Shown here: positions 1 through 64,000 of the stretch, piece after piece
Numbering within the stretch: position 1 is the first letter of the stretch
Layout: every line of letters begins with the position of its first letter
IMG/VR virus record: IMGVR_UViG_3300020182_000010
Coordinates: 32,001-96,000 of that record
Length of the DNA stretch: 64,000 bases
Strand: one strand, 5' to 3'
Origin: a virus
The notes under the pieces: model-generated
Seen by the model: only the letters and a program-made list of their open reading frames with translations
The model's database searches: none
Told to the model about the DNA's origin: nothing
Program-made: the position numbers and the translations under genes

Positions 1-37
1 AATGTTGTGAAACTATTTGCGGTAACAACGGTATCGG

Positions 38-418
38 TCATTTTTTATAACTCTCTTTAAATTCAGTTCTATTTGTATTTGCGGTGCCTTCATACAACCA
101 ATAGACATTATCATTTATATCATTTATATCATGTACTTCAGTATAAAAATCATACATAAAAAATACCTTAGGAAATAATTTACTTAGTGGTGTAATAAAA
201 TCAATTAAATTAATAAGTTGGCAATTTGTTGTAAATTTCAATACATCATTACCGTTATCCCAAGTCATATCTTCAAAATTAAGTGTTGATTTATGCATTT
301 GTATCCACGTATTATCTATATGTTCATAAAATCTAGTGATTTCTAAATCGTCCCCATCTGCTGTAACACTATGATATACTTTAATAATATTTTCAATCTT
401 CGTCTGGGTCATCTTCAT
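38..418 (-). CDS. hypothetical phage protein
   Basis: 126 aa ORF co-oriented with and overlapping 393..641; no motif recognised. Confidence 0.6.
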   Translation of the reverse strand: MKMTQTKIENIIKVYHSVTADGDDLEITRFYEHIDNTWIQMHKSTLNFEDMTWDNGNDVLKFTTNCQLINLIDFITPLSKLFPKVFFMYDFYTEVHDINDINDNVYWLYEGTANTNRTEFKESYKK

Positions 419-641
419 CTTCTCCTACAACAAGGGATTCTGGCGTGCGATTGCTAATAATATCAAATCGCTGCCGTTCTAAACGCTCAGTCAATTCAAA
501 TTGCAACATTTCTAATATATTTTGCAATTGATTAACCGCATCTTCTAGACCCATTGAATGAGCTACGTTTATTTTTTTCAAAATATCACTCATTTTTGTG
601 TCTAGTTCCTCTTCGGAGAGACTCTTATACTCTTGAAACAT
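393..641 (-). CDS. hypothetical phage protein (helical, acidic tail)
   Basis: 82 aa; AAGGA RBS and TAAATA late-type promoter upstream (673-678). Confidence 0.7.
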   Translation of the reverse strand: MFQEYKSLSEEELDTKMSDILKKINVAHSMGLEDAVNQLQNILEMLQFELTERLERQRFDIISNRTPESLVVGEDEDDPDED

Positions 642-688
642 TATATTATTCCTTATGCCTCTTTCTTATAGTTATTTAGTATAAGAAT

Positions 689-1045
689 TTATTTTATGAA
701 TTGTTTTAATTCTGGTGCCTTCCAACCTTCTGGTTTTAATACCTTGCCGTCTTCACGTTTAATTACTTTGCCGGTATCTAGATTAATTTTAGCAAAGTTT
801 GTGTTCATTACTTCCTTCCACGCCGATTCTGCATCCCAGCCAGCAGCACGAATAGCACCAATGGTAACAACCAAAATATCAACTAATGCATCAAGTTGTT
901 CTACTTTGTCCTCAGCAACAACTGCATCTAATAATTCATTATACTCTTCATCAATTAATCCCAGATACATACGATAGTTTTCAGGTGATGATGGTTGGTC
1001 ACACGCTTCGGCAAATTTATTAATGTCTTCAAATACGTTTGTCAT
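689..1045 (-). CDS. MazG-like/PRA-PH family NTP pyrophosphohydrolase
   Basis: LIDEEYNEL...EQLDALVDIL acidic helices; NFAK...REDGKVLKPEGW tail. Confidence 0.85.
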   Translation of the reverse strand: MTNVFEDINKFAEACDQPSSPENYRMYLGLIDEEYNELLDAVVAEDKVEQLDALVDILVVTIGAIRAAGWDAESAWKEVMNTNFAKINLDTGKVIKREDGKVLKPEGWKAPELKQFIK

Positions 1046-1131
1046 TTTCTGCTACTTTCTTTTTGTATAATTATTACATTATACATTATTTTAACGGAGT
1101 ATGCAACTACTATTTTTCATTTTATTATAAT

Positions 1132-1266
1132 TCATTTTTTTAGAAATGATCTTGCTATAATTCCACTTTTTGTTATAATAACAATATTGTTATTTTCATC
1201 AAGTATTCGATAATATAATACTCTATGGCCTGTTTTTGTCCTATTTTCTTCTATTCGTTTCATCAT
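1132..1266 (-). CDS. small hypothetical protein (44 aa, not in the ORF track)
   Basis: hand-translated MMKRIEENRTKTGHRVLYYRIL...FLKK*, directly after putA. Confidence 0.5.
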   Translation of the reverse strand: MMKRIEENRTKTGHRVLYYRILDENNNIVIITKSGIIARSFLKK

Positions 1267-1279
1267 ATTATCTTCACCC

Positions 1280-4123
1280 TCATTTTGATAATAATACAGT
1301 ATTGCCTCCAATAGCAGTAGTATTAATACTCACGTGCTTCTCCCAAACATATGATTTTAAATAATTGGGGCCGCCAGCCTTGGGACCAGTGCCTGATAAT
1401 CCAATACCACCAAAAGGCTGTGTTTCTACAATTGCACCAATTTGATCTCTATTAATATAAATATTGCCAATATTAACATTGTTAATGATTTCTTCATAAA
1501 AAGATGCTATTCTGGAATGAATACTCATTGTTAACCCAAATTTTGTTGTATTGATATAGTCTATAATACTATCAAGTTCATCAACTTCATATTCATAAAC
1601 ATGTAGCAGAGGTCCAAATATTTCTTTATCAAAGTATTTTTTATAATCTGATACTAAATACGCACTTGGTGGAATTGTCAACGGCGGTAATTCAATACCA
1701 TTTCTTGATTTTGTTGCTATAAGTATTTCATTCTCTTCTAATACTGATATTCTATTTTGTATACTTCTAAAAGAATCACCGTCAATTACACGGGTGACAT
1801 CGGTATTTAAATCGTCACTGAATCCCATCTCTACAACACGAATAGCATTGGCCAACATTTTTAAAATATGATTAGAATTATCTTTTTGAACAAATAAAAA
1901 TCTTGTTGCACTACATCTTTGACCTGCACTATCAAATGCACCGAGTATAACATCCTTTACCAATTGTTCAGGTAAACATGTACTATCAGCAATCATACAA
2001 TTGATGCCGCCAGTCTCTGCAATAAACGGAATAATAGGTCCATCACGGTCAGCTAACACACGCTGAATACGCTTCGCAGTTTTATGTGAACCAGTAAATG
2101 TTATACCGTTAATTCGTTCATCTGCTACTGCAATCTCTGCATCTTCAGGATCACTAGGACATAATCTAATAGCATAGTCTGGTATTCCACATTCAAGCAT
2201 GCAACTGATTACAGTCTCGGCAACTCTAATTGTTTGTGGGGCAGATTTTGCTAGTACGGTATTACCAGTTAATAATGCTGCTATGATTGGTCCTACAAAA
2301 ATTGCAAGTGGAAAGTTCCACGGTGCAATAACCATCCACACTCCGTGTGGTTGATATGTAGTTGTATTACTTTCACCTGTATAACCTAATGTAATACCTT
2401 GATTATATAATGTTTCTGCTTGTTCTGCATAATATCTAATAAAATCTACGGCTTCACGAACTTCACTAATAGCATTAGAATATGTCTTATTTGCATTAAT
2501 AACTAGATTACTTGCGGCTTGTTCCATATGATCTTCTAAATGATTTGAATAATCAAGAACTAATTTCTTTCTTTCAGCAAACGTAGTTTTGCTCCATTCT
2601 TTTCTACCTTCGTCTAATATTGTAATACTATCATTCACTGATAATTGTGCAGGTACAATAAATTCGTAACTTTGTCTTCCTACTAGATTCTTAATCCACG
2701 CAGGATCAGTTAAATCATATCCACGACTATTTTTACGATCTGGATATAAATCTTTATATGTTGGTAGATTTTCTCGGTCTTTTTTCACTTCATTGAATGG
2801 ATCTACTAATTGTTGATTAAAAACAAAACTAGTGTTTGCTCCATTTTCTAATAATCTACGAACAAGATATGCAAGTAAATCTTTATATTCACCTACGGGC
2901 GCATACACTCTAACACTTGTATTGTATGTATTTCGTAGATATTCAAATAGTCCATTCCCCATACCATATAATTTTTGAAACTCAAATTCACCTCCTAGGG
3001 TTTCGTTGTAAAAGTATATGGCTGCCACGGTGAATGGATTATGTGTGGCATAAGCAGGTTTGATATACTTGGATAACATAATCTTTCTTGCACATGCTAG
3101 ATAACTTATGTCAGTATATTCCTTTCGTGTAAATACAGGATAGTGTAAGCCTTCTTGTTGTGCTATCTTTATTTCTGTATCCCAATATGCACCTTTGACT
3201 AAACGTATACATATTGATGTATTGAATTCTTCTGCAATATGTTCTAATGTTTCTATTGCCCAAAATGCACGTTTTTGATATGCTTGAACTGCGAATCCAA
3301 TTGTGTTATCTTTAAATTTATGTGTTGATAACAATTCTTCTAATACCATTATACTTATATCTAAACGCGATGCTTCCTCAGCATCAATAAACATTGTGGT
3401 GTTTTTATCTTCGCAAAGTCTGGCAATTGCCGCTAATTTTGGGACTAACTGATGTATTACATCAGCATGATTTCTTAACTCATATCTTGGATGAATAGCA
3501 CTTAGTTTAATACTAATGCTATCTTCAAAGTGTGCTGCAGCCTGTATATATTTTTCGTAGTATGCATTCGCATCTTCCCAATTTGTTGCTGCTTCGCCCA
3601 GCATATCAACTGAGTATGTGTATGATTTATCTACTGCAGTTTTTGCGGCTTCAATGGTTTCAGCCATTACAAATATATTACCCATTCTTTTAACAGATTC
3701 TTTAATAATCTTACGAACTGTGGGCCAACCCAATCTACTAATTAAATTATTATATGCTGCAAAACTCTGGGCATTAGTTAATACTTTGCCACACAAAGTT
3801 GCATAGAAACTATTTTGTGATAAAAGATTCCAATCAGCATTTGTTAGTTTTTCTTTAATTAATTTATCTTGTGTTTTTTTATCAGGTGTCCGTAGTAAAC
3901 ATTCACATAAAGTCATTAACGCAATGCCTTCATTGCCTGATAATTCATATGCAACCATAAGTTGATGTATCATACTAGATTCATTGAATGCAGAATTAAT
4001 TACATTTGATGTTTCTAATATTTCGGCACGGTCTTTTTTTGTAAGTCTTGCGGCAAGCATTAATTTTGGAATTAATTCTAGTTCATTCATTCTATAATAT
4101 ATATTGTGTTGATAAATTTTCAT
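1280..4123 (-). CDS. putA: bifunctional proline dehydrogenase / P5C (glutamate semialdehyde) dehydrogenase
   Basis: PRODH motifs DMLGE, SIKLSA, IDAEE, RLVKGAYWD, ATHN, EFQKLYGMG, YLVRRLLENGAN; ALDH motifs PWNFPL, FTGS, AETGG, SAGQRCSA, EIFGP, QPFGG. Confidence 0.95.
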   Translation of the reverse strand: MKIYQHNIYYRMNELELIPKLMLAARLTKKDRAEILETSNVINSAFNESSMIHQLMVAYELSGNEGIALMTLCECLLRTPDKKTQDKLIKEKLTNADWNLLSQNSFYATLCGKVLTNAQSFAAYNNLISRLGWPTVRKIIKESVKRMGNIFVMAETIEAAKTAVDKSYTYSVDMLGEAATNWEDANAYYEKYIQAAAHFEDSISIKLSAIHPRYELRNHADVIHQLVPKLAAIARLCEDKNTTMFIDAEEASRLDISIMVLEELLSTHKFKDNTIGFAVQAYQKRAFWAIETLEHIAEEFNTSICIRLVKGAYWDTEIKIAQQEGLHYPVFTRKEYTDISYLACARKIMLSKYIKPAYATHNPFTVAAIYFYNETLGGEFEFQKLYGMGNGLFEYLRNTYNTSVRVYAPVGEYKDLLAYLVRRLLENGANTSFVFNQQLVDPFNEVKKDRENLPTYKDLYPDRKNSRGYDLTDPAWIKNLVGRQSYEFIVPAQLSVNDSITILDEGRKEWSKTTFAERKKLVLDYSNHLEDHMEQAASNLVINANKTYSNAISEVREAVDFIRYYAEQAETLYNQGITLGYTGESNTTTYQPHGVWMVIAPWNFPLAIFVGPIIAALLTGNTVLAKSAPQTIRVAETVISCMLECGIPDYAIRLCPSDPEDAEIAVADERINGITFTGSHKTAKRIQRVLADRDGPIIPFIAETGGINCMIADSTCLPEQLVKDVILGAFDSAGQRCSATRFLFVQKDNSNHILKMLANAIRVVEMGFSDDLNTDVTRVIDGDSFRSIQNRISVLEENEILIATKSRNGIELPPLTIPPSAYLVSDYKKYFDKEIFGPLLHVYEYEVDELDSIIDYINTTKFGLTMSIHSRIASFYEEIINNVNIGNIYINRDQIGAIVETQPFGGIGLSGTGPKAGGPNYLKSYVWEKHVSINTTAIGGNTVLLSK

Positions 4124-4662
4124 AACCGTTTACTAGCCTTACTTCTTTTAAATAGTACCTTTTCAATATACCGATTATGGCGAAGTATGTCTAAATTTAT
4201 GTCAAACATCGCACGTATTTCGCCCATTGTTTTATTTTTATAAGGGTCAAAATCCACTTGATGTATATTCTTAGTTCGACGGGTCTTACCATAAATAATA
4301 CCCATATCAAACGCTATTAGTTCTCTTTCGCCAAATCGATATATTTTTGGAAATATATTCGATGCATAGTATTTATATAATGCAACATGCCAGTTTTTTA
4401 ATGACGTTGCGTTACCCATTGTGTAACCTATAACAAATGCTTCATCTTGATTTAATAATCCTCTGCCCAATAATGCGTGAATGCAATCGTGTGATTCTAA
4501 GCATATTGCGCCTGGTAAACTAAATGGTGATTTAGGATTTTCTATTATCTTTACATACCAACTTATGTCTATCGATTCACTACCCGGTAAAGTATTCAAT
4601 ACAGAAATGAGAGTGTCATTACCGTTTTCTATTCCAGGATTCCAATCACTGTAGTGTAACAT
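4120..4662 (-). CDS. Coq4-like metal-binding protein
   Basis: HDCIH-x11-E (HDxxH...E) motif; 4-nt overlap with the putA start. Confidence 0.55.
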   Translation of the reverse strand: MLHYSDWNPGIENGNDTLISVLNTLPGSESIDISWYVKIIENPKSPFSLPGAICLESHDCIHALLGRGLLNQDEAFVIGYTMGNATSLKNWHVALYKYYASNIFPKIYRFGERELIAFDMGIIYGKTRRTKNIHQVDFDPYKNKTMGEIRAMFDINLDILRHNRYIEKVLFKRSKASKRL

Positions 4663-4680
4663 AATAATATTTAGTCAGAA

Positions 4681-4782
4681 TAAAAAGAACCCGACTACCT
4701 AAGTAGCCGGGCCAAGTTTGCGAAGAGGACTATAGAGTGGATAATCCACCCTAAAGTACAGAGAAATCAATCTCTGCACTAG
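4681..4782 (-). ncRNA. candidate ~100-nt small RNA (three hairpins, intrinsic terminator)
   Basis: TAAATA at 4783-4788, then hairpins AGUGCAGAGA/UCUCUGUACU, UAGGGUGGA/UCCACUCUA and CCCGGCUAC/GUAGUCGGG followed by UUCUUUUU; no ORF. Confidence 0.6.
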
Positions 4783-4814
4783 TATTTAAAATAAAATGAT
4801 ATAAAGATAACTAT

Positions 4815-5159
4815 CTATAAAACTTTTTCTTGCAATAATGAATATATACACTCAATTACCTGTGTTGAAAACCCACCAACATGCCAGTCATATTCGCCCA
4901 ATGGGGTTGAAGGACATTTCCAATCATAAATTGTTGCTACAACAAATTCACGCATAAAACTTCCAGGAGCATCTTGTAATTCAACTTCAAATTCTAATGT
5001 CCACTCAACACTGACTTTGCCATCACCGGAATGGTCAGCACGATATGTTGGTTCACCAAAAGCAGCAACTATATCAGCATAAGTTGTTCTGACATATCCG
5101 CGTAGTCCAGTGCCATTGACGTTTACACTTGTATCATTTGTAACATTAATAATTTTCAT
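4815..5159 (-). CDS. hypothetical early phage protein
   Basis: 114 aa with ATIYDWK...WHVGG; AGGAG RBS. Confidence 0.75.
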   Translation of the reverse strand: MKIINVTNDTSVNVNGTGLRGYVRTTYADIVAAFGEPTYRADHSGDGKVSVEWTLEFEVELQDAPGSFMREFVVATIYDWKCPSTPLGEYDWHVGGFSTQVIECIYSLLQEKVL

Positions 5160-5302
5160 TGCACATCTCCTACGGTAAGATTTACTCGCTTTACACCGTT
5201 ACGCTTTCCAATATAAAAGAAAAACTTCTTTGCACTTTCATACGTTTTGAATTCTTTTGTCTTTTTAGGATAGTTGTAGTAGCCATATTCAACAGTAAAC
5301 AT
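5156..5302 (-). CDS. small hypothetical early protein (48 aa, not in the ORF track)
   Basis: MFTVEYGYYNYPKKTKEF...; GAGG RBS directly after the early promoter; ATGA overlap with the next gene. Confidence 0.65.
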   Translation of the reverse strand: MFTVEYGYYNYPKKTKEFKTYESAKKFFFYIGKRNGVKRVNLTVGDVQ

Positions 5303-5329
5303 ATTTATTTCCTCTCAACTTATACACTC

Positions 5330-5358
5330 TTTATATAGTGATTCGTTTAAGATGTCAA
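5330..5358 (-). promoter_or_regulatory. early sigma70 promoter with GANTC/YGAKTCG in the spacer
   Basis: TTGACA-tcttaaaCGAATCActa-TATAAA, 17-nt spacer. Confidence 0.85.
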
Positions 5359-5497
5359 GCACTAATTAAAATTTTATGACTTATAAATCATAGATAAATG
5401 AATAAGCAAAGAATTGGCATTGTAATCATTACACCTGTCAATGTAACATGTACAATCGACCAGAAAACCCTTTCCATTTCTAATCCTCTTCGAATTT

Positions 5498-6202
5498 TTA
5501 ATTGTTGTTGAAGTAATTTGCAGTATACTTCATTAACTGTTTTATTTGTTTTGAATCTTTAGGAAAGATATTTCTAAATCTCTGATATACAGGAAGTTCA
5601 TTTATAAACTTTTCTGGATTACGAATTGTTTCTTCTGGCGCATCTGTATCTCTAATTTCATCTGCTAAATCGTGCCCATATGCCATGAGTTCATGAGGAT
5701 CACGCAAATACATACGCATTAAATCTTGTTCTGTGCCGCCAGATTTTTTCTTCTCGACACCTTTCATATATCCACTACGATATGTCTTTAATACGTTTGG
5801 ATCAAATTTATCATATTGGTTCCAATGAATTGTTTCGTGAGCCAACATTTTCATAGCAATTTTTTTAAATGTTTCTGGTCCCCAACGGCCCTCTAAGTTT
5901 TTGGCGTGTAGAAATATTCTTACACTTTTGCCTTCTTTTGGATCCCAATCTGCTGCAGCACTAATCCATTCATCTGGATCTTTTCGTGGTGAATGGTCAG
6001 CAATAAAGTCGATAGGCAAATCATCGAAATTGTTAGCATTTAAAATCTCCTCAAGTTCATCAATATCATCACGGTCATCATTGTCAGCCAGATATTCTTG
6101 ATATTCTTTATTGGCTTCATCAATGATTTCTTCAACCTGAGAAAGAAAGTCTTCATCAGGTTGTAATCTGTTTTCTTGAATTATGATTTCATTTATTTTC
6201 AT
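5498..6202 (-). CDS. putative zinc metallopeptidase-motif protein, probable internal head protein
   Basis: AHETIH (HExxH) with a downstream PHELMA; likely start MKINEII at 6202, 5 nt after TAAATA. Confidence 0.6.
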   Translation of the reverse strand: MKINEIIIQENRLQPDEDFLSQVEEIIDEANKEYQEYLADNDDRDDIDELEEILNANNFDDLPIDFIADHSPRKDPDEWISAAADWDPKEGKSVRIFLHAKNLEGRWGPETFKKIAMKMLAHETIHWNQYDKFDPNVLKTYRSGYMKGVEKKKSGGTEQDLMRMYLRDPHELMAYGHDLADEIRDTDAPEETIRNPEKFINELPVYQRFRNIFPKDSKQIKQLMKYTANYFNNN

Positions 6203-6236
6203 GACAATATTTATCATTAATCCTAATAAATTATTA

Positions 6237-6575
6237 TTATTTCAAGTATAGTGGGCCAGTCCACTGAACTGTATAACCGCCATCAACGATATTTCCTCGA
6301 GCAGCATTACGTGCAGGAGCATTAAAACCTGCTGCTTTCAGAATATCACCACGCTTGAATTTCTTATCGTTGTCAGTGTTGACAATAAAACCCCAAACAC
6401 CATTATTGATAATCTTAATATATTTACTACCAGTCTTAACAGTAAGACGATTGTTAAACTCATTAATCATATTCTGAACATGTGTTTCAGCATCGGCAAA
6501 AGACTTACCACGAAGTAACCATTTAGCATAGTCTGCTTTGATTGTAGCGACAAGAGTATCAATTTGATTTTGCAT
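6237..6575 (-). CDS. hypothetical early phage protein
   Basis: GDILKAAGFNAPARN...WTGPLYL; follows an early promoter. Confidence 0.8.
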   Translation of the reverse strand: MQNQIDTLVATIKADYAKWLLRGKSFADAETHVQNMINEFNNRLTVKTGSKYIKIINNGVWGFIVNTDNDKKFKRGDILKAAGFNAPARNAARGNIVDGGYTVQWTGPLYLK

Positions 6576-6591
6576 TGTGTGATCCTTTGTT

Positions 6592-6635
6592 TCAATCTAT
6601 ACTTACTTTATATAGTGATTCGTTTAGAATGTCAA
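6592..6635 (-). promoter_or_regulatory. early promoter cassette (44-bp repeat) with GANTC/YGAKTCG
   Basis: TTGACAttctaaaCGAATCActaTATAAAgtaagtatagattga; identical to 6922-6965. Confidence 0.9.
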
Positions 6636-6642
6636 CCTTTTT

Positions 6643-6900
6643 TTATGATACCTCATAACCTAGTACAGTTTCTACATATCCATTGCCATACTCACCAGCA
6701 ATAGCCAATACGATCTGCTCACGTGGTTCAGTATCCATATTGTCAATCTTTGCTGCAGCACCATCGATATCATTCGAATTGATCATCCACTGTACGGCTT
6801 GGAAATCAGATAGATCATCCTCATATAGATTTGCAAGTGATGTACCTTGTGCCTCTACGAAGTAGCTAAAAGTTTCATCGATAAGTTTCTGAATAGACAT
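6643..6900 (-). CDS. hypothetical early protein
   Basis: 85 aa, flanked by two identical promoter cassettes. Confidence 0.75.
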   Translation of the reverse strand: MSIQKLIDETFSYFVEAQGTSLANLYEDDLSDFQAVQWMINSNDIDGAAAKIDNMDTEPREQIVLAIAGEYGNGYVETVLGYEVS

Positions 6901-6921
6901 AGAGGTTCTCTTTCTGTTTAA

Positions 6922-6965
6922 TCAATCTATACTTACTTTATATAGTGATTCGTTTAGAATGTCAA
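6922..6965 (-). promoter_or_regulatory. early promoter cassette (44-bp repeat) with GANTC/YGAKTCG
   Basis: exact copy of 6592-6635. Confidence 0.9.
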
Positions 6966-6967
6966 GT

Positions 6968-6998
6968 AAAAAGAGCGCCGAAGCGCCCTTTTATTTTT
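6968..6998 (-). terminator. intrinsic terminator
   Basis: aaaaag(a)gcgc-cgaa-gcgc(c)ctttt; UUCG loop on the minus strand, flanked by A/T runs. Confidence 0.8.
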
Positions 6999-7017
6999 TA
7001 ATCAATTGCATTTTTAC

Positions 7018-7581
7018 TCATTGCACTTCGAACAGTGTATCAATAGTAGAATGTTTTGCTTTGCCAGATTTACGTATGATATCTTTTCTTATTCTATCTT
7101 GAGTAATACGTAATCTAGGATACTTTCCAGTTTCTACAATAACACCATCAATAGTTTTGCCTGGTCTATCTAATGCAGCTCGAATTTTTCTTTCGAATAC
7201 ATCAGCAAACTCGCTTCTAAGGATGACTATCATATCTACAATTTCAATTACACCATCATATGCATCGTATGTTACAAAAATGAAATCACTATTAGTTTTT
7301 TGCTTCTTCGCTTCACTCCAGTTATCATAACTTTTAAGATCAGACGGTGTTAATCCAGTTATTGTGATATTTGCATCAGTATGTGTACTTTGTGATTTGA
7401 TTTCAATACAATGTTCTCCATTGATAATATCAGGACCTTCACCAGTATTATAACTATCTAATCCTAATACATTAAATACTACCCATTTTTCAATTTCATT
7501 GCCATACTTTCCATCACCGACGCCTTCAGCTTCCAGTACTGTGCCGATGTAGTTCTCTAGTTTAATATCAGTCAGTCTCAT
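7018..7581 (-). CDS. PD-(D/E)xK nuclease (restriction-endonuclease-like)
   Basis: EIEKW...GPDIING...IEIKS motif; own TTGACA-N17-TATAGT promoter at 7620-7648. Confidence 0.6.
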   Translation of the reverse strand: MRLTDIKLENYIGTVLEAEGVGDGKYGNEIEKWVVFNVLGLDSYNTGEGPDIINGEHCIEIKSQSTHTDANITITGLTPSDLKSYDNWSEAKKQKTNSDFIFVTYDAYDGVIEIVDMIVILRSEFADVFERKIRAALDRPGKTIDGVIVETGKYPRLRITQDRIRKDIIRKSGKAKHSTIDTLFEVQ

Positions 7582-7667
7582 TTTATTCCATCCATTACTC
7601 GTTATAATTATATAATTACACTATAGCATATTGTACTTTATTTGTCAATGCATTATATAAATCAGTT

Positions 7668-8177
7668 TTATGCGTAATTGTCAAGCCACTCTTTTGCTAA
7701 TTGAACTAACAGTGTGTTGTCTTCTATATCATTTGCAAAATCCATAATCGTAGCAATTCTTTCTACATCAGAGTTTGTATTATTTTTGTTTTCATTTAAT
7801 CTACGTGACCTAATTCGGAAGTTGTAAGGTGAATTATCACCTCCCTGTTCACGTGGTAAAATATGGTCTAAATTAGGCTCATGCATCTTATCGATTGGTT
7901 TTTGTTTGTTCTCTCCTGAACCCCAATCGTATTGATAAAAGATATTACCTACATAATATCCACGTGATTCTTCTAAATGAGTTTCAATGAACACCCAAGC
8001 CTGTTCTCTTGTCCACTTATAATCTTTTGCATACTTTCCTAGAATTTTTAACTTAAAGTATACATCTGGATCATATACATTTTCTACAAAGAATGCATAC
8101 AATTCTTTAGTATAATACGTAGATTCATCAAATCCAGTATATGGAATACGAGAAGAAATCTGGGAGTTCATTGACAT
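7668..8177 (-). CDS. HNH nuclease domain protein
   Basis: NLDHILPREQGG-DNSPYN...LNENK. Confidence 0.75.
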   Translation of the reverse strand: MSMNSQISSRIPYTGFDESTYYTKELYAFFVENVYDPDVYFKLKILGKYAKDYKWTREQAWVFIETHLEESRGYYVGNIFYQYDWGSGENKQKPIDKMHEPNLDHILPREQGGDNSPYNFRIRSRRLNENKNNTNSDVERIATIMDFANDIEDNTLLVQLAKEWLDNYA

Positions 8178-8178
8178 C

Positions 8179-9435
8179 TTATGCTGCCTTCTGGTCTTTA
8201 AATATTGGCATTACTGTAAAACTAGGCATTGCCTGTTCTGCAATATCGACACCTTTTACCTTGATAGATTCCCATTCAAGATTTGGACTAGTCACCCGAA
8301 CCCATTTCAATACGCCTGCAGCCCAGCGAGTTTGCAGGTCGCACAATGCATCTGACATTAATGGTGTATCACTATCGTCATTGAATGGGCCGTTGATACA
8401 AGCACGATTTGCATCTTTATAAAAACCAGTCTTATCCTTTTTTGGACACCAACGCTCAAGTGCCTCTTCGATTGCCATATCCATTACAAATTCATCAATT
8501 GAACTTGCTTGTTGAGACTTTAAAAAGTGACATACCATTTCAATCATCTGCTGTGGAATACGGTTGCGAACATTTACTGTCTGTGACGCAACAATAGATA
8601 CTGCCCGTGTAAAGATTTCAGCACCATAGCGTTCATAGTCTCGCAATGCATTAGCAATACCAGTACAAGTACGAGGTAAATTTTCTCCACCCTTCTCTAC
8701 AAACGTAATACCATACGATACTTCAACAATCTGATGAACGGCATGCGCATTTTTTACTAACGGTCCAAGATTATCAATATCTAAGTCTTCTGATTGTCGT
8801 GTCAAGTACTGTTGTACTCGGTTGCGGTACTTGTCAAACTCACTTGCTACAAGGCTTCCAATGTTTACACAGCCGTACTGTTCAACATCAACACTCAGGC
8901 TTTCAGACTGTTCAAATTCAACTGGAATGTACCGAACCCCCAAAATAATAGACGCAACGTTACGATGCTGTGCATCATTCATATAGAAACGATCCTCTAC
9001 AACCGAATAACGTGCTAATCCATTAAGTACCTTCTTTGGTTCATATACGAACAGAATATCTTCTAACAAGTGGCGTAGCATAATACCACGCTGAACTGCG
9101 TTGTTCTTGTACATCTTATCAGTTGACTTATACATTTCACGAGGACGTTCAAGTCCCATCGTCATAAGAGCAGTTTCTTCCTGCCAATTCAAATCAATGC
9201 CTAACAGGGCCTTAGACTGCTTTAATACCTTCAATACTTTGTTAACAACATAATAAAGTGAAGGGAATGGTCCCAAGTCGTCGGTAGAGATATATTCTGG
9301 GACAGACTTAATAATTTTTTGCTTTTCATCATATGACACTTCTGAAATTGGACGGCGTTCGCCTACTGGTCCAAAAATCATCGCTAAATCATTTCCCCAG
9401 AGTTGCTTGGGATCTTGTGCAAATGGTACAGACAT
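8179..9435 (-). CDS. ParB/Srx-like (DGQHR-type) domain protein
   Basis: VQR...MNDAQHR motif; true start probably MSVPFAQ at 9435 (GAGGA RBS, downstream of the promoter). Confidence 0.6.
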   Translation of the reverse strand: MSVPFAQDPKQLWGNDLAMIFGPVGERRPISEVSYDEKQKIIKSVPEYISTDDLGPFPSLYYVVNKVLKVLKQSKALLGIDLNWQEETALMTMGLERPREMYKSTDKMYKNNAVQRGIMLRHLLEDILFVYEPKKVLNGLARYSVVEDRFYMNDAQHRNVASIILGVRYIPVEFEQSESLSVDVEQYGCVNIGSLVASEFDKYRNRVQQYLTRQSEDLDIDNLGPLVKNAHAVHQIVEVSYGITFVEKGGENLPRTCTGIANALRDYERYGAEIFTRAVSIVASQTVNVRNRIPQQMIEMVCHFLKSQQASSIDEFVMDMAIEEALERWCPKKDKTGFYKDANRACINGPFNDDSDTPLMSDALCDLQTRWAAGVLKWVRVTSPNLEWESIKVKGVDIAEQAMPSFTVMPIFKDQKAA

Positions 9436-9454
9436 AGTATTATTCCTCTTCTCT

Positions 9455-9496
9455 AACTTATACACTCTTTATATAGTGATTCGTATAGATTGTCAA
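9455..9496 (-). promoter_or_regulatory. early promoter with GANTC/YGAKTCG
   Basis: TTGACAatctataCGAATCActaTATAAAgagtgtataagtt; leader shared with 5317-5358. Confidence 0.85.
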
Positions 9497-9513
9497 GTGC
9501 TAAATTTTAATAA

Positions 9514-9876
9514 TTAGTCCCACAAATTTTCATAAAATTCACCAAACAATTTAAAGGCATTGGTAAGCCGTTCTTGTGTTTCTTGCATACACTCCTTGCA
9601 TGCTGGATCAGAAAAGTTTGAACATTTATCAGCACAAATATCACCAGCGTCTATTTCTTTTGCCTTTTGTCCAAATGCCCAAATCATTTCATCTAGGATT
9701 TGGTTCCAACTTTCTTCAGTAAGACCGCTAGGATATCCATGTGTTGTTGCTTTGAGTTGTACAAGCATAGGATGAATAATCATAGCAAGTGTATGATCCA
9801 TACTCCAAGTATCGTGTGGTTCTATTTCAACTCTTGTGGCGCGATTTTTACGATATGGGCCTATTTTGACTCGCAT
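9514..9876 (-). CDS. hypothetical phage protein
   Basis: DTWSMDHTLA..IHPML..LK...HGYP...LDEMIWAF...LWD. Confidence 0.8.
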   Translation of the reverse strand: MRVKIGPYRKNRATRVEIEPHDTWSMDHTLAMIIHPMLVQLKATTHGYPSGLTEESWNQILDEMIWAFGQKAKEIDAGDICADKCSNFSDPACKECMQETQERLTNAFKLFGEFYENLWD

Positions 9877-9888
9877 AGTCTATACTTT

Positions 9889-10089
9889 CTAATTTATTTG
9901 TTTTGGTCCAGAAGAAGTGAATTCCATGCCATGTGCATTTCCAACATATATTTTTCCATTCCAATTCATTCTAATTCTATTAGTTGCAATATAAGCATCG
10001 AATGATTTACCCGGACGCATATTATCTGCCTCTACTTCAACACTATTGTTATTCATTGTGTTGGTAAGAATTGCTATTGTGTCATACAT
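9889..10089 (-). CDS. small hypothetical protein
   Basis: 66 aa with AAGGA RBS, in the early operon. Confidence 0.65.
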   Translation of the reverse strand: MYDTIAILTNTMNNNSVEVEADNMRPGKSFDAYIATNRIRMNWNGKIYVGNAHGMEFTSSGPKQIN

Positions 10090-10103
10090 TAATTATTCCT
10101 TGT

Positions 10104-10298
10104 TTAATCAAAAAAGTTACCTTCAATCCAATAAAATTCATCAGGGCCATCACTCCAAATGCCATCTTTTGATTTGGGATTACTCCATAACAATTGGCGA
10201 TTTGCTTGTTCCATAACTGAGATTGCTGTAGCACCTTCAAGTGTTACATTATTTCCATATGCAGTGAATGTATATTTTTTCATCGTTGTTACCTTCAA
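10104..10298 (-). CDS. small hypothetical protein
   Basis: 64 aa in the early operon. Confidence 0.6.
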   Translation of the reverse strand: MKVTTMKKYTFTAYGNNVTLEGATAISVMEQANRQLLWSNPKSKDGIWSDGPDEFYWIEGNFFD

Positions 10299-10537
10299 TT
10301 AAAATAAACGTGCAGATTATCATATATTGTATCGCCACCGTTCATTAACGCTGTCCCATCAATAAGATAAGTCATATGTTCTTGCTCAACTACAACCTGG
10401 ATATCACCGCCGTATTTGACCCGTGTACTAGTAATATTACCAATGAAAGGTGCACCTGCATAGTATCCACTAACTTCTGAACCTATAGCGTTATATAAGT
10501 TATCCATAAACGTTTTTTCTTCGTATGACACAATCAT
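10295..10537 (-). CDS. small hypothetical early protein
   Basis: 80 aa directly after an early promoter; AAGGA RBS. Confidence 0.7.
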   Translation of the reverse strand: MIVSYEEKTFMDNLYNAIGSEVSGYYAGAPFIGNITSTRVKYGGDIQVVVEQEHMTYLIDGTALMNGGDTIYDNLHVYFN

Positions 10538-10565
10538 TTATTTTTCCTTTACAACATATAAGTTC

Positions 10566-10594
10566 TTTATAAAGTGATTCGGTTATAATGTCAA
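10566..10594 (-). promoter_or_regulatory. early promoter with GANTC/YGAKTCG
   Basis: TTGACAttataacCGAATCActtTATAAA. Confidence 0.85.
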
Positions 10595-10606
10595 GAGAAA
10601 AATAAA

Positions 10607-11206
10607 TTATTTTACAAAGGCGCCAATTCTACCGTGTACATCTGGATAATCACGATATGTGTATCCTTTTGGTGGTTCTGTTGAGTCCCCCTTCCAGACT
10701 GGAATAAAATGATTTATATTGCCAGTGAAATCTTCATTTTTTCGAAAGTGAACTTCTATTAATTTATCACCTATAAATTCACAATTCATCCATGGATTCC
10801 TAGGCAAAAGTTCTATTAGGATTTCTGGAAATGGTATTCTGACATCATTTCTCCTCCAAGAACTCCATTTAACAAAAGTGTTTTCTGGTTTGACACCTTC
10901 AACGCATAAAAACTGTGTACCATTGTAGTAGTCAATACTAAAATGTCTACCCTCAAAGAACTCACACCAAAAGTGACCTATTGGTAGGTCCAGAGTTTCA
11001 CCTTCTATCCATGTCTTTTGAGCACCAAGACCAGGTCCCAGCATATTCACACAGGGTCTAACAATATAATTATCTGCTTTGGGGACATCGAGTCCAACTG
11101 GTCCACAGACATAACCTAGTTTGCGAGATAATATTAATTTATCAAGCGCCCAAATATCATTCGGGCTAATATTATGCCAAACAAAATCTTCTGCGCTATC
11201 TTCCAC
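10607..11206 (-). CDS. ATP-grasp-like phage protein
   Basis: YIVRPCVNMLG, WCEFFEG, NCEF...LIEVHFR pattern; GTG start. Confidence 0.5.
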   Translation of the reverse strand: MEDSAEDFVWHNISPNDIWALDKLILSRKLGYVCGPVGLDVPKADNYIVRPCVNMLGPGLGAQKTWIEGETLDLPIGHFWCEFFEGRHFSIDYYNGTQFLCVEGVKPENTFVKWSSWRRNDVRIPFPEILIELLPRNPWMNCEFIGDKLIEVHFRKNEDFTGNINHFIPVWKGDSTEPPKGYTYRDYPDVHGRIGAFVK

Positions 11207-11261
11207 TTTTATACTATCCTAAATTTTTTTACTCATACATATATTTATTTAATTTTAAATA

Positions 11262-11600
11262 TTACAGTAATTTTTGTAAATAATAGTATTCATCTACAGC
11301 AAAAGTTCTTCTAATATTTTTATTTCTATTTCTAGTAGGATTTATTGTGTTTCTAGTATATGCAACTATTTCATAATAATAATCTAACCATATAATATTA
11401 TTAGTACTTACAAATACTCTGTAATCATCAGGTATCATACTATGTACTACACTTTTACTATCTTCGAATTCCCATACAATTTGTGGAATTAGTGCATATC
11501 TCTTTTTTATTTCCCATTTATGCATTGGTTCATAATACGATATTGCATACGGCGTTGTTGGTATTCTGCTTGTGGAAGTTTTTGGAATTGATAATATCAT
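11262..11600 (-). CDS. hypothetical protein
   Basis: 112 aa; ATGA overlap with the Smr gene. Confidence 0.55.
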   Translation of the reverse strand: MILSIPKTSTSRIPTTPYAISYYEPMHKWEIKKRYALIPQIVWEFEDSKSVVHSMIPDDYRVFVSTNNIIWLDYYYEIVAYTRNTINPTRNRNKNIRRTFAVDEYYYLQKLL

Positions 11601-11887
11601 TTATGAAACTTTTTGTATAGTCCAATTAAATTTAGTTTTTTATTTTCTTCTTTTTTAATTGACGATTTTTTTATAGTTACTCGCCACGCCCCAGTATTTG
11701 GGTCAAGTCTTTCACATTCTAAAGCATACGGATCAGAACTAACCCAGCCTTTAAACTCTGTTGCCATAATTCCATGACCAGTGATAACTGTTGTTTTTTT
11801 TATTTTATTTAAGTAACAAATCTGTGTATGGCTACGGTATAATTCCCAAGCACTATGAATTGTATTTCCATGTAAATCTAACTGCAT
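11597..11887 (-). CDS. stand-alone Smr-domain endonuclease
   Basis: LDLHG...VITGHG...NTGA; likely start MQLDLHG at 11887. Confidence 0.85.
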   Translation of the reverse strand: MQLDLHGNTIHSAWELYRSHTQICYLNKIKKTTVITGHGIMATEFKGWVSSDPYALECERLDPNTGAWRVTIKKSSIKKEENKKLNLIGLYKKFHK

Positions 11888-11892
11888 TGTTT

Positions 11893-12342
11893 TTAATCTG
11901 CATGTATATTCACATCCCATACAAATGTACCACGCATTAACATAGTTTTCATATTATTAGGTTGTGTGAGGTAATGCGGATCTCTATCGTTAATAAAAAC
12001 TACAGCATTCTTTCGTAAATTATATGAGTTTCCTAATAAATTATTAATTTCTGGAACAACTATTGGGGACACATTAATATAAAATATTGATGTAGTATCT
12101 AATATTGGTCTTACCACGCCTCGTTCGTCAAGTGATTCATCGTATTGATCCGCACTTAGGTTTGAAACTTCACTCTTTAATATACCAGCGATAGTTTTAC
12201 TAATATTAGGCATTAATGACATATCATTTGTTTGGATTAAACGTTTAATATCTTTAGAAGTATTATCAGGTATAGTTCCCATAATTTTATAAAATGGCAT
12301 TTTGAATTTCTTCGCTGTATATTTGTCTTGTATTTTACTCAT
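11893..12342 (-). CDS. hypothetical protein
   Basis: 149 aa ORF in the operon. Confidence 0.6.
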   Translation of the reverse strand: MSKIQDKYTAKKFKMPFYKIMGTIPDNTSKDIKRLIQTNDMSLMPNISKTIAGILKSEVSNLSADQYDESLDERGVVRPILDTTSIFYINVSPIVVPEINNLLGNSYNLRKNAVVFINDRDPHYLTQPNNMKTMLMRGTFVWDVNIHAD

Positions 12343-12374
12343 AATTCTTCTACCACTAATAATTAAACTTAAAC

Positions 12375-12698
12375 TTATTTATCGCTACCTTTGTTAATAA
12401 CACCTTCTGTTTTACATTCTTTTATGAAGTTATTATAATGTTCTGGATATTTAATTTGAACATGCTGTACTATTGATTTATAATCACGAGTTTCTGCATT
12501 GTTTAAAACTACATTACCAGTTGAAATATCAATAATAGTAGTCGCGCTGGTCCACCATCTTTTTCTTATTCTAGTTACAAAAAACACTTCCTCAAACATT
12601 TCCCACTCGCCAATTGTCGCAAAGTTTTTAATTGAAGTATTCTGACCGGCAGCCGGTCTAAATTTATGTACTAATACTATATATGCTTTTTTTGCCAT
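12375..12698 (-). CDS. hypothetical protein
   Basis: 107 aa ORF in the operon. Confidence 0.7.
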   Translation of the reverse strand: MAKKAYIVLVHKFRPAAGQNTSIKNFATIGEWEMFEEVFFVTRIRKRWWTSATTIIDISTGNVVLNNAETRDYKSIVQHVQIKYPEHYNNFIKECKTEGVINKGSDK

Positions 12699-12699
12699 A

Positions 12700-13116
12700 T
12701 TATTCTATTACTATCTTATTATCTTTAATAATTATATTATCTCTATTGTTTATATTTATCATACATATAATCCAGTCTTTATTTTTAATTATTTGCGTTT
12801 CTAATTTTATATCATCACACATATTTTCGAGTACATCACTACTATATCCAATAGTATTTGGATCGCCTATAATAACATATTCATACTCTTTTTCTATTAT
12901 TTTCCTTTCACAATATTTTAATGCCCAATGCAAATCATTGGTATCATTTACGAGGATACGAATGTTTCCTTCTTCTATATTACTACGGAAAGGGTTTGGT
13001 GGATCAAGATTAACTGCTATATTATACGAAACCTCACGATGTAACTGCAATAGATAATCATCATATAGTTCTTTACCAATAATAATCTTTGGTTCATAAT
13101 AGTCTTCATATTCCAT
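12700..13116 (-). CDS. hypothetical protein
   Basis: 138 aa abutting the clamp loader gene. Confidence 0.6.
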   Translation of the reverse strand: MEYEDYYEPKIIIGKELYDDYLLQLHREVSYNIAVNLDPPNPFRSNIEEGNIRILVNDTNDLHWALKYCERKIIEKEYEYVIIGDPNTIGYSSDVLENMCDDIKLETQIIKNKDWIICMININNRDNIIIKDNKIVIE

Positions 13117-14070
13117 TTAGTTATTACCAATATGCTGTAGTTCAAGTAGTGTTGCGCTTAGATTAATTTCAGGATCTGCTACTAACGCATGATTTACTAG
13201 ACCATCACGAATACAAATGAGTGCGCGTCCTTGCGTAATATCATCTTCGCCAAACCAGATTAGATTTTCATACAACTTTCTATATACACTTTCATACTCT
13301 TGTGCTTGTGCTTTAGAAACAATTAGTTTACGTGCCTCTGCAATCTTACCAATCTGAAATAATGCAACATATTCTAGTACCCAATCGCTTTCACCATTCT
13401 CACCTTGTCCTGGCTGTTGTAGTTTATTATCAACGATTGATTGCTGTACCATATTAATACATTTACGTAAATCTGGATATGCTGATTTAACATAAACGTC
13501 AAGCGTATCAATATCTAAATCAATACCCTCACTGATAAGAATAGTTGCTACTCTTGCAGCAAATTCTTGTTCATCTAATTTCTCAATATGATATCCCTGA
13601 CACCGTGAATGAATTGCAGGAATTACTTTATTAGGATAGTTACATGTAAGAATAAACCTACAAGTCATAGAATATGTTTCCATCATATTACGCAAGATTG
13701 CTTGTGCACTTGGAGATAGATAGTCAGCTTCGTCTAATAATACATACTTGAAGTCGCCACCAAATGGCAGACTACTTGCAAATCCACTAATTTTGGTTCG
13801 CATTGTATCTACATTATTTTCATTTGATGCATTGATAATCATGATATCACCGCCATCAACACCTAATTCATTTAATAGAACCTTCGCAAGTGTGGTTTTT
13901 CCTGTACCGGCTGCACCACTGAATAATAGATGTGGAATTGCTCCACTATCTACCCAAGATTTAACTTGACGTTTTTGTTTCTCGTCCCGGAATACATAAT
14001 CTTTTGTCATGGTTGGACGATACTTTTCTACCCATAATTCTTTCAAGTTCTTCTCCGTATTGATCTTCAA
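13117..14070 (-). CDS. sliding-clamp loader ATPase subunit (T4 gp44 / RFC small subunit-like)
   Basis: LWVEKYRP, GAAGTGKTT, INAS, LDEAD, FILTCNY, SRC. Confidence 0.95.
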   Translation of the reverse strand: MKINTEKNLKELWVEKYRPTMTKDYVFRDEKQKRQVKSWVDSGAIPHLLFSGAAGTGKTTLAKVLLNELGVDGGDIMIINASNENNVDTMRTKISGFASSLPFGGDFKYVLLDEADYLSPSAQAILRNMMETYSMTCRFILTCNYPNKVIPAIHSRCQGYHIEKLDEQEFAARVATILISEGIDLDIDTLDVYVKSAYPDLRKCINMVQQSIVDNKLQQPGQGENGESDWVLEYVALFQIGKIAEARKLIVSKAQAQEYESVYRKLYENLIWFGEDDITQGRALICIRDGLVNHALVADPEINLSATLLELQHIGNN

Positions 14071-14164
14071 ATTTTTGTTCTAGTTCTTTCATGTAGACGG
14101 AATTATCGTTTAACATGTCACTTAGTTTAACATTTTTTACAGTCATTGTCAAGTTATACTTTCT

Positions 14165-14521
14165 TTATAATGCACTTTGAACTAAATTCATCATTACTGC
14201 GGTTCCACTAATACTACTGCCAATCATAATAGCACGGTCACTCCACGCCATTCCCACATATACCCATCCGATTGAACTAAGTACATATAAAAATTGTCCT
14301 AGAAATACCATATTTGCACTGATAAGAAATACACCAGTAACGGCTAAAATCATACTAAGCCATTTAACATACCAATCGATAGTACCTGTTGGTGTTGTTG
14401 GTGTAAGGTCCTCGACTTCTGTTTGTAGTTCTGATAGTTCTTGCTTTAATCTCTTGCGTTCTTGTGCATATTCAATCGCAAGTTTTTTAGCATTACTTTC
14501 TTTTAATTCTGTATCTACCAT
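14165..14521 (-). CDS. membrane protein (coiled coil plus 3 TM)
   Basis: DWYVKW followed by hydrophobic helices. Confidence 0.7.
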   Translation of the reverse strand: MVDTELKESNAKKLAIEYAQERKRLKQELSELQTEVEDLTPTTPTGTIDWYVKWLSMILAVTGVFLISANMVFLGQFLYVLSSIGWVYVGMAWSDRAIMIGSSISGTAVMMNLVQSAL

Positions 14522-14531
14522 TTTTAATCTC

Positions 14532-14849
14532 TTATGCTATTCGTTTTCTCACTGTTCCACTTTTAGTATAGTACGTTTTGCGTACACTATTAAGTCCACC
14601 CTGGACTCGCCCTGGATATTCACCAAGAAATGTTCCAGCACGTAGTTCATCAGGATTGATATATTCTTTATGAAAATGTTCGATTTCATCCCATACATCT
14701 AGCATTGTTTTTGACATTTCATCAAAGAATTGGTCTGAGAAAATAGGATTATCATCTTTGTAATACGCATATGCTGCCATTAAATACCATGGGACCATCA
14801 TATTAATATTGTTCGCAAAGATTTTTGCGGCGGGTGTATCTAGCATCAC
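14532..14849 (-). CDS. protein resembling NAD-dependent DNA ligase subdomain Ia
   Basis: AYAYYKDDNPIFSDQFFD resembles YYxxDxPxxSDxxYD. Confidence 0.65.
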   Translation of the reverse strand: MMLDTPAAKIFANNINMMVPWYLMAAYAYYKDDNPIFSDQFFDEMSKTMLDVWDEIEHFHKEYINPDELRAGTFLGEYPGRVQGGLNSVRKTYYTKSGTVRKRIA

Positions 14850-14967
14850 TCTACCATTTTAAAAGTTACCGGAATATAGTGTGCATCTAATTCATCACGA
14901 TATTCCATTGCATCTAGTACACAATAAAATGTGCGAGTTACAAGTTTGCCTTTTACATTTCCAGTTA

Positions 14968-15871
14968 TTATATACATTTTACACCAATTTCAGTAAGCAT
15001 TATTTTTGCAAGAGATGTTTTGTCAAGTGTTTGCCTATCTACTGTATCTTCTAGTAACATTTGTACGAGTGTTTCAAACATTAATTGTTCACTATACAAT
15101 AATGCGTCTTTGAAATCTCTCATTTGTTCAGCAGTTTCTAATTGCCATATAGCATCCATCATTAGACATTGTTCTTCTGTTAAATTATAAAGAGTCATAT
15201 TATTACCTATTAGAGTAATGATTTAAAGAAATCAATAGAGTTATTCCATAACACTATTACCATATTAAATAGATCAGTTGAAATCCATGTGATAATATCT
15301 ATTGATAGGGTCGCTAACAGATTCGCTGCAAGTAAAATAATAATAATATTTAATTTAAATTTAAGACCTCGCCACATGCTTTTACGTTTTTTCAGTGCAA
15401 TTTTTAATTCAACAGGACTTGCATCATCAAGTCCATATACTACTGCTTGTGTTTTTTTATCCATAATCTGTTTAGTCCATTCTATCTAAGCCGCTATCTT
15501 CACACGGCCATTTTTCAGCATTGTTAGGAAATAAATCATTTAGTATATCATTTACTTCATATACAGTAATCGTGTGCTGTTCATCAACGTGTTTTCGATC
15601 TTTTACTAACTTTAGTAAATAATCTGGAATTTCACTAAGACATTTATAATTAAAGTTATTCATCAAACTTCATATATTCTACTTGTTGGTCACCGTTTTC
15701 TAATGTTCTACGGCTTTTGACTCGGATGAATTTTAATTCTTCTAACTGTTGTAGTAGTACGTCAACGGCATTTGCCGAACCAATTTTACGTCCATGATGT
15801 CTTCCCATCATAAAGATAACACCTGCAATTAATACGGCCCACAATCCAGAAGGTTCTGTAAACATTTCCAT
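14968..15871 (-). other. run of four small hypothetical ORFs (14968-15198, 15210-15464, 15472-15666, 15656-15871)
   Basis: tightly packed, co-oriented ORFs with RBSs after the promoter at 15894-15922; two have TM segments. Confidence 0.65.
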
Positions 15872-15893
15872 TTTTTATCTCCTATACATTAGT

Positions 15894-15922
15894 AATATAT
15901 AATGATTCTATTATAATGTCAA
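15894..15922 (-). promoter_or_regulatory. early promoter, variant with GANTC (TGATTCT)
   Basis: TTGACAttataatAGAATCAttaTATATT; GANTC at the same offset as in the other copies. Confidence 0.7.
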
Positions 15923-15926
15923 GTAG

Positions 15927-16355
15927 TTATTTTTTTAATCTATTAATTTCTTCTGCATTCCTTGCAATATTTTCATCTTGTGCCTGATCAATAATAGTTT
16001 TTAGTTTTTGTGCTTTTTCTTCATCACTATCGATATGTAGGTCTTTCTTTATAACTTTTTCTAATTTTAGCATGGGAATGCGTTCATTAGGAACATACCT
16101 CCATGTATATCCTCTATCTGAGTAGATGCCGAATACGGTTTCAGTCATTCCTATTTTAACTATCATGGCTAATTCGCCATCTAGTAATACCTCGTGACCT
16201 TCTTGGAATGCTGGATTCATTTTGAACTTTAGACCTTTAGCAAGGCCTGTTGCAAAGTCTTTAAACCATATTGCAACTACTAATGAAATTAGTACACCAA
16301 TCCACGGTAGTAATAAATCACTAAATTCCATACTCAAAGTATCCAAACTTGCCAT
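15927..16355 (-). CDS. MscS-like small membrane protein
   Basis: TM helix followed by FQEGHEVLLDG...IVKIG...YVPNE beta domain; TATAAATA upstream. Confidence 0.6.
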   Translation of the reverse strand: MASLDTLSMEFSDLLLPWIGVLISLVVAIWFKDFATGLAKGLKFKMNPAFQEGHEVLLDGELAMIVKIGMTETVFGIYSDRGYTWRYVPNERIPMLKLEKVIKKDLHIDSDEEKAQKLKTIIDQAQDENIARNAEEINRLKK

Positions 16356-16397
16356 ACTTATCCCCTATAATATAAGATATTTATATAAATTGACAAT

Positions 16398-16424
16398 AAA
16401 AAAGCGCCCAGAAGGACGCTTTTT
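16398..16424 (-). terminator. intrinsic terminator after the tail fibre gene
   Basis: aaaaagcg(c)cc-agaa-gg(a)cgcttttt. Confidence 0.8.
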
Positions 16425-16451
16425 AGTTTTTATAGAACTTTAATCTTGTTG

Positions 16452-19400
16452 TTATGCCAGCTTTCTTGCTGGCGGAGTAAAGCCTGGTGGTGTTTCAAGA
16501 AGGTCTGGATTATGAATTCCACCACCCGTATAAACTTCTATATCGGTCATCCATGAGTTTACGGTGTCAAAACGGGCGTTCGCCTTGTTTGTAAGACCGG
16601 ATATATCACTTGCATCTTCGTTTACAACTACTTCACCATTTATATAATGAACTATACGCCCATTTGATTGAAGTTCAATTGCAAAATGAATCCATCCCTG
16701 AGTATCCAATCTTGTATTACCATTAGCACTATGCGTATAATACTGGAACTCTCCATTGGAACCCCATCCAAGCGTATGAGGATAGCTGGTGCCAGCAATG
16801 AGCCATTGACTATAGGAATATGACGCGCTACTGCCCGCAGTAATCCCAGTCATACCTTCCCACATTGTGGGTTGAGCGGTTCTAAACTTTATGTAATATT
16901 GGTAGGTCATTCCTTCACTAAGATCATCAGTTGACCAAACGTGAACTGATCGGTTGGGCGAAGGGCCATCCAATGCGTTTGGATTGTTGAGCAAGGCATA
17001 TGAGCCGTCTTCAAGACCCCAACTATTTCCCCAACCTGTAGGATGGTGTAATGCAACATAATTTGTAGCATTTGTATCTAATTTAGCGGTCGTGACGGCT
17101 GCAAATGTAGCACTATCCCCACTCAATGACCACATCGGGGCAGGGCCTGCAGCAGGGACCTCTGCAGCGGTCTCTGCAGGGACCACATTCGAACCTAAAG
17201 ATTTAGTTGGTGGTGTAAAGTTTTCGGTGTATCTTGCAAGACCTTTAGTAATGCGGAAGTCTTGGATGTAGCCTTCAATTCGATTGCCGATTCCACCTCC
17301 GTCTCCTGCGTCAAATTCTCCCCCAATTGCAAGTATCAAATCATCCCAATTAATTGTAGATAACCCTGAGTATGTTTGAGACATAACTTCAGATCCATTT
17401 AAATAAGTTTTTAATGAAGTTCCTACAACAACTACGGCAACATGGCTCCATTCATTTTCAGGTACATTTGTACTGGTCGTCCAATAACTCGTTGATCCGT
17501 AATATATGGCTCCGCCTTCCATGCCTGTAAACACAATTACGTTATCTCCATTAGAAATTTTATTTAGACCAAATATCGCGCGATTGCCGCTGTATAATAC
17601 TGTTGGATTCACCCAAGTTTCGATGGTAAACCCTTCGTTTGTCACTAGTGGTCCAATTCCTAAATCTTCTACTCTAACATAACCAGTTCCATCAAAATAC
17701 ATTGACTTAGTATCAGCAAACTTTGGCTGAGCTGATGAACCGGTAGTATTTCCAAATAACGTTAGTTCATTACTACTTTGAGACTTATCTATAATAGAAG
17801 CGTCTGTTCCTTTGATGTGCAATGATGAACCAGAGGAAGATAGTGGAGCGGTAGGTGGTGTAAAGTCGGCGGTGTATCTTGCAACGTCTTTGGTAATTTG
17901 AAAATCGCTGATATTAAATGAACCAGGCCATTCCCCAGCATAAGAATTCAATCCAATAGCAAAATTACCTGAAATAAAGTTTGTACTATTTGATACTGAA
18001 CCTACACTTGTACCATCAATATATATATTGACGGTACCACTATTACGAACCCAAGCAACATGATGCCATTGATCTACGTTAATAGTTCCAACTAGGCCGC
18101 CCATCAGGTTATTGCCATCGGAATATAACTCAACTCCACCATCAGCGTGTATGCCGAGAGTGACATATGCTCCGGTTGTGTTAGTAGGTCTTGTATCAAC
18201 AAGTCTCAACCTTTCTGTGTTATTACGATAAATCCATGTTTCTATAGTAAAATCATTAGTTCCAAAATTTGTAATATTAGTATCATTTACTGTTAAATAA
18301 TCTCCACTACCATCAAAATACACAGACCCGCCGTGGATGCTTGGATTATATTCACTGTAGTCATATGGCGCCAATGGCATTGTGGAAACGTCACCAGTTA
18401 CTGTAATATCATGTGAGTTAGACGAACTATCTTTAATATATGGAAGAGAACTGCTAATTAATAATGCGGTATTAGCATCAGATTCGAATGCCTCTGTGGG
18501 TGGTGTAAATGCTACATCACTAAGTGATGTGCCACCCGTTCTTAAAACAGAGCCATTCGTTACAATGAGATCACTTATATATCCTCCGAAGAAATATTGT
18601 GTTCCTCCCGGTTCATAGCCTCCTATATATGGCCCATAAGCGTAAGAATTATAATTAGTGGAATTTGTGGTTGTAAGTACTAAAGAACCATTTACATATA
18701 ATTTTAGTGAATTACCGTTATTTGCATCTCTATTTAGACTTACATGGTTCCACTCATTTAGCTCGTAAGCATTAACTGTACTAAAATAATCAGCGCCCCC
18801 TGAGACATATTGTCCGAATATAAACTGATTAGTTCCAGTGAGGCCTAGGTAGTATCCATTCGCCGTACCAACTTTATGTGTATTAAAAATCGGGCCTTTT
18901 GCTCCTGTCGGGTACATCCAAAACTCAATACTAAATGAGTTAGTTCCGAAATTAAAATCTGAGAGTGCAGAGCCACCCAATTTCAGTTTATCGCCGGAAC
19001 CATCAAAGTAAGTTGAATATCCACCACTTCTATATGGACTAAAAGTACTAGCCGTCGCATCGCCATTTACTGTAATACTATGGTTATTAGTAGATGAATC
19101 AGTTATATTGTTATTATCAGAAGTTCCTGTTGCTGTTACAAGTAATGTTGTATTACTTGAATTTAAAACCGGAGAATTTTCTACTGGTGCTGCAGGTGCT
19201 GCGCCAACACTACCCATACCACTATGATTTTGGCAATAATAGTATAGTGTAGGTGCACCAACTTCTACAGTAATTTCTGTGTATGCACCTGTTTGCCCAG
19301 GTACGCCATTATAAGTAACACCTGTTGTATATTCACTGCCGCTATCATGTGTGCCGTTTGCAGTTGTGCTAAACTTTAATGGATGTCCAGCATTAGTACT

Positions 19401-19769
19401 ATCGCTTTGGTCAAATCTGTAAGTTTCACCTTCAGTTAATGTAACTGTTGGACTAGCGCCTATTTCATCAGTAATATAATATTTGTTACCAGTACTATAT
19501 GTGTTTGTACCACTGGCAACTGTGACTACATACGTTGTTCCGCTAAATGTTGCAGTAATAGCAGAATTAATATTACCGTCAACATCTGTTAGATCAGTTA
19601 AGTCTACCGGAACATCACTTAGTCTTGCCATTGGAATACCACCAGTTGTAACTCCATCATGTAGTATTATTCTGTTATTAGTGGTATCAAATGTAACTTC
19701 TGCCATTTCGCCTGTAAAGGATTCATGTTCTGTACTAGTGCCCTGGCGTAATTTTACTGATTTTGCCAT
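16452..19769 (-). CDS. tail fibre / virion adhesin with Mtd-like N-terminus, cupredoxin-like module and repeated LamG/ConA domains
   Basis: LRQGTSTEHESFTG...HDGVTTGG N-terminus; HPLKF...YYCQNHSGMG; repeated YFDGSG...F(T/S)IExW...WxHVA...FTPP; late promoter at 19800-19807. Confidence 0.85.
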   Translation of the reverse strand: MAKSVKLRQGTSTEHESFTGEMAEVTFDTTNNRIILHDGVTTGGIPMARLSDVPVDLTDLTDVDGNINSAITATFSGTTYVVTVASGTNTYSTGNKYYITDEIGASPTVTLTEGETYRFDQSDSTNAGHPLKFSTTANGTHDSGSEYTTGVTYNGVPGQTGAYTEITVEVGAPTLYYYCQNHSGMGSVGAAPAAPVENSPVLNSSNTTLLVTATGTSDNNNITDSSTNNHSITVNGDATASTFSPYRSGGYSTYFDGSGDKLKLGGSALSDFNFGTNSFSIEFWMYPTGAKGPIFNTHKVGTANGYYLGLTGTNQFIFGQYVSGGADYFSTVNAYELNEWNHVSLNRDANNGNSLKLYVNGSLVLTTTNSTNYNSYAYGPYIGGYEPGGTQYFFGGYISDLIVTNGSVLRTGGTSLSDVAFTPPTEAFESDANTALLISSSLPYIKDSSSNSHDITVTGDVSTMPLAPYDYSEYNPSIHGGSVYFDGSGDYLTVNDTNITNFGTNDFTIETWIYRNNTERLRLVDTRPTNTTGAYVTLGIHADGGVELYSDGNNLMGGLVGTINVDQWHHVAWVRNSGTVNIYIDGTSVGSVSNSTNFISGNFAIGLNSYAGEWPGSFNISDFQITKDVARYTADFTPPTAPLSSSGSSLHIKGTDASIIDKSQSSNELTLFGNTTGSSAQPKFADTKSMYFDGTGYVRVEDLGIGPLVTNEGFTIETWVNPTVLYSGNRAIFGLNKISNGDNVIVFTGMEGGAIYYGSTSYWTTSTNVPENEWSHVAVVVVGTSLKTYLNGSEVMSQTYSGLSTINWDDLILAIGGEFDAGDGGGIGNRIEGYIQDFRITKGLARYTENFTPPTKSLGSNVVPAETAAEVPAAGPAPMWSLSGDSATFAAVTTAKLDTNATNYVALHHPTGWGNSWGLEDGSYALLNNPNALDGPSPNRSVHVWSTDDLSEGMTYQYYIKFRTAQPTMWEGMTGITAGSSASYSYSQWLIAGTSYPHTLGWGSNGEFQYYTHSANGNTRLDTQGWIHFAIELQSNGRIVHYINGEVVVNEDASDISGLTNKANARFDTVNSWMTDIEVYTGGGIHNPDLLETPPGFTPPARKLA

Positions 19770-19810
19770 TTAATAATCTCCTAAAAATATTGTCTAACTA
19801 TATTTATCTA

Positions 19811-20050
19811 TTAAACGGAGAAAAACAGTGATAGTTTATCATATCCTCCAATATATTTGTTGTTCAACCAAATTTGAGGAACAGTACGTGGTACTACGTT
19901 TTCAATAGCCGCTGCTTCCAAAAGTTCTTGTTTTTTATCTGGGTGACTTGATATATTATATTCGACAAAGCTAATGCCTTTTTGTTCTAATAATTTTTTT
20001 GCTGCAACACAAAATCCACATCCATCTTTACTATATATTACTGCATTCAT
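19811..20050 (-). CDS. glutaredoxin
   Basis: CGFC, RTVPQI, IGGYD. Confidence 0.95.
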   Translation of the reverse strand: MNAVIYSKDGCGFCVAAKKLLEQKGISFVEYNISSHPDKKQELLEAAAIENVVPRTVPQIWLNNKYIGGYDKLSLFFSV

Positions 20051-20062
20051 TTAATTTTCCTT

Positions 20063-20188
20063 TTATTTTATTTTATGAATATACTTATACAGTTTAACAT
20101 AATATTCAAATGTTTTTGGATATGTTTCTGGATCAGGAAGTATACCTTTAAAATATTCTATAAAATCTTTTATTTGTTCATCTGACAT
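20063..20188 (-). CDS. small hypothetical protein (41 aa, not in the ORF track)
   Basis: hand-translated MSDEQIKDFIEYFKGILPDPETYPKTFEYYVKLY...*. Confidence 0.55.
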   Translation of the reverse strand: MSDEQIKDFIEYFKGILPDPETYPKTFEYYVKLYKYIHKIK

Positions 20189-20260
20189 AATAATTCAATT
20201 GTTTCATCTGTAATCAGTGTTTCTAAGTTAGACTTCATCTAACAGTTATTAATAATATTA

Positions 20261-21352
20261 TTACCAACCAATTCTTTCCCAAGGAACATCTTTGTTACCA
20301 AAGTGTCCATATACACAATTTTCACTGTATTTAGTATAGTTAAATAAATCAAATCTATCAATAATTCCTCTAGGAGTTAGATCAATACTTTCTTTAATAA
20401 ACTTTTGAATACTACGATTATGTCCGTTCGAATCAACATAGATACTTGTAGGTTCTTTAATACCGATAGCATAACTAAGTTGTATACTGCACCAATCTGC
20501 CATATTATCTGCCACAACATTCTTGGCAAGCCAACGAGCCATATATGCAGCGGAACGATCTACTTTAGTAGGATCTTTGCCACTAAAAGCACCACCACCG
20601 TGCGGAGCAAATCCGCCATAGGTATCAACAATAATTTTTCGTCCAGTAACACCGGCATCACCATCAGGACCACCTATAACAAAATTGCCAGTGGGATTAA
20701 TATGCCAGATTGTATCGTCATCGATCAAATCTCCCATGGCATGATGTGCGGCTTGTTTTGCAATTATTCTTGCTGCTTCTATTTCATTTTCTGTGTGTTG
20801 AGTACTAATAACAATTTGATCTGCGCGTTTTACTATACCACCTTCATATTGCATACTAACCTGTGATTTTGCATCTGGTCCTAATATACTGTCTAAATTT
20901 CTAACTTCTTTTAATTCTTTAAGAATTTTGTGAGCATAATAAATCGGGGCTGGCATATATGAATCATTATCATTACAAGCATAACCAAACATGATGCCTT
21001 GGTCACCAGCACCGAAGTTATCAGTACCTAAGGCAATATCTGAACTTTGTGAATGAATTTCATTATAGATTTTTAGTTTGTCCCAATGAAATCCCTTCTG
21101 TTCGTAACCGATATCACGAATTTTATTACGCACAATTTCCTTGACAGTATCTTTGCTTACGTTAAAGTTTTTCACTTCGCCAGCCAATGTCACATGATTC
21201 GTAGTCACAAGAGTTTCTACCGCAATACGAGTTGTTTCATCACCATTAGCAAGCCCCGCATCTACTAATGCATCTGAAATTTGATCTGCAACTTTATCTG
21301 GATGACCGTCACTAACACTTTCACTTGTAAAAATATAATTTCCTGGTTTCAT
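20261..21352 (-). CDS. metK: S-adenosylmethionine synthetase
   Basis: FTSESVSDGHPDK, GAGDQG, GPDGDAGVTGRKIIVDTYGG, GGGAFSGKD; likely start MKPGNY. Confidence 0.97.
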   Translation of the reverse strand: MKPGNYIFTSESVSDGHPDKVADQISDALVDAGLANGDETTRIAVETLVTTNHVTLAGEVKNFNVSKDTVKEIVRNKIRDIGYEQKGFHWDKLKIYNEIHSQSSDIALGTDNFGAGDQGIMFGYACNDNDSYMPAPIYYAHKILKELKEVRNLDSILGPDAKSQVSMQYEGGIVKRADQIVISTQHTENEIEAARIIAKQAAHHAMGDLIDDDTIWHINPTGNFVIGGPDGDAGVTGRKIIVDTYGGFAPHGGGAFSGKDPTKVDRSAAYMARWLAKNVVADNMADWCSIQLSYAIGIKEPTSIYVDSNGHNRSIQKFIKESIDLTPRGIIDRFDLFNYTKYSENCVYGHFGNKDVPWERIGW

Positions 21353-21368
21353 TATAATCTTTCTATTT

Positions 21369-21779
21369 TTATTTTTTTGCACTGCATACTAATTCACGCA
21401 GTTTACTTGAACTAAATCTATGATCCCGTTCATTGAAATATATTTCAATATCTCTTTTTTTACAAATATCTCTACCAGTAAAATCTTTATCACGATATTC
21501 TACTCCTAGAATGCGTATATCAATATGCATACCACTAAGAATATCTTCCAAATCTTTTTCGGTTGCATATGGAATAATTTCATCCACATACTTACACGCC
21601 CGTAATTGTAGATATCGTTCGACCACAGTTTGGACGGGTTTATTTTTTGTATCTCTGTCAATTGATGGATCTATTTGCAATCCCACAATTAAATAATCAC
21701 AATGTGATTTTGCTTCTTCTAACATAAGAGTATGTCCTGCATGTAGTAAGTCAAATGTTGATGCTGTGAAACCTATCAT
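21369..21779 (-). CDS. TagD-like cytidylyltransferase
   Basis: FDLLHAGH, LIVGL, KNKP, RDHRFSSS. Confidence 0.9.
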   Translation of the reverse strand: MIGFTASTFDLLHAGHTLMLEEAKSHCDYLIVGLQIDPSIDRDTKNKPVQTVVERYLQLRACKYVDEIIPYATEKDLEDILSGMHIDIRILGVEYRDKDFTGRDICKKRDIEIYFNERDHRFSSSKLRELVCSAKK

Positions 21780-21781
21780 TA

Positions 21782-22248
21782 TTATAACCTCATTAAAAAA
21801 TCTGCTGCATCTATTTCATTTCTGAAATTAATAGTTGCTGTACTAATATATTTGTCTATATGACAAGAAAAGTCTCTAGATTCATACCGAGAGACTAAAT
21901 CATTTCTTAATTCTACATCACTTGTGCCATCATACATGACAACTACTGCATATGGCAGTTTTACATCTTTAATCATTAATGATTTTACTAGTTTCATTCC
22001 AGACATATTTCATTCATACCAGTCATTACAGATAAGCAAGTACTATCTAGATTAAATTCCATAACTGTTGTCCACATTATTGGCAGAAACGCTGCTGTAA
22101 GTATAGTGATAATAATACCAGAAATAGTTAAAATCATATCATCTGGATTTTTAGGCAATGCTGTTACCATCATTATTGTTACTATAATCAACATTACTAA
22201 ACATATTGTTAATAACATTGTCAGCCATACAAAAAACGTTTCAGCCAT
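21782..22248 (-). other. two small hypothetical ORFs (21782-22006; 21994-22248, 2 TM)
   Basis: co-oriented, overlapping ORFs. Confidence 0.55.
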
Positions 22249-22258
22249 ATTTAATCAC

Positions 22259-23428
22259 CTATATTTTAGTAGTAGAATTTGCATATACTGAATTAAATTG
22301 ATTATTTACTCTAACAAATGTTGTACACTTTGTCAACTGTTTTAATTTTTGAGCGCCCGCATATGTACAAGTTGATCTAATACCTCCAAGAATATCTTGT
22401 AGTGTGCTTTCAACTTCTCCACGATATGGTACGAGAACTTCTCTGCCTTCACTACTTCTATAATTCTTTAGTCCACCAAAGTGCTTTGTGTTGGCTGCGT
22501 CACTGCTCATACCATAAAACTGTACAAATCGCTTTTCTTTATATACTGGTTCATAAAAATTATCATCGGTTTTGATAACTTCATCTGTTTCGTAAATCTT
22601 TGTTATTACTTCGCCACCGCCCTCAACATGTCCAGCAAGCATACCACCTAGCATCACAAAATCAGCACCAGCAGCAAATGCTTTAGCAATATCACCTGGA
22701 CAAGTACAACCGCCGTCAGCGATAATGTGACCACCAAGCCCGTGAGCAGCATCGGCACATTCAATGACCGCTGAGAGTTGCGGATATCCCACCCCAGTTT
22801 GAATACGTGTTGTACAAACACTTCCAGGGCCGATGCCCACTTTAACAATATCTGCACCATTTAAAATTAACTCTTGTGTTTGATCCGCAGTGACAACATT
22901 GCCAGCAATGATTACAATATTAGGATATAATAGTCTAAAGTCGGCAACAAAATTAGTAAATCGTTCACTGTAACCATTAGCCACATCAATGCATACATAT
23001 TTTAAATTAGAATTAACGTGTGTATGCACACTTTTAAATTTTTTTAAATCTTGTTCACCAATCCCAATACTCATTGCAATATGTTCTTTATATTTTGAAT
23101 TTGAATTGAAAAATTCAATTAATTCATCAGAACTATATGTTTTAACCAAGCAAGTAAAAACGCCTTGTTCTGCTAAAGTAGTTGCCATTGCAAATGTACC
23201 AACTCCATCCATATTTGCTGCCATAATTGGTATACCATCAAAATCGGATTCAACATATGGACCCGCTGGATATCCAGAAGGTAGAACATCAATGTTTAAT
23301 AACGGAGAATAGTTTCGAAAAATAAATTCTCTGTTTAAATCAACATCTTTTCGTGAACTAAGTATTGATCTTTTAGGCCGAATAAGAACATCACTATAAT
23401 CAAGTAATACTTCATTTTCGATACGCAT
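22259..23428 (-). CDS. guaC: GMP reductase
   Basis: [51 protein letters not shown]. Confidence 0.95.
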
Positions 23429-24039
23429 TATGTAGTTGCCTCCGATTCTACTTCTTCAACATGCCCATATTCATCACATTCAACAACAGTCACATTACAA
23501 TGAATTTCAAACTGATTATCAAGAAATTCCCAACCTAGTTCCTCGACTCCTTCTTCATATTCTTCATTATATGCTTCTTCGATTTCTTCCATCATCTCGT
23601 CAACGTCTGATAGTTTGGGTCCATTTGTTTTAATTGACCAATCTTCCCAGCAACCATCCCAACAGTCTAGCATTTCTGCATGTGGATAGTCTTCTGTTAA
23701 ATCAATCCATTCATCGTCAGTTGATGGAAGTAGAACATCTAAGATAGAAAAATCTTCTGGTAGTTTTTCTACATCATCTTCATAATAGGTGCACCCATGG
23801 TCACTTGCAAAATCGAATACACTATCATATCCTTGTTCTTTGATATATTCATCAATTTCTTCTTGTGTATCTGGGATAGAAAGCATAAACGATCCCCATC
23901 GCCATCCAAGTTCTTTATGAAGGAACGCAAACTTACCTTTATCTTCATCGTTGTTAGTTAATTCTTCAAGCGGTCTACGAAAGTATGTAAACTCTACTAC
24001 TGATTTTTTGCGAGTTGGTTCAATTCTAAAATGTTTCAT
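23428..24039 (-). CDS. acidic hypothetical protein
   Basis: 203 aa, GWRWGSF...WDGCW. Confidence 0.75.
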
Positions 24040-24077
24040 TATATACCTATTTCACTTATATTACAAATAAAAGCCTT

Positions 24078-24115
24078 CCCGGGCGAAGTCTAACCGGTTA
24101 GGATCTTCGCCCAGG
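24078..24115 (-). other. GC-rich stem-loop 3' of 24126..24404 (terminator or processing site)
   Basis: CCUGGGCGAAG-auc-CUAAC-cg-GUUAG-a-CUUCGCCCGGG. Confidence 0.7.
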
Positions 24116-24125
24116 ATCATGAGAT

Positions 24126-24404
24126 TTATTGTTGAGAGTTTGATCCCATGATTTCTTTAAACTCAGTGATGATTTCACTATCCACAAGTTCGGAACGATA
24201 TAGTGCATATCGTTTTGTATTACCGTTATATACACCTACCTCGGTCACATCACCTCGGTCGTTTGTTGCCATCATGCCGTAAAGTTTATCACGGCCTCTC
24301 AAATTTTTCACCAAGCGAACTGCTTCCTCCATTGAAGGCGTCATTCGTCGTGATGGTCGTTTACCCTTATAATTATTTGTACGGGCATTTGGTTGATTTG
24401 TCAT
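24126..24404 (-). CDS. small basic hypothetical protein
   Basis: 92 aa, Arg/Lys-rich N-terminus; GAGGA RBS; own sigma70 promoter at 24451-24479. Confidence 0.75.
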   Translation of the reverse strand: MTNQPNARTNNYKGKRPSRRMTPSMEEAVRLVKNLRGRDKLYGMMATNDRGDVTEVGVYNGNTKRYALYRSELVDSEIITEFKEIMGSNSQQ

Positions 24405-24488
24405 TTATACATTCCTCTTATGACAAGTTACATTTAAGTTTAACATTTTAATTATTGCACATATTTGTGCGATTGTCAAGAATTATTT

Positions 24489-25118
24489 TTAATTCCAGCG
24501 ATAAAAGATATGTGATCCAATACGTCCGATCAGATCCATACCACGATCACTGCGCCAGTTTGGTTTAACATAGGTAGCATGATAGTGTGTAGCACCCTCC
24601 GTAATACCACGAAAACGTTCATCGTGCATCATTTCCCATGCAACCATTTGTGCACGGACCCAGTTTTCAGAACCTTCTGGTACTTTATCTGACTTGCCGT
24701 CACAATACCAAGAAAATTGGCACCTATTTCGACGCATATTGCCACGGCTATCTTTTTGTCCATCATACACTACTTCACATACCGTACTAGGATAATGCGA
24801 ATGTAATACTCGATTTAATACTACATCTGCAACTGCTGCCATGCCAGCATGATTATCTATTCCACTTTCAAAGAAAATATTCTGTGCCATACAAAATTCT
24901 TGCTTGTATTTTTTAGGCGAATATAGAAAGTATTCTTTATCTCTGCGTGATTTATAGTCAGATGCAGAGGCTAATACTACCATGTTTTCTACTGGTTGCA
25001 CGACATTTTGTAGAGTCGTAGTTTCATTTTTTACACTTGCCTGTGGGGTTGTTACACTAACTAGTGTGGTAAGAATTGCTGCATTCACTGAGTATGCTAT
25101 TACATTTTTCAGTTTCAT
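24489..25118 (-). CDS. SleB/CwlJ-family cell wall hydrolase
   Basis: signal peptide; CMAQNIFFE, VLNRV, CEVV, CQFSWYCDGK, GATHYHA, IGSHIFY. Confidence 0.92.
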   Translation of the reverse strand: MKLKNVIAYSVNAAILTTLVSVTTPQASVKNETTTLQNVVQPVENMVVLASASDYKSRRDKEYFLYSPKKYKQEFCMAQNIFFESGIDNHAGMAAVADVVLNRVLHSHYPSTVCEVVYDGQKDSRGNMRRNRCQFSWYCDGKSDKVPEGSENWVRAQMVAWEMMHDERFRGITEGATHYHATYVKPNWRSDRGMDLIGRIGSHIFYRWN

Positions 25119-25152
25119 TTTATACCTGCACGATTGTTTCTGTTATATAACT

Positions 25153-25181
25153 TTTATACAGTGATTCGTTTTAAATGTCAA
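25153..25181 (-). promoter_or_regulatory. early promoter with GANTC/YGAKTCG
   Basis: TTGACAtttaaaaCGAATCActgTATAAA. Confidence 0.85.
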
Positions 25182-25184
25182 CCG

Positions 25185-25652
25185 TTATTTTACGTATATT
25201 TTTAAAACCTCATATTCAATAACATCATCTCCACGGATTAATTCGGCAACATCTCCCACACCCAGTCCCAATAATTCACGACCAAGTGGTGATTTAAAAC
25301 TAATACTACCGTTACTTGGATCACTTTCACTTTCGCCAAGGATCGTATATGTTACGATTTTATCAACGAAAAAGTTTTCTAATTGTACTGTTAATCCTGG
25401 TGCAACTTTATCATAGTTTCCAGGAGATGGAATTATAAGAAGTTTACTATTTTGAATAATTGCTTCGAGTCTAGCGATTTCTATATCAACACGATTCATT
25501 TCATCCAATGACATATGAAGTTCTTCATTCTCTTCAATGCCACCATTTTCACGTGCAGCAGATAGTTGTTCTGCAATAATGGGTTTCTTTTTATTTAAAA
25601 CTGTAATTTTATTTTCTAGATCAGTACGACCATTTTGCGTTATTAAGTCCAT
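25185..25652 (-). CDS. greA: GreA/GreB-family transcription elongation factor
   Basis: ARENGGIEENEE, YTILG..E.D...ISFKSPLG..LLG..VGD; likely start MDLITQNG. Confidence 0.88.
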   Translation of the reverse strand: MDLITQNGRTDLENKITVLNKKKPIIAEQLSAARENGGIEENEELHMSLDEMNRVDIEIARLEAIIQNSKLLIIPSPGNYDKVAPGLTVQLENFFVDKIVTYTILGESESDPSNGSISFKSPLGRELLGLGVGDVAELIRGDDVIEYEVLKIYVK

Positions 25653-25729
25653 ATCTTTATTATATTCCTGATCATTATTATTATTGTCGGTATATTTATC
25701 GTTTTGTAACGTTTTGAAGCCAGTAATAT

Positions 25730-26519
25730 TCATAATAGTTCCTCAAATTTAATAGTTTTTCTAATTTCATCAAAATGTCGGTAAAACGGGTTTAAATCTC
25801 CATTACTTTTTTTATAAGATTGTGTTTTACTTTCAAGTATAGCAGATTCATACAACATTGTAATAATAATCATATCATCTGAAAGTTCTTGTTCACTGGG
25901 ATCATTGCCGTCAGAATATAAATCGCTAATTACAAAATGAGCCATACGTGACGTAGGAGAATTATTTAGAATGTATTCAAGTTCATCAGGTTCGCATGAT
26001 GGCCAAGGAACATCTTTTACGCCTTTTTCACCAGTTGAATAATCCTGTGTTCCACGTATAATATCATCCAAAGTTTTCCAACAATCTTCCTCCAATTTTT
26101 CATCATTCTTTGCTTTAACAATGTCACTAAAATTAATAATATTATTAGTCATTTTGTTTCTCCATATTCTACTACTTTAGTATTTTTTGATTTCCATATA
26201 GATGCGAATTGTTTAGCATCTTTTATATTATCAAATGTCTTAACTGTCAAATCCCAACAGTTCTCACTATTATCCTCAGTTACATAAATCCAATCATCAT
26301 CGGCAAGTTCTAATTTAATTGCATATTTCATTGTTTATTCTTTGATTCTTGATTAATTCTAAAGTCAGTGTAACTGGTATTCCATAGATTTAGTATAAAG
26401 TATATACCAAATCCACCTACTGCTGACATAAGAATATTCCCAGTAAGTAATAGTCTAATGTTCATAAAAATAAAATCAGCAGCAAGAAATGCCACTGGAT
26501 AATCATACCATCTAATCAT
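25730..26519 (-). other. three hypothetical ORFs (25730-26152, 26149-26331, 26328-26519)
   Basis: ATGA-coupled, co-oriented ORFs. Confidence 0.65.
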
Positions 26520-26679
26520 CTAAACTTCCTATCTATCCATTTCTTTCCGACATATAATATAGCAACTACAAAGACAATAACACCAAGTAAAATGCTTTCT
26601 AATATTATATCACCCTGGCTACTATCTATTTCAATGCCGTCAGTTGTCACTGCAATTCGGCAATCTTCACATGAATTAT

Positions 26680-27072
26680 TCATCGGCGCATACTTGCAAT
26701 ATCTTTTGCATCTTCTTTTTTATCAGCAAAAATAGGAACCATATTTGATTTATGCATTGTGGCAATACCAAGTAGTTGCCGCTCACCACTATATGTATTT
26801 GCTTCTTTTGCTGGGCCATGCGATGAAATCTGATTACTCAGTTCAACATCGGGTTTATTCTCTGTATAATTAGGAATATTATTCACGTGCTTGCGTTTGC
26901 CATATTTGTCATACAGTTTGCCATCAAGTTGATCCTGACTTACACCCATCTTGCGCATAAACTTTTCATGTTCTGCTTCAGCCTTAATTAACTTTGCTGT
27001 TTTCTTACGTTTAGATTTCTTACTATTATACTTTGTTGTGGTCATGTGTGGACCAAGTAAGTGCATTGACAT
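26680..27072 (-). CDS. basic hypothetical phage protein
   Basis: MSMHL...GIATMHKSNMVP...DIASMRR; likely start at 27072 after GGAGG. Confidence 0.75.
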   Translation of the reverse strand: MSMHLLGPHMTTTKYNSKKSKRKKTAKLIKAEAEHEKFMRKMGVSQDQLDGKLYDKYGKRKHVNNIPNYTENKPDVELSNQISSHGPAKEANTYSGERQLLGIATMHKSNMVPIFADKKEDAKDIASMRR

Positions 27073-27377
27073 TACGCTGCCTCCAAATGTTCTTTGATAG
27101 CAGTACACATTCTTGCATGTGTTTCGATAAAATCTGGACTTCCAAATAATTCTTGCAAGAAACCATGAGCCGCATACTCTGGAGATTGTACATAACTTGC
27201 TAGTAATTCATTATAACGATCTTCTGTATACGGTTCTACTAAGAATGGATGATCGTCAAACGGAAGACGATATTTTTCCATTTCTAGTGCGTACTCTTCT
27301 TCAGTAAGCAAGCATGATTGATAAAGTGGTGTGAGTCCTGGAAAGGTTACAATGTAGGCTGGCATCTTATTTGACAT
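27072..27377 (-). CDS. hypothetical protein
   Basis: 101 aa; sigma70-like promoter at 27415-27443. Confidence 0.65.
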   Translation of the reverse strand: MSNKMPAYIVTFPGLTPLYQSCLLTEEEYALEMEKYRLPFDDHPFLVEPYTEDRYNELLASYVQSPEYAAHGFLQELFGSPDFIETHARMCTAIKEHLEAA

Positions 27378-27543
27378 TTTTTACGCTCCGGAGCAAATTT
27401 CATTCTATGCCAATAACTTAACATAACAGATTGTTATTGTCAAGAGTTAATTTTGAAATACAAGTATTTAATTTGAATTAACTACCTATAAATACAATTG
27501 AGAGAATAGAAATGAGAAACTAGTAATTTACTAGGAGAGGGTA

Positions 27544-28005
27544 ATGATTGATCCGGTAACCGCCATTGGTTTGGCAACAACCGCCTTTAATGGAATTAAA
27601 AAAGCCATTGAGACAGGAAAAGAAATATCAGATATGGGAACTCAACTTGGACAATGGGCTAAAGCCAAATCCGATTTAGATTTCGCCCATCATAAAGCAA
27701 AAAATCCCCCACTATTTAAAAAGGTACTTAGTTCCAATATAGAACAAGATGCCTTGGAAGCCTGGGCACATAAGAAAAAGGCAGAGGAAATGCGTGAGGA
27801 ATTACGGCAGTATATTTCCCTATATTATGGTCCATCTGCTTGGGATGAAATAGTAACAATTGAATCTAAAATGCGTAAACAACGTAAAGAAATGGTTTAT
27901 GCTGCCGAAGAACGTAAAGAATTGATGATTGCATGGATTATTGGTGGTGGTATTTTTGTATTTGCTGCTATTATTTTTGCCATCGGTGTATCATACCTTA
28001 CCTGA
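27544..28005 (+). CDS. late-expressed membrane-anchored coiled-coil protein
   Basis: MIDPVTAIG start, C-terminal TM; TATAAATA at 27487-27494; AGGAG RBS. Confidence 0.8.
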   Translation: MIDPVTAIGLATTAFNGIKKAIETGKEISDMGTQLGQWAKAKSDLDFAHHKAKNPPLFKKVLSSNIEQDALEAWAHKKKAEEMREELRQYISLYYGPSAWDEIVTIESKMRKQRKEMVYAAEERKELMIAWIIGGGIFVFAAIIFAIGVSYLT

Positions 28006-28010
28006 TAAAC

Positions 28011-28412
28011 TTAGGTACAAAGACCGGCTATCATTTGATAATGATTCCATGCTTGCTTTACCGATGGCAAGTTTTCTAAATCATCAACTGGTACCGCACA
28101 ATCAAGCCATACATATGGGACTATTGGAAAACTATCAATTGAACCAGACGCAAGTGGCATATGTAGTTTTCCCATATCATCTAATGTTATAACTAGTTTT
28201 CTAAATTCATTTTTTAGTGCGATATATTTGCCTGCCGTCGGACTTTTTAGATTATCTAAAAATGAATCCCATGCACGATTCCATTCGCTTGTCTTTCTCG
28301 GATCAAATCTATATATTCTAACCATTATAACTAAGACTTCATTAGGTGTTATATCTTTTTCATATAAATCTATTAAGCACTGTCCAAAATTCATACCAAT
28401 TTTCATTTGCAT
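28011..28412 (-). CDS. hypothetical protein, paralogue of 28403..28810
   Basis: shared G.N...C..DL N-terminus and VK.AW.HY.M.AGLC C-terminus. Confidence 0.75.
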   Translation of the reverse strand: MQMKIGMNFGQCLIDLYEKDITPNEVLVIMVRIYRFDPRKTSEWNRAWDSFLDNLKSPTAGKYIALKNEFRKLVITLDDMGKLHMPLASGSIDSFPIVPYVWLDCAVPVDDLENLPSVKQAWNHYQMIAGLCT

Positions 28413-28810
28413 AATCCTGCCAGCATTCTATAATGATCCCATGCAAGTTTTACAGCAGGTTCCATATCCTTCTCTCTTAGATTTATAGTATACCAATGTT
28501 CTTTTAATGACATAGATTGAAAATCCATTGCTCTTGTTGGAGATATAGTATCTCTATTTAAAATAGTTCCGTTCTCATGTAATTCAGTTATTAAATTTAC
28601 AACAGTATCATAGTCAAATAGATACAAACTATTTCTGCCCTGACTCCAATGTGCGGTCATGGGATCAATTTGCATCTTCCACCAATTATCAAGCGTTTCT
28701 GTATTTTTATGTATATCTTTATATGTAACAATACAATAGACAGTATCTAGGTCTACTTCTTCGTGTAATAAATCACTTATACAGAATTCTAAGTTGGTAC
28801 CAAAAATCAT
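28403..28810 (-). CDS. hypothetical protein, paralogue of 28011..28412
   Basis: same shared motifs. Confidence 0.75.
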   Translation of the reverse strand: MIFGTNLEFCISDLLHEEVDLDTVYCIVTYKDIHKNTETLDNWWKMQIDPMTAHWSQGRNSLYLFDYDTVVNLITELHENGTILNRDTISPTRAMDFQSMSLKEHWYTINLREKDMEPAVKLAWDHYRMLAGLCK

Positions 28811-29343
28811 TGTGTTAATTGTAACTCATTATAAACTTCTTGGATACATATACTCTGCACTCTACAATCTTCTAACGCATTATGTGCCGCAAACTTAAAC
28901 TTTTTACGAGGATCTTCTGGCATCAAACCAAATAAGGTTCTACTATCCCTAATATTCCAAAAAACCCAATTAAAATGCTTATCATATTGTCTATATAAAT
29001 TTTCTAATATACATATATCAAAAACAGGTCCTTGACACCAAATTTTGTCTGCGCCTGTTAACCATTTATTTAACTCTTTTAATGTAGTTTCAACACTTGT
29101 ACGATTGTTGTCGCCCAGGGCTTCATCAACAATTTCATCAGGCTGTGTTCCCCACCACTGTAAAGTGTCAGATTCTATATCTCTACCTTTAGAAGTTTGG
29201 TCTTCTATCTCTAATCTATAGTAAAACTCACTATGCGGATCTACTTTTGTAAATGGATCAAACTTAATACCACCGATAGTTAATACAACCGCATTTGGTT
29301 TTGTACTTAGTGTTTCAATGTCAATCGTTGCGTGTGTTGTCAT
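28807..29343 (-). CDS. DEDDh 3'-5' exonuclease (RNase AS-like)
   Basis: IDIETL, GPVFD, RDSRT, HNALED. Confidence 0.88.
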   Translation of the reverse strand: MTTHATIDIETLSTKPNAVVLTIGGIKFDPFTKVDPHSEFYYRLEIEDQTSKGRDIESDTLQWWGTQPDEIVDEALGDNNRTSVETTLKELNKWLTGADKIWCQGPVFDICILENLYRQYDKHFNWVFWNIRDSRTLFGLMPEDPRKKFKFAAHNALEDCRVQSICIQEVYNELQLTQ

Positions 29344-30073
29344 TTATTCCTCGTAGTTTATTATTAGTTTTTATAACTTGTCTTATGATATCACTATCTG
29401 AAAATTCTAAAAATGCTTCTGTATCTTTGGGAAAACAATGTCCACTGTAACCCAATCCACCTTCATCATTTGGCGCTGACATATGTGATGGTCCTATGTT
29501 CTCAAATTTTCTAAGAATATCTATCATTGAGTTATGATTATAATCATTAGACATTTTACTATATATCTCATGGAAAAATGCAACTTTCATTGCTAACCAA
29601 TTATTATGGACATATTTAACCATACTAGAAGTTATTCTATCTGTATAAATGAATTCAGCATTGGGAAGATAATTAAATACCTGTTCCCATTTGTAACATT
29701 CTATCTGATATCCGCCTAGAATGAAATTAGTTTGTTCATTAAAATCTTTCTGGGCAGATTTCGCTTTTAGAAATTCTGGATTATAAGTTACATTTTTGCC
29801 ATATGTTTTTAATAAGTAGGGGTCTACAGTAGACTTGAGAAGAACTGAGAGGTCACCTAATTGATCCAATACTGACCTTATAATACTATCATCACATTTT
29901 CCATCAACAGAAGGTGTAGGAACACAAATGATAGCACTGGTAGCTTTATCCAAATAATCTTCTATTTTATTATCATTATACTTGGGATCAATTCGCACTA
30001 CATTCGTATTATTACTTTCTAAACTTTGTGCGACTGCTTCACCTACATAACCACATCCAATAATGAGTATCAT
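29321..30073 (-). CDS. UDP-glucose/GDP-mannose dehydrogenase family protein
   Basis: GCGYVG, CVPTP, KSTV, NPEFL, KY..N, GHCFPKD. Confidence 0.9.
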   Translation of the reverse strand: MILIIGCGYVGEAVAQSLESNNTNVVRIDPKYNDNKIEDYLDKATSAIICVPTPSVDGKCDDSIIRSVLDQLGDLSVLLKSTVDPYLLKTYGKNVTYNPEFLKAKSAQKDFNEQTNFILGGYQIECYKWEQVFNYLPNAEFIYTDRITSSMVKYVHNNWLAMKVAFFHEIYSKMSNDYNHNSMIDILRKFENIGPSHMSAPNDEGGLGYSGHCFPKDTEAFLEFSDSDIIRQVIKTNNKLRGINDNTRND

Positions 30074-30831
30074 TCACTTCATCCTCTTTACTTTCATTTT
30101 CAATAATAAATTCTTTTAGTTTCATAATTTCATTACAATAGTAACTATATTTTCGTAATGCATCAATATTTTCAGTTTCAATGAATTCTCGGCTATACTT
30201 ATCTGCCTGTTTAGTTAGTTCAATGATCCTTAACTCATATCTTTTTCTTAATTTAAACTTATAACTACTCATTCTTATTTTCATTATTATTTTCTTCTTT
30301 TAATTCTGCAAGAGTTTTCTTTTCCCGTATTGCATCCTGTAAATCAAACACCTGTTCATTTTCTATCATCTTAATAATAGTATTTGTAGTTCCTATATCC
30401 TGCTGAATCATACCCAATTTAAACATTAATTTTTCTAATTCTTTTTGATAGAATTCTAATTCTCTTTCTTTTAGGGCACGTTTTTCATAAATGTCTGCTA
30501 GATTAATAATTAATTTTGGGGCAGTAGTAATATCTACTTCGATGTCTTCTGGCTTTATTATTTTCTTCATAATAAATTACTCCTATTACTATTAGTAATT
30601 ATCATTTTTTAAAATAGCCCACATTTCATCAATTCTATAGTTTTTAATATATTCATCCTCATTAGAATATTTGGAAGTTTTTTTTAATTTTTCTTCAATA
30701 TACCACAGAATTTGATATAAATCTTTTTTTGCATGCCAACAATTATATCCATCCATTGAATGGTTACTTTCTTGAAATGCGATCTTATCTATTTCATTTT
30801 TAATATTTTGTAAGTCCCAATCTTTAATCAT
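30070..30831 (-). other. three small hypothetical ORFs (about 30039-30284, 30265-30570, 30592-30831)
   Basis: co-oriented coiled-coil ORFs. Confidence 0.6.
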
Positions 30832-31307
30832 AGTTTAGACCAAACATCAACATAGACTCCATCAGTAATACCACTATCTATTAACGTAAAATTCTCTTCA
30901 ATCAATGTACTGGGCAAAAAGGTATCACAATCATATGATCCACTAATACGACTTAAATGAAATTCATCAATAATTGGAAATAATCCCATAACTAATTTTG
31001 CGCCGCCAATGATCCAAACATTCTGTAGTTTACTCATATTAGTAATTTCAGTTATGGCATTGTCAAACTTAATATAATGATATCCACCCTTATCTTTGTC
31101 TAGTTCGCTGCTTGTAACGACAATATTATTACGATTGGGCAATGGCTTTACGGGCAAACTATCCCATGTACTTTTTCCCATTACTACAACGCAACCAGTT
31201 GTGGTATTTTTAAACCACTTCATATCAGCAGAATTATGTGGCCACGGAAGTCCACCATCTTTGCCGATACCCCAATTTTGATCACATGCTAGTATTACTC
31301 TAATCAA
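30828..31307 (-). CDS. folA: dihydrofolate reductase
   Basis: GIGKDGGLPW, DMKWFK, MGKSTW, PLPNR, IIGG, CDTF. Confidence 0.95.
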   Translation of the reverse strand: MIRVILACDQNWGIGKDGGLPWPHNSADMKWFKNTTTGCVVVMGKSTWDSLPVKPLPNRNNIVVTSSELDKDKGGYHYIKFDNAITEITNMSKLQNVWIIGGAKLVMGLFPIIDEFHLSRISGSYDCDTFLPSTLIEENFTLIDSGITDGVYVDVWSKL

Positions 31308-31546
31308 TGATACGTTCTCCCTTTAATATTACTCAACTGGTTTTGTCTGTAATCTGTTACCAATTTTAATACAGCATCTATCTGATGTGGTAATTCTTCA
31401 TTGTCTTCTAAATGATATGGAAGTTGAATACATCTTATGTCACCATCAATATCAAATATAAATGCATAGTCAGTAGAATCTAAATCACTCTCTTCAGCCA
31501 GCCGTGTAATTTTATATTCCTTTAGCGTGTTTTTGTTTTTACTCAT
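31304..31546 (-). CDS. hypothetical protein
   Basis: 80 aa; ATGA overlaps. Confidence 0.65.
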   Translation of the reverse strand: MSKNKNTLKEYKITRLAEESDLDSTDYAFIFDIDGDIRCIQLPYHLEDNEELPHQIDAVLKLVTDYRQNQLSNIKGRTYH

Positions 31547-31820
31547 TGATTAAACTGCTCCAGGTTTTTAACTTTTCTCTCTTAACTTTCATTCTAACAT
31601 TTAATTCTTCTTCTGCCAAGATACCTTGTTCTATCATTAGTTCAATCATACACATTACATCACCTGCTTCTTCAACAAGTTTATGTTTCCATTTATCCTG
31701 TATTTCTTCTTTATATCTATATTTACGTAGGTGTTTCATACAAACTTGTGTTAGTTCTCCACACTCTTCTGCGGTGATAGCCATTAACTGTTGATATGTA
31801 TTTATTGGGGTGTTATTCAT
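31539..31820 (-). CDS. MazG-like nucleotide pyrophosphohydrolase
   Basis: EECGEL...EEAGDV; likely start MNNTP at 31820. Confidence 0.8.
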   Translation of the reverse strand: MNNTPINTYQQLMAITAEECGELTQVCMKHLRKYRYKEEIQDKWKHKLVEEAGDVMCMIELMIEQGILAEEELNVRMKVKREKLKTWSSLINE

Positions 31821-31978
31821 CCTAACACCGTAAGTAATATTATAATTAATACAACCCATCCTAACCAATTAGAGCCGCCGCCAACAAGACCTTTGTTTTT
31901 TGCACAACCATAACAGTATCTATATTTCTTTGGTGTTTGATTACTACAAAAAAATGAATCACATGTTTTTTTACTCAT
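31817..31978 (-). CDS. small Cys-motif membrane protein (53 aa, not in the ORF track)
   Basis: MSKKTCDSFFC...CYGC...GGGSNWLGWVVLIIILLTVLG*. Confidence 0.55.
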   Translation of the reverse strand: MSKKTCDSFFCSNQTPKKYRYCYGCAKNKGLVGGGSNWLGWVVLIIILLTVLG

Positions 31979-32135
31979 TCGTCAAAGAACTCCTGTAGTT
32001 CAGCCAGAACCTTTCTAGCGTCTAGCGGTATTTCCCACATTTCGTCGCTATCGTCATATACAATTATCAAGTCACCACAATCGTCTACTGAGATAGTAGT
32101 GAAGTTACCCATGTCTACTGTTTCATCTACTTTTT

Positions 32136-32570
32136 TCATTTGTAAGCCTTTCCAAATCCTTCTATATAAAGTCTATCTTTTTCCTCAAACCGCCAGATAT
32201 TAAAGTCACTAAAAGTTGCGTACATTTTTGCTCCACGATCTCTGCGATTAAATGCAGATATCATTTCATCTGGTTTGCTATCATATATTTCTAATTTGCC
32301 AAATAATGTAACACGTGGATTATTCATTTCAGTGCTATGTCTACTTTCTCCAACAAAATACAGTGATACATTTTCACTAATATCTCTAATATTTTTGGTA
32401 TGTTGACTCAAATCACTTAGTAACAAATATATATTATTATCATCTAATAGTACTGGTGTTACTTTAGAAATTTCTGCATAAATCTTGCCAGTGGTTCCCA
32501 TAGCGGATTGCTGATAATTCATCAATAGATATTCAACATCATCTTTTACTTTTTCTATATCATGATACAT
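32136..32570 (-). CDS. HugZ/PNPOx-like split-barrel protein
   Basis: LLSDLSQHTKNI, PRVTL.G, FSDF, IEGFGKAY. Confidence 0.8.
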   Translation of the reverse strand: MYHDIEKVKDDVEYLLMNYQQSAMGTTGKIYAEISKVTPVLLDDNNIYLLLSDLSQHTKNIRDISENVSLYFVGESRHSTEMNNPRVTLFGKLEIYDSKPDEMISAFNRRDRGAKMYATFSDFNIWRFEEKDRLYIEGFGKAYK

Positions 32571-32729
32571 CTATATTCTCCCTATAACCATCACTGACAC
32601 CAGTGCCTACTACTTTTTTACTTCCACAATTCTTACAGTAACTTATATTAACAACAAAATTTAACCCATCAGCATTAATTATCTGGCAAGTTTTGCTTAA
32701 TTCTAAATTCATACAACAATGCATTATAC

Positions 32730-32951
32730 TCATTTCGTTATAAACATTCCCTCACTTTTATCCAACGCAAGTAAAAATTCACTAAACATTTTTTGATTTA
32801 TACAAATAGTCCAATGTCTATTTTCAGATTCAACCCATTGAGAAAAATATATACCATCACTTGCAAATCTAATGATAAAGTCATCAACGTTATTATTTTC
32901 ATCCATGATTGTTACTTTAGATAGATCAAATTCGTGTTCGACGGTAAACAT
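32730..32951 (-). CDS. hypothetical protein
   Basis: 73 aa; GAGGA RBS. Confidence 0.7.
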   Translation of the reverse strand: MFTVEHEFDLSKVTIMDENNNVDDFIIRFASDGIYFSQWVESENRHWTICINQKMFSEFLLALDKSEGMFITK

Positions 32952-33964
32952 TATTGTGTTTCCTCCTCAAATGGAATACTTGCTAAGTTTTTTGCTTTTG
33001 CTTCTACCATGATATCAAAATCATTACGAAAACTACCGGCCCATTCATTAACTGCTGAATTCCACATATAGTCACTGTGTGCCCTAAGTTTGCCTTTCTT
33101 GTGTCCAGTTTCGATTAGTTGTTGGAAATCTGGCCTTACATCAGTTTTATGACCAATAAGATAATCCTCACGACTACAACTATAATGCATTGCAGGGCGA
33201 ACTCCTCGCCAACTATCGATAACACGTTTGACACGATCATCATTCGCTTCAATATACTCGCCTTCACGGCACCAATGATGATGAATATCTAGGACAAGAG
33301 CAACATCTTTTTCTAGTTCTAAGCTATCACTGATACCCCATTTGTTTTCGTCATTTTCGATGGTAATACAGTTCCTTGCCTCTTGTGAGAGTTGGGGTAA
33401 GATGGCTTTGATACCGGCTGGACCTTGTCTGCCGGAGATGTGGACATTGATTTTGAAATCCTGAAATTGCTTACCATAGCCCATGTACCGTGCGATATCT
33501 GCATGATATTCAAACTCCTCTACTGAACGCTGAACAATGTCGGGATTGTCACTTGCAAGAACACAGAATTGTCCAGGATGCATTGACATTCTAACATTGT
33601 TCAAACGTGCTTTATTACCTATATTACTTAGCTTAGTTGCAATCATATCTGTAATATAGTTTGTTTTTGTAAGATGCCCAAAGGTTGCTTCTGTGTAAGC
33701 CGGCAGCATATCACTGCCAATACGAAGCATACGTTGTGATAGAGGAAGAGTAGAAACGTAATCAACTAGACGCTCTGTGGCGTTTAGATTATGTTTAACA
33801 ATATCATATACACGGTCTTGTGCTTCTTCTTGGTGTTCACGCATCCACCTGATAGTAGTACCACGATAGTTCAGTGGGCCTTCTATCTCTTTGAGCATCT
33901 TGGGCTTTAGCGTTCTATCATTATGCATGAATTTACACGCAAAGCCAACTCTTTTAATCGTCAT
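32951..33964 (-). CDS. uvsE: UV-damage endonuclease
   Basis: GFAC, RIGSD, SMHPGQF, NVH, IENDE, LDIHH, HYS, RAHSD, MVEAKAK. Confidence 0.93.
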   Translation of the reverse strand: MTIKRVGFACKFMHNDRTLKPKMLKEIEGPLNYRGTTIRWMREHQEEAQDRVYDIVKHNLNATERLVDYVSTLPLSQRMLRIGSDMLPAYTEATFGHLTKTNYITDMIATKLSNIGNKARLNNVRMSMHPGQFCVLASDNPDIVQRSVEEFEYHADIARYMGYGKQFQDFKINVHISGRQGPAGIKAILPQLSQEARNCITIENDENKWGISDSLELEKDVALVLDIHHHWCREGEYIEANDDRVKRVIDSWRGVRPAMHYSCSREDYLIGHKTDVRPDFQQLIETGHKKGKLRAHSDYMWNSAVNEWAGSFRNDFDIMVEAKAKNLASIPFEEETQ

Positions 33965-33966
33965 GG

Positions 33967-34224
33967 TTAAACCTTTTCATCTGTGTGAATAAATCGAATC
34001 ATAGCTTCAACATACATCATTTCAGATGGGACTACAACCGTTTTATTTATAGGAGGGTTAAACCAATGAGTATGATAAGATTGAAATCTTTCATTGCGTT
34101 TTAAACCTTTTAAAACTTTACCACGAATAGTCCATTTTCGTTTGCCACACTCTTGATTTAATAATTTAACAATACTATAGAATTGTTCACGACTTGTAAA
34201 TCCAAATTCAAATTCATGTGTCAT
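33967..34224 (-). CDS. hypothetical protein
   Basis: 85 aa; AGGTG RBS. Confidence 0.7.
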   Translation of the reverse strand: MTHEFEFGFTSREQFYSIVKLLNQECGKRKWTIRGKVLKGLKRNERFQSYHTHWFNPPINKTVVVPSEMMYVEAMIRFIHTDEKV

Positions 34225-34303
34225 ACTTCACCTTTAAATTGCATAGAAGTATTATAAATGATAAATACTTTAAAGTCAATAGTAAACTTAAAGGAATTCG
34301 AAA

Positions 34304-35890
34304 ATGTCAAACATGAAAAAATGGAAGAATATTGTCCAGACTGCAAATCTAAAAGAATCTGATTCAGAGGACGTAAACTATACAGATCATGAAGTATCTA
34401 TGGCAAAATCTCAACTGTTGAGTAGTGTAAAAAGTTCAAAACGAATTGCTAAACATTTGTCTGACAAGTCTGAAGAAGAAGGTCTTCCGGGATGGGTTGC
34501 AAGTAAACTAACAGTAGCAGAAGATTATTTGCAATCAGTTGCAGACTATATGGATGGCGAAGAATTACAAGAAGGCTACAAAGTTATGCCTCCAATGAGT
34601 GATAAGTATATAGCACGTGACGGTCTTGAAGGTCCGTTTAGTACACTTAGTGGCAAAGTAGTTTACTATGATCCAAAAGAAGGCTCATACTATGATCCAG
34701 ATTCTGACATGTATATTTCATATGATGAATTTCAGCAGTATGATAATGATTATAGTGGTATGAAAGATGATCATGACGAAGTTGAAGAAGGTAATGAATT
34801 TAGTGGCGCACTAGAAGATGCTAAAAAATCTGGCAAAAAAGAATTTAAAGTTGGTGGAAAAACATTCCAAGTAGAAAATTATCAAGACCGTTCGAATGCA
34901 GCGGCAGCCACACGCAACCAAATCAAAATAAACAAAAGTAATGCTTCGATGCCACAAGATGCAGTACGTAAAGTATCAGGCAATAGTTCATATACACATG
35001 CAACTAATCCATCTTATATAAAGAAAGCAAATGATCGTAAACATGATGGACTAGGTAAAAATGCAGCGACTATTAAGCGTATGAAACCAGGCGCAGATGG
35101 TAAATTTATATGGGGCAGAGACCAACTAAGTGACGGTACAGTACAAGAAGCAGAAAATGAAACAAAGTACGGCATTGTTCGCTATCCAGATACCGCAATC
35201 TCATACATTAAAAATGATGGCAATGGTTGGGAACATATTTACGACCGCTCATATGGATTTAAAGGTCCTGTTGCCAAAGCAGACTTGAAACATGCTAAGA
35301 AGATTGCAAAAGAAAAGATTCCATCACGAATGATTAATGAATGGGTATGCGGTGATTGTTCTGCTGAACCCTGTCAGTGTAATATTACAGAAGGAATACC
35401 AAAAGATACAACCTATGGAGTAGTAGTTGATGGTGTATATATTGCTAAAGGTAATAAAGCAAATATGCGTAGACTTGCCAAAGAAAAAGATGGTCAACTT
35501 ATGAATGCTCCGGGTAAAAAAGTAGGCGACAAAACTGCTAGTGTCAATGAATCAACAGAAATGAACAAAGAGCATTCGCCAAGTGTTGTAAAGCAAGCCG
35601 TGGCTATTGCTAGTAAAATGGGTGGCAATATGACAGGCGCAACGGCAGCTATTGAAAAGATGAGCCCAGGCTTATCTAAGCACCCACAAGTTGCAGCAGT
35701 TCTAAAAAGAGCAAACGAATCACAAATGATGTCAGAATCACAGTTTGATGAAGCGGCAGGCGAAAAAGATGCTTGCTATCACAAAGTTAAAAGTCGTTAC
35801 AAAGTATGGCCAAGTGCATACGCATCGGGCGCACTAGTAAAGTGTCGTAAAGTTGGTGCTTCTGATTGGGGCAATTCAAAGAAGAAGTAA
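34304..35890 (+). CDS. mosaic late protein, probable capsid-internal polyprotein
   Basis: ATAAATA late promoter at 34261-34267; short unrelated modules bounded by hydrophobic-x-E motifs. Confidence 0.7.
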   Translation: MSNMKKWKNIVQTANLKESDSEDVNYTDHEVSMAKSQLLSSVKSSKRIAKHLSDKSEEEGLPGWVASKLTVAEDYLQSVADYMDGEELQEGYKVMPPMSDKYIARDGLEGPFSTLSGKVVYYDPKEGSYYDPDSDMYISYDEFQQYDNDYSGMKDDHDEVEEGNEFSGALEDAKKSGKKEFKVGGKTFQVENYQDRSNAAAATRNQIKINKSNASMPQDAVRKVSGNSSYTHATNPSYIKKANDRKHDGLGKNAATIKRMKPGADGKFIWGRDQLSDGTVQEAENETKYGIVRYPDTAISYIKNDGNGWEHIYDRSYGFKGPVAKADLKHAKKIAKEKIPSRMINEWVCGDCSAEPCQCNITEGIPKDTTYGVVVDGVYIAKGNKANMRRLAKEKDGQLMNAPGKKVGDKTASVNESTEMNKEHSPSVVKQAVAIASKMGGNMTGATAAIEKMSPGLSKHPQVAAVLKRANESQMMSESQFDEAAGEKDACYHKVKSRYKVWPSAYASGALVKCRKVGASDWGNSKKK

Positions 35891-35891
35891 G

Positions 35892-36908
35892 ATGAAGATT
35901 TCAGAAATCATATCAGAGTCTAAAGAAATTAGAACAAAAAAGAACTCCGACGGGTTTACAATTGATTTAATCGTAGACGGCAAGCATGTTGGACAATACA
36001 CACACGCACGTGAAGATGACATTGTTCGTAATCAAGCAGAGATTTTTCCTGAGTATCGTGCCAAAGGTTACGGTACTATGCTGTTACTTGCGGCAATCAA
36101 AACAGCAAACGATTTAGATTTAGACTTTGAAGAAGATACACAAAGCCTAACACCAGCAATGAGTAGAATATACGATGAACTAGATGATAGTGGTATGATT
36201 TACGGTGGCAGGGGTGCATGGGCTATTAGCCCAAGTGGCGAATCAGAACTTGAAGACTTTTTAAACGAAGATTTACGTGCGTGGTTCGGTAAAGGTAAAA
36301 AAGTATACGAAGCATATGAAATAGAGTTTGTGTGTGTTAATCCTAACTTTTGTGACGCTACAGACCCAAAAAAACAGCAAGCACTGTTTAATGCACTAAA
36401 ACGTGTACCGGGTATTATTGTATACCGTCAAGATTTTGATGTTCATAACAGTATGGCTGCAATCATAAAAGATGAAAGCGACAGTGTTGCACCTGAGAAA
36501 GTACAACAATTAGCCAAACAACATGGTGTTGGTATTGACCTCGAAAACGACATAAGCCAAAGCATGATTGACGATATTGTTACCGGTAGACTGGAAGGTT
36601 TAATTGACTACTACGACACAGACTTAAACGAAGACCTACGTGCTTGGTTTGGCAAAGGTAAAAAAGGCGGTGCTGGCGGCGGCGGCTGGGATCGTTACAA
36701 CACCAATGGCGAACGTATTGGTAAATGTGGAGACTCTAAAGAGGGTGAAGGTAAGCCCAAGTGTCTATCTAAATCACGTGCGGCATCTCTACGTTCAAGT
36801 GGTGGCAAGAAAGCAATTGCTAATGCTGTAAAACGTAAGAAAACAAATGATCCAAATCGTAACCGAAAGGGCAAGGCAAAGAACGTTAACAATCATCCAA
36901 AGAAATAA
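35892..36908 (+). CDS. mosaic late protein with GNAT-like acetyltransferase module
   Basis: start MKISEII; IFPEYRAKGYGTMLL acetyl-CoA motif; LNEDLRAWFGKGKK occurs twice. Confidence 0.75.
   Translation: MKISEIISESKEIRTKKNSDGFTIDLIVDGKHVGQYTHAREDDIVRNQAEIFPEYRAKGYGTMLLLAAIKTANDLDLDFEEDTQSLTPAMSRIYDELDDSGMIYGGRGAWAISPSGESELEDFLNEDLRAWFGKGKKVYEAYEIEFVCVNPNFCDATDPKKQQALFNALKRVPGIIVYRQDFDVHNSMAAIIKDESDSVAPEKVQQLAKQHGVGIDLENDISQSMIDDIVTGRLEGLIDYYDTDLNEDLRAWFGKGKKGGAGGGGWDRYNTNGERIGKCGDSKEGEGKPKCLSKSRAASLRSSGGKKAIANAVKRKKTNDPNRNRKGKAKNVNNHPKK
36261..36666 (+). repeat. imperfect 43-bp direct repeat pair (36261-36303 / 36624-36666)
   Basis: both copies encode LNEDLRAWFGKGKK; the differences are synonymous. 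Confidence 0.9.
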
Positions 36909-36917
36909 GGATATAAA

Positions 36918-37115
36918 ATGGCACACTTGATAGTAACAACAGACTATTCAGTTACATACTGTAACAACTGTGGTGCTGGCTCACATTGTGGCACTAGCAA
37001 GTATACACAATTTAAAGATTATAAGTGTGATGGTGGAGAATTAAGAGAAGTAATTACATGCAGTCATTGCAATTGCAAAAAATGCAAAGGCAAAATTACA
37101 CAAAAGAAGACATAG
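36918..37115 (+). CDS. small Cys-rich protein
   Basis: CNNCG..SHCG...CSHCNCKKC; AAGGA RBS. Confidence 0.75.
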   Translation: MAHLIVTTDYSVTYCNNCGAGSHCGTSKYTQFKDYKCDGGELREVITCSHCNCKKCKGKITQKKT

Positions 37116-37237
37116 AATTATGTATGATTTAAAATTTATAAAAGATTATGTTCACTATTTAAAGTTACACGAAAGATTACGTATGACTACTAATGATAGA
37201 AATAAATTTTGGAATACATATATGAAGGATAAATACG

Positions 37238-38290
37238 ATGAAAATAAATGATATAATTGTAGAAAATAAAGTTAATATGTCAGATGCCGATTTAGAAAAA
37301 GCAATTCGTGATTCTGCAGTAAAAAATAACATTGATCCTGATATTGCAGTTAGAGTATGGCGGCAAGAAGGAGGATCTGCATATCAAAGTAATCTAGTTC
37401 CTAAAAACGATACAACTCGTACAGTTGGTGGCAAAGAAGCTAGTTTTGGACCATTTCAATTATATACAGGTGGCGGATTAGGAAATGATTATGAGAAAAA
37501 ATATGGTGTTAAACTTGTAGATGATAACACACCAGCTGGAATACTTAGACAGATTGACTTTGCTTTGAAGCGTGTAAGAAAATCTGGTTGGACTCCATGG
37601 GCTGGGGCAAAGGCAGCTAAAATTAGCAAATGGCAAGGTGTTGACTTTACTAGTATTCAACAATCAATTTCTAATTCTGGGATAAAGATAGATGTTGATG
37701 GAGCGTATGGTCCAAAAACAAAACAAGCCATTAAAGATTTTCAAACGGCACAAGGGTTAGAAGTTGATGGTATTATTGGACCAAACACACAAGCAGCACT
37801 TAAAAAATTTAATAGTACCAAACCTAAAACTACAGTTGATAAACCAGAAAAAGTAGATATACCAAAACCCGTTGAACCGAAAAAACCTGCGGGAACAACC
37901 GCAGCACCCAAAACAAGTATTAGACCTAATGAAAGACCAACGACTGCAGCACCCAAAACAAGTATTAGACCTAATGAAAGACCAACGACTGCAGCACCCA
38001 AAACAAGTATTAGACCTAATGAAAGACCCACAACATCTGCGCCTACAACAAGTGTTAGACCAGTAGCAAGACCCACAACATCTCCAGATAACTTTGATGG
38101 AATCTCAAATGATACTAAAGATGCGATTGACACAACTATAAAGGCAGTAGTAAAAAAATCTAATATTAATAAAAAACCTAATGTAACTACATCAGTACCT
38201 AAACCAGTGGCACCTAAAAAGTCAAAAAATGATAGTTCAGGAATGATCGCTACTAAAAAAGTTTCTAAAGGCTCAACTAACAAAGATTAA
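37238..38290 (+). CDS. lysozyme-like/transglycosylase with peptidoglycan-binding domain and Pro/Thr repeats
   Basis: RVWRQEG, GPFQL, GWTPW; VDGAYGPKT..AIKDFQ...GLEVDGIIGPNT. Confidence 0.8.
   Translation: MKINDIIVENKVNMSDADLEKAIRDSAVKNNIDPDIAVRVWRQEGGSAYQSNLVPKNDTTRTVGGKEASFGPFQLYTGGGLGNDYEKKYGVKLVDDNTPAGILRQIDFALKRVRKSGWTPWAGAKAAKISKWQGVDFTSIQQSISNSGIKIDVDGAYGPKTKQAIKDFQTAQGLEVDGIIGPNTQAALKKFNSTKPKTTVDKPEKVDIPKPVEPKKPAGTTAAPKTSIRPNERPTTAAPKTSIRPNERPTTAAPKTSIRPNERPTTSAPTTSVRPVARPTTSPDNFDGISNDTKDAIDTTIKAVVKKSNINKKPNVTTSVPKPVAPKKSKNDSSGMIATKKVSKGSTNKD
37895..38074 (+). repeat. 45-bp coding tandem repeat (3 near-perfect units plus 1 degenerate)
   Basis: encodes TTAAPKTSIRPNERP x3 and TTSAPTTSVRPVARP. 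Confidence 0.95.
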
Positions 38291-38328
38291 AGAAGCCAAA
38301 TGCAAAGGATGACAAAGGAAGAATTATT

Positions 38329-38727
38329 ATGAAAATTAATGATATTTTAAATGAGCAATCAAATGCCATTATTGAAGAAATTACTCTTGAAGATACACAA
38401 GATTTTCATGACGAATTTGGATATCTTGGCTATAGCGAAGACGATAGTGATTTATTTGAAGCGGAATATCAAGGGCGTACTGTTAAACTAAACAAACCTA
38501 TGCGTGGGGATGTTAAAAAGTTCAAAGTATATGTAAAGAATGATAAAGGCAATGTAATCAAAGTTAACTTTGGACATGGTGGCACAAGTGCTAAAGCAAA
38601 AGGTGAAAAAACTATGCGAATTAGAGTTTCTAATCCTAAAGCACGTAAGAGTTTTAGAGCAAGACACAATTGTAAAAATCCAGGACCAAAAACTAAAGCA
38701 AGATACTGGTCTTGTAAGGCTTGGTAA
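38329..38727 (+). CDS. basic late protein with acidic pro-segment
   Basis: MKINDIL...LFE|AEYQGR...RKSFRARHNC...ARYWSCKAW. Confidence 0.8.
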   Translation: MKINDILNEQSNAIIEEITLEDTQDFHDEFGYLGYSEDDSDLFEAEYQGRTVKLNKPMRGDVKKFKVYVKNDKGNVIKVNFGHGGTSAKAKGEKTMRIRVSNPKARKSFRARHNCKNPGPKTKARYWSCKAW

Positions 38728-38754
38728 GTAGTATACTGCGAGAGGAAATAGAAA

Positions 38755-39186
38755 ATGAATAATAAATTCAGCATAGGTGTTGTTATTGCAATTGTATTGC
38801 AAGTTAGTGCATTTGTATGGTGGACAGCACAACAAGCACAAACGATTAACCAACTTAATGAACAAGTATCTGAACTTACAAGCCGTATGGCAGTTGAACA
38901 AGAAGTAAACTTACAGCGTGATGTATCGGACTTAAAAGACCAATACCGAGACCTTAAAGAAAAAACACTCGACGGTATCTTAGAAATTGATAAAGTCAGA
39001 TTAACAGAAGATAATCGGTTAGGTGAATATATTGATCGCAGACTAGCAGAACTAATCGGTGAATTACAATCTACATTTGCTCAACATGAATCGTGGATTG
39101 ACGAAATCGACGACGACATTGCAAAACTTGATAAAAAGTTAAGTGACAGAATTAGAGTTATAAAAGAAAAACAACGAGGGGAATAA
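38755..39186 (+). CDS. N-terminal TM plus coiled-coil protein
   Basis: hydrophobic N-terminus, heptad pattern; GAGGA RBS. Confidence 0.7.
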   Translation: MNNKFSIGVVIAIVLQVSAFVWWTAQQAQTINQLNEQVSELTSRMAVEQEVNLQRDVSDLKDQYRDLKEKTLDGILEIDKVRLTEDNRLGEYIDRRLAELIGELQSTFAQHESWIDEIDDDIAKLDKKLSDRIRVIKEKQRGE

Positions 39187-39187
39187 T

Positions 39188-39376
39188 ATGTGGATATTAT
39201 TATGGGTAGCATTGATTCCTAATACTCAACAATTGGCTACATACCAGCTGGGCACATTCGATTTGGAGAGTGCTTGCGGAGAGGCACTCCGTGATGCAAT
39301 GGTATTAGTATCTGATAATATGCAAACAATAGATTGCATTTGGATAGAACCTCCAATTAAATCAAAAAAAAATTAA
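39188..39376 (+). CDS. small secreted Cys-pair protein
   Basis: MWILLW...C...C. Confidence 0.6.
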   Translation: MWILLWVALIPNTQQLATYQLGTFDLESACGEALRDAMVLVSDNMQTIDCIWIEPPIKSKKN

Positions 39377-40197
39377 AGACCCATTGCTTTCTGTGTGTTT
39401 ACACCAACAATACCATCAGCAACTAATCCGTTATTTCTTTGCCAGTCCATAACTGTGCGCTCTGTACCTGAACCAAAGATACCATCAGAACTTTCTCCCA
39501 ATACTTTTTGCATAGCAGCAACATCACTACCACGGTCGCCTTTGCGCAATGTTCGTTTCTTTGGGGTATAATGTCCACCTAAAACTTCTAATGCATGTTC
39601 CCAGTGTTTTGTCCTGTCTTCTAATCCAATTGTTCCACCATTAATTCTTTTAGTCATGGTAACAATATCTTGGTCATCACAATAGCGATTAATATTATTT
39701 GTATCCCAAAACCAACATGCACTTGCTAAAGCACCAATAGGTGTACGAACAAAATCAGTTGCATCTTCTGCACTCATATCTTCTGCTTTGCCAAATTGTG
39801 TATAATTATGTCGACCAGTAAGTTGCAGAATACCACCACCTCTAAAACGCCATCCGTCACCACTATCGGTATCACCATTATCCATTCTATTTGCGTAAAT
39901 TACATTTGCAATTTTTTCTGGCTGTCTGTGATAATCATCAGCATTCCTACCAGCACGTTCAAAATATTTTGGAAATATTGAATTTAATGCTTTAGAACTA
40001 TAGTTTAGATTTTCAGTCAACACAGTATAACCCGCACTTTCGTGTCCAGTTTGTGCAATAAATCCCGCTACTCTATTTTCTGTATCAATATCCCATCTGG
40101 GTAATACTCTCTCCATGGCGTCAAACCATTCACTAGCATTAATGCGTGGCAACAATTCTGCGACATGTTCTACTTTAAAATCAAATTTAAATCCCAT
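39373..40197 (-). CDS. GH19 endolysin with C-terminal peptidoglycan-binding domain
   Basis: FIAQTGHES, ENLNYS, FRGGG.LQLTG..NY, TKRINGG..GL.DR; DGIFG/DGIVG. Confidence 0.93.
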   Translation of the reverse strand: MGFKFDFKVEHVAELLPRINASEWFDAMERVLPRWDIDTENRVAGFIAQTGHESAGYTVLTENLNYSSKALNSIFPKYFERAGRNADDYHRQPEKIANVIYANRMDNGDTDSGDGWRFRGGGILQLTGRHNYTQFGKAEDMSAEDATDFVRTPIGALASACWFWDTNNINRYCDDQDIVTMTKRINGGTIGLEDRTKHWEHALEVLGGHYTPKKRTLRKGDRGSDVAAMQKVLGESSDGIFGSGTERTVMDWQRNNGLVADGIVGVNTQKAMGL

Positions 40198-40198
40198 T

Positions 40199-40624
40199 TT
40201 ATATCTCCTTCAATATAATAGATTTGTTTTCTATTAGAATTTCTCTGTTCCTTAGATGTTCTTTTTCGACATCATCTTTGTCTTGGCCATGATAGCGAAC
40301 AGCCAAATTCTTTTCAATCATTATTTCAGTGAATAGTTTATCATTAATACTAAAGTCACCAAGAATACGACCGAACTTTCCAGTTTTGTCTTTTGTAGTC
40401 ATTATTATTTGTGTTGACCCAACAGGCATTAAATCTTTAACAAAGTCTTTTGCTAAATTACCAAATTGTTTTTCTACTAAGTCCCGAGTACGGGTCTCAG
40501 GGGTGTCAATTCCCATAATACGAATACGCTCTTTATGTAACCATACTCCAAAACCTAGATCAATATCCACATCAACTGTGTCACCATCAACTACTCTAAG
40601 TATTTTGCATCTATATCTATACAT
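40199..40624 (-). CDS. staphylococcal nuclease-like (thermonuclease)
   Basis: VVDGDT, RIMGIDTPE, GKFGRIL. Confidence 0.92.
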   Translation of the reverse strand: MYRYRCKILRVVDGDTVDVDIDLGFGVWLHKERIRIMGIDTPETRTRDLVEKQFGNLAKDFVKDLMPVGSTQIIMTTKDKTGKFGRILGDFSINDKLFTEIMIEKNLAVRYHGQDKDDVEKEHLRNREILIENKSIILKEI

Positions 40625-40924
40625 TTACCAAAACTTCAATGATTTGGTTGCTTTTTTAGCAGCGTTATAAGCAGCATCTACAGACTTTTCAACTGTGCCA
40701 GTTGTTGCTTTCTTTGCTGATTTTGCAACTGCAGTTGCTTGCTTTTTAGCATCTTTAACACCTGCATCTGCTGCTGCTTTCGCCGCTGCGGCTGCTTCTA
40801 CTGCTAATTGTTCATTTTTTTGTGCCGCTTTAGTTGCTGCTACTGCTGCTTCTGCGGTCGCTTTTTCAGCAGCCTTAATTGCAGCATTCATTTTTTTATC
40901 CCAATCTTTTGGCATTTGTGACAT
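40625..40924 (-). CDS. Ala/Lys-rich helical protein
   Basis: 99 aa; AAGGAG RBS; ends KKATKSLKFW. Confidence 0.7.
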   Translation of the reverse strand: MSQMPKDWDKKMNAAIKAAEKATAEAAVAATKAAQKNEQLAVEAAAAAKAAADAGVKDAKKQATAVAKSAKKATTGTVEKSVDAAYNAAKKATKSLKFW

Positions 40925-40925
40925 T

Positions 40926-41510
40926 TTATTTCTCCTTAGTTTCTTTAATTTTAAAATTCATACTAATAACAATTCGTTTGTCATTGGTATGGTTCTTTGT
41001 AACAAAGTGACTTATCGTACTATCAAACATTACAAATTTGTTTGGCTCCGCTTTAATAGTTGTTTGTTCAGTTATATACGGATTTTGTTTGTATTGGAAT
41101 ACCAAGTCTCCACTTCTTGGAGGAACTTGTACATAATATGCTGCACTAACGTGAGCGCCTTCTGCATAATTTTCTTCTGATTCATGAGTATGTAAATTAG
41201 TAGATTCATTTTTGCCATGCACCACTGACCAAAAAGCAGTGTTTGGATCTTCTGTACTACTAGTATTCCAACATAATTCAATTTCTGTGCCAAAAGCATC
41301 AAACCATTCTTTTTCTAAACTTGATGCGATTCTTTGTATTTGAGCGTTAAACTCAATTCTAACATCTTCTTTTCGTATATGGTCATCATCTTCTGCCATG
41401 AAGTTATTATTATAATAACTATTCATTATCATAGCAGAAAGCCCTAGTAGGTCTTCATTAAGAAATCCTACTAGGTACTCTTGCTTGAAAAGTACAATCT
41501 TTTCAGCCAT
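40926..41510 (-). CDS. Fe(II)/2OG oxygenase-like protein
   Basis: HTH, SAAYYV, GDLVF, HFV..N...RIVISMN. Confidence 0.75.
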   Translation of the reverse strand: MAEKIVLFKQEYLVGFLNEDLLGLSAMIMNSYYNNNFMAEDDDHIRKEDVRIEFNAQIQRIASSLEKEWFDAFGTEIELCWNTSSTEDPNTAFWSVVHGKNESTNLHTHESEENYAEGAHVSAAYYVQVPPRSGDLVFQYKQNPYITEQTTIKAEPNKFVMFDSTISHFVTKNHTNDKRIVISMNFKIKETKEK

Positions 41511-41515
41511 ATATA

Positions 41516-43273
41516 TTATCTAGTACCGTTTGGCAATAGAGAATAGTCAACCTGATAGAAACCATTTTCATGTAATGTAACTGCATTTGCATACTTTGTT
41601 TCAAGTAGTTCTTGTGCCATTACACCTTTTTGTTTTACACTATCACCAACATAGTTATAAGTATAAACACTAAGACCATCAACTGTGCTAACTAGTTTTA
41701 CATTTTCTTTGAGGCGAGTATCACTGAAGAGTTTCTTAAATGATTTACCTACAGATTTTGCTGCATCCTTGGCTGCTTTTGCTGCGGCATTCGCTGCATC
41801 TTCTGCGGCTTTTGCGGCGGCATTCGCTGCATCAGTGATTGCTTTCGATGCATCATTAATTGCATTATTACAAGTATTGATAGCATCATTGCAACCTTTA
41901 ATTGCTGTATTCGCACTATTCAGCATATTTTGTGCGCTGAATGTTTTTTCTGTCCAGTTAGCAACATCATTTGCTGCATCAGTGATTGCCTTACCTGTAT
42001 CCTCAATAGCCTGTCCTGTGTCATCTACCGCTTTTTGTGCACTTTTATAAGTTTGTTCTGCTTGTTTCGCTACATCGTTTGCAAGTTTTTCAGCATCTTT
42101 GGCTGCTTTAATTGCTTCATCTTGTGCCTTATCGATTCCATCAGTTACGTGATCCATTGCATCTTCAATTGTTCCACCAGCATCAAGGATTGCTTGTGCA
42201 CCATCTACTAGTGGACCAATATCAATATCAACATCAACATCAATATCTAATCCAACAAGTAATGCAGCCTTACCATCAATACCGAAACTGATTGTGTCAT
42301 CTTCATATGTAGCGTGTGCAGAACCTTGTGCCCCAACTTGTGCGCCTACACTCACTTCAGTACTACCTGATACTTCGGCACCGCCCAAATGTGCTGACCC
42401 ACTTGCTTCTGCACCTACACTAGCACCCGCAATGGCACCCGCTTCCACTGATGCACCGTGTTCACCGATACTTGCACTTGCACCTGCTTCAGCATATGCT
42501 TCAGCATGTACATTCGCTTCACCGTCTGCGCCGGCATCTATTGAAATATCACCTAATGGTGTATCTAGGCCGACACTTGCATCTACTGATCCACTTGCTC
42601 CTGCTTCTGCACGTGCACTTGCGCCAACAGACGCAGCAGCCGTTGCATCACTGCCATCCCAGCCTCCACTTGCATTAGCGTGTGCTTCTGCTTCTGCACT
42701 TGCGTGTGCTTCTGCTTCGCCTTCTGCACCAGCGTGGGCTGTTCCTAATGGACCTAAATCTTGCTCTGCATGTGCTTCCGCAATTGCGCTTGCACTTGCT
42801 TCCGCACTTGCGTGTGCTTCCGCACCTGCTGCAAAGGAACTGCCATCTGATTGAAATCCTGCACTTGCGCCTGCCTCTGCACTCGCACTTGCTTGCGCAC
42901 TACCGCTTGCTCCCGCCTGTTCGTTTCCCACTGATCCACCAGTTTCAACTGATGTACCTGCTGCAACATTAACGGTATATTGTGGTTTAGAAACTTTTAA
43001 AACATTCGCTTGGGCATTAGTAACAGCGGCTGCGGCAGCATTATAATCTGCCTCTGCTTGTTTTTCCGCTGCCTCTGCTGCCGCATGGTCTGCCTCTGCT
43101 TTATCATGCGCTGCTTGTGCATCACGTTGCTGTTTTTCTGCAGATGCTTTTTTGGCTTCTGCGTCTGCTTTGTCTTTTTGCGCTTGTGCCTTATCGGCTT
43201 GCGCTTTATTTTTTTTGTCTTGTTCTTGGGCTTTTTGTTGTTCTGCCCGTTTTTTGTCGTCCTCGGCGCTCAT
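41516..43273 (-). CDS. Ala/Gly-rich protein with C-terminal intramolecular chaperone (peptidase S74)
   Basis: FSDTRLKENV...YTYNY...GVMAQEL...VDYS. Confidence 0.8.
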   Translation of the reverse strand: MSAEDDKKRAEQQKAQEQDKKNKAQADKAQAQKDKADAEAKKASAEKQQRDAQAAHDKAEADHAAAEAAEKQAEADYNAAAAAVTNAQANVLKVSKPQYTVNVAAGTSVETGGSVGNEQAGASGSAQASASAEAGASAGFQSDGSSFAAGAEAHASAEASASAIAEAHAEQDLGPLGTAHAGAEGEAEAHASAEAEAHANASGGWDGSDATAAASVGASARAEAGASGSVDASVGLDTPLGDISIDAGADGEANVHAEAYAEAGASASIGEHGASVEAGAIAGASVGAEASGSAHLGGAEVSGSTEVSVGAQVGAQGSAHATYEDDTISFGIDGKAALLVGLDIDVDVDIDIGPLVDGAQAILDAGGTIEDAMDHVTDGIDKAQDEAIKAAKDAEKLANDVAKQAEQTYKSAQKAVDDTGQAIEDTGKAITDAANDVANWTEKTFSAQNMLNSANTAIKGCNDAINTCNNAINDASKAITDAANAAAKAAEDAANAAAKAAKDAAKSVGKSFKKLFSDTRLKENVKLVSTVDGLSVYTYNYVGDSVKQKGVMAQELLETKYANAVTLHENGFYQVDYSLLPNGTR

Positions 43274-43454
43274 ATTACTATTATTCCTTTGCTTTTAAGA
43301 TTAATGTTCTTTGTATTTCCCATCAATATCATAATATGCAGAATTATATATTGCCCAAGATATACTATTATGTATTTTGTGGTCTTGCACTCTTAATTTT
43401 TTATACCATTGTGAGAAGAGTATAACACGATTTTTCATTCTTGTCAACAACTTT

Positions 43455-44429
43455 TTATTTTTTCCATTCGCCTAATACACTATCATCTTTCAAATATTGT
43501 AATCTTTCAGCCCATTTTACTTCTTCACCTTGTTTAATGATGTTATCAATATTTTCAATATAAGAATCCATAAAGTGATCAGGTAATTCTTTGCCTATTT
43601 CATAGAATGAAAAACTTTCTCTTGCTGCAAATAACCAAAAACTATTTACACCAAAATTTAGACTATCAGGCTCTTCAAGGTAACAATACTTTCCATCTTC
43701 TAATAGTTTGATTAGTTCACCAGTGTGTGCATATCTATGCATATGGGTACCTGATGGGGGAACGAGTGGAACAACATCTGTTTCATTCACAACTCTTGTT
43801 AGTTTAATCTTACCTCGCATTTTTCGAATACCTTGAGATGATGTTACTTTAGGCTGACCAAAGTTTATACATTCAGATACCGTATGCCCTGAGTAGTCCA
43901 AATACCAACTTACTATTAGTGCTTCTGCAGCACCCAAACTATGCCCAGTTACATATGTAGACCAAGTTTTATCAAGTCTGGAAATCAAATCATCAGCAAT
44001 CATTTCTGCTGTGCTATGAAACCCTTTGTGTAGTTCTATACCAAGTCTAACACTTTTGCTACGAAAGAAATTTATATCTTGCATTGCATTATGTGAATTG
44101 CATGTACCACGTATAGAAATATATTGTTTTTTATTATCTGGATCGAATATGACAATGTATTTTATATCATTTATTTCATTGATATACATATCATAATCAG
44201 TATATAATCCTTTGATTACATTGTTGTCTTTCTTATATGCGGCTCTTGCGAATTGAGCAAACCATTTTATATTTTCCCAATCAACTTCGTGTGATTTTGT
44301 GAAACTTTGATTAAATTTATTCTCAAGCGAATAGCGTTTGATCATCCACCTTCGAACTATTTTTGCAATTTTCGATATTATCCATCCTTGGATAACCCAT
44401 CTAATCATATATGATATAATAAAACTCAT
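43455..44429 (-). CDS. class 3 lipase
   Basis: SIRGT, HKGF, TGHSLG, NFGQP, DVVPLVP, H; TAAATA and AGGAG upstream. Confidence 0.9.
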   Translation of the reverse strand: MSFIISYMIRWVIQGWIISKIAKIVRRWMIKRYSLENKFNQSFTKSHEVDWENIKWFAQFARAAYKKDNNVIKGLYTDYDMYINEINDIKYIVIFDPDNKKQYISIRGTCNSHNAMQDINFFRSKSVRLGIELHKGFHSTAEMIADDLISRLDKTWSTYVTGHSLGAAEALIVSWYLDYSGHTVSECINFGQPKVTSSQGIRKMRGKIKLTRVVNETDVVPLVPPSGTHMHRYAHTGELIKLLEDGKYCYLEEPDSLNFGVNSFWLFAARESFSFYEIGKELPDHFMDSYIENIDNIIKQGEEVKWAERLQYLKDDSVLGEWKK

Positions 44430-44463
44430 TATAGTACTCCTATACTGAGTCTATTTATTACAT

Positions 44464-45870
44464 TTAATATTTCATATCTTCATCAATTGGTCTCACTTCA
44501 TTCGATATCAAAACAGTATTTACTAATGTTCTTACGCCAAATCCAACTGCCCCGCCCGGAACAACATCGTTGCCGCTTTCATTCCATGCCATGCCAGCAA
44601 TATCCAAATGTGCCCAATTACGATCTTTATCTACAAAACGATATAAGAATTCGGCAGCAGTAGTTGATCCACCACCTTTACCACCAATATTTTTCATATC
44701 TGCAATCTTCGAATCAATCATTTTATTCCAGTTTTTGCCCATCGGCATACGCCAATATGATTCACCGGCTAACTCACCACTTTCAATAATATCATTTCCA
44801 AACTCAGTAGAATTTGTAAATAGTCCAGCCATTTCGTGTCCCAATGATACGATGATGGCACCAGTTAGAGTTGCAAGATCAATAATACGATCTGGATCAT
44901 ATTCTGTTTGTACATAAGTCAATATATCGGCTAATACCAATCTACCTTCGGCATCTGTATTTAAGTTTTCAACTGTTTGTCCACTTAGTGATGTAACAAT
45001 ATCGCCGGGCTTAATCGCATTACCATCTGGCATGTTCTCTACTAGTCCAACAATTCCGACTACATTGGCTTGAATATTTTGTGCGGCGATGGCATGCATT
45101 GCTCCTACAACCGCAGCACTACCACCCATATCAAATTTCATATCACCCATGCCAGCACTTGGTTTGATAGAAATTCCACCAGTATCAAAGGTTACACCTT
45201 TGCCCACCAATGCAATCGGTCGTTCATCATCTCCGCCATTCCATTCCATTACAACAACATATGAATCTCTACGTGATCCTTGCCCCACACTTAGTAGCAA
45301 ATCAAATCCCATTGCTTTCAATTGTGCCTCGTGATATACTTTTACTGTTACACCCAACGGCATAAGTTCAGTACTAATAATATTTGCATATGTTTCAGGA
45401 TATAAAACATTACCTGGTTCTGAAACAAGATCACGTGCAAACGCAACACTTTTATGTATTGATACTTCTGGTACTGCATCGATGTGAACTGTTAGAGTTT
45501 CTGTATCTTTTTTAGATTTATATTTGTCAAACGTATATAATGCCAGATGTGCACCTTCATATATTGATTCATTAAAATCATTGTTAATTTCAAAGTACAA
45601 ATTATCAACACGACTTTTCCATTGTTTTACTAACTTACCACCAAAGTTACGCCAATCATTTCCAGTTACTGTATCTGTTTTTACAACAATAATCGCATCT
45701 ACATTAATCTTAGATGGAAAAGATATCACCACTTCTCCAGTATCTTTTGTTGCTAGTGATTTTAGTCCGCACACACTAGATACTACTCCACCTGATTTTT
45801 TATCAAGTGCTTTATATTCCTTGGAATCATACAATACTACAATTGCAGAGTTGGGTTCATAAGAACTCAT
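44464..45870 (-). CDS. pepA: M17 leucyl aminopeptidase
   Basis: VGKGVTFDTGG, MKFDMGG, NTDAEGRL, ATLTGA, HLDIAG. Confidence 0.95.
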   Translation of the reverse strand: MSSYEPNSAIVVLYDSKEYKALDKKSGGVVSSVCGLKSLATKDTGEVVISFPSKINVDAIIVVKTDTVTGNDWRNFGGKLVKQWKSRVDNLYFEINNDFNESIYEGAHLALYTFDKYKSKKDTETLTVHIDAVPEVSIHKSVAFARDLVSEPGNVLYPETYANIISTELMPLGVTVKVYHEAQLKAMGFDLLLSVGQGSRRDSYVVVMEWNGGDDERPIALVGKGVTFDTGGISIKPSAGMGDMKFDMGGSAAVVGAMHAIAAQNIQANVVGIVGLVENMPDGNAIKPGDIVTSLSGQTVENLNTDAEGRLVLADILTYVQTEYDPDRIIDLATLTGAIIVSLGHEMAGLFTNSTEFGNDIIESGELAGESYWRMPMGKNWNKMIDSKIADMKNIGGKGGGSTTAAEFLYRFVDKDRNWAHLDIAGMAWNESGNDVVPGGAVGFGVRTLVNTVLISNEVRPIDEDMKY

Positions 45871-46310
45871 TATTTAAATCCTTTTTCTTTCATTAATTGA
45901 TTATGTTTTTCTATGTATTCATCTTTAAACTTTGGATGATTTGCATAATAATTTGCACCTTTGCCACCAGTATGTGCAAGTCTCACACTACCTGGAAAAC
46001 CATCGACATCATCTTTGTGTCTAGGGATAAAATGAATATGAGGCCACATAACTGTTTGTCCTGCGGCTTCGCCCATATTCATACCAAAATGATAAGCATC
46101 AATCTTGCCTTCATTTCTAAGAGCATCACCATATTCAATAGTTGCTTCTAATGCAAGTGTGATAAATTTTATATTATTTTGTCGAGGGACAAAAAGTAAG
46201 TGTCCATCACACACTGGCCATTTATCTTCATAAACTGCATAGTAATATTCATTGTGAAGCCGAAGATGTTCTGATTGCTCAAAGGGGGTGTCTTCAAATT
46301 TTTCAATCAT
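45870..46310 (-). CDS. HIT family hydrolase
   Basis: GHLLFVP, AAGQTV.WPHIHFIPR; likely start MIEKF at 46310. Confidence 0.9.
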   Translation of the reverse strand: MIEKFEDTPFEQSEHLRLHNEYYYAVYEDKWPVCDGHLLFVPRQNNIKFITLALEATIEYGDALRNEGKIDAYHFGMNMGEAAGQTVMWPHIHFIPRHKDDVDGFPGSVRLAHTGGKGANYYANHPKFKDEYIEKHNQLMKEKGFK

Positions 46311-47019
46311 GCCAGATATCCAAAACTGGCAATAAATGTGAAACAACCATCGCCGATTTTTTTGAACTATCATCCACGAATGTATCGAAATCTGTATGCG
46401 AATCTTCTCCTGCGAGATCACTTAGTACTCTGACAACAATGAATGGCACATTACATTGGCAACATACTTGTGCCAAAGCAGCACCTTCCATTTCGATAGC
46501 ATCAGCATTAAATTGATTGTAAAACATTTCTCTAGTCTGTGAACAACTAAGATACGTATCACCAGTTAGTATTGTTCCAAATTTTACATTTTTTCCCAGA
46601 TGTGATTGTAAATATTTTCGCATTTCAATACTCATTTCAAATGAGATTGGATTAGTTGAATCATCCAATGCTGGAAAACTTCCAGGTAAACTAGAGTATA
46701 CTTCTCCGTTTACTATGGCGCCATAATCATGTTGAATAAGTCTGTCTGCAATTATTACATCGCCGATATTATAGTTTGGATTTAGTCCACCCGCAACACC
46801 ACTAAACACGATACTATTACATTCAAAATGAGAAATTAATATGGTAGTTACAACTGCAGAGTTTACTTTTCCAATACCAGACTCAACTGCAATGATATCA
46901 ATGCCATTAATCTTACCAATTTGAAATTTCTTTTTCATAATTGTTTTAGTTACTGGTTCATTATCCCATTCAATTTTTGAATATTCTTCTGGAATAGCGG
47001 AAATCATTCCGACTGTCAT
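46303..47019 (-). CDS. mtnN: MTA/SAH nucleosidase
   Basis: SAIPEE, SGIGKVNSA, GVAGG, TGD, EMEGAA, RVLSD. Confidence 0.93.
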   Translation of the reverse strand: MTVGMISAIPEEYSKIEWDNEPVTKTIMKKKFQIGKINGIDIIAVESGIGKVNSAVVTTILISHFECNSIVFSGVAGGLNPNYNIGDVIIADRLIQHDYGAIVNGEVYSSLPGSFPALDDSTNPISFEMSIEMRKYLQSHLGKNVKFGTILTGDTYLSCSQTREMFYNQFNADAIEMEGAALAQVCCQCNVPFIVVRVLSDLAGEDSHTDFDTFVDDSSKKSAMVVSHLLPVLDIWHD

Positions 47020-47022
47020 TAA

Positions 47023-47766
47023 TTAATCCTCTTCAATATTATATTCTAGTCTATAACTTATTGCTAGGTGGCCTCGCATACTATTATTTATATTTTCATT
47101 ATATACTACGACATCAGAAATGTCAACGTCTATATTACTTACTAACTTATCTAAATTTGATGGGATGTGGTCTGGTACATACCAAGTATCATATTCATCT
47201 AAATGTGATTTGAAGCCATACTTATCTAACAGATGTTTGGTAGTTTCATCTTGCGGTGATCCAGGAATAGTATGAAAATCACCAGCAATAATAGTAGGTC
47301 TATCTTTATAAAGATTTAATAAAAACTCAATATCTGACCTTCTATCTAAATCGTTTATAAGTATTGAATTATTATCATTATTATCATTATTATCTTGCGG
47401 ATAACAGGGCAAAAATGTAATGATATTTACATTGTCGAGTTGTGCCCGTAATGCTGTGCAGCCTTGAGATTTATTATTTTTACCAATTTCTATCACCTTT
47501 TCATAGGACGGCAAAATAACACTTTTCATCTTTGAAAATGGATGACCAATATGATTTTTTCCCATTGCAACACATAAATTGCCTACCCCAGGAGTAGATT
47601 CTAGTAAGAATAGTCTGCAATCTAATACATTTTCTATTTCTTTCTTTGCTTCCATTGGCACACGCTGTAATAGGAATACATCTGCATCTTTTGCTGCGGT
47701 GCGTAAATAGTCTATTCCGCGCTGCATTGCATCCATGTTATATTGTAGTATTTTAATACTAGTCAT
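47023..47766 (-). CDS. EEP (endonuclease/exonuclease/phosphatase) family protein
   Basis: ILQYN, DVFLLQ, IAGDF, LD, GH. Confidence 0.65.
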   Translation of the reverse strand: MTSIKILQYNMDAMQRGIDYLRTAAKDADVFLLQRVPMEAKKEIENVLDCRLFLLESTPGVGNLCVAMGKNHIGHPFSKMKSVILPSYEKVIEIGKNNKSQGCTALRAQLDNVNIITFLPCYPQDNNDNNDNNSILINDLDRRSDIEFLLNLYKDRPTIIAGDFHTIPGSPQDETTKHLLDKYGFKSHLDEYDTWYVPDHIPSNLDKLVSNIDVDISDVVVYNENINNSMRGHLAISYRLEYNIEED

Positions 47767-47770
47767 TGAA

Positions 47771-48085
47771 TTATTCAGCAGGTTCTATACTAGTTGAAAG
47801 AGAAAAACCATTGGTTCTAGATGCACGTGTAGTTTCTTCAACTTTTTGTTCTGCAATTTCCATATAGTACATACCTACAATAGCATTTCCTTCATTATGA
47901 ATTTTACCTGCTAAATCAACCGATGTTTCAGATGTATGATTAAATAATTTTATTAATACTTCGATTACGAATTCAATGGGGGTAGTATTATCATTATGCA
48001 TTATTACATAATATCTTTTTGGAGCATCTATCCCCAATTCTGTTTCACTGATATTTGATACTAATGTTTTTTCATCTACTATCAT
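47771..48085 (-). CDS. clpS: Clp protease adaptor
   Basis: HNDNTTP.EFV..VL...F...IH..G.A..G.Y..EIAE.K. Confidence 0.92.
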   Translation of the reverse strand: MIVDEKTLVSNISETELGIDAPKRYYVIMHNDNTTPIEFVIEVLIKLFNHTSETSVDLAGKIHNEGNAIVGMYYMEIAEQKVEETTRASRTNGFSLSTSIEPAE

Positions 48086-48125
48086 ACGTTGTTATTCCAA
48101 TTTTCATTTATACAGTATATTTATT

Positions 48126-48156
48126 AAAAAGAGAGAAATATTTCTATTTCTCTCTT
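48126..48156 (-). terminator. intrinsic terminator after hsp20
   Basis: aagagagaaata-tttc-tatttctctctt with a U-run on the minus strand. Confidence 0.7.
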
Positions 48157-48174
48157 AATATTATATCACAATTG

Positions 48175-48591
48175 TTAACGAATTGCAATAGTTTTTGGTT
48201 GTTTTTCCTCTGGAACTTTACGTTCCAGTGATACAAATAATAGTCCATCTTCCATAGTTGCATCAATTACTTCAACATAATCTGCCAGTTTCCATTCACG
48301 TGAAAAAGCACGGTTTGCGATACCACGGTGAAGAAACTCACGGCCTTCTTGTTCAATATCTGGTTTTGATCCAGTGATTGTAAGTAGTCCTTCTTTAATC
48401 GTAATTTCAATATCATCACGACTAAATCCTGCAAGTGCTAATGTAATTTGATATTTGTTTTCATCGATAGTTTCTACATTATATGGAGGATATCCTGTAT
48501 TATCCAAACGATTGAAATCATTTAGTAGTCTATCAAAGCCCAATACTGAGCGATGAAAATCAGGTAAGTTTAGTGTTGTTACTCTTGTCAT
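48175..48591 (-). CDS. ibpA: small heat-shock protein (Hsp20, IbpA-like)
   Basis: GFD, YPPYN, LALAGF, HRGIA.R.F, DGLL. Confidence 0.95.
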   Translation of the reverse strand: MTRVTTLNLPDFHRSVLGFDRLLNDFNRLDNTGYPPYNVETIDENKYQITLALAGFSRDDIEITIKEGLLTITGSKPDIEQEGREFLHRGIANRAFSREWKLADYVEVIDATMEDGLLFVSLERKVPEEKQPKTIAIR

Positions 48592-48596
48592 TTTTT

Positions 48597-48642
48597 TTCT
48601 CCTTTAATAAGCAAGAATGTAGAATCCCAATAGGCGATCCCA
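48597..48642 (-). promoter_or_regulatory. ROSE-like RNA thermometer in the hsp20 5' UTR
   Basis: UUCUUGCUU-auua-AAGGAGAA: UUGCU with a bulged G pairs with the SD; an upstream hairpin is present. Confidence 0.6.
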
Positions 48643-48657
48643 GTTAAATAAGTGTTA

Positions 48658-49188
48658 CTATTCTTTAGCAACACCTGCAAGTTTTTGTAGACGACCGATG
48701 AAACCTACATCATCACGTTCACCTTCAAAAACAAATGTGTTTGACTTTTTGTTGTTTCGCAACTTGGTATACATTTCACCTGCTTTGCCAGGACTTAATG
48801 TACCTACGTCAAACATCTCGTCACCAGATTTGTCATAGACTTTTGCGCCCTCTTTATCTTTAATAAGAACACCGTCTTGATTATAACTTGCACCAAGTTC
48901 AATCATCTGTTGACGAAACTTTTCATCTGCTCCCTCTGGAGCAATAACGAAAAGTGAATCTTCTGCCACATGCACTTCTTCTGGAGTGCCTTGATTTTCA
49001 ATCCAATAGCCATCCACAAAAAAGAAGCCATAGCCTAACTTGCGAATAGTTGCCGCAAGTTGCCGGTTACGTCTTACATTTTCTTCACGATCATACTCGC
49101 CGCGAAACGCTGTCAATAGAGCAATAGGTCTATCTGATTTTGCGTGTTGCCAAATGCGTGATAACGATGCTTCTTGTACTTGTGTCAT
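48658..49188 (-). CDS. hypothetical late phage protein
   Basis: VQE|ASLSR...TAFRG...N..RN..L...YNQD; TAAATA and AGGAG upstream. Confidence 0.75.
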   Translation of the reverse strand: MTQVQEASLSRIWQHAKSDRPIALLTAFRGEYDREENVRRNRQLAATIRKLGYGFFFVDGYWIENQGTPEEVHVAEDSLFVIAPEGADEKFRQQMIELGASYNQDGVLIKDKEGAKVYDKSGDEMFDVGTLSPGKAGEMYTKLRNNKKSNTFVFEGERDDVGFIGRLQKLAGVAKE

Positions 49189-49236
49189 TTTTTCTCCTAA
49201 TAATTAATATAATGTATTTATTACATTATGTCAATA

Positions 49237-49473
49237 CTATACACCAATTTTTTCTGAAAAAAGTACAATATTTTTTGCTGGACCTATATTACATGGCAGA
49301 TCACCATATTCATCAATATAATGTTGAATAACCGCCTTATACCATATTTGGCTATTATGATGCGCCTGTTTATTAAATCGCCAAATACCATTACTAGACC
49401 CATCCATTGTAAGTAATGCTCTGGTTGATTCTTTCTGTAATGTTCTTAAATCTAGAGTATCTAAATCTATCAT
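49237..49473 (-). CDS. hypothetical protein
   Basis: 78 aa, coupled to rpsU. Confidence 0.7.
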   Translation of the reverse strand: MIDLDTLDLRTLQKESTRALLTMDGSSNGIWRFNKQAHHNSQIWYKAVIQHYIDEYGDLPCNIGPAKNIVLFSEKIGV

Positions 49474-49724
49474 ATATTATCTTGTTGACGTTTCATTTTT
49501 TGCCAACGCTTTCTTCCAGCATCTTTAGCCTTACGTTTTATTTCGCTTGGCTTTACATATTCTTTTCGTGTTCTAATTTCTTGTACTAGTCCTTCTTCGG
49601 TGCATTTCTTTTTAAATCTACGAAATGCTTTTTCAAAGTTTCCATTTTTTACTTCAACAGTCATTCCAGACTTCGCATATCTGTCACTGTCGTTTCCTTT
49701 TACATAGTGATTATTTTTAGTCAT
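49470..49724 (-). CDS. rpsU: ribosomal protein bS21
   Basis: FEKAFRRFKK...EIR.RKEYVKPS..KR. Confidence 0.9.
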   Translation of the reverse strand: MTKNNHYVKGNDSDRYAKSGMTVEVKNGNFEKAFRRFKKKCTEEGLVQEIRTRKEYVKPSEIKRKAKDAGRKRWQKMKRQQDNI

Positions 49725-50241
49725 TTTTTTGTATTAAACCTATAATTCTATTGCCATTTAGTTTTAATGGCTGTTCATATTTCCAGTTGGCTAAACCATT
49801 AGAAATTGCTTCTACAAAAAATGTCAGAACATCATGTGCTTTGGCATTTTCTCGGCCTTTCATTTGTATAGTTATTTTAACCTTAGAACCGTTATCAATA
49901 AACTTCTGTGCTTTGCGCAATTTTATTTGTAAGTCATGAATACCAATTCCAGGTCTGAATTTAACTTCTTTAATGTCAACAGCATTTGCCCTAGCAGATT
50001 TCTCTTGAAATTTCTGACGCTTTTTCAATTCATAATTGTATTTATTAAGACTAATTATTTTCGCTACCGGTGGCTTTGCATCTGGAACCATTAGTACTAA
50101 ATCCAAGCCTTCATCAGTTGCCATACGTTGTGCAGTCTCTTTTGACATCACGCCCAGTGTGTCGCCATCACTTCCTATAATTCGCAACTCATTAACTGTT
50201 ATTTGCTCATTATACTTAATTGCGGATTTGCTTCTATCCAT
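49717..50241 (-). CDS. infC: translation initiation factor IF3
   Basis: NEQI...RII..DG..LG, GLDLV...PPVAKI, KEVKFRP.I..HD, KVKI.I..KGRE. Confidence 0.95.
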   Translation of the reverse strand: MDRSKSAIKYNEQITVNELRIIGSDGDTLGVMSKETAQRMATDEGLDLVLMVPDAKPPVAKIISLNKYNYELKKRQKFQEKSARANAVDIKEVKFRPGIGIHDLQIKLRKAQKFIDNGSKVKITIQMKGRENAKAHDVLTFFVEAISNGLANWKYEQPLKLNGNRIIGLIQKND

Positions 50242-51504
50242 TTATGTGTTTTGCTTAACCTTTTCTTCTTCATTGAACACTAACATTGGTTCTTTGTTTC
50301 CTAAAATGAATTCGTCTGTTATATGCACAGAACGAAGTCCTTGTTTTGCCAATTTTGGCAACTTAAATTGTATTTGTAAAAGTGATTTTTCAATTACACT
50401 TCTCAAACCTCGAGCACCTGTTTTATCAGTTGTTGCTTTTTCAGCAATACAATCAAGAGCAGAATCAGAAATAATTAACTCTACGCCATCAAATCTAAAC
50501 AATTTTTCAAATTGTGCAACAATACTATTTTTAGGCTCAGTTAATACTTGTACTAACTGACTTTTAGTAAGAGAATCAAGTCCAACAATAATTGGAAATC
50601 TGCCCATAAATTCTGGGATGACTCCATATTTTATTACATCTTGTGCTTCTACTTGCTCACGGATATTTATCTTTTTAGTTGATTTATCATAGATAACTGC
50701 ACCAAATCCGATGCCTGCATTTGATGTTACTCTACGTTCAATAATTTTATCAATACCAACAAAGGCGCCGCCTACTATAAACAATATTTTACTTGTATCA
50801 ATTTCAATCATATCTGATCCAGGATGCTTACGCCCACCACTAGGTGGAACACGAACAATTGTACCTTCTACAATTTTAAGCAATGCTTGCTGAACACCTT
50901 CACCACTAACGTCTTTTGTAATAGAAACATTTTCACCTTTTTTGGCTTTTTTATCAATTTCATCAATATATACAATACCTAATTCTGCTTTTTTAACATC
51001 AAAATCTGCAGCAATAAGTAATTTCTGGACTACGTTTTCTACATCGTCGCCTACATATCCACTTTCAGTTAATGAAGTTGCGTCAATTTGTGCAAATGGA
51101 ACATCTAAAAATTTAGCAACTGTTTTTGCAAGTAATGTTTTGCCAGTTCCCGATGGTCCCATAACCATTACATTAGACTTGTCTAATTCTATACCATCTG
51201 AATCATCAGAGTTAATACGTTTATAATGATTATATACTGCAACACTAAGCACTTCTTTTGCTTCGTCTTGTCCAATAACAAATGCATCTAAAAATTCTTT
51301 GATATCTTCTGGGCCTGGAATTGACTCTATACTATCACCACTAGCACTAGTAATAGTCAATTTTTCTTTGGGGTCATGAATTATTTCATAGCACAAGTCA
51401 ATGCACTCATTGCAAATGAACTGATTTGGTCCAGCAATGAGTGTTTTAACTATATCTTTTTCTTTGTTACAAAATGAACAAGTGTAATTTTTAGTATCTG
51501 TCAA
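50242..51504 (-). CDS. clpX: ATP-dependent Clp protease ATPase
   Basis: CSFC...CNEC zinc finger, [23 protein letters not shown] loop, GARGLR; TTG start. Confidence 0.97.
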
Positions 51505-51516
51505 GTATCACCTATA

Positions 51517-52887
51517 TTATTTTTTATCTAACCAGCCTTGAGTTTCCATTAGACTCGTATTTCGTTTTCTAATTATATCTTCCTCTGTTTCCTCTTTAAC
51601 AGTTTCTTCTATAATAGTATCGTCTATATTAGCGTTAATGTCAAGTTCTTTTTTTTCTTTTTTTGCAAAAATTGCATCAAATATTTCTTCTTGGTGACCA
51701 TTATTACTATTACGATTTTGGAAACTATAATTAGCAGCAATTAATAATAATACTGCCAATGGATCAAAAACAAAAATGAATACAATTATTAACCAACGAA
51801 CTGCATCGTCAATTGTATTTCGTTCAGTATTACCATAAACAAGTTCTGCAATATATTTAATTGGTCCAACTTCTGCTTCTAACATACGAACTTCAGTTTC
51901 TAATTCAAATTTGGTATCTAGTAATTTAGATATACTAGTCTCAGTTTCTTTAACAGTTTCTAGCAATTCTGTGATTTTTTCGGTATTATCAATTTCGGCT
52001 ACACGATCTAGTTGACTACGTAATCGTGTAATAGTTGTTTGCGATTTCTGTACGTCACGGTCAGCAATAGAACGAAGTCTTTTTATTTCAACTCTTGCCT
52101 GTTCAACAACTGACGTATCAATACTATTACGAATATCTTCTACAATATTAACAAGTCTCTTCTTTTCTGATTGTTGTGATATACGAAACTGTTCCACTTT
52201 TTTTGCTGTTTGTGGACCGTAATTGCCATCAGTCTTAACTCCAACTAAGGCTTGTATTTTTTTTATATCATCATTTATAATGAATGACTGTAAATTATCA
52301 AGCGTAGTATCTACTTTAGAAATTTGTAGCAGATATGATTTTACCTGATTATCTGTGCCATTCTGTTCATTTAAAATAATAGCAAGTTGTTCATCAACTG
52401 CAGGTTGAACCCTAGCGTATGCTTGGTCCATACGCATTTGTTCTGCATCTATCTGTGCTTGTATTTCATCGGTGTTATTTGTATTTTGTGTTTCAAGTTT
52501 TTCAATCTTAATTTCTGAACGTGCTATAGTATCTTCATAGCGAACTATATCATTATCTATACGTTCTACACGTGCTTGTGATTGTAAACTTTCACTTGCC
52601 TGCTCTAAGTGAGCACGTGATAAAAAGCCAAAAATGCCCATCGATGTGATGAACATTAATACAATTACTGCAAATGTAAGATAAGATTTTAATAGAAACG
52701 GTGCACGTTTCCAATTACGGTAGACCCAAGATGCAGCAACTAACTTACCTACTTCTAAAGATCCTGCCATTATGGCAACTGGGATTGCCGATGCAGCAAA
52801 AATAGCCACAAGTCCTGCAACTGAAAACCATGCAGCAACCGCGGCTATAGTTAAGGCTACGATAAACACCAAAAGTGAAAAAAACAT
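51517..52887 (-). CDS. membrane protein with coiled coil and PG-binding-like segment
   Basis: 3 N-terminal TM, VKTDGNYGPQT, EVGPIKYIA, VFDPLA TM. Confidence 0.75.
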   Translation of the reverse strand: MFFSLLVFIVALTIAAVAAWFSVAGLVAIFAASAIPVAIMAGSLEVGKLVAASWVYRNWKRAPFLLKSYLTFAVIVLMFITSMGIFGFLSRAHLEQASESLQSQARVERIDNDIVRYEDTIARSEIKIEKLETQNTNNTDEIQAQIDAEQMRMDQAYARVQPAVDEQLAIILNEQNGTDNQVKSYLLQISKVDTTLDNLQSFIINDDIKKIQALVGVKTDGNYGPQTAKKVEQFRISQQSEKKRLVNIVEDIRNSIDTSVVEQARVEIKRLRSIADRDVQKSQTTITRLRSQLDRVAEIDNTEKITELLETVKETETSISKLLDTKFELETEVRMLEAEVGPIKYIAELVYGNTERNTIDDAVRWLIIVFIFVFDPLAVLLLIAANYSFQNRNSNNGHQEEIFDAIFAKKEKKELDINANIDDTIIEETVKEETEEDIIRKRNTSLMETQGWLDKK

Positions 52888-52957
52888 TCTACTCTCCTAA
52901 GGATAATTACAGCCCTCTTCATCTGTATTTATCATTTTGGAGAGTAAAATTTACATA

Positions 52958-53461
52958 TTACATATCTACATTTAAGTATACAGTAGTACCCTTTTTAAAC
53001 CATTGTTGCGTATATAAACGAACTGTTTGCCCACCAATATCAACAGTTACCATATTATCACCACGCACTTGTGATACTTTATTGGTATATGTTGTACGAC
53101 ATTGACGTTCTTGCCGATATCCCACAATAACAGTTTCCTGTTTACCTTTTTTATTAACTTTGTCTGCACCAATAATTGCACCTAAAACGGTCATTGCATC
53201 TTTGCCACTACCGTTACCGAATTGATTGCCGATTGCACCGCCGATAATTGCACCTACTAGAGCATCACCAGAACTGGCTTGTCCTGTTCGGCGTGTTTCA
53301 TAAATTGGAACATCTACTGTATTACATGTTTGAATTGGAACTTCCTGAACAACATCACGATATGTTTCCTTCATTCCAATCACAGTGCCGCGTACCTGTT
53401 CCGCATAAGAAACAGTTGCAGTCATTAAAAGTGCGGCAGTAATTGCCAATACATTTTTCAT
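52958..53461 (-). CDS. glycine-zipper 2TM (YcfJ-like) secreted protein
   Basis: signal peptide; GAIIGGAIGNQFGNGSGK..MT..GA..G. Confidence 0.85.
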   Translation of the reverse strand: MKNVLAITAALLMTATVSYAEQVRGTVIGMKETYRDVVQEVPIQTCNTVDVPIYETRRTGQASSGDALVGAIIGGAIGNQFGNGSGKDAMTVLGAIIGADKVNKKGKQETVIVGYRQERQCRTTYTNKVSQVRGDNMVTVDIGGQTVRLYTQQWFKKGTTVYLNVDM

Positions 53462-53553
53462 TTTTCAAGTCCTCTAATAATGCTTTCAAGTTTTTCTACC
53501 CGTTGTTCAAGTAGAATAATTTTTCTTTCTAGTAGTTGATAATTATCCATCGA

Positions 53554-53940
53554 TTAAGATCCTGTTACAAGTTCAAGTGTGCCATCTTCACCGAATTCAA
53601 AGTCTTCGATATAACGATGATGTGTTCCACTTTGTTTGATGCATGATTCAGCAGCAGCCCACAATGCCTTGATTGAGCCATTTACTGCAAGAGAACTAAC
53701 TTGCATCATAGTGTCGTTAGTACCATTTCGAAAATCTGCATTAATTTCTTCAAACGTTGCGTCTGGACGAACAAACTCATAAGTTACTTTACGAACTTTA
53801 TCGGAGAACAATTCAAACTCAGGACGTCTTGTGCCGAATTCATACATACTCCAAACAGTTGACATGCCCAATTCTTGCTGCATTTCATCAAAGTGGTTCA
53901 TTGCAACTGTGAATTCATCGTATTGCGCTTGATTTGTCAT
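53554..53940 (-). CDS. hypothetical early protein
   Basis: likely start MTNQAQ after AAGGA; follows a promoter cassette. Confidence 0.75.
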   Translation of the reverse strand: MTNQAQYDEFTVAMNHFDEMQQELGMSTVWSMYEFGTRRPEFELFSDKVRKVTYEFVRPDATFEEINADFRNGTNDTMMQVSSLAVNGSIKALWAAAESCIKQSGTHHRYIEDFEFGEDGTLELVTGS

Positions 53941-53957
53941 ACTGTGTTTCCTTTGTT

Positions 53958-54001
53958 TCAATCTATACTTACTTTATACAGTGATTCGTTTAGAATGTCA
54001 A
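53958..54001 (-). promoter_or_regulatory. early promoter cassette (44-bp repeat) with GANTC/YGAKTCG
   Basis: 1 mismatch to 6592-6635. Confidence 0.9.
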
Positions 54002-54009
54002 GCTTTTTA

Positions 54010-54291
54010 TTACGCTGCAGATAACATTTCTGCAGGAACTTTCCAATTCATATATCCCACTTTAACATGAATATAACGACGGTTTACTTTACTGATAACT
54101 CCAGTCTCGACCATATTACTGCGAGTGTTAGTAAATTTAACATTATCGCCAATAACAAATGAACGCACTTTTTGATTGGCTAAGAATCTACCCTGTAATT
54201 GAAGACGGTTATTTACTTCACGACATTGATCGAAATCTGCTTTGCCCAAAAGTGCAAGAACTGTTTCCATTTCAGATGTTGATAGTTTCAT
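54010..54291 (-). CDS. hypothetical early protein (SH3-like C-terminus)
   Basis: IGDNVKF...GVISKVN...W.V; flanked by promoter cassettes. Confidence 0.7.
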   Translation of the reverse strand: MKLSTSEMETVLALLGKADFDQCREVNNRLQLQGRFLANQKVRSFVIGDNVKFTNTRSNMVETGVISKVNRRYIHVKVGYMNWKVPAEMLSAA

Positions 54292-54310
54292 AATAATTCT
54301 CTCTGCTGTT

Positions 54311-54354
54311 TCAATCTATACTTACTTTATATAGTGATTCGTTCAGAATGTCAA
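54311..54354 (-). promoter_or_regulatory. early promoter cassette (44-bp repeat) with GANTC/YGAKTCG
   Basis: 1 mismatch to 6592-6635. Confidence 0.9.
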
Positions 54355-54377
54355 GTATTAATTAAGTTAATATAATA

Positions 54378-54887
54378 TTATATTATATTTTTCTCTCTTT
54401 TTAAATCAAACGGTGTTATTTCCAAATTACTTAATTCAGAAAGAAAAGAACATTCAGTTTGATTATTTAATTTCCATCCAGTTGGACAAATAAATCTACC
54501 AGTTCTTTTTGTATTATATATAAATGCTTTAAAATTTTTATTAATAGATGTTGAATTATAATCTATCTTTTTTGTGCCCTGAAGTGGATTACCAAATAAT
54601 GGTTTCCAATTTCTGGCCTTGCCGTTTGTAGTTGTTGTAAACTTGTTATATTCATAATCAATTAAATATAACTCACTTTGATCACCTACATTTGCATCTG
54701 CCATTGTGTGAAGAAATAATTCAGATGTATGTTGCAATTCATCATCATTTGGCCACTCATACATAGTTGCCAACATTTCCGCATGCTTATACGAAATTGT
54801 TTCCAATGCTAAATTAGTAGTGAGATATCGTTCAAGTATAGAAGCCACTGTAATAGAATATATGAAATCTGGAACTTTATTAGACAT
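54378..54887 (-). CDS. hypothetical protein
   Basis: 169 aa ORF. Confidence 0.6.
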   Translation of the reverse strand: MSNKVPDFIYSITVASILERYLTTNLALETISYKHAEMLATMYEWPNDDELQHTSELFLHTMADANVGDQSELYLIDYEYNKFTTTTNGKARNWKPLFGNPLQGTKKIDYNSTSINKNFKAFIYNTKRTGRFICPTGWKLNNQTECSFLSELSNLEITPFDLKREKNII

Positions 54888-54898
54888 GTTTGTACTTT

Positions 54899-55237
54899 CT
54901 AATCATACTGATCCAATAAATGTGTTTTATCCTCAGTATATCCTTTGGCAGGATTAATTTCATCTGCGCCATTTAATGGTTCTTTTTGGTCTACAATTAC
55001 TTCCCATTTCTCAGACCATTTTGCATTAATATCATATAATCGTTGTGTGAATAACGGATCGGTATCTGCTATAATTGCATCTGCTGGACATTCGGGTTCA
55101 CAAACACCACAATCTATACATTCATCTGGATTGATTACCAGCATTTCTTCACCTTCGTAGAAACAGTCCACTGGACATACTTCTACACAGTCAGTGTACT
55201 TGCATTTAATGCAATCCTGTGTTACTACGTATGTCAT
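54899..55237 (-). CDS. fdxA: dicluster ferredoxin (proteobacterial FdxA type)
   Basis: MTYVV...[18 protein letters not shown]...[12 protein letters not shown]. Confidence 0.95.
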
Positions 55238-55500
55238 TGTTGTTCACCGTTAATAATATCATCTAATGCACTAATTATCACAGTGTGATGTAAGATACCA
55301 TCGCCCCATGTTTCGCAATGTTTTTTTCCCGCAGCATCAGCAAGTTCTTTATTACTATATACTCCAAGAAATTTATTAATACTGGAATTATTATTTTTAT
55401 TATATGTATGAACTACATAGATATTTGTGGTTATATTCATCTCTTTCCTATCTTCTCTACTACATCGTAGTATATAATTATTGTTACGTACTTTTATCAA
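55234..55500 (-). CDS. hypothetical protein
   Basis: 88 aa, LGVYS.KELA. Confidence 0.55.
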
Positions 55501-55708
55501 GCATCCATAATTTACTACAATAATAACATGCTGCCCATGGTTTACTATATGTTACATTGATAGAAAATAATGGATGGTCATTGTTATCACAGTATCCACT
55601 CCATTCGTCTGTTAATAGTACTTTTTCTTTTTTTTCTATCAAGTCTGCCTGTCTTATATTTTTCTGTTCTTGTTCTACTTGACTCAGATTAAATCTTTTT
55701 TTTCGCAT
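55484..55708 (-). CDS. CHCC zinc-finger protein
   Basis: CD...HP...CYYC. Confidence 0.65.
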   Translation of the reverse strand: MRKKRFNLSQVEQEQKNIRQADLIEKKEKVLLTDEWSGYCDNNDHPLFSINVTYSKPWAACYYCSKLWMLDKST

Positions 55709-55709
55709 T

Positions 55710-56093
55710 TTACTCTAAACTTCCGTCTTCTCTCATTTGTTTTCTAATTTTAGTGGCACTAATATCATGCATTTCTTTTCCTAAGTCGTGTTCAGTAAAA
55801 GTGTAGCCTACTCCACGTCCATAACTAATATCTACAATATTAGGTACGAGTAATATTACATAATCATGTTCTCTTTTAAATCCTTGTTTGCCTAATTCTA
55901 AACTAATTTTAAACACAATATTTTCAAAATCAAAAGGGTTATCATCTTGTGTTGCTGTGCGTCCAGCACCTGCGTCCTCACCAATAATACCGCCAACATC
56001 ACGTACCATTATGGCAACTTGTCCAGTTTCTTTGTAAGCACGTTTGAATAATTCAGTATGACCATCATGCCAAGGTTGCCATCTTCCTAGCAT
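55710..56093 (-). CDS. HxGH cytidylyltransferase-like nucleotidyltransferase
   Basis: GRWQPWHDGH, YGRGVGY, ISATKIR. Confidence 0.85.
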   Translation of the reverse strand: MLGRWQPWHDGHTELFKRAYKETGQVAIMVRDVGGIIGEDAGAGRTATQDDNPFDFENIVFKISLELGKQGFKREHDYVILLVPNIVDISYGRGVGYTFTEHDLGKEMHDISATKIRKQMREDGSLE

Positions 56094-56115
56094 TTGTGCT
56101 GTAGGTTTTTTGTAA

Positions 56116-56541
56116 TCAAATATTATTAATACCCATCCACCGTTGTACTACTGGCATAAGTTGCTGATGTGCATCGTTAAACCATTTCTCAATATGGTAG
56201 TCAACATCTTCAGGAGTTTCGAATAGTTTATTTGTGTCTTCAAATCGTCCTTCTTTGATAGTATCCATCCACACTGTAAAGTCAGCATCAAACTCTAATC
56301 TAGTTATGTAAGTAGGACACACAAAGTCAACAACTGCTACCTTGCCCGCCATGACTACTCCATCTGCTAAATGACGCATACGTTGCGCATGCCTTACACG
56401 CCCTTTTTTAGTAAAGTCCCAATCATCATACTTAGTACGCACCTCGTCTGCATTAATATGTACGCCATCTATTAGTTTAGCAAACGGTTTTGCAAGTGTG
56501 GTTTTGCCACTGCCAGGTAAACCAAATATTAATATTTTCAT
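56116..56541 (-). CDS. adenylylsulfate kinase-like P-loop kinase
   Basis: GLPGSGKTT, NADEVR, DFT..GR. Confidence 0.8.
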   Translation of the reverse strand: MKILIFGLPGSGKTTLAKPFAKLIDGVHINADEVRTKYDDWDFTKKGRVRHAQRMRHLADGVVMAGKVAVVDFVCPTYITRLEFDADFTVWMDTIKEGRFEDTNKLFETPEDVDYHIEKWFNDAHQQLMPVVQRWMGINNI

Positions 56542-56682
56542 AGATTTGATTCCTTCACAATATTCTCTTTAGAGCATATATACATATTACAGCAATTATT
56601 TATCAATGTCAAGCAAAATTAGTTGTATTTATAATAGCATAAATATATACATATCAAAAGTCTCACAGCAGAAAGAAAAACC

Positions 56683-57309
56683 ATGATACAGTATATTCAT
56701 CAATATGGCGATCAAGTAGCACTACAATCAAATCTAAACTGTGATCATTTGTTACAAGAATTAAGTCAGTTTGATGATGAATGGTCACAATATAATGTAT
56801 TAAAACCAACAATTAGACGACAAGGATTATGCGTATTAAATGAACGAGGAAATGTTGGGCCTGGCCCTGCACTTAATTCTCTTAGAGAATGGAATAAAAA
56901 ATACAATACTACTTTTTCTGAATCTGATTTTAATAAGCCTACCGAAGTATATAATAATAGTTTACAACTACAATCTATACTTGGAGAAATTCTTCCATAT
57001 TGTGTTAGAACCCATTTTTTAAGATTGGGACCAGGAGGATTTTTCCCACCACACCGAGATCATATTGGGAAAGAGCAATCTACATTTAGATTAATTGTTC
57101 CGATTAAGGCATTCAATCCACCAGATGCACGATTTATGATAGAAGATAGATCATTGTATTGGGAAGAGGGTAGAATGTATGCAGTAAACACAACCAAAGA
57201 ACACACATTGTTTAATGCTAGTAATCAAGATAGTATCTGGTTAGTAATTAATGCTAAAGTATGCGATGAAACTATTAGATTTGTGTCAAAAAATTTAAAA
57301 AGTAGATAA
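56683..57309 (+). CDS. Asp/Asn beta-hydroxylase-like Fe/2OG oxygenase
   Basis: GGFFPPHRD...EGRMY..NTTKEH..FN; ATAAATA upstream. Confidence 0.75.
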   Translation: MIQYIHQYGDQVALQSNLNCDHLLQELSQFDDEWSQYNVLKPTIRRQGLCVLNERGNVGPGPALNSLREWNKKYNTTFSESDFNKPTEVYNNSLQLQSILGEILPYCVRTHFLRLGPGGFFPPHRDHIGKEQSTFRLIVPIKAFNPPDARFMIEDRSLYWEEGRMYAVNTTKEHTLFNASNQDSIWLVINAKVCDETIRFVSKNLKSR

Positions 57310-57804
57310 GTTAGATTGATGTAACTCATTAATTGTTTCTACATACGACATACTTATTACTATTCTGTTGTGTGGACTTTTAGAGTTATCTATCCTATGT
57401 GGAATGTCTACTCTCCAGCATTTTGGAGTTTGTAAATCTATAGTTTCTAAAACATTGTTACTTTCCATAGACTCCATATACTGAAATACACTAGTTTCAT
57501 GTACATTAACAGGAATATTAATTGCAGTGATCCGTTGTCTTATACCGCTTGCGTCTGCTTTATCATCAACGTGTGTTGCACATACACTATTTTTTGGTAC
57601 TGTAATAATTGCAGCATAACTAGGAGATATTGGCAGTGCATCAAAAATGTATGATAATTTGCTCATTTCCGATTGTGTCATAAGATGCGGTATTATTGTC
57701 CACGATGCATAAAGTGGGTTAGTTGGATTGTTACTTATATGAGTTATCCATTCTATATCGTCGGGACGAATAGATGGAACGTTTTTAATTTCAAACCATT
57801 TCAT
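57295..57804 (-). CDS. Fe/2OG oxygenase-like protein
   Basis: HVD...AINIP...PH..N....R. Confidence 0.7.
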   Translation of the reverse strand: MKWFEIKNVPSIRPDDIEWITHISNNPTNPLYASWTIIPHLMTQSEMSKLSYIFDALPISPSYAAIITVPKNSVCATHVDDKADASGIRQRITAINIPVNVHETSVFQYMESMESNNVLETIDLQTPKCWRVDIPHRIDNSKSPHNRIVISMSYVETINELHQSNLSTF

Positions 57805-58283
57805 TTTTGTATCCTTTGTATATCTCCAATAGCGTCTGGCTCTCGGGTATGAACTGTAATTGCTATTCGTGTATTAGTTAACTCAGTAATATTATGATAT
57901 GTACTTACTGTGATATTATGCCAAACATTGTTTGGAAAGATTTCTCTTTCAATTTCATTTAAATCATCATCATACCATACAGTATTAACATTTCCGCCTG
58001 TATTGATAATGTAATTGTAACAGTTTGTTCTGCCAAAGTCTTTATGTATAGGTAAGTCCTGTGTTATTAATTGGAATGATATATCTACATCATTATCAAA
58101 ATATGGTTGTAAAAACGATTTTATCTCTTGTGGCGCAGTATGCAATGAGTACTTAGGCACTACATTATTTGGAGGTTCTACTCCGCTAAAATCTCTCGGG
58201 ATTTTTCGTATTTCATCTTCTGTGAACTTATCGATGATATCATTTGGAATTTGTGGAATATTCGGACAGTAACGATATAACAT
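57801..58283 (-). CDS. Fe/2OG oxygenase-like protein
   Basis: PIHKD...NY...YH.I.....R. Confidence 0.7.
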   Translation of the reverse strand: MLYRYCPNIPQIPNDIIDKFTEDEIRKIPRDFSGVEPPNNVVPKYSLHTAPQEIKSFLQPYFDNDVDISFQLITQDLPIHKDFGRTNCYNYIINTGGNVNTVWYDDDLNEIEREIFPNNVWHNITVSTYHNITELTNTRIAITVHTREPDAIGDIQRIQK

Positions 58284-58293
58284 TAATTTACCT

Positions 58294-58893
58294 TTATACT
58301 AAGTGTTGAGTAAGTTCTCTGAAAAACTTCCAATCTGTTTTTTTATTATTAAATTTGAAAATCATTATTGCTCTTTGATGCGATTGTGGCAGTGGATTAA
58401 AAACACTATGCCATTTTTGATTATTAAATAGAACTGGAGTATCAGTTAATGCAAATTCATATGCGTGTGCTAATTCTCCGCTACTATACGCTTCACTTTT
58501 TTTCATTTTCTCGCCTATCACTTCGTCTATAGGTTCCCAGAAACTAGTAGTAATTTGTTCATTGCATCCAAAGACAGGGATATTTATACTACATGGATAA
58601 TTAATATTATCAGGATGATTGTCTCTATGGATAGGAATAAATTGTTTACTTCTGCGTTGGTCATGAAAATATCCAATCCACACACGGTCTATTACCATAT
58701 ATTCGTGTAGTTCCTTTGGTATTAAATGAAGTGCGGAATCTGTCATCGGTTCACTATTTAAAAACACTTGTTTCTTTTCATCATAGTGCTTATGAAATAT
58801 ATGATTTGCGACAGTAGTATCAATATTCAACGGAACAACATAGTCACTAATACTGTATTGAGTGTTATGTGTAATTGATTTCATTAAATCCAA
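58294..58893 (-). CDS. Fe/2OG oxygenase-like protein
   Basis: PIHRD...SINIP...WHSV.N....R. Confidence 0.7.
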   Translation of the reverse strand: MDLMKSITHNTQYSISDYVVPLNIDTTVANHIFHKHYDEKKQVFLNSEPMTDSALHLIPKELHEYMVIDRVWIGYFHDQRRSKQFIPIHRDNHPDNINYPCSINIPVFGCNEQITTSFWEPIDEVIGEKMKKSEAYSSGELAHAYEFALTDTPVLFNNQKWHSVFNPLPQSHQRAIMIFKFNNKKTDWKFFRELTQHLV

Positions 58894-59339
58894 TCCTTCG
58901 GAGTATCAATAATATCTTTTACTATATCTCCACACATCTGATGTGTTTTATAAACTGCCCATTTTTGTTTCTCATTAATAGTTTGCTGCACCAGACTGTT
59001 GAAGTCTACAGTTGATCCAGTAATTTTGTCTAAAGAAGATTTAACATATTTTTGTTCTCGGACGCTGCTAACAATTTTATAATTATTTTTAATAAATTCT
59101 AGTATTTCAGCATCTAGTAAATTCAATGTATGCCAATGGCCATGAAGAATATGTTTTTTATTTAAGACTACTTCTCGTATATTATATTCATTGCCATGTA
59201 AAAATTCAGAGGTATGTAATACCCCCATCGCGGTTGGTTTATTTAACAATGTCGAATAATGTTTTGCTAAACTGCGACTTGCAGTTCTTGGAAAACTGAT
59301 TACCGCTATATTACAAATAGTGTTTGACATATCATACAT
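58884..59339 (-). CDS. sulfotransferase-like protein
   Basis: SFPRTASRSL resembles the PAPS-binding loop; SSVRE. Confidence 0.5.
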   Translation of the reverse strand: MYDMSNTICNIAVISFPRTASRSLAKHYSTLLNKPTAMGVLHTSEFLHGNEYNIREVVLNKKHILHGHWHTLNLLDAEILEFIKNNYKIVSSVREQKYVKSSLDKITGSTVDFNSLVQQTINEKQKWAVYKTHQMCGDIVKDIIDTPKDWI

Positions 59340-60060
59340 TTCCCGGTGATACGTTGTTTAAAATAAAAGAATCTACCGCATATTTTGCAAAATCTTCTCC
59401 GTAATGAAACGTATGTTTAGTAGAAAAATTGTTATCCTTCGCATAATTAGTATAGGCAAATGGTATGCTATTAAGTTTTAATATGCTTTTAGATTCTAGA
59501 ATCCAAGACAAATCATTCCAATTTGAACTCAACGAATGACTTTTTTCTTCGTCTGTGAGCATGGCATCTTCTATATCTGAAAACATAAACTTGCATGGTA
59601 TGTTTTCATTGTCACAGAATGATTTTAATAATATTATATGTTGAAGTAAATCTGTCTTATCTTGTATTGAATTTTGTATATATTCAAAATACCCAAGTGC
59701 TGCTGCATTGAAACCTCTACCCTGATTTAATTTTTCATACCATAAAGATAGTGTAACTGGGTTATTAAGTGTTTTTAAAAACAATTCACGCCTATGTGAA
59801 TATGTCATCATAAACACTGCGTTGGGTTTCTTGTTTTGTTGAATTAAGTTTTTTATACCGATTATTGCTTTTCGTGTGATTAAATTGTTCGATGCTCCTG
59901 GTCTAGAATCGTTAATGACCGATACCCCCATCTGTTCTCCTAACAAAGCCGGCCACGAAAATTTGCTGGTTTTGAAATTATCGACAAATGTATTACCCAC
60001 ATCATCCATTCCAAATCCTTGTGTATGAGAACAGCCACCTGCATATAAAATATTTTCCAT
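59332..60060 (-). CDS. SGNH-hydrolase-like protein
   Basis: GCSHTQG, SWP, GASN, C-terminal His; likely start MENILY at 60060. Confidence 0.6.
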   Translation of the reverse strand: MENILYAGGCSHTQGFGMDDVGNTFVDNFKTSKFSWPALLGEQMGVSVINDSRPGASNNLITRKAIIGIKNLIQQNKKPNAVFMMTYSHRRELFLKTLNNPVTLSLWYEKLNQGRGFNAAALGYFEYIQNSIQDKTDLLQHIILLKSFCDNENIPCKFMFSDIEDAMLTDEEKSHSLSSNWNDLSWILESKSILKLNSIPFAYTNYAKDNNFSTKHTFHYGEDFAKYAVDSFILNNVSPGNV

Positions 60061-60653
60061 TAGATATTTATTGTTTTTCGCATATTTTCGCATAGTCTTA
60101 TATCTTTAAGTGGTATGTTTGGAATTTCAAAATGTAAGCACAATCTATTTTCCGTAACATTTTTAACGCCGTGCCGTTTTGTAATGTTTAGAAATGTCGG
60201 AGAAGTTATTTGATACTCTCCGCCATCTTCATAATACGTGATTGATGACGAAATCCCCCACAGAGGTATCATCAGAACCGTATTTTTTCTATATGGAAAA
60301 TCTGAGTGTGTAGGCACATCTTCTCCTGCATGTTGAAGGAAAAATGAAACATCACCAATAACGATGTCGTTGTCAATTTTTTCTGATAACTGTTTTATTA
60401 TATTTGCAATTGTAGGATGAGTAGTGTCACACTTTGAAACAAAATCAGTACGCTTGTGTACTTTTTTTGTAATCGATTTTTTCAAATCTTTAATCGTATT
60501 ACCGATTACGTTTATCCCTGTATTTTTACAGAATTCATCTTTGTGATTAATATCAATATCATCAATATCATATGATCGCAGAGAGTTATAATAAGAAGTT
60601 AATACATCCACATCATAATCTAAATCTATGACTAGTACTTCACGATCATCCAT
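60060..60653 (-). CDS. Fe/2OG oxygenase-like protein
   Basis: PTHSD...HGV.N....R. Confidence 0.7.
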   Translation of the reverse strand: MDDREVLVIDLDYDVDVLTSYYNSLRSYDIDDIDINHKDEFCKNTGINVIGNTIKDLKKSITKKVHKRTDFVSKCDTTHPTIANIIKQLSEKIDNDIVIGDVSFFLQHAGEDVPTHSDFPYRKNTVLMIPLWGISSSITYYEDGGEYQITSPTFLNITKRHGVKNVTENRLCLHFEIPNIPLKDIRLCENMRKTINI

Positions 60654-60722
60654 GAGGTAATTTATCCAAATTCTCTATCTCCATAGTAATTATATGTATT
60701 CAAAAAACTATATTCATATTTA

Positions 60723-61400
60723 TTATATTATAAACTGTGTTCGCCATAACATACGTTCACCCTCGAATGCTACTCTTTTATGGATCATTTTTAGATTGTC
60801 CCAGATTAATATCTCGTTATCCTGCCATTCATGCATATATGCATTTGCTTCTACCCATTCTTTAATAGGACGTAAGTCTATTTCATTATTGCGCAATGTG
60901 TTTATACTACAATATAGTATATCTTCACCAGTGACATGATGCTTAATATTAAATGGTCGCTTTATTTTTTGTTTCTCTAGTAATCGTAGTTGTCTATCAG
61001 TAAAACATTCGCCATGCAAATGTATAGGAGGGTAGTATTCACCTATAGAATCTTTATACAGTTCTCTAAGTTCAAGTGGTGCATTACTCATATTACAGAA
61101 CCAAGTTGGTGAAAGATGAGCATTTTTTACATTGTACAATATTGTACCAAAGTAGTTTCCTCTACCATAACTCCAATCATTATGCCAGTCTACATCGCCG
61201 GTATTGAACAATCCATTATTACTTAACTCTTGCACAGTACGATTGTCATTAATCACATGCTTGTCTGTGATTAATGGTTTTCCTAATTCACTGACAATAT
61301 ACTCGAAATCTGTTAATGTTATTGAACTATTTAATGAGACTTTCACAAGACCATTCGTCATAAGATCCTGCTTGATGGTCTCTATATTCAATTGTTTCAT
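60723..61400 (-). CDS. TauD/TfdA-family dioxygenase
   Basis: WHND...TWF...HEW....LIWDN....HKR..F.GER...R. Confidence 0.88.
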   Translation of the reverse strand: MKQLNIETIKQDLMTNGLVKVSLNSSITLTDFEYIVSELGKPLITDKHVINDNRTVQELSNNGLFNTGDVDWHNDWSYGRGNYFGTILYNVKNAHLSPTWFCNMSNAPLELRELYKDSIGEYYPPIHLHGECFTDRQLRLLEKQKIKRPFNIKHHVTGEDILYCSINTLRNNEIDLRPIKEWVEANAYMHEWQDNEILIWDNLKMIHKRVAFEGERMLWRTQFII

Positions 61401-62262
61401 CTACCTTTTCCTTTACTTCCTCGTCTCTATACCAAATACCTGCTCTCCACAATTCGCGGTCGCCAGTATATGCTTCTCTTTTATGTAGACTGTGATGTTG
61501 GTCACTAAAACAGATATCATAATTATTCCATTCGTGTTCATACACATATTTTTCATCTTGTGTATGCTTTTTCAGTTTATAATATAAGTTATGCTGTGCA
61601 TCTTTAGAAATTCCACTAAATCCTCGAATAACAGTCCAAGGAAAATATAGGCCTTCCTTATTATTGATAGGGTGAGTTGTGACTAAATCTTTTCTTGGTG
61701 TTTGTTTTTCGAAACTGTTTTGTCCATCTATATCTTTGAACTCCATCATAGTTTGTTCATCACTAAAAATTCTCTTGTAATACATTTGCTCAAGTTTCAA
61801 CTTAGCATTATATGTTACGATTTTAGACTTTATGTTACGAAGAATGTCTTTTGTATTATCATCCAAATCTGCAAAAGCCGTTTGACTATCAGAGAAGAAC
61901 GTATTTCCACCACTCTCTGCATTTTGATGCATGTACATAACTACAACATCATCATGTCCCTTACGATTCATTCCAGCACTATGCCACTCTAATTCACCGT
62001 CTTCTTCACCGCTAAATAATCCATTTTTTCTAACTTTAATAAGTTCGCCATGTCCCGCGACATTTCCTTTGACTTTTGTATTTTGTGATACCACCTCACC
62101 AATTGTTTTATAAAATGATACTAGAGTTTCTGGTGGTACTGGATCATTATTTCTCACTACCACTACACGGCAATCACCTATTAGTTCTCTAATTTTATCT
62201 GCATCGTTTTCATAATCGCATTCAGTCACAATTGCTGCAAATTTATTTTTTTCTACAATCAT
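61327..62262 (-). CDS. TauD-family Fe/2OG enzyme with HxA motif (candidate halogenase)
   Basis: WHSAG at the HxD position, GGNTFF, HP, HEW...D....LHKR...DRELWR. Confidence 0.8.
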   Translation of the reverse strand: MIVEKNKFAAIVTECDYENDADKIRELIGDCRVVVVRNNDPVPPETLVSFYKTIGEVVSQNTKVKGNVAGHGELIKVRKNGLFSGEEDGELEWHSAGMNRKGHDDVVVMYMHQNAESGGNTFFSDSQTAFADLDDNTKDILRNIKSKIVTYNAKLKLEQMYYKRIFSDEQTMMEFKDIDGQNSFEKQTPRKDLVTTHPINNKEGLYFPWTVIRGFSGISKDAQHNLYYKLKKHTQDEKYVYEHEWNNYDICFSDQHHSLHKREAYTGDRELWRAGIWYRDEEVKEKVDETIEYRDHQAGSYDEWSCESLIK

Positions 62263-62815
62263 TTTTCACTCTTTCTAACCCTATATTTATACAGTCTTTC
62301 GTCAATGGAAGCCAAGTTATATTTTGTTCACAACTACTATCTCCGTTGCATACATAAAACTGGTCTGTTTCCATGATCCAGTCTGGCCATTGCATTTTGT
62401 TGTGCAAGAAGTATTTAAATCCATTAATACCGAACTTACCTTCTCTACTCATAAATGCATAATCAAATTTAAGATTGCCAACTAATTCTATCTGCTGTTC
62501 AATCATTTGTTTTGTATATTCAATATCGTTAACCGCAAATCTATAATCCGAAGATTTAATAAATCTATTTAGAACCCTACATCCATTTCCATAAAATTGT
62601 TTTCTATGTAAAACAGAAGAAAACCCCAATATTTTACCAGATTGCGTTTCATACGTTGATGCTCCAACCCAATCATCAATGTTTAACCGCTTCATTGTAT
62701 AATTATATTTTAGATTGTCTTGAAAATTTGATTGTGTAATAAACTGTTTTATGCTTTCAATATATGATTCCCAATTATTATCGGCAGAATTTATTGTTTT
62801 AATAGTTAAATTCAT
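62243..62815 (-). CDS. GNAT-like hypothetical protein
   Basis: ILGFS...RVLNRF....YR...AFMSR pattern. Confidence 0.45.
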   Translation of the reverse strand: MNLTIKTINSADNNWESYIESIKQFITQSNFQDNLKYNYTMKRLNIDDWVGASTYETQSGKILGFSSVLHRKQFYGNGCRVLNRFIKSSDYRFAVNDIEYTKQMIEQQIELVGNLKFDYAFMSREGKFGINGFKYFLHNKMQWPDWIMETDQFYVCNGDSSCEQNITWLPLTKDCINIGLERVKNDCRKK

Positions 62816-63734
62816 TTTGCTTCACATGTTCAAAGAATGGCGCAATTGTCCAATTCTGAGTCAACCGTCCTCTACTAGTGTTATCATGATCAATAACACC
62901 GTCATCGTCAATTTCCCAATCAATTAATCTTACGTATACTGGTCCTGCTTGTGTTTCATACTCAAACATCCAGGATGAAAGAGTTTCACCACTTTGTGGT
63001 CCTGCCGCAACAACTCCCGCTGCAGTCTTATATATGTCTTTTTCATTAATACCTAGTTGTAATTTTGCTATATCTTTAAGTTCTTGTATATTATATGAAG
63101 AATTTTCCATATATCTACCAATTTGTCCCACACTTTTCATTCGAAGTACGGGACGAATTCTATTATATGGCGGAGTAGTATTAAAATCTATTCCACTATT
63201 GCAGGCTAGTTCACCAAATAATTCTATTTGTCTTTTTAATGTATGTTCGTTTACATTTTTTGCAATGATTGTACCAGTGTTCACTGGCAGTCTCGCATCA
63301 AAAACATTTTTCAATGCTCTAACTTTTACCGTTGACCAATTGCCTTCATCTAATACTTTGTATACATTATCATCATCTGCGCCGTTCATACTAAGCAATA
63401 GTAATCTGAGGCCTGCATCTTTTAGATTGGATGTGTAACTCTTATTTGCTAACTTTAGTCCGTTGGTAGTTAGACTAGGGCGATGTCCTAATCTTTTTGT
63501 AGTTGCAATAATCTCACATATATCCTCTCTCATAGTAGGTTCTGCTCCTATTAATCTGATATAGGTACGAGCAGGTAATCGTTTGATAATGTCAAATAAT
63601 TTATTTTTATCAATATCTGGAATATCACGATTTGGAATATAACAGTTAGCACACTCCATGTTACATCGATGAGTTAGATCAACTACAATGTTACTGAATG
63701 TATTATTTTCTGGTTCTAATTCGTAATAATTCAT
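62799..63734 (-). CDS. radical SAM enzyme
   Basis: CNMECANC (CxxxCxxC), GAEPT, TTNG. Confidence 0.9.
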   Translation of the reverse strand: MNYYELEPENNTFSNIVVDLTHRCNMECANCYIPNRDIPDIDKNKLFDIIKRLPARTYIRLIGAEPTMREDICEIIATTKRLGHRPSLTTNGLKLANKSYTSNLKDAGLRLLLLSMNGADDDNVYKVLDEGNWSTVKVRALKNVFDARLPVNTGTIIAKNVNEHTLKRQIELFGELACNSGIDFNTTPPYNRIRPVLRMKSVGQIGRYMENSSYNIQELKDIAKLQLGINEKDIYKTAAGVVAAGPQSGETLSSWMFEYETQAGPVYVRLIDWEIDDDGVIDHDNTSRGRLTQNWTIAPFFEHVKQNEFNY

Positions 63735-64000
63735 TTATGATTCAATTGATTTGTATTCTGCCTGTGTTATAGTCTCTATGTCACTTATTACTAAATATTC
63801 ACCTAATGATTGTAATAACATTGTTAGATCATTATGCATATCAGATGCATGAGCCTTATATCGGTAGTAATTGGTCTGGAGCACATTGGAACCGTTATCT
63901 ACTCTGGTAGATTTTCTATCACCACTAATGTCAAGCTCTTTTTCATCAGATAGCCGATATGTTATACTGGTGAATTGATCTGAACCAATTGTTTCTTCAA
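63735..64000 (-). CDS. partial hypothetical protein (5' end outside the window)
   Basis: open frame ...EETIGSDQF...EYKSIES* abutting the radical SAM start. Confidence 0.55.
   Translation of the reverse strand, partial: EETIGSDQFTSITYRLSDEKELDISGDRKSTRVDNGSNVLQTNYYRYKAHASDMHNDLTMLLQSLGEYLVISDIETITQAEYKSIES

Follow-up and report, generated by a model that had tools for sequence, protein, structure and literature searches.

Small RNAs in which an unpaired, C/U-rich anti-Shine-Dalgarno motif lies between stem-loops and a Rho-independent terminator are represented by MmgR/SuhB in alphaproteobacteria, Yfr1 in cyanobacteria and NmsR in Neisseria. Regulatory RNAs have seldom been described in strictly lytic phages and, to our knowledge, never in uncultured marine jumbo phages. 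SuhB/MmgR reportedly acts together with Hfq, and its predicted mode of action is to block Shine-Dalgarno sequences (bioRxiv 10.64898/2025.12.09.693200). Among phage RNAs, LPR1/PreS of the temperate coliphage lambda is a regulatory sRNA with dnaN as its known target (bioRxiv 10.1101/2024.10.31.621285), while four uncharacterised ncRNAs of 236-619 nt, for which no promoters were described, were detected by RNA-seq in the jumbo phage PA5oct (PMC7318152). The late promoters of T4 occupy positions -13..-6, and phage Aeh1 uses the variant CTAAATA (PMC1524935).

The marine phage locus described here resembled each of these systems in part. With MmgR/SuhB, Yfr1 and NmsR it shared one or more hairpins, a conserved single-stranded, pyrimidine-rich stretch, a U-tail terminator and a length of approximately 60-100 nt; it differed from them in its seed, in being phage-encoded and in having a late-phage-type promoter. 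With LPR1/PreS and the PA5oct ncRNAs it had in common that a small RNA is encoded by the phage and that its presumed targets during lytic growth are mRNAs of host or phage; the marine RNA, at a predicted 92-100 nt, is shorter than the PA5oct RNAs, and sequence comparison strongly supports its structure and seed. The likeness to T4 late units (gp55 sigma, TATAAATA at -13..-6) consisted of the TAAATA core and its 5-nt distance to the presumed start, and relatives of the phage with complete genomes likewise encode a gp55-type sigma; the T4 units give structural-gene mRNA, whereas the product here is predicted to be a non-coding RNA. With moderate confidence, we consider the locus to be a self-contained gene for a late-transcribed, trans-acting regulatory small RNA of approximately 92-100 nt, whose target is likely to be a host mRNA. 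That the RNA is expressed, and that it is expressed late, we infer from sequence. Since 31 variants were available, nearly all base pairs covaried and the 12-nt seed was frozen, the element is a ready candidate for a new RNA family, belonging to the marine jumbo phages of a clade of approximately 342 kb.

Table 1. Positions of the predicted RNA gene, its parts and its neighbours in the window.
Feature	Position	Strand	Remarks
PutA, bifunctional proline dehydrogenase / P5C dehydrogenase	1280..4123	minus	Pfam Pro_dh + Aldedh
180-aa gene	4120..4662	minus	Coq4-type HDxxH-x11-E motif (HDCIH-x11-E); overlaps putA start
Box 2 TAAATA	4668..4673	minus	exactly 5 nt upstream of start codon ATG 4662 (180-aa gene); adjoins the RNA gene without belonging to it
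Intrinsic terminator	4681..4713	minus	11-bp stem 4713-4688, loop UUAG, then U-run 4686-4682
Unpaired linker	4731-4713	minus	from fold prediction
Invariant 12-mer UAGUCCUCUUCG	4721..4732	minus	presumed seed; within unpaired linker 4731-4713
Hairpin 2	4752-4732	minus	9 bp, loop UUA
Hairpin 1	4780-4755	minus	conserved 7-bp core 4777-4758, beginning at predicted +1
Box 1 TAAATA	4788-4783	minus	core of predicted gp55-type late promoter TTTAAATA, 4790-4783; places +1 at G4777
Host-type early promoter for ORF48 and ORF114	5330..5358	minus	TTGACA 5358-5353, TATAAA 5335-5330

The window, i.e., the whole stretch of 64 kb that was analysed, comprises bases 32001-96000 of a 155-kb IMG/VR phage contig (35% GC; estimated to be 42% complete). 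The putative RNA gene sits on its minus strand between a 114-aa ORF (5159-4815) and a 180-aa ORF (4662-4120), as set out in Table 1. An earlier note on this DNA had described a TAAATA box, two hairpins, an unpaired linker, a terminator and a U-run, and each was recovered on the minus strand where it had been placed. Folding with RNAfold, which the note had proposed as a check, gave a stable structure for the predicted 98-nt RNA running from G4777 to the U-run (-41.6 kcal/mol, z = -7.25), with none of 200 shuffles being as stable; a stretch of 124 nt reached -46 kcal/mol when folded as the minus strand and -30.9 kcal/mol as the plus strand. Of the five G-U pairs present, three lay in the terminator and one in each of hairpins 1 and 2, and all became C-A mismatches on the plus strand; the mismatched positions do therefore pair on the minus strand only, as had been claimed, while their number is five rather than three. 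Similarly, the region is richer in GC than the genome, but only slightly so (0.38-0.39 against 0.35), and it is not entirely free of reading frames, as the note had it, since a 26-codon GTG frame crosses the element; this frame was frameshifted, shortened or absent in relatives, which indicates that the element is non-coding. No tRNA or tmRNA was found in the element region, and the terminator of the element was the sole terminator-like site within 3500-6500.

The comparison with Rfam, also proposed earlier, was carried out and placed the element in no family, showing weak resemblances to sRNAs only. No family reached its gathering score anywhere in the 64-kb window. RF00519 (suhB/MmgR) scored 16.5 bits against a threshold of 41 (E = 0.28 in the window), while RF02877 (NmsR/NmsRb) scored 27.8 against 52 bits and RF01116 (Yfr1) 11.6 against 38 bits. 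These sub-threshold matches involved trans-acting sRNAs only (MmgR/SuhB, NmsR and Yfr1), and all lay on the strand of the RNA; five divergent variants gave no match to RF00519, RF02877 or RF01116 at E <= 1.

Homologues were sought in viral and metagenome collections, the main searches being anchored on the neighbouring 180-aa protein and not on the RNA. In total, 31 distinct variants of the element were obtained from related marine phage contigs, 27 of them via the neighbouring protein; a seed-anchored scan yielded four further lineages (G002-G005). The phage-clade loci recovered by the protein anchor encoded a 180-aa protein that was 64-98% identical, and the element was present in 27 of 27 such loci in one protein-anchored scan, as well as in the loci of earlier protein-anchored searches. 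Covariance-model scores of the element at phage-clade loci were 55-151 bits. It was absent at approximately 56 loci where the 180-aa homologue was of bacterial type (38-48% identity). Two of the relatives, G002 and G003, were complete or nearly complete genomes of 342 kb; G002 is a complete genome of 342,607 bp with direct terminal repeats. There was one element per genome, no second copy being found in the contig or in the complete relatives. No similar DNA was found by megablast or blastn in a collection of 50,697 phage records. A 19-mer anchor scan of 185,579 bacterial species genomes produced six chance matches, none of which contained the RNA, and exact-word scans of viral contigs produced chance matches in high-GC coding DNA. 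The possibility that the element travels with the upstream 114-aa gene was rejected, for distant homologues of that gene (33-41% identity) run straight into other genes.

Covariation was assessed using 26 aligned variants and 30 base pairs, in an alignment that was fitted to the model and so favours structure. Compensatory changes, where both sides of a pair were altered, were observed in 25 of the 30 pairs, and 95.6% of cells were paired. None of 500 column shuffles reached these values, and when the 3' partners were slid by 1-3 columns, 2-8 pairs and 41-47% pairing resulted; on this comparison the margin over the controls is very large, despite an alignment that favours structure. Helix 2 showed compensatory change in all 9 pairs across the 26 variants, while its loop varied freely in length and sequence. 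In helix 1 such changes affected 8 of 10 pairs, with the three outer pairs being unpaired in 5-7 variants, and the terminator (helix 3) was paired in every case (100%), with compensatory change in 8 of its 11 pairs. Hairpin 1, hairpin 2 and the terminator had each been replaced wholesale in some lineages, with their position unchanged; for instance, a different hairpin had been swapped in for hairpin 1 at the same place in L103 and G004, and two further versions of the terminator stem occurred among the relatives. The most distant variant folded with z = -8.4, and the predicted length of the RNA was 92-100 nt across variants. Together, the G-U pairs and the compensatory changes indicate that selection acts on the minus-strand RNA, and the aligned variants argue that all three helices are under RNA-level selection. 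Selection of this kind had been claimed in the earlier note, and a covariation search in relatives had been named there as a way to examine it; the claim was borne out (25 of 30 pairs, 0 of 500 shuffles), as was conservation of the structure, since both the helices and the terminator covary. A possible closing helix, GTTTGC/GCAAAC, was discarded because it was confined to a single group, the one with a 180-aa protein 82% identical to the window's.

In contrast to the helices, which change in sequence while pairing is kept, the linker contained a 12-mer, UAGUCCUCUUCG, that was identical in all 31 variants. Besides this 12-mer, TAAATA, a T at -1 and the 5-nt distance between TAAATA and hairpin 1 were invariant, and nothing else was. 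In the coding sequence adjacent to the element, compared across the same set of sequences, third codon positions were 44-50% identical and 8% invariant, the longest invariant run being 6 nt; by this measure synonymous sites of the neighbouring gene are saturated. That the 12-mer stayed frozen while adjacent third codon positions diverged indicates strong selection on its sequence. Its mean unpaired probability was 0.68-0.96; pairing at the foot of hairpin 2 is possible for its UAG end. The element thus presents a conserved, accessible, single-stranded seed flanked by covarying helices, as expected of an sRNA. Elsewhere in the element, the terminator stem was more conserved than a plain terminator requires. 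The UAGUC pentamer of the 12-mer recurs in a terminator arm, which is the 3' one in the common stem version but the 5' one in the alternative stem (window 4688-4731, minus strand; L070; L092-L094), and this repeat permits an alternative pairing of 5 bp only.

The spacing between box 1 and the presumed start equals that of T4 gp55 late promoters, -13..-6. TAAATA was unchanged in 26 of 26 aligned variants, the first conserved hairpin 1 base always following at a distance of 5 nt, and in the G004 variant the box was the canonical TATAAATA. Across the window's genome, ATAAATA was approximately 5-fold enriched in intergenic DNA and was found 26-50 nt before many ATGs; it is read here as the late-promoter consensus of the genome. 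Variant boxes were also found at promoter-typical distances before a few other genes. In box 1, position -12 was T, G or C in most variants, and the A of the genome's typical late promoters occurred only in G004. G002 and G003 each carry a gene for a late sigma factor of gp55 type (phrog_12791, E = 4e-80; T4 gp55, E = 6e-5); a gp55-type gene was not found on the 155-kb fragment holding the window, itself a 42%-complete contig. The late sigma of G002 is a 308-aa protein (L277 958-1884; G002:179018-179944), and its likeness to T4 gp55 is distant only. Taken together, the invariant TAAATA, the covarying terminator and the G004 variant support the earlier proposal of a self-contained RNA gene with a late-type box, and, judging by the arrangement, non-coding RNAs would seem to be among the products that late promoters of gp55 type can drive. 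In some relatives (L052 2855-2885, L066 and L070), a 7-bp inverted repeat, AACACAA-N4-TTGTGTT, overlaps the first TAAATA bases; it is absent in the window's variant and could be an operator or the end of an upstream transcript.

A different origin for the transcript has to be weighed at this point, although we regard it as rather unlikely: the element could be the structured 3' end of the upstream early operon, where hairpins and terminator stabilise or insulate transcripts and protect the downstream leaderless promoter from read-through, the 12-mer being a binding or processing site for a protein (e.g., ribosomal protein S1, a nuclease or a phage RNA-binding protein) and a small RNA perhaps being released only by processing. 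No terminator lies between the early promoter (Table 1) and the element, so early transcripts should include the element and end at its terminator; its sequence is probably present, therefore, as the 3' end of early mRNA as well as in a late primary transcript. A role at the 3' end would also suit the failure of the phage searches to find an RNA target, the departure of box 1 from the ATAAATA consensus of the genome, and the unusually conserved terminator stem and repeated UAGUC, both of which a simple seed model leaves unexplained. However, lineages differ in the gene upstream of the RNA, which encodes 111-114 aa in some and 51-61 aa in others, yet they retain TAAATA at precisely 5 nt from hairpin 1, and G004 has the canonical box. 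Furthermore, the only unconserved pairs of hairpin 1 were its three outer, DNA-level pairs, which are located upstream of the predicted +1; this fits a primary 5' end, with the RNA beginning at G4777. Nor does a stabiliser need an invariant, unpaired stretch of 12 nt. Were the element merely a stabilising 3' end, its significance would be modest.

If the element is instead a trans-acting RNA, as preferred here, host RNA polymerase carrying the phage gp55-type late sigma would start at G4777 and stop at the U-run near 4681, with early read-through from the promoter at 5358-5330 stopping at the same terminator. The 5' hairpin and the terminator would stabilise the RNA, and the exposed, pyrimidine-rich 12-mer would recognise a purine-rich site (...CGAAGAGGACUA...) in trans by base pairing, so blocking translation there; this site would most likely be a ribosome-binding region. 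The U-tail terminator is compatible with binding of an RNA chaperone (Hfq or ProQ); no gene for either was found among those encoded by the phages.

Searches for such a site were made within the phage genomes and in E. coli stable RNAs. The earlier note had pointed to AGAGGA-type ribosome-binding sites of early genes at 5302, 9435 and 24404 as targets. These sites exist, but the proposal that early genes are targeted gained nothing from the comparison with controls, seed-complementary sites at phage ribosome-binding sites being no commoner than for shuffled seeds or the reversed pattern; early-gene targets are possible but unsupported. Start regions of phage genes contained 11 seed-complementary sites of at least 7 nt, compared with a mean of 3.2 for shuffled seeds (7 of 200 shuffles reached this number), which is explained by the resemblance of the seed to an anti-Shine-Dalgarno sequence. 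Duplex energies of the seed fell within the range of shuffled seeds, and near-matches of 12-13 nt were equally frequent for a reversed control pattern. A comparative test used 146 orthogroups common to at least three of five genomes. The best orthogroup had a mean duplex energy of -16.7 kcal/mol, compared with -17.2 kcal/mol for the best shuffled seeds, and was matched by 65% of shuffled seeds; no orthologous phage gene retained a seed site across the five genomes. Complementarity of the seed to E. coli 16S, 23S and 5S rRNA and to tRNA was at shuffle level. Hence, among phage genes and E. coli rRNA and tRNA, no complementary target with a conserved site was found. Given that the seed is identical across diverged phages, the absence of a conserved phage target makes a conserved host mRNA the likelier target.

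Several individual candidates were considered. A target in the adjacent mRNA (GGN AGA GGA YTA, encoding GRGL) was rejected because the synonymous sites vary, and the clamp-loader ribosome-binding site was rejected as a conserved target because the 12/13 match in G004 is not found in the window's phage. Two sites are weak leads, judging by complementarity. The first belongs to an unlisted, hydrophobic 29-aa ORF (ATG at 5477; 5477-5388, minus strand), with the ribosome-binding site CGAAGAGGAUUA within 5388-5492; its site at 5492-5481 could form 12 consecutive pairs with the 12-mer, one of them G-U, and was conserved in the closest relatives only. The second is the ribosome-binding site of gene 46303-47019, a candidate seed site that is also present in G001 and was not conserved across the clade.

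The 180-aa gene lacks a Shine-Dalgarno sequence, and the 5-nt spacing between box 2 and its ATG was kept in every variant having the gene, even where 30-45 nt had been inserted after the terminator; in several lineages box 2 was ATAAATA or TATAAATA. This suggests that the 180-aa gene is expressed as a leaderless mRNA from a late-type promoter at box 2, and the RNA and this adjacent gene would together point to translation-level control late in infection. We know of no such arrangement in T4, where a next gene is leaderless from a second late box. A broader role was considered and is judged improbable: the RNA, transcribed with the late sigma, would mimic an anti-Shine-Dalgarno sequence and, late in infection, cover ribosome-binding sites of the GAAGAGGA type on mRNAs of the host and/or early mRNAs of the phage, while neighbouring late genes (e.g., the Coq4-like/putA operon), being leaderless, would be spared. 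T4 shuts off early translation through RegA/RegB, and such a mimic, if real, would be an RNA counterpart of this shut-off across the 342-kb marine phage clade.

The position of the element invites another alternative, namely a cis-acting leader or attenuator of riboswitch-like or protein-mediated type, through which read-through into the Coq4-like/putA operon would be governed. The element directly precedes that operon in 30 of 31 variants and has a terminator at its end. The earlier note had likewise placed the RNA upstream of the putA operon, which is correct as to position, although a functional link was not found, and had kept an attenuating leader as its own alternative. The 180-aa gene was missing in G002, G003 and G005, and G004 had neither putA nor the Coq4-like gene; here the RNA, with its canonical box 1, different hairpins, a different terminator and the same seed, lay between a DUF7717-like gene and a MazG-like gene. 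The latter is the gene that follows putA in the window (689-1045), and in G004 it has its own Shine-Dalgarno sequence. By this comparison with G004 (L202 8016-8520) the RNA stays in the same syntenic place with or without the Coq4-like/putA cassette, and the cassette is evidently placed just after the RNA terminator by insertion or loss. That the RNA persists in G004 without putA argues for a self-contained gene and against a putA leader, the note's alternative. Other evidence agreed in making a leader very improbable. In three lineages, 30-45 nt of non-conserved sequence have been inserted between terminator and ATG, with box 2 remaining fixed to the ATG; loops and junctions vary freely, leaving no aptamer-like core; and the UCCUC tract would find no Shine-Dalgarno sequence to mask at the downstream gene. 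The minimum-free-energy fold of no variant contained a competing antiterminator, the sole alternative pairing being the 5 bp already mentioned. Thus none of the features expected of a riboswitch or attenuator was found, be it a ligand core, a competing helix or a constant downstream gene.

That the element works as DNA (as an operator bound by PutA or some other regulator, or as a site of recombination, lying between hairpins by chance) is hardly credible, for although 12 bp are invariant and read GTTTGCGAAG or GTTGGCGAAG on the plus strand, loosely like the GTTGCA sites that Escherichia coli PutA binds, the G-U pairs and compensatory changes point to minus-strand RNA, the element persists where putA is absent, and phage PutA aligns end to end with PutA structure 3HAZ (which we take to be without a DNA-binding domain), its N-terminus matching the PRODH arm only. 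A PutA operator was also rejected in its own right, since no match to a ribbon-helix-helix or other DNA-binding domain was found in phage PutA. The 180-aa protein had no Pfam match; its bacterial homologues (38-50% identity), several of which were labelled Alphaproteobacteria, were not beside putA and were without the RNA. The pairing of the 180-aa gene with putA, with overlapping stop and start, was phage-specific.

The phage has T4-like replication and baseplate genes, and among cultured phages it is closest to the 287-kb PA5oct-like Pseudomonas phages, with a clamp loader that is 54% identical. Its early promoters follow the consensus TTGACA-N6-ACGAATCAC-TATATAAAG (TTGACA-...CGAATCA...-TATAAA), of which there are about 25 copies in the contig. 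Because these promoters carry GANTC boxes, the host is probably an alphaproteobacterium, and CGAAGAGGACUA would offer a concrete handle for finding what these phages silence in such hosts. The GANTC occupies a fixed place in the spacer, as in the minus-strand examples at 5330-5358, 6590-6640 and 9470-9520.

Follow-up and report, generated by a model that had tools for sequence, protein, structure and literature searches.

The window, a stretch of 64,000 nt from the 155-kb record of an uncultured aquatic jumbo phage, contains nine minus-strand promoters that carry one conserved heptamer (the box) in the spacer. In each, 17 nt separate TTGACA from TATAAA or TATATT, and GAATC fills positions 9-13 of that spacer; the typical architecture is TTGACA-N7-CGAATCA-N3-TATAAA (Table 1). 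The original prediction of nine promoters with GANTC at a fixed spacer offset is upheld: the plus-strand pattern TGATTCK-N7-TGTCAA occurs at 9 sites in the window, where dinucleotide shuffles give an expectation of 0.01. The 155-kb record encodes 22 box promoters, all oriented along transcription and all with a perfect TTGACA and the box near -20; their box words are CGAATCA (17), AGAATCA (3), AGAATCG (1), and CGAATCG (1). The box has this fixed place in most of the host-type promoters of the phage. It also shows positional enrichment, with 17 of the 26 CGAATCA copies lying in the 6.3% of the record that is intergenic, all of them oriented along transcription (2/32 in the same comparison for Caulobacter phage Cr30). 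The flanking spacer bases had been described as variable. This is the case for the 7 nt 5′ of the box, which are variable and A/T-rich in this phage, but not for the 3 nt 3′ of it, which form a semi-conserved cTa here and vary freely only in distant relatives. The 112-aa ORF predicted to be driven by one of these promoters has homologues in the relatives G001, G002, and G003, and in G001 and G003 the homologue lies immediately 3′ of a box promoter.

Table 1. Predicted promoters and an associated hairpin in the window. Site start is the first plus-strand position of TGATTCK-N7-TGTCAA.
Feature	Coordinates	Strand	Site start (+)	Sequence	Remarks
Box promoter	5330..5358	-	5339	TTGACA-tcttaaa-CGAATCA-cta-TATAAA	Shine-Dalgarno and ATG about 27 nt 3′ of -10
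Box promoter	6607..6635	-	6616	TTGACA-ttctaaa-CGAATCA-cta-TATAAA	Predicted driver of conserved 112-aa ORF 6237-6575
Box promoter	6937..6965	-	6946		Directly after GC-rich hairpin and T-run, a terminator-promoter cassette
Hairpin and T-run	about 6966-6995			GGGCGCTTCGGCGCTCTTTTT	Read directly from sequence
Box-free promoter	7620..7648	-		TTGACA-N17 ending TGc, -10 TATAGT	Extended -10, -7T
Box promoter	9468..9496	-	9477	TTGACA-atctata-CGAATCA-cta-TATAAA	5′ of 428-aa ORF 8179-9465
Box promoter	10566..10594	-	10575	TTGACA-ttataac-CGAATCA-ctt-TATAAA	
Box promoter	15894..15922	-	15903	Variant AGAATCA (TGATTCT on +), -10 TATATT	Variant within the published YGAKTCK consensus
Box-free promoter	24451..24479	-		TGc before AATAAT	
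Box promoter	25153..25181	-	25162	TTGACA-tttaaaa-CGAATCA-ctg-TATAAA	5′ of 209-aa ORF 24489-25118
Box-free promoter	27415..27443	-		TGt before TAAGTT	
Box-free promoter	43419..43447	-		TGt before TATACT	
Box promoter	53973..54001	-	53982	TTGACA-ttctaaa-CGAATCA-ctg-TATAAA	
Box promoter	54326..54354	-	54335	TTGACA-ttctgaa-CGAATCA-cta-TATAAA	
Box-free promoter	56584..56612	-		TTGACA-N17-TAATAT	TG abutting hexamer

In addition to the box promoters, the window contains a second class of sigma70 promoters without a GANTC site, as had been proposed, and all five of its named members are present. A canonical extended -10 (TGn) occurs in four of the five; in the fifth the TG abuts the hexamer. The usual -10 of box promoters is TATAAA, TATAAC, or TATACA, and 45/55 box promoters lack a T at -7 (-7T) and 51/55 lack TGn. 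Box-free promoters have -7T in 48/73 cases and TGn in 45/73. The box is anticorrelated with both -7T and TGn (Fisher p 1e-7 and 9e-11), and only 8/128 promoters lack the box, -7T, and TGn alike. In the control phages PA5oct, Melnitz, and HTVC008M, -7T is present in 45/46 promoters. The box appears to stand in for intrinsic -10 strength, because box promoters are mostly without -7T and TGn and box-free ones usually carry at least one of the two; a role of this kind fits an activator of open-complex formation. TGn, used by the second class, and the box are apparently alternative compensations for a weak -10; sigma region 3 itself recognizes TGn, whereas the seven specific bases of the box are probably read by a separate protein. 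The trade-off predicts that a promoter with -7T restored would become independent of the box. CarD-dependent promoters of alphaproteobacteria similarly have a -10 without T at -7 and need an RNAP-bound helper for opening (PMC7703639). CarD, however, has no sequence specificity, and in the phage only the box class lacks -7T, which box-free promoters keep.

The box resembles the DNA site of GcrA. GcrA, which senses methylation, and CcrM together form the classic epigenetic switch of the alphaproteobacterial cell cycle. Both are conserved among Alphaproteobacteria (PMC3667746), and on this basis Rhodobacteraceae are expected to have GcrA. GcrA has the consensus TGATTCG, or more broadly YGAKTCK, and stimulates open-complex formation (PMC4647560); published GcrA boxes have their centers at -20 ± 1, -30 ± 2, or between +5 and +30 (PMC9976885). 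The proposal that TGATTCG is a GcrA-type word gains from the comparison, since the match to the optimum is 7/7 and the degeneracy, position, orientation, and sigma70-type context match as well. YGAKTCK fits 88/98 promoter boxes in five genomes and 767/5268 NGANTCN sites elsewhere (15%; Fisher p 4e-60), and the substitutions at the box flanks (C, then A, at one flank; A, then G, at the opposite one) are those that the consensus permits. Assuming a start 7 nt past the -10 (start sites are predicted), GAATC in the phage spans about -21 to -17. In the solved GcrA-RNAP scaffold, the equivalent of GAATC occupies spacer positions 8-12, which is -22 to -18, and the phage register is 1 bp off, with its box 1 bp nearer the -10. 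That scaffold is derived from PcsM and reads TTGACA-CCCGGG-CG(m6A)ATCC-CTGC-TATAAT on the non-template strand; CGAATC is on the non-template strand in the phage promoters as well. The PcsM-type promoters of Caulobacter crescentus, which GcrA activates and CcrM methylates (PMC4647560, PMC5887438, PMC9976885), have the same heptamer, orientation, spacer position near -20, and primary-sigma type, and the known help of GcrA in open-complex formation fits the weak -10 of the phage. The phage promoters differ from them in a perfect TTGACA -35, in AT-rich DNA, and in the presence of at least 20 copies per genome on phage DNA. All predictions of a GcrA-type box that can be tested at the level of sequence agree with what we observe in these putative sites, and the original interpretation is upheld in part.

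We found the box design in three phage lineages: jumbo phages, a true T4-like phage (G005), and relatives of the podovirus CRP-6. Among the jumbo relatives that have it, protein identity is only 30-60%. CRP-6, the one cultured phage with the design, is a 45-kb roseophage of the Rhodobacteraceae host FZCC0042, with the promoter TTGACG-cccacaa-CGAATCA-ctc-TATACA just 5′ of gp05, and its uncultured relatives retain the box with a variable spacer. With the same architecture in a cultured phage, CRP-6 offers a laboratory system for a direct test. Other arrangements also occur. The layout in G002 is TTG-CGAATCA-N13-(C/T)ATAAG, which places the box near -30, and in G005 TGATTCG is on the non-template strand just 3′ of the -10, in the orientation seen in PmipZ boxes.

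Counting against the GcrA reading, the design was not found in Cr30, phiCbK, phiM12, Atu_ph07, and Phosso, which are cultured phages of hosts with CcrM and GcrA and include phages of Caulobacter, Sinorhizobium, and Agrobacterium, nor in the SAR11 phages HTVC008M and Mosig. A loose search of cultured alphaproteobacterial phages with TTG-N10-MGAMTCR returned counts near chance apart from the CRP-6 promoter; one intergenic phiM12 site in this search is suggestive. A near-identity DNA search of phage records returned zero close relatives of this phage, and blastn with the promoter sequence as query returned only noise. Across 596 Gb of prokaryote sequence, the strict promoter pattern has 16 scattered single matches, and no record with a match carries an alphaproteobacterial name. 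The pattern is thus nearly absent from prokaryote genomes, which also counts against the GcrA reading; it gives no clue to the host and is not a common bacterial promoter. Our literature search found no paper in which phage promoters are organized around a GcrA box.

The reader of the box is most likely supplied by the host. The original prediction had allowed for a GcrA encoded by the phage; this option is disfavored, as a profile search for Pfam GcrA (PF07750) had no match in this phage or its relatives (G000-G005 in all) or in CRP-6. A host-supplied reader is likely because gcrA goes undetected in a search that does detect the phage GcrA of phiCbK (E 7e-26), and because three unrelated lineages have the design and all are without gcrA. 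phiCbK is another phage link to alphaproteobacterial GcrA, but it carries the protein, whereas the box-bearing phages lack gcrA and have the DNA site instead. In phyletic profiling, no DNA-binding protein of phage origin was common to all box-bearing genomes. The proteins that did emerge were a PAAR protein, a cytidylyltransferase, a GMP reductase, several spanin-like proteins, and two small ones of unknown function; the small proteins are rejected as a phage reader, not being common to all box-bearing genomes, and the only protein with a distribution that matches these genomes is spanin-like.

The phage encodes a methylase of family PF01555 outside the window, at record positions 123394-124032. 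Its candidacy as the ccrM homologue of the proposed circuit fails: it scores 98 bits against the NCBIfam CcrM equivalog model, for which the cut-off is 830, and a model for a different adenine methylase scores it about as high. The match to CcrM in the PDB (6PBD) spans residues 15-250 only (E 3e-21). We reject it as a CcrM orthologue and annotate it as a generic beta-class enzyme. The gene is missing from G001 and G002. GANTC was counted 123 times where 171 are expected, and this depletion shrinks under an order-3 Markov model; with the same model, GAATC in the whole record has an observed/expected ratio of 0.85 (z -3.0), and in coding sequence only it has z -4.0 and rank 33/1024. Once k-mer context is modeled, GANTC depletion is weak evidence that methylation or restriction has acted on this genome, and the signal is strong only in the relatives G001 and G003. 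In favor of the GcrA reading, GAATC is the most avoided 5-mer in G001 (z -14.5) and G003 (z -9.1) and is among the top five in the alphaproteobacterial phages RDJLphi1, phiM12, Cr30, and HTVC008M; its avoidance was not found in PA5oct or cyanophage S-H38. In the boxes, the central N of GANTC is nearly always A, so the GANTC methylation unit is not separable from the heptamer alone as the selected unit.

We consider it reasonably probable, judging from promoter sequence, that these are promoters for host RNAP with the primary sigma factor, and that their spacer holds a predicted site for a host-supplied GcrA-type cofactor that would offset the weak -10. A consensus -35 would be paired with a deliberately weak -10 that is without -7T or TGn, and the heptamer CGAATCA (non-template strand; TGATTCG opposite), at about -22 to -16, would serve as the site for the reader. 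The reader may be a monomer that, while tethered to sigma domain 2, binds the heptamer and aids open-complex formation, thereby making good the weak -10. We infer that GcrA is the reader and that this phage infects an alphaproteobacterium. The m6A modification at GANTC, with host CcrM or the phage methylase as its source, would then presumably matter, and the genes behind box promoters would be early genes. It is possible, if rather doubtful, that at least three unrelated aquatic phage lineages have independently tied weak -10 promoters to host GcrA, in which case expression would follow the cell-cycle stage and possibly the methylation state of phage DNA. An epigenetic timer may operate here: injected DNA would be fully methylated and, once replicated, hemi-methylated or unmethylated, and incoming and replicated genomes could be told apart. 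If the GcrA reading itself is correct, transcription in many abundant aquatic phages is coupled to a host factor that reads cell cycle and methylation, and the box with a missing -7T would be a sequence-only marker that assigns uncultured phages to alphaproteobacterial hosts.

The word may instead be read by another sequence-specific factor that shares it with GcrA, either a phage-encoded or virion-delivered activator similar to MotA or a factor of a non-alphaproteobacterial host. We predict that this is unlikely, as chance would hardly produce a match to the GcrA optimum at 7/7 positions along with the fitting degeneracy, position, and orientation, and the same design is present in CRP-6, a 45-kb podovirus with a Rhodobacteraceae host. 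Such a factor would accord with a nearest cultured relative that infects Pseudomonas, with the lack of the design in phages of known GcrA hosts, and with the small unknown early proteins conserved behind box promoters (e.g., the 112-aa ORF 6237-6575, in G001-G003), and just 42% of the phage genome is in hand; against it, no candidate is common to all box-bearing genomes, the sole matching protein being spanin-like. In the middle promoters of T4, a MotA box at about -30 takes the place of the -35, and activation needs phage MotA and AsiA. Those promoters and the ones described here are alike as phage promoter classes in which one more conserved word precedes a sigma70 -10 and is read by a sequence-specific activator (a predicted one here). 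A T4-type MotA middle promoter is ruled out, however, with TTGACA perfect in 22/22 and a box near -20 instead of in place of the -35; sigma appropriation by MotA differs from a design with an intact consensus -35, and a phage activator was not found.

It is very unlikely that the box has no trans-acting reader and is an RNAP-intrinsic element (a beta-prime zipper or sigma region 3 contact) or a DNA-shape feature that tunes strength. The box does sit where RNAP touches spacer DNA, and in statistical terms it takes the place of TGn and -7T, both of them RNAP contacts, but seven near-invariant bases are far more information than known spacer elements contain, and the exact pattern is nearly absent from bacterial genomes. 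In relatives the same word is found at about -30 and inverted 3′ of the -10; a word at several positions and orientations fits a tethered reader and not a fixed RNAP contact. T4-type phages have promoter-early-stem-loop cassettes, and spread and homogenization of a mobile promoter cassette might have left the GANTC word as a functionless passenger. Several copies here directly follow a terminator hairpin and have nearly identical leaders (6607-6635, 6937-6965, 53973-54001). This origin is nonetheless highly improbable, given that within the genome the box is constant while the leaders and the 7 nt before the box vary, that only the -35, box, and -10 are retained across lineages of 30-60% identity and unrelated ones, and that the box covaries with -10 quality.

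The gene content of the phage weighs against the predicted alphaproteobacterial host. By its helicase, the nearest cultured relative is Pseudomonas phage PA5oct (52% identity). The metabolic genes have mixed or gammaproteobacterial best matches, including a cytidylyltransferase 75% identical to a Vibrio phage version and a GMP reductase with 52% identity to a Salmonella gene, and the ESM Atlas gives resolution only to the phylum Pseudomonadota. The nearby relatives of ClpX and PutA are all from phages. PutA belongs to a phage clade at 63-93% identity, followed by bacteria of several proteobacterial classes at no more than 44%. The best 120 matches listed for ClpX are 74-100% identical, and the one that we examined sits on another jumbo-phage contig.

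The original prediction placed nine TGATTCK-N7-TGTCAA sites on the + strand, and all nine are present where it put them (0.01 expected from shuffles). Read on the minus strand, each consists of cTTGACA, 7 nt, the box CGAATCA, 3 nt, and TATAAA. The full record contains 22 box promoters, all oriented with transcription and always with a 17 nt spacer; a Shine-Dalgarno site follows after 25-35 nt and then, mostly, a short ORF. Per-position information is high at the -35, CGAATCA, and the -10 and low across the 7 nt preceding the box. Intergenic DNA makes up 6.3% of the record and holds 17 of its 26 CGAATCA copies. The box is almost certainly a functional promoter element, and from gene content only we infer early timing of the genes it serves. 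The five box-free promoters named in the same prediction are also real; the extended -10 is canonical (TGn) in four of them, and in the fifth TG sits directly against the -10 hexamer. Several promoters have a GC-rich hairpin and T-run (GGGCGCTTCGGCGCTCTTTTT), missed by a simple terminator scan, set against their -35. These form terminator-promoter cassettes similar, in our reading, to the promoter-early-stem-loop elements found in T4-type phages.

The box appears to take the place of intrinsic -10 strength, since box promoters mostly lack both a T at -7 and TGn. We scored 128 intergenic TTGAC[AT]-N17-TAnnnn promoters from five genomes for the box, TGn, and T at -7. The T occurs in 10 of 55 box-bearing promoters versus 48 of 73 box-free ones (Fisher p 1e-7) and TGn in 4 versus 45 (p 9e-11); all but 8 of the 128 have at least one of the three features. 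The present genome alone has the same trend for T at -7, at borderline significance (p 0.05). This T is present in 45 of 46 promoters of the control phages PA5oct, Melnitz, and HTVC008M, and a standard sigma70 scanner that requires it misses all box promoters within window positions 5000-11000. The three bases separating box from -10 vary freely in G001 and G003, two jumbo relatives with the motif, so the missing TGn there is not forced by the motif itself. An activator of open-complex formation would permit such replacement of -10 strength, and GcrA, the methylation-sensing alphaproteobacterial sigma70 cofactor, reportedly stimulates this step (PMC4647560).

Among methylated GANTC sites, GcrA prefers TGATTCG and, more broadly, YGAKTCK (Haakonsen et al., PMC4647560). 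Across five genomes, YGAKTCK fits 88 of 98 promoter boxes versus 15% of the remaining NGANTCN sites, and flank substitutions in the boxes are those that YGAKTCK permits. Sites in the GcrA regulon are narrowly centred near -20 or lie at +2 to +30 (PMC4647560), and later structural work gives -20 +/- 1, -30 +/- 2, and +5 to +30 (PMC9976885). The solved GcrA-RNAP-promoter scaffold has the non-template strand TTGACA-CCCGGG-CG(m6A)ATCC-CTGC-TATAAT. The phage boxes have the identical orientation and sit 1 bp nearer the -10. Two other motif-bearing records have alternative geometries: TTG-CGAATCA-N13-(C/T)ATAAG in G002, with the box near -30, and non-template TGATTCG directly downstream of the -10 in G005, in the same orientation as the downstream PmipZ boxes. 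These other box positions in the jumbo relative and the T4-like phage are the other published GcrA positions.

The exact promoter pattern occurs on IMG/VR contigs in more than 114 stretches, a lower bound; among the matches listed, contigs range from 31% to 45% G+C, and roughly half of the stretches come from close relatives (75-93% protein identity), with others at just 30-60%. TTGACA-N8-GAATC sites number 15 in G001 (342 kb, CheckV completeness 92%), 5 in G002 (285 kb, 100%), 21 in G003 (203 kb, 56%), 15 in G004 (146 kb, 40%), and 4 in G005 (145 kb, 95%), with zero reversed-pattern matches in each. The major capsid protein of G005 shares 73% identity with its counterpart in Methylophilales phage Melnitz and 67-69% with the pelagimyophage proteins, and the G005 helicase matches that of the present phage at only 23%; G005 is therefore a true T4-like phage and no relative. 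In the cultured podovirus CRP-6 (host Rhodobacteraceae bacterium FZCC0042), a promoter reading TTGACG-cccacaa-CGAATCA-ctc-TATACA ends 39 nt upstream of the gp05 start codon; the genome contains 23 YGAKTCK-type heptamers, 11 of them within its final 2.5 kb. The TTGACG version occurs in 28 IMG/VR stretches, many from CRP-6 relatives (77-98% identity, tblastx) with the box kept and the spacer altered. No copy of the motif occurs in PA5oct, Atu_ph07, Phosso, HTVC008M, Mosig, Melnitz, cyanophage S-H38, Cr30, phiM12, and phiCbK. Phages of Alphaproteobacteria do not share the design as a rule, because the Caulobacter, Sinorhizobium, and Agrobacterium phages tested lack it. In 596 Gb of prokaryote genomes, the exact pattern has only 16 matches, all scattered singles. 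Cultured Sinorhizobium phage phiM12 has a single, at most suggestive, intergenic site, TTGCGC-atatgcg-CGAATCA-tgc-GATACC, with spacing equal to that of box promoters.

The original prediction allowed for either a host or a phage GcrA. A phage copy finds no backing: Pfam PF07750 has no match in the present record, G001-G005, or CRP-6, and the same search detects the phage GcrA of Caulobacter phage phiCbK (E 7e-26). Another shared phage protein could read the box, and we profiled box-bearing genomes against PA5oct, HTVC008M, and Melnitz. This gave no DNA-binding candidate, and the sole protein with the full pattern is spanin-like. The lack of a common reader gene in three unrelated phage lineages argues for a host factor, and the host of one of them, that of CRP-6, is an alphaproteobacterium. 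We favor host GcrA as the probable reader, with some reserve. The PF01555 methylase of the present phage is not an equivalog of CcrM, the GANTC methylase, and is missing from G001 and G002. Methylation may matter at box promoters, a tentative reading of the sequences about which we are slightly doubtful. Our literature search found no paper on GcrA boxes in phage promoters.

The full record, from IMG/VR, is 155,152 bp with 35% G+C (CheckV completeness 42%), and the window spans its positions 32001-96000. The nearest relatives of its replicative helicase are in Pseudomonas phage PA5oct (52% identity) and in Agrobacterium phage Atu_ph07 and Sinorhizobium phage Phosso (48-49%), which places the phage among jumbo myophages of this broad group. 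A search of the phage DNA found no tRNA genes. Window genes include PutA, ClpX, MetK, GMP reductase, and leucyl aminopeptidase. Beyond the phage clade, identity to bacterial PutA falls to 44% or less. The best 120 ClpX matches listed are 74-100% identical, and the one inspected sits on another jumbo-phage contig; ClpX and its neighbors thus appear to form an ancient module for proteostasis and translation carried by phages. The TagD-like cytidylyltransferase is 75% identical to the enzyme of Vibrio phages, and it and GMP reductase also occur in the unrelated G005 (55-63% identity). A 1105-aa protein is probably a receptor-binding fibre, judging from its domains. For the 112-aa protein, whose function is not assigned, homologues occur in the jumbo relatives G001, G002, and G003 (a short distance downstream of a box promoter in G001 and G003) and none in PA5oct. 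The first spanin-like ORF is matched in G005 by a homologue at 28% identity and by tblastn in HTVC008M, Vibrio phages, and RDJL Phi 1; the pair may mark a shared envelope type.

Features of the phage and of related records, with positions
Feature	Position	Strand	Remarks
PutA, full-length bifunctional	window 1280-4123	-	63-93% identity across phage clade
112-aa protein	window 6237-6575	-	weak DUF7717/phrog_5014 match; first gene after box promoter 6607-6635
GC-rich hairpin + T-run	window 6966-6995; record 104711, 124877	- (window copy)	adjoins promoter -35
1105-aa protein	window 16452-19769	-	N-terminal Mtd_N (major tropism determinant) + three Laminin_G_3 lectin-like domains
MetK (SAM synthetase) + TagD-like cytidylyltransferase + GMP reductase cluster	window 20261-23428	-	
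ClpX, full-length	window 50242-51504	-	566 bits, NCBIfam equivalog
Overlapping spanin-like ORF pair	record 21173-21977, outside window	-	common to jumbo relatives
ClpX, then IF3, ribosomal protein S21, ClpS	L209 10001-13160		gene order in a 286-kb relative
phiM12 TTGCGC site	phiM12 record 5440-5480	-	

Avoidance was scored under an order-3 Markov model among all 1024 pentamers. GAATC is the most avoided pentamer in G001 (z -14.5) and G003 (z -9.1), where GACTC is also low. Among phages of Alphaproteobacteria it ranks 1 in RDJLphi1 (0 observed, 94 expected), 5 in phiM12, 3 in Cr30, and 3 in the SAR11 phage HTVC008M; avoidance is mild in the SAR11 phage Mosig (z -3.9, rank 83) and in Methylophilales phage Melnitz (z -3.1, rank 111) and absent in Pseudomonas phage PA5oct and Synechococcus phage S-H38. 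The present genome has mild avoidance (z -3.0 for the whole record; z -4.0, rank 33 in coding sequence). As a clade signal, GAATC avoidance is suggestive, with few control genomes compared, and it is weak for the present record. The CcrM/HinfI site is near-totally avoided in two cultured alphaproteobacterial phages, Roseobacter phage RDJL Phi 1 (NC_015466.1, 62.7 kb; one GANTC site, 163-233 expected) and Pelagibacter phage HTVC008M (43 sites, 252-456 expected). Other short sites are also depleted: GAGAC (0 vs 71 expected) and CACTG (44 vs 187) in G005, and CCWGG in G002 (0 vs 243), CRP-6 (1 vs 68), and phiM12 (1 vs 151). Such strong avoidance in these four phages suggests restriction pressure.

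Follow-up and report, generated by a model that had tools for sequence, protein, structure and literature searches.

Background

The closest described relatives of the protein discussed here, TauD_A, are the TauD/TfdA-type dioxygenases (TauD, AtsK, TfdA/AAD-2, RdpA/AAD-1, PlaO1 and ScoE/Rv0097; Pfam family PF02668), with which it has in common the whole fold, a W-H-x-[ligand] strand, a distal His some 166 residues further on, a Thr/Arg 2OG site and a C-terminal RxxxR. It differs from these enzymes in that Ala takes the place of Asp, that the sequence identity is low (14-21%), that it has a clade-specific loop (GMNR..DD) and that its clade turned up in no DNA but that of viruses and metagenomes. 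In the case of TauD, the D101A replacement abolished hydroxylation but yielded no halogenase, and the corresponding replacement was no more successful in P4H (PMC2767507).

The second group that invites comparison is formed by the Fe(II)/2OG radical halogenases (SyrB2, CytC3, WelO5, BesD, AdeV and DAH), which like TauD_A combine two His with Ala/Gly and an intact 2OG site, but which show no detectable kinship with it past the common double-stranded beta-helix. WelO5, BesD, AdeV and DAH all do without a carboxylate ligand. The same ligand is absent in SyrB2 and CytC3 (PMC2767507), and HxG/A is taken as the mark of non-haem iron halogenases and used as such in halogenase mining (PMC12871659). 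The second-sphere residues that decide between halogenation and hydroxylation are family-specific (bioRxiv 10.1101/2024.09.19.613983). In AdeV the two His (H192/H250) lie 58 residues apart and the 2OG site is R263/S265 (PMC12766721), whereas the His pair of TauD_A is 166 residues apart and its predicted 2OG site is of the TauD-type Thr/Arg kind, differences which imply that TauD_A, if it is a halogenase, would have an independent origin.

Precedent for halogenase genes in marine phages is provided by the flavin-dependent, PrnA-like halogenases of cyanophages (PMC3037559, PMC2984593), although these differ from the proposed TauD_A activity in fold and cofactor, and perform electrophilic aromatic instead of radical aliphatic halogenation. 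Moreover, pelagimyophages and cyanomyophages possess hypervariable 'host recognition cluster' islands that combine tail-fibre genes with many tailoring enzymes (Zaragoza-Solas et al. 2020, PMC7029224), and in which radical SAM gene cassettes are gained and lost between close relatives (PMC7029224). The DNA analysed here is like these islands in that it has a fibre protein (Mtd_N/laminin-G) and a run of oxygenase-like genes; it differs in its TauD genes, since the description of the islands (PMC7029224) is without TauD, taurine (0 occurrences), an HxA motif or a unit composed of radical SAM, GNAT, TauD and TauD genes (rSAM-GNAT-TauD-TauD). A search of the literature likewise turned up neither a phage Fe/2OG halogenase nor one of the TauD type, and no such cassette.

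By mapping the conservation and the genetic context of TauD_A, which is encoded on a 64,000-nucleotide stretch of viral DNA (hereafter the window), we arrive at a tentative proposal, of which we are more doubtful than confident: TauD_A may found a virus-restricted family of radical Fe/2OG halogenases on the TauD scaffold, by which abundant marine phages, with the help of a radical SAM enzyme, a GNAT-fold protein and a hydroxylase paralogue, would produce a small molecule that bears chlorine or bromine, or halogenate a component of the virion or of the host surface during infection.

Results and discussion

The source genome

The window is part of a 155-kb virus record of IMG/VR (42% complete according to CheckV) and has a GC content of 32-39%. 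An earlier reading, made from the sequence only, had taken the DNA to be that of a phage, which agrees with the viral nature of the record and with the phage traits of the window, i.e. a fibre-like Mtd_N/laminin-G protein and PHROG matches to tail and baseplate proteins. Searches of the GenBank phage records, from which those close to the source genome may have been absent, gave no match by tblastn with TauD_A or by megablast with 8 kb, and neither did a search for gp23 in the 155-kb record, although the control genomes gave none either. The window encodes several host-like proteins:

1280-4123: PutA (full-length, proline dehydrogenase and aldehyde dehydrogenase)
20261-21382: SAM synthetase
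22259-23428: protein of the IMPDH/GMP-reductase type
44464-45870: M17 leucyl aminopeptidase
50242-51504: ClpX

For a phage fragment this set of host-like metabolic and proteostasis genes is unusually rich.

A TauD fold with Ala in the ligand column

The gene for TauD_A and the positions that are relevant for its predicted active site are the following:

61327..62262, (-) strand: TauD_A, TauD-fold Fe(II)/2OG enzyme (predicted) with an HxA metal motif, 311 aa (Pfam PF02668, 5.2e-31)
61972..61986, (-) strand: W93-H94-S95-A96-G97; H94 is the putative proximal Fe ligand and A96 replaces the Asp/Glu ligand
61900..61902, (-) strand: T121 (GGNTFF), which aligns with the 2OG-binding Thr of TauD-type enzymes
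61483..61485, (-) strand: H260 (SLHKR), putative distal Fe ligand, from alignment and conservation
61444..61458, (-) strand: R269..R273 (RELWR), from alignment to TfdA

The score against PF02668 (109 bits) is above the curated cut-off (27 bits). The codons of the motif are TGG for W93 (61984-61986), CAT for H94 (61981-61983), AGT for S95 (61978-61980), GCT for A96 (61975-61977) and GGA for G97 (61972-61974). The sequence-only reading had recognised W-H-S-A-G correctly but had placed it at 61975-61983, a span that covers H-S-A only. In a HMMER alignment with the solved TfdA-type enzyme AAD-2 (5bke), the W-H-S-A of TauD_A falls under W-H-S-D, and SLH260KR..R269ELWR273 falls under the distal His and the two Arg. 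Because of this alignment of WHSA with the WHSD of TfdA/AAD-2, A96 can be assigned to the column of the carboxylate ligand. TauD_A therefore has H94-S-A96...H260, with an invariant Ala on the Asp column of the TauD family. At the same time, it has the elements of a 2OG C5-carboxylate site, namely T121 and an Arg (R269) within the usual ~9-11 residues past the distal His. Two His, an Ala for the carboxylate and an intact 2OG site together form the motif of the Fe(II)/2OG radical halogenases. We take R269 to be the counterpart of the Arg that binds the 2OG C5-carboxylate, and R273 that of the substrate-anchoring Arg of TauD-type enzymes (R266 and R270 in TauD, respectively). The earlier observation that the distal His (in LHKR) and the C-terminal Arg residues are retained holds as well, H260, R269 and R273 being present and nearly invariant.

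The AF2 model of TauD_A (pLDDT 87.5, pTM 0.86, with residues 286-311 below 50) superimposes by VIA on PlaO1, TauD, AtsK, RdpA and ScoE/Rv0097 with Z 24-27 (25-27 for PlaO1, TauD, AtsK and RdpA) and an rmsd of 2-3 A over 230-260 residues, i.e. nearly the full chain. The closest solved structures, by VIA and among the Foldseek matches listed, are all TauD-type oxygenases with HxD, and no halogenase is present among the 50 best VIA matches or the Foldseek matches listed. PHROGs has no family for TauD_A, for its short paralogue TauD_D or for the small neighbours.

The open reading frame of TauD_A extends 74 nt into that of TauD_D (61327-61400), and the length of the protein varies among homologues between 268 and 311 aa through its tail (residues 286-311), which is disordered in the model. 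In view of this disorder and variable length, the overlap probably reflects translational coupling and not a functional tail.

Conservation of the Ala state

A homologue search of 5.8 billion proteins with TauD_A recovered 73 homologues with 49-88% identity. H94 and A96 are invariant in all 73, and H260, T121, R269 and R273 are nearly so, so that the alignment of homologues proposed in the sequence-only reading does find Ala conserved in the ligand column together with the two His and the 2OG residues. Across 20 distinct loci the codon for Ala96 is GCT (nine times), GCA (nine times) or GCC (twice). The use of three synonymous codons implies that the Ala is kept by selection and that neither a recent common ancestor nor an error in base calling accounts for it; to judge from the codons and the alignment, A96 is neither a matter of chance nor a sequencing error. 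The close homologues come from 25 IMG/VR loci and from Tara and other marine assemblies. Among 185,579 prokaryote genomes (one per species), the best match has only 28% identity and the distant matches have WHSD or WHSN. As far as the collections searched show, the main Ala clade is thus apparently restricted to viruses, i.e. found in viral or metagenome DNA only.

When 1.84 billion cluster representatives were searched with a profile, the Ala state was seen to extend to much more distant proteins, down to about E 1e-40 (P0074-P0079, P0081 and P0083). For the trees the ligand column was omitted from the alignment (FastTree, 126 rows; IQ-TREE in quick mode, 62 rows). They recover an Ala clade of 18 rows, of which 16 have Ala, one Cys and one Glu, with a FastTree support of 97 and an SH-aLRT of 100 (IQ-TREE), and with long internal branches. 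Other small Ala lineages are found outside this clade (P0137/P0196 and P0092), and a pair of viral contigs (L034/L035) encodes proteins that also have WHSA at about 25% identity to TauD_A. On another viral contig (L027:4417-6199) there are two tandem TauD genes with HxA (WHNA) that are 47-48% identical to TauD_A, with no radical SAM, GNAT or HxD partner near.

In the Ala clade, and in no other group, the loop after the Ala is conserved (G97-M98-N99-R100, then D104-D105). Similarly, D105, M98, N99, R100, Y248 and H256/H257 are conserved in the clade and mostly different in the relatives with HxN and HxD, and the conservation of M98 and M111 is confined to it, while R269/R273 are invariant wherever the alignment column is filled. 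E90/E92, the acidic residues closest to the motif, were considered as an Ala-specific substitute carboxylate and rejected: relatives with HxD and HxN have them just as often, and therefore they are no compensation for the Ala.

Ligand plasticity and the Asn sister group

In the wider family the ligand column is far less uniform. Among the 150 best representatives it holds Asn in 61 and Asp/Glu in 44, with a few His, Gly, Cys and Ile, and Ala accounts for 19 of the full-length rows. At least 13-26 changes in this column are required on the trees, with many switches between Asn and Asp. The sequence-only reading had named variable residues at this site as evidence against a halogenase; such variability is indeed found in the wider family, but not within the 73 homologues. 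The sister clades of the Ala clade are mostly of the Asn type (W-H-x-N-G; relatives P0082-P0215 and loci L042, L046, L049, L053 and L055), and some of the Asn forms are bacterial (MAGs of Bdellovibrionales, Binatia and Thermodesulfobacteriota). We know of no description of a 2OG enzyme with two His and one Asn. The frequent switching between Asn and Asp, and the presence of Glu and Cys inside the Ala clade, imply that the third ligand is unusually dispensable in the wider family, with the consequence that a ligand supplied by the substrate fits as well as a halide.

In one Bdellovibrionales MAG (L037:5342-10575) the gene for an HxN relative is flanked on one side by genes for small unknown proteins of a signal-peptide-like kind and on the other by one for a B12-binding radical SAM enzyme of 672 aa. 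This locus has no neighbour in common with the phage cassette described below and provides no clue to the substrate.

A conserved four-gene cassette

TauD_A is encoded in a cassette together with three other genes:

62799..63734, (-) strand: radical SAM enzyme of 311 aa, whose gene is the first conserved one in the cassette (Pfam PF04055, 1.1e-14)
62243..62815, (-) strand: p190, GNAT-fold protein, 190 aa (AF2 model with pLDDT 86.4, and Foldseek)
61327..62262, (-) strand: TauD_A
60723..61400, (-) strand: TauD_D, short TauD paralogue, 225 aa (Pfam PF02668, 7.7e-15; 56 bits versus a cut-off of 27)

The radical SAM protein scores 55 bits against a cut-off of 29.5 and has the CxxxCxxC motif (CNMECANC at residues 24-31, with C24/C28/C31), while cysteines for auxiliary clusters are absent. 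NCBIfam and PDB searches place its core nearest to TrsS/MoaA/Tes/PqqE/BlsE, but no NCBIfam equivalog was matched at its cut-off, only the generic core, and none of the 1165 metagenome homologues is informatively named. In the case of p190, no match to Pfam, PHROG or NCBIfam was found; a Foldseek search of the PDB gave 425 matches at E<=0.001, of which all those listed are GNAT acyltransferases (best match 6e-7, TM ~0.5). The Pfam match of TauD_D covers model positions 68-266 only, i.e. the first ~67 positions are missing. Its motifs are canonical (W72-H-N-D, H207-K-R and R216-x3-R220), in line with the W-H-N-D that had been read from the sequence for this adjacent paralogue, and WH[NH]D together with HKR..RxxxR is kept in 19 of 19 cassette loci.

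The conservation of the cassette was determined by tblastn of the window proteins against 22 distinct viral loci with a TauD_A gene. A radical SAM gene with 49-73% identity is found ~1.4 kb upstream of TauD_A in 19 of the 22 loci, p190 ~0.5 kb upstream in 18, and TauD_D ~0.8 kb downstream in 19 (20 before a cross-hit in L027 was set aside). In these 19 loci the order and strand of the genes for the radical SAM enzyme, the GNAT-fold protein, TauD (HxA) and short TauD (HxD) are constant. This gene order strongly supports the suggestion, made from the window sequence, that TauD_A works together with a radical SAM enzyme and a paralogue of the hydroxylase type. The flanking genes vary with the phage backbone: DnaB/ThyX in one set of loci, carbamoyltransferase/NTP-transferase/HAD in another. 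The more deeply branching proteins of the Ala clade, P0077 for example, are encoded by genes that are solitary among other phage oxygenase genes. The radical SAM enzyme is far better conserved than its partners in the cassette (64-73% identity across most cassette loci). As a small unit of fixed composition, the rSAM-GNAT-TauD-TauD cassette offers something testable within the tailoring islands of marine phages, of which little is understood.

Proposed halogenation and the alternatives

On the basis of the sequence, a halogenase is the best single reading of TauD_A, at a probability that we put somewhat short of even. TauD_A would then be catalytically competent, with the Fe held by two protein ligands only (H94 and H260) and the 2OG bound via T121 and R269. 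A96 would leave open the site usually filled by the Asp carboxylate, and this site would most likely be taken by a halide from the host cytoplasm. Activation of O2 would give a cis-halo-oxo-Fe(IV) species that could abstract one of the substrate's hydrogens, after which Cl or Br would be returned to the aliphatic carbon. The enzyme would act within the translationally coupled cassette of radical SAM enzyme, GNAT-fold acyltransferase, TauD_A and TauD_D, with TauD_D as the presumed hydroxylase-type partner. To judge from the conservation of E90/E92 and R273, the substrate may be small, with an amine and an anionic group.

Several considerations argue for this reading. H94, H260, T121, R269 and R273 have been kept over deep divergence, which makes a dead enzyme unlikely. 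As TauD D101A is inactive, a normal hydroxylase would not be expected to keep the Ala for so long; the third site must then be filled otherwise, and by precedent this would be by a halide. The loop specific to the Ala clade would suit a rebuilt pocket for an anion or substrate, and the pairing of HxA and HxD TauD proteins (19/22 loci) was counted in favour of a halogenase as well. The motif is the only evidence specific to halogenases. Against this reading count the closest solved structures, all of them HxD oxygenases, the plasticity of the ligand column, and the D-to-A replacements in TauD and P4H, from which no halogenase resulted. The interpretation offered in the sequence-only reading is partly supported, and it is from one motif that we infer halogenation.

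Rather less likely, in our estimate, is that TauD_A is a 2-His Fe/2OG oxygenase that obtains the third ligand from its substrate (a carboxylate, sulfonate, phosphate or thiolate) or from an anion other than a halide, and that hydroxylates, desaturates or cyclises. The plasticity of the ligand column in the wider family is easiest to grasp if a protein ligand is not essential, and the nearest structures are all oxygenases. TauD-type enzymes like TauD and AtsK, moreover, bind anionic substrates beside the iron via the Arg equivalent to R273, which also favours a substrate ligand. Nevertheless, the Ala is fixed in the clade and does not drift between Ala, Asn and Asp as in the neighbours, and from a limited literature search we know of no characterised natural HxA/G Fe/2OG enzyme that works with a ligand from the substrate, which counts against this explanation. 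The third ligand could also be supplied by another residue of the Ala clade (D104/D105, H257, M98 or Y248) in an otherwise ordinary oxygenase, which we consider quite unlikely. Most of these residues are among those with clade-specific conservation, and the TauD fold can function with a ligand that is relocated or an amide: TauD H255Q keeps 81% of its activity (PMC2767507), so that the iron there accepts an amide as ligand. Yet a His at column 257 and an acid at column 104 are also present in relatives with a full HxD triad, in which they are unlikely to be ligands, and rearranged triads were inactive in P4H (PMC2767507).

That TauD_A is a non-catalytic or regulatory subunit, for instance a 2OG-binding or substrate-presenting one in a heteromer with the HxD paralogue, is in our estimate slightly less likely again. 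The genes of TauD_A and TauD_D are indeed adjacent and overlap in the cassette loci (by 13-74 nt), TauD_D is without the N-terminal ~67 positions of the fold, and the inactivity of TauD D101A would be in keeping with such a role; on the other hand, both His and all 2OG-binding residues are nearly invariant, which is not usual in pseudoenzymes, and the deeper members of the Ala clade (e.g. P0077) occur without the paralogue. A switch of metal, for example to a copper-type His2-Met site that involves M98 or M111, is suggested by the conservation of these two Met in the Ala clade only, but is highly improbable given the intact set of 2OG-binding Thr/Arg and the absence of a known precedent in the TauD fold.

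If TauD_A is a halogenase, it would to our knowledge be the first on a TauD-type scaffold, and perhaps the first non-haem iron halogenase of a virus. Halogenation by TauD_A would imply organohalogen chemistry by abundant ocean phages, and C-H halogenation biocatalysis would gain a new template that is compact and looks soluble. Should TauD_A turn out not to be a halogenase, its clade would still be of use as a deep group of 2OG enzymes that operate on two protein ligands, and the same holds for the Asn-bearing sister group.

Surroundings of the cassette

Just past the end of the window (L036:2080-2180) there is a terminator-like GC-rich hairpin followed by a T run, and then TATAAATA. This box has the look of a late promoter of the T4 type and is located 43 nt upstream of a 111-aa ORF, which in turn precedes the radical SAM gene; the octamer shows no enrichment in the window, with 9 copies versus 14 expected. 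The 111-aa ORF was considered as a conserved precursor or carrier and rejected, as none of the other cassette loci has a homologue of it and the genes upstream are different in every case. In the vicinity of TauD_A there is no gene for a carrier protein or a natural-product scaffold.

Downstream of the cassette lie four genes for small proteins, without a significant family match, that recur to a variable extent in the other loci (tblastn):

58884-59339, (-) strand: p151, found in 10/22 loci
58294-58893, (-) strand: p199, found in 11/22 loci
57801-58283, (-) strand: p160, not found in other loci
57295-57804, (-) strand: p169, found in 12/22 loci

The region at 56683-60653 of the window encodes a run of small proteins, without a family match, in which H-x-D motifs can be seen by eye (PPHRDH, THVDD, IHRDN, IHKDF and THSDF). 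The same region also encodes an SGNH-like protein of 253 aa (GGCSHTQG) and a protein of 151 aa in which FPRTASRS resembles a P-loop or a sulfotransferase motif.
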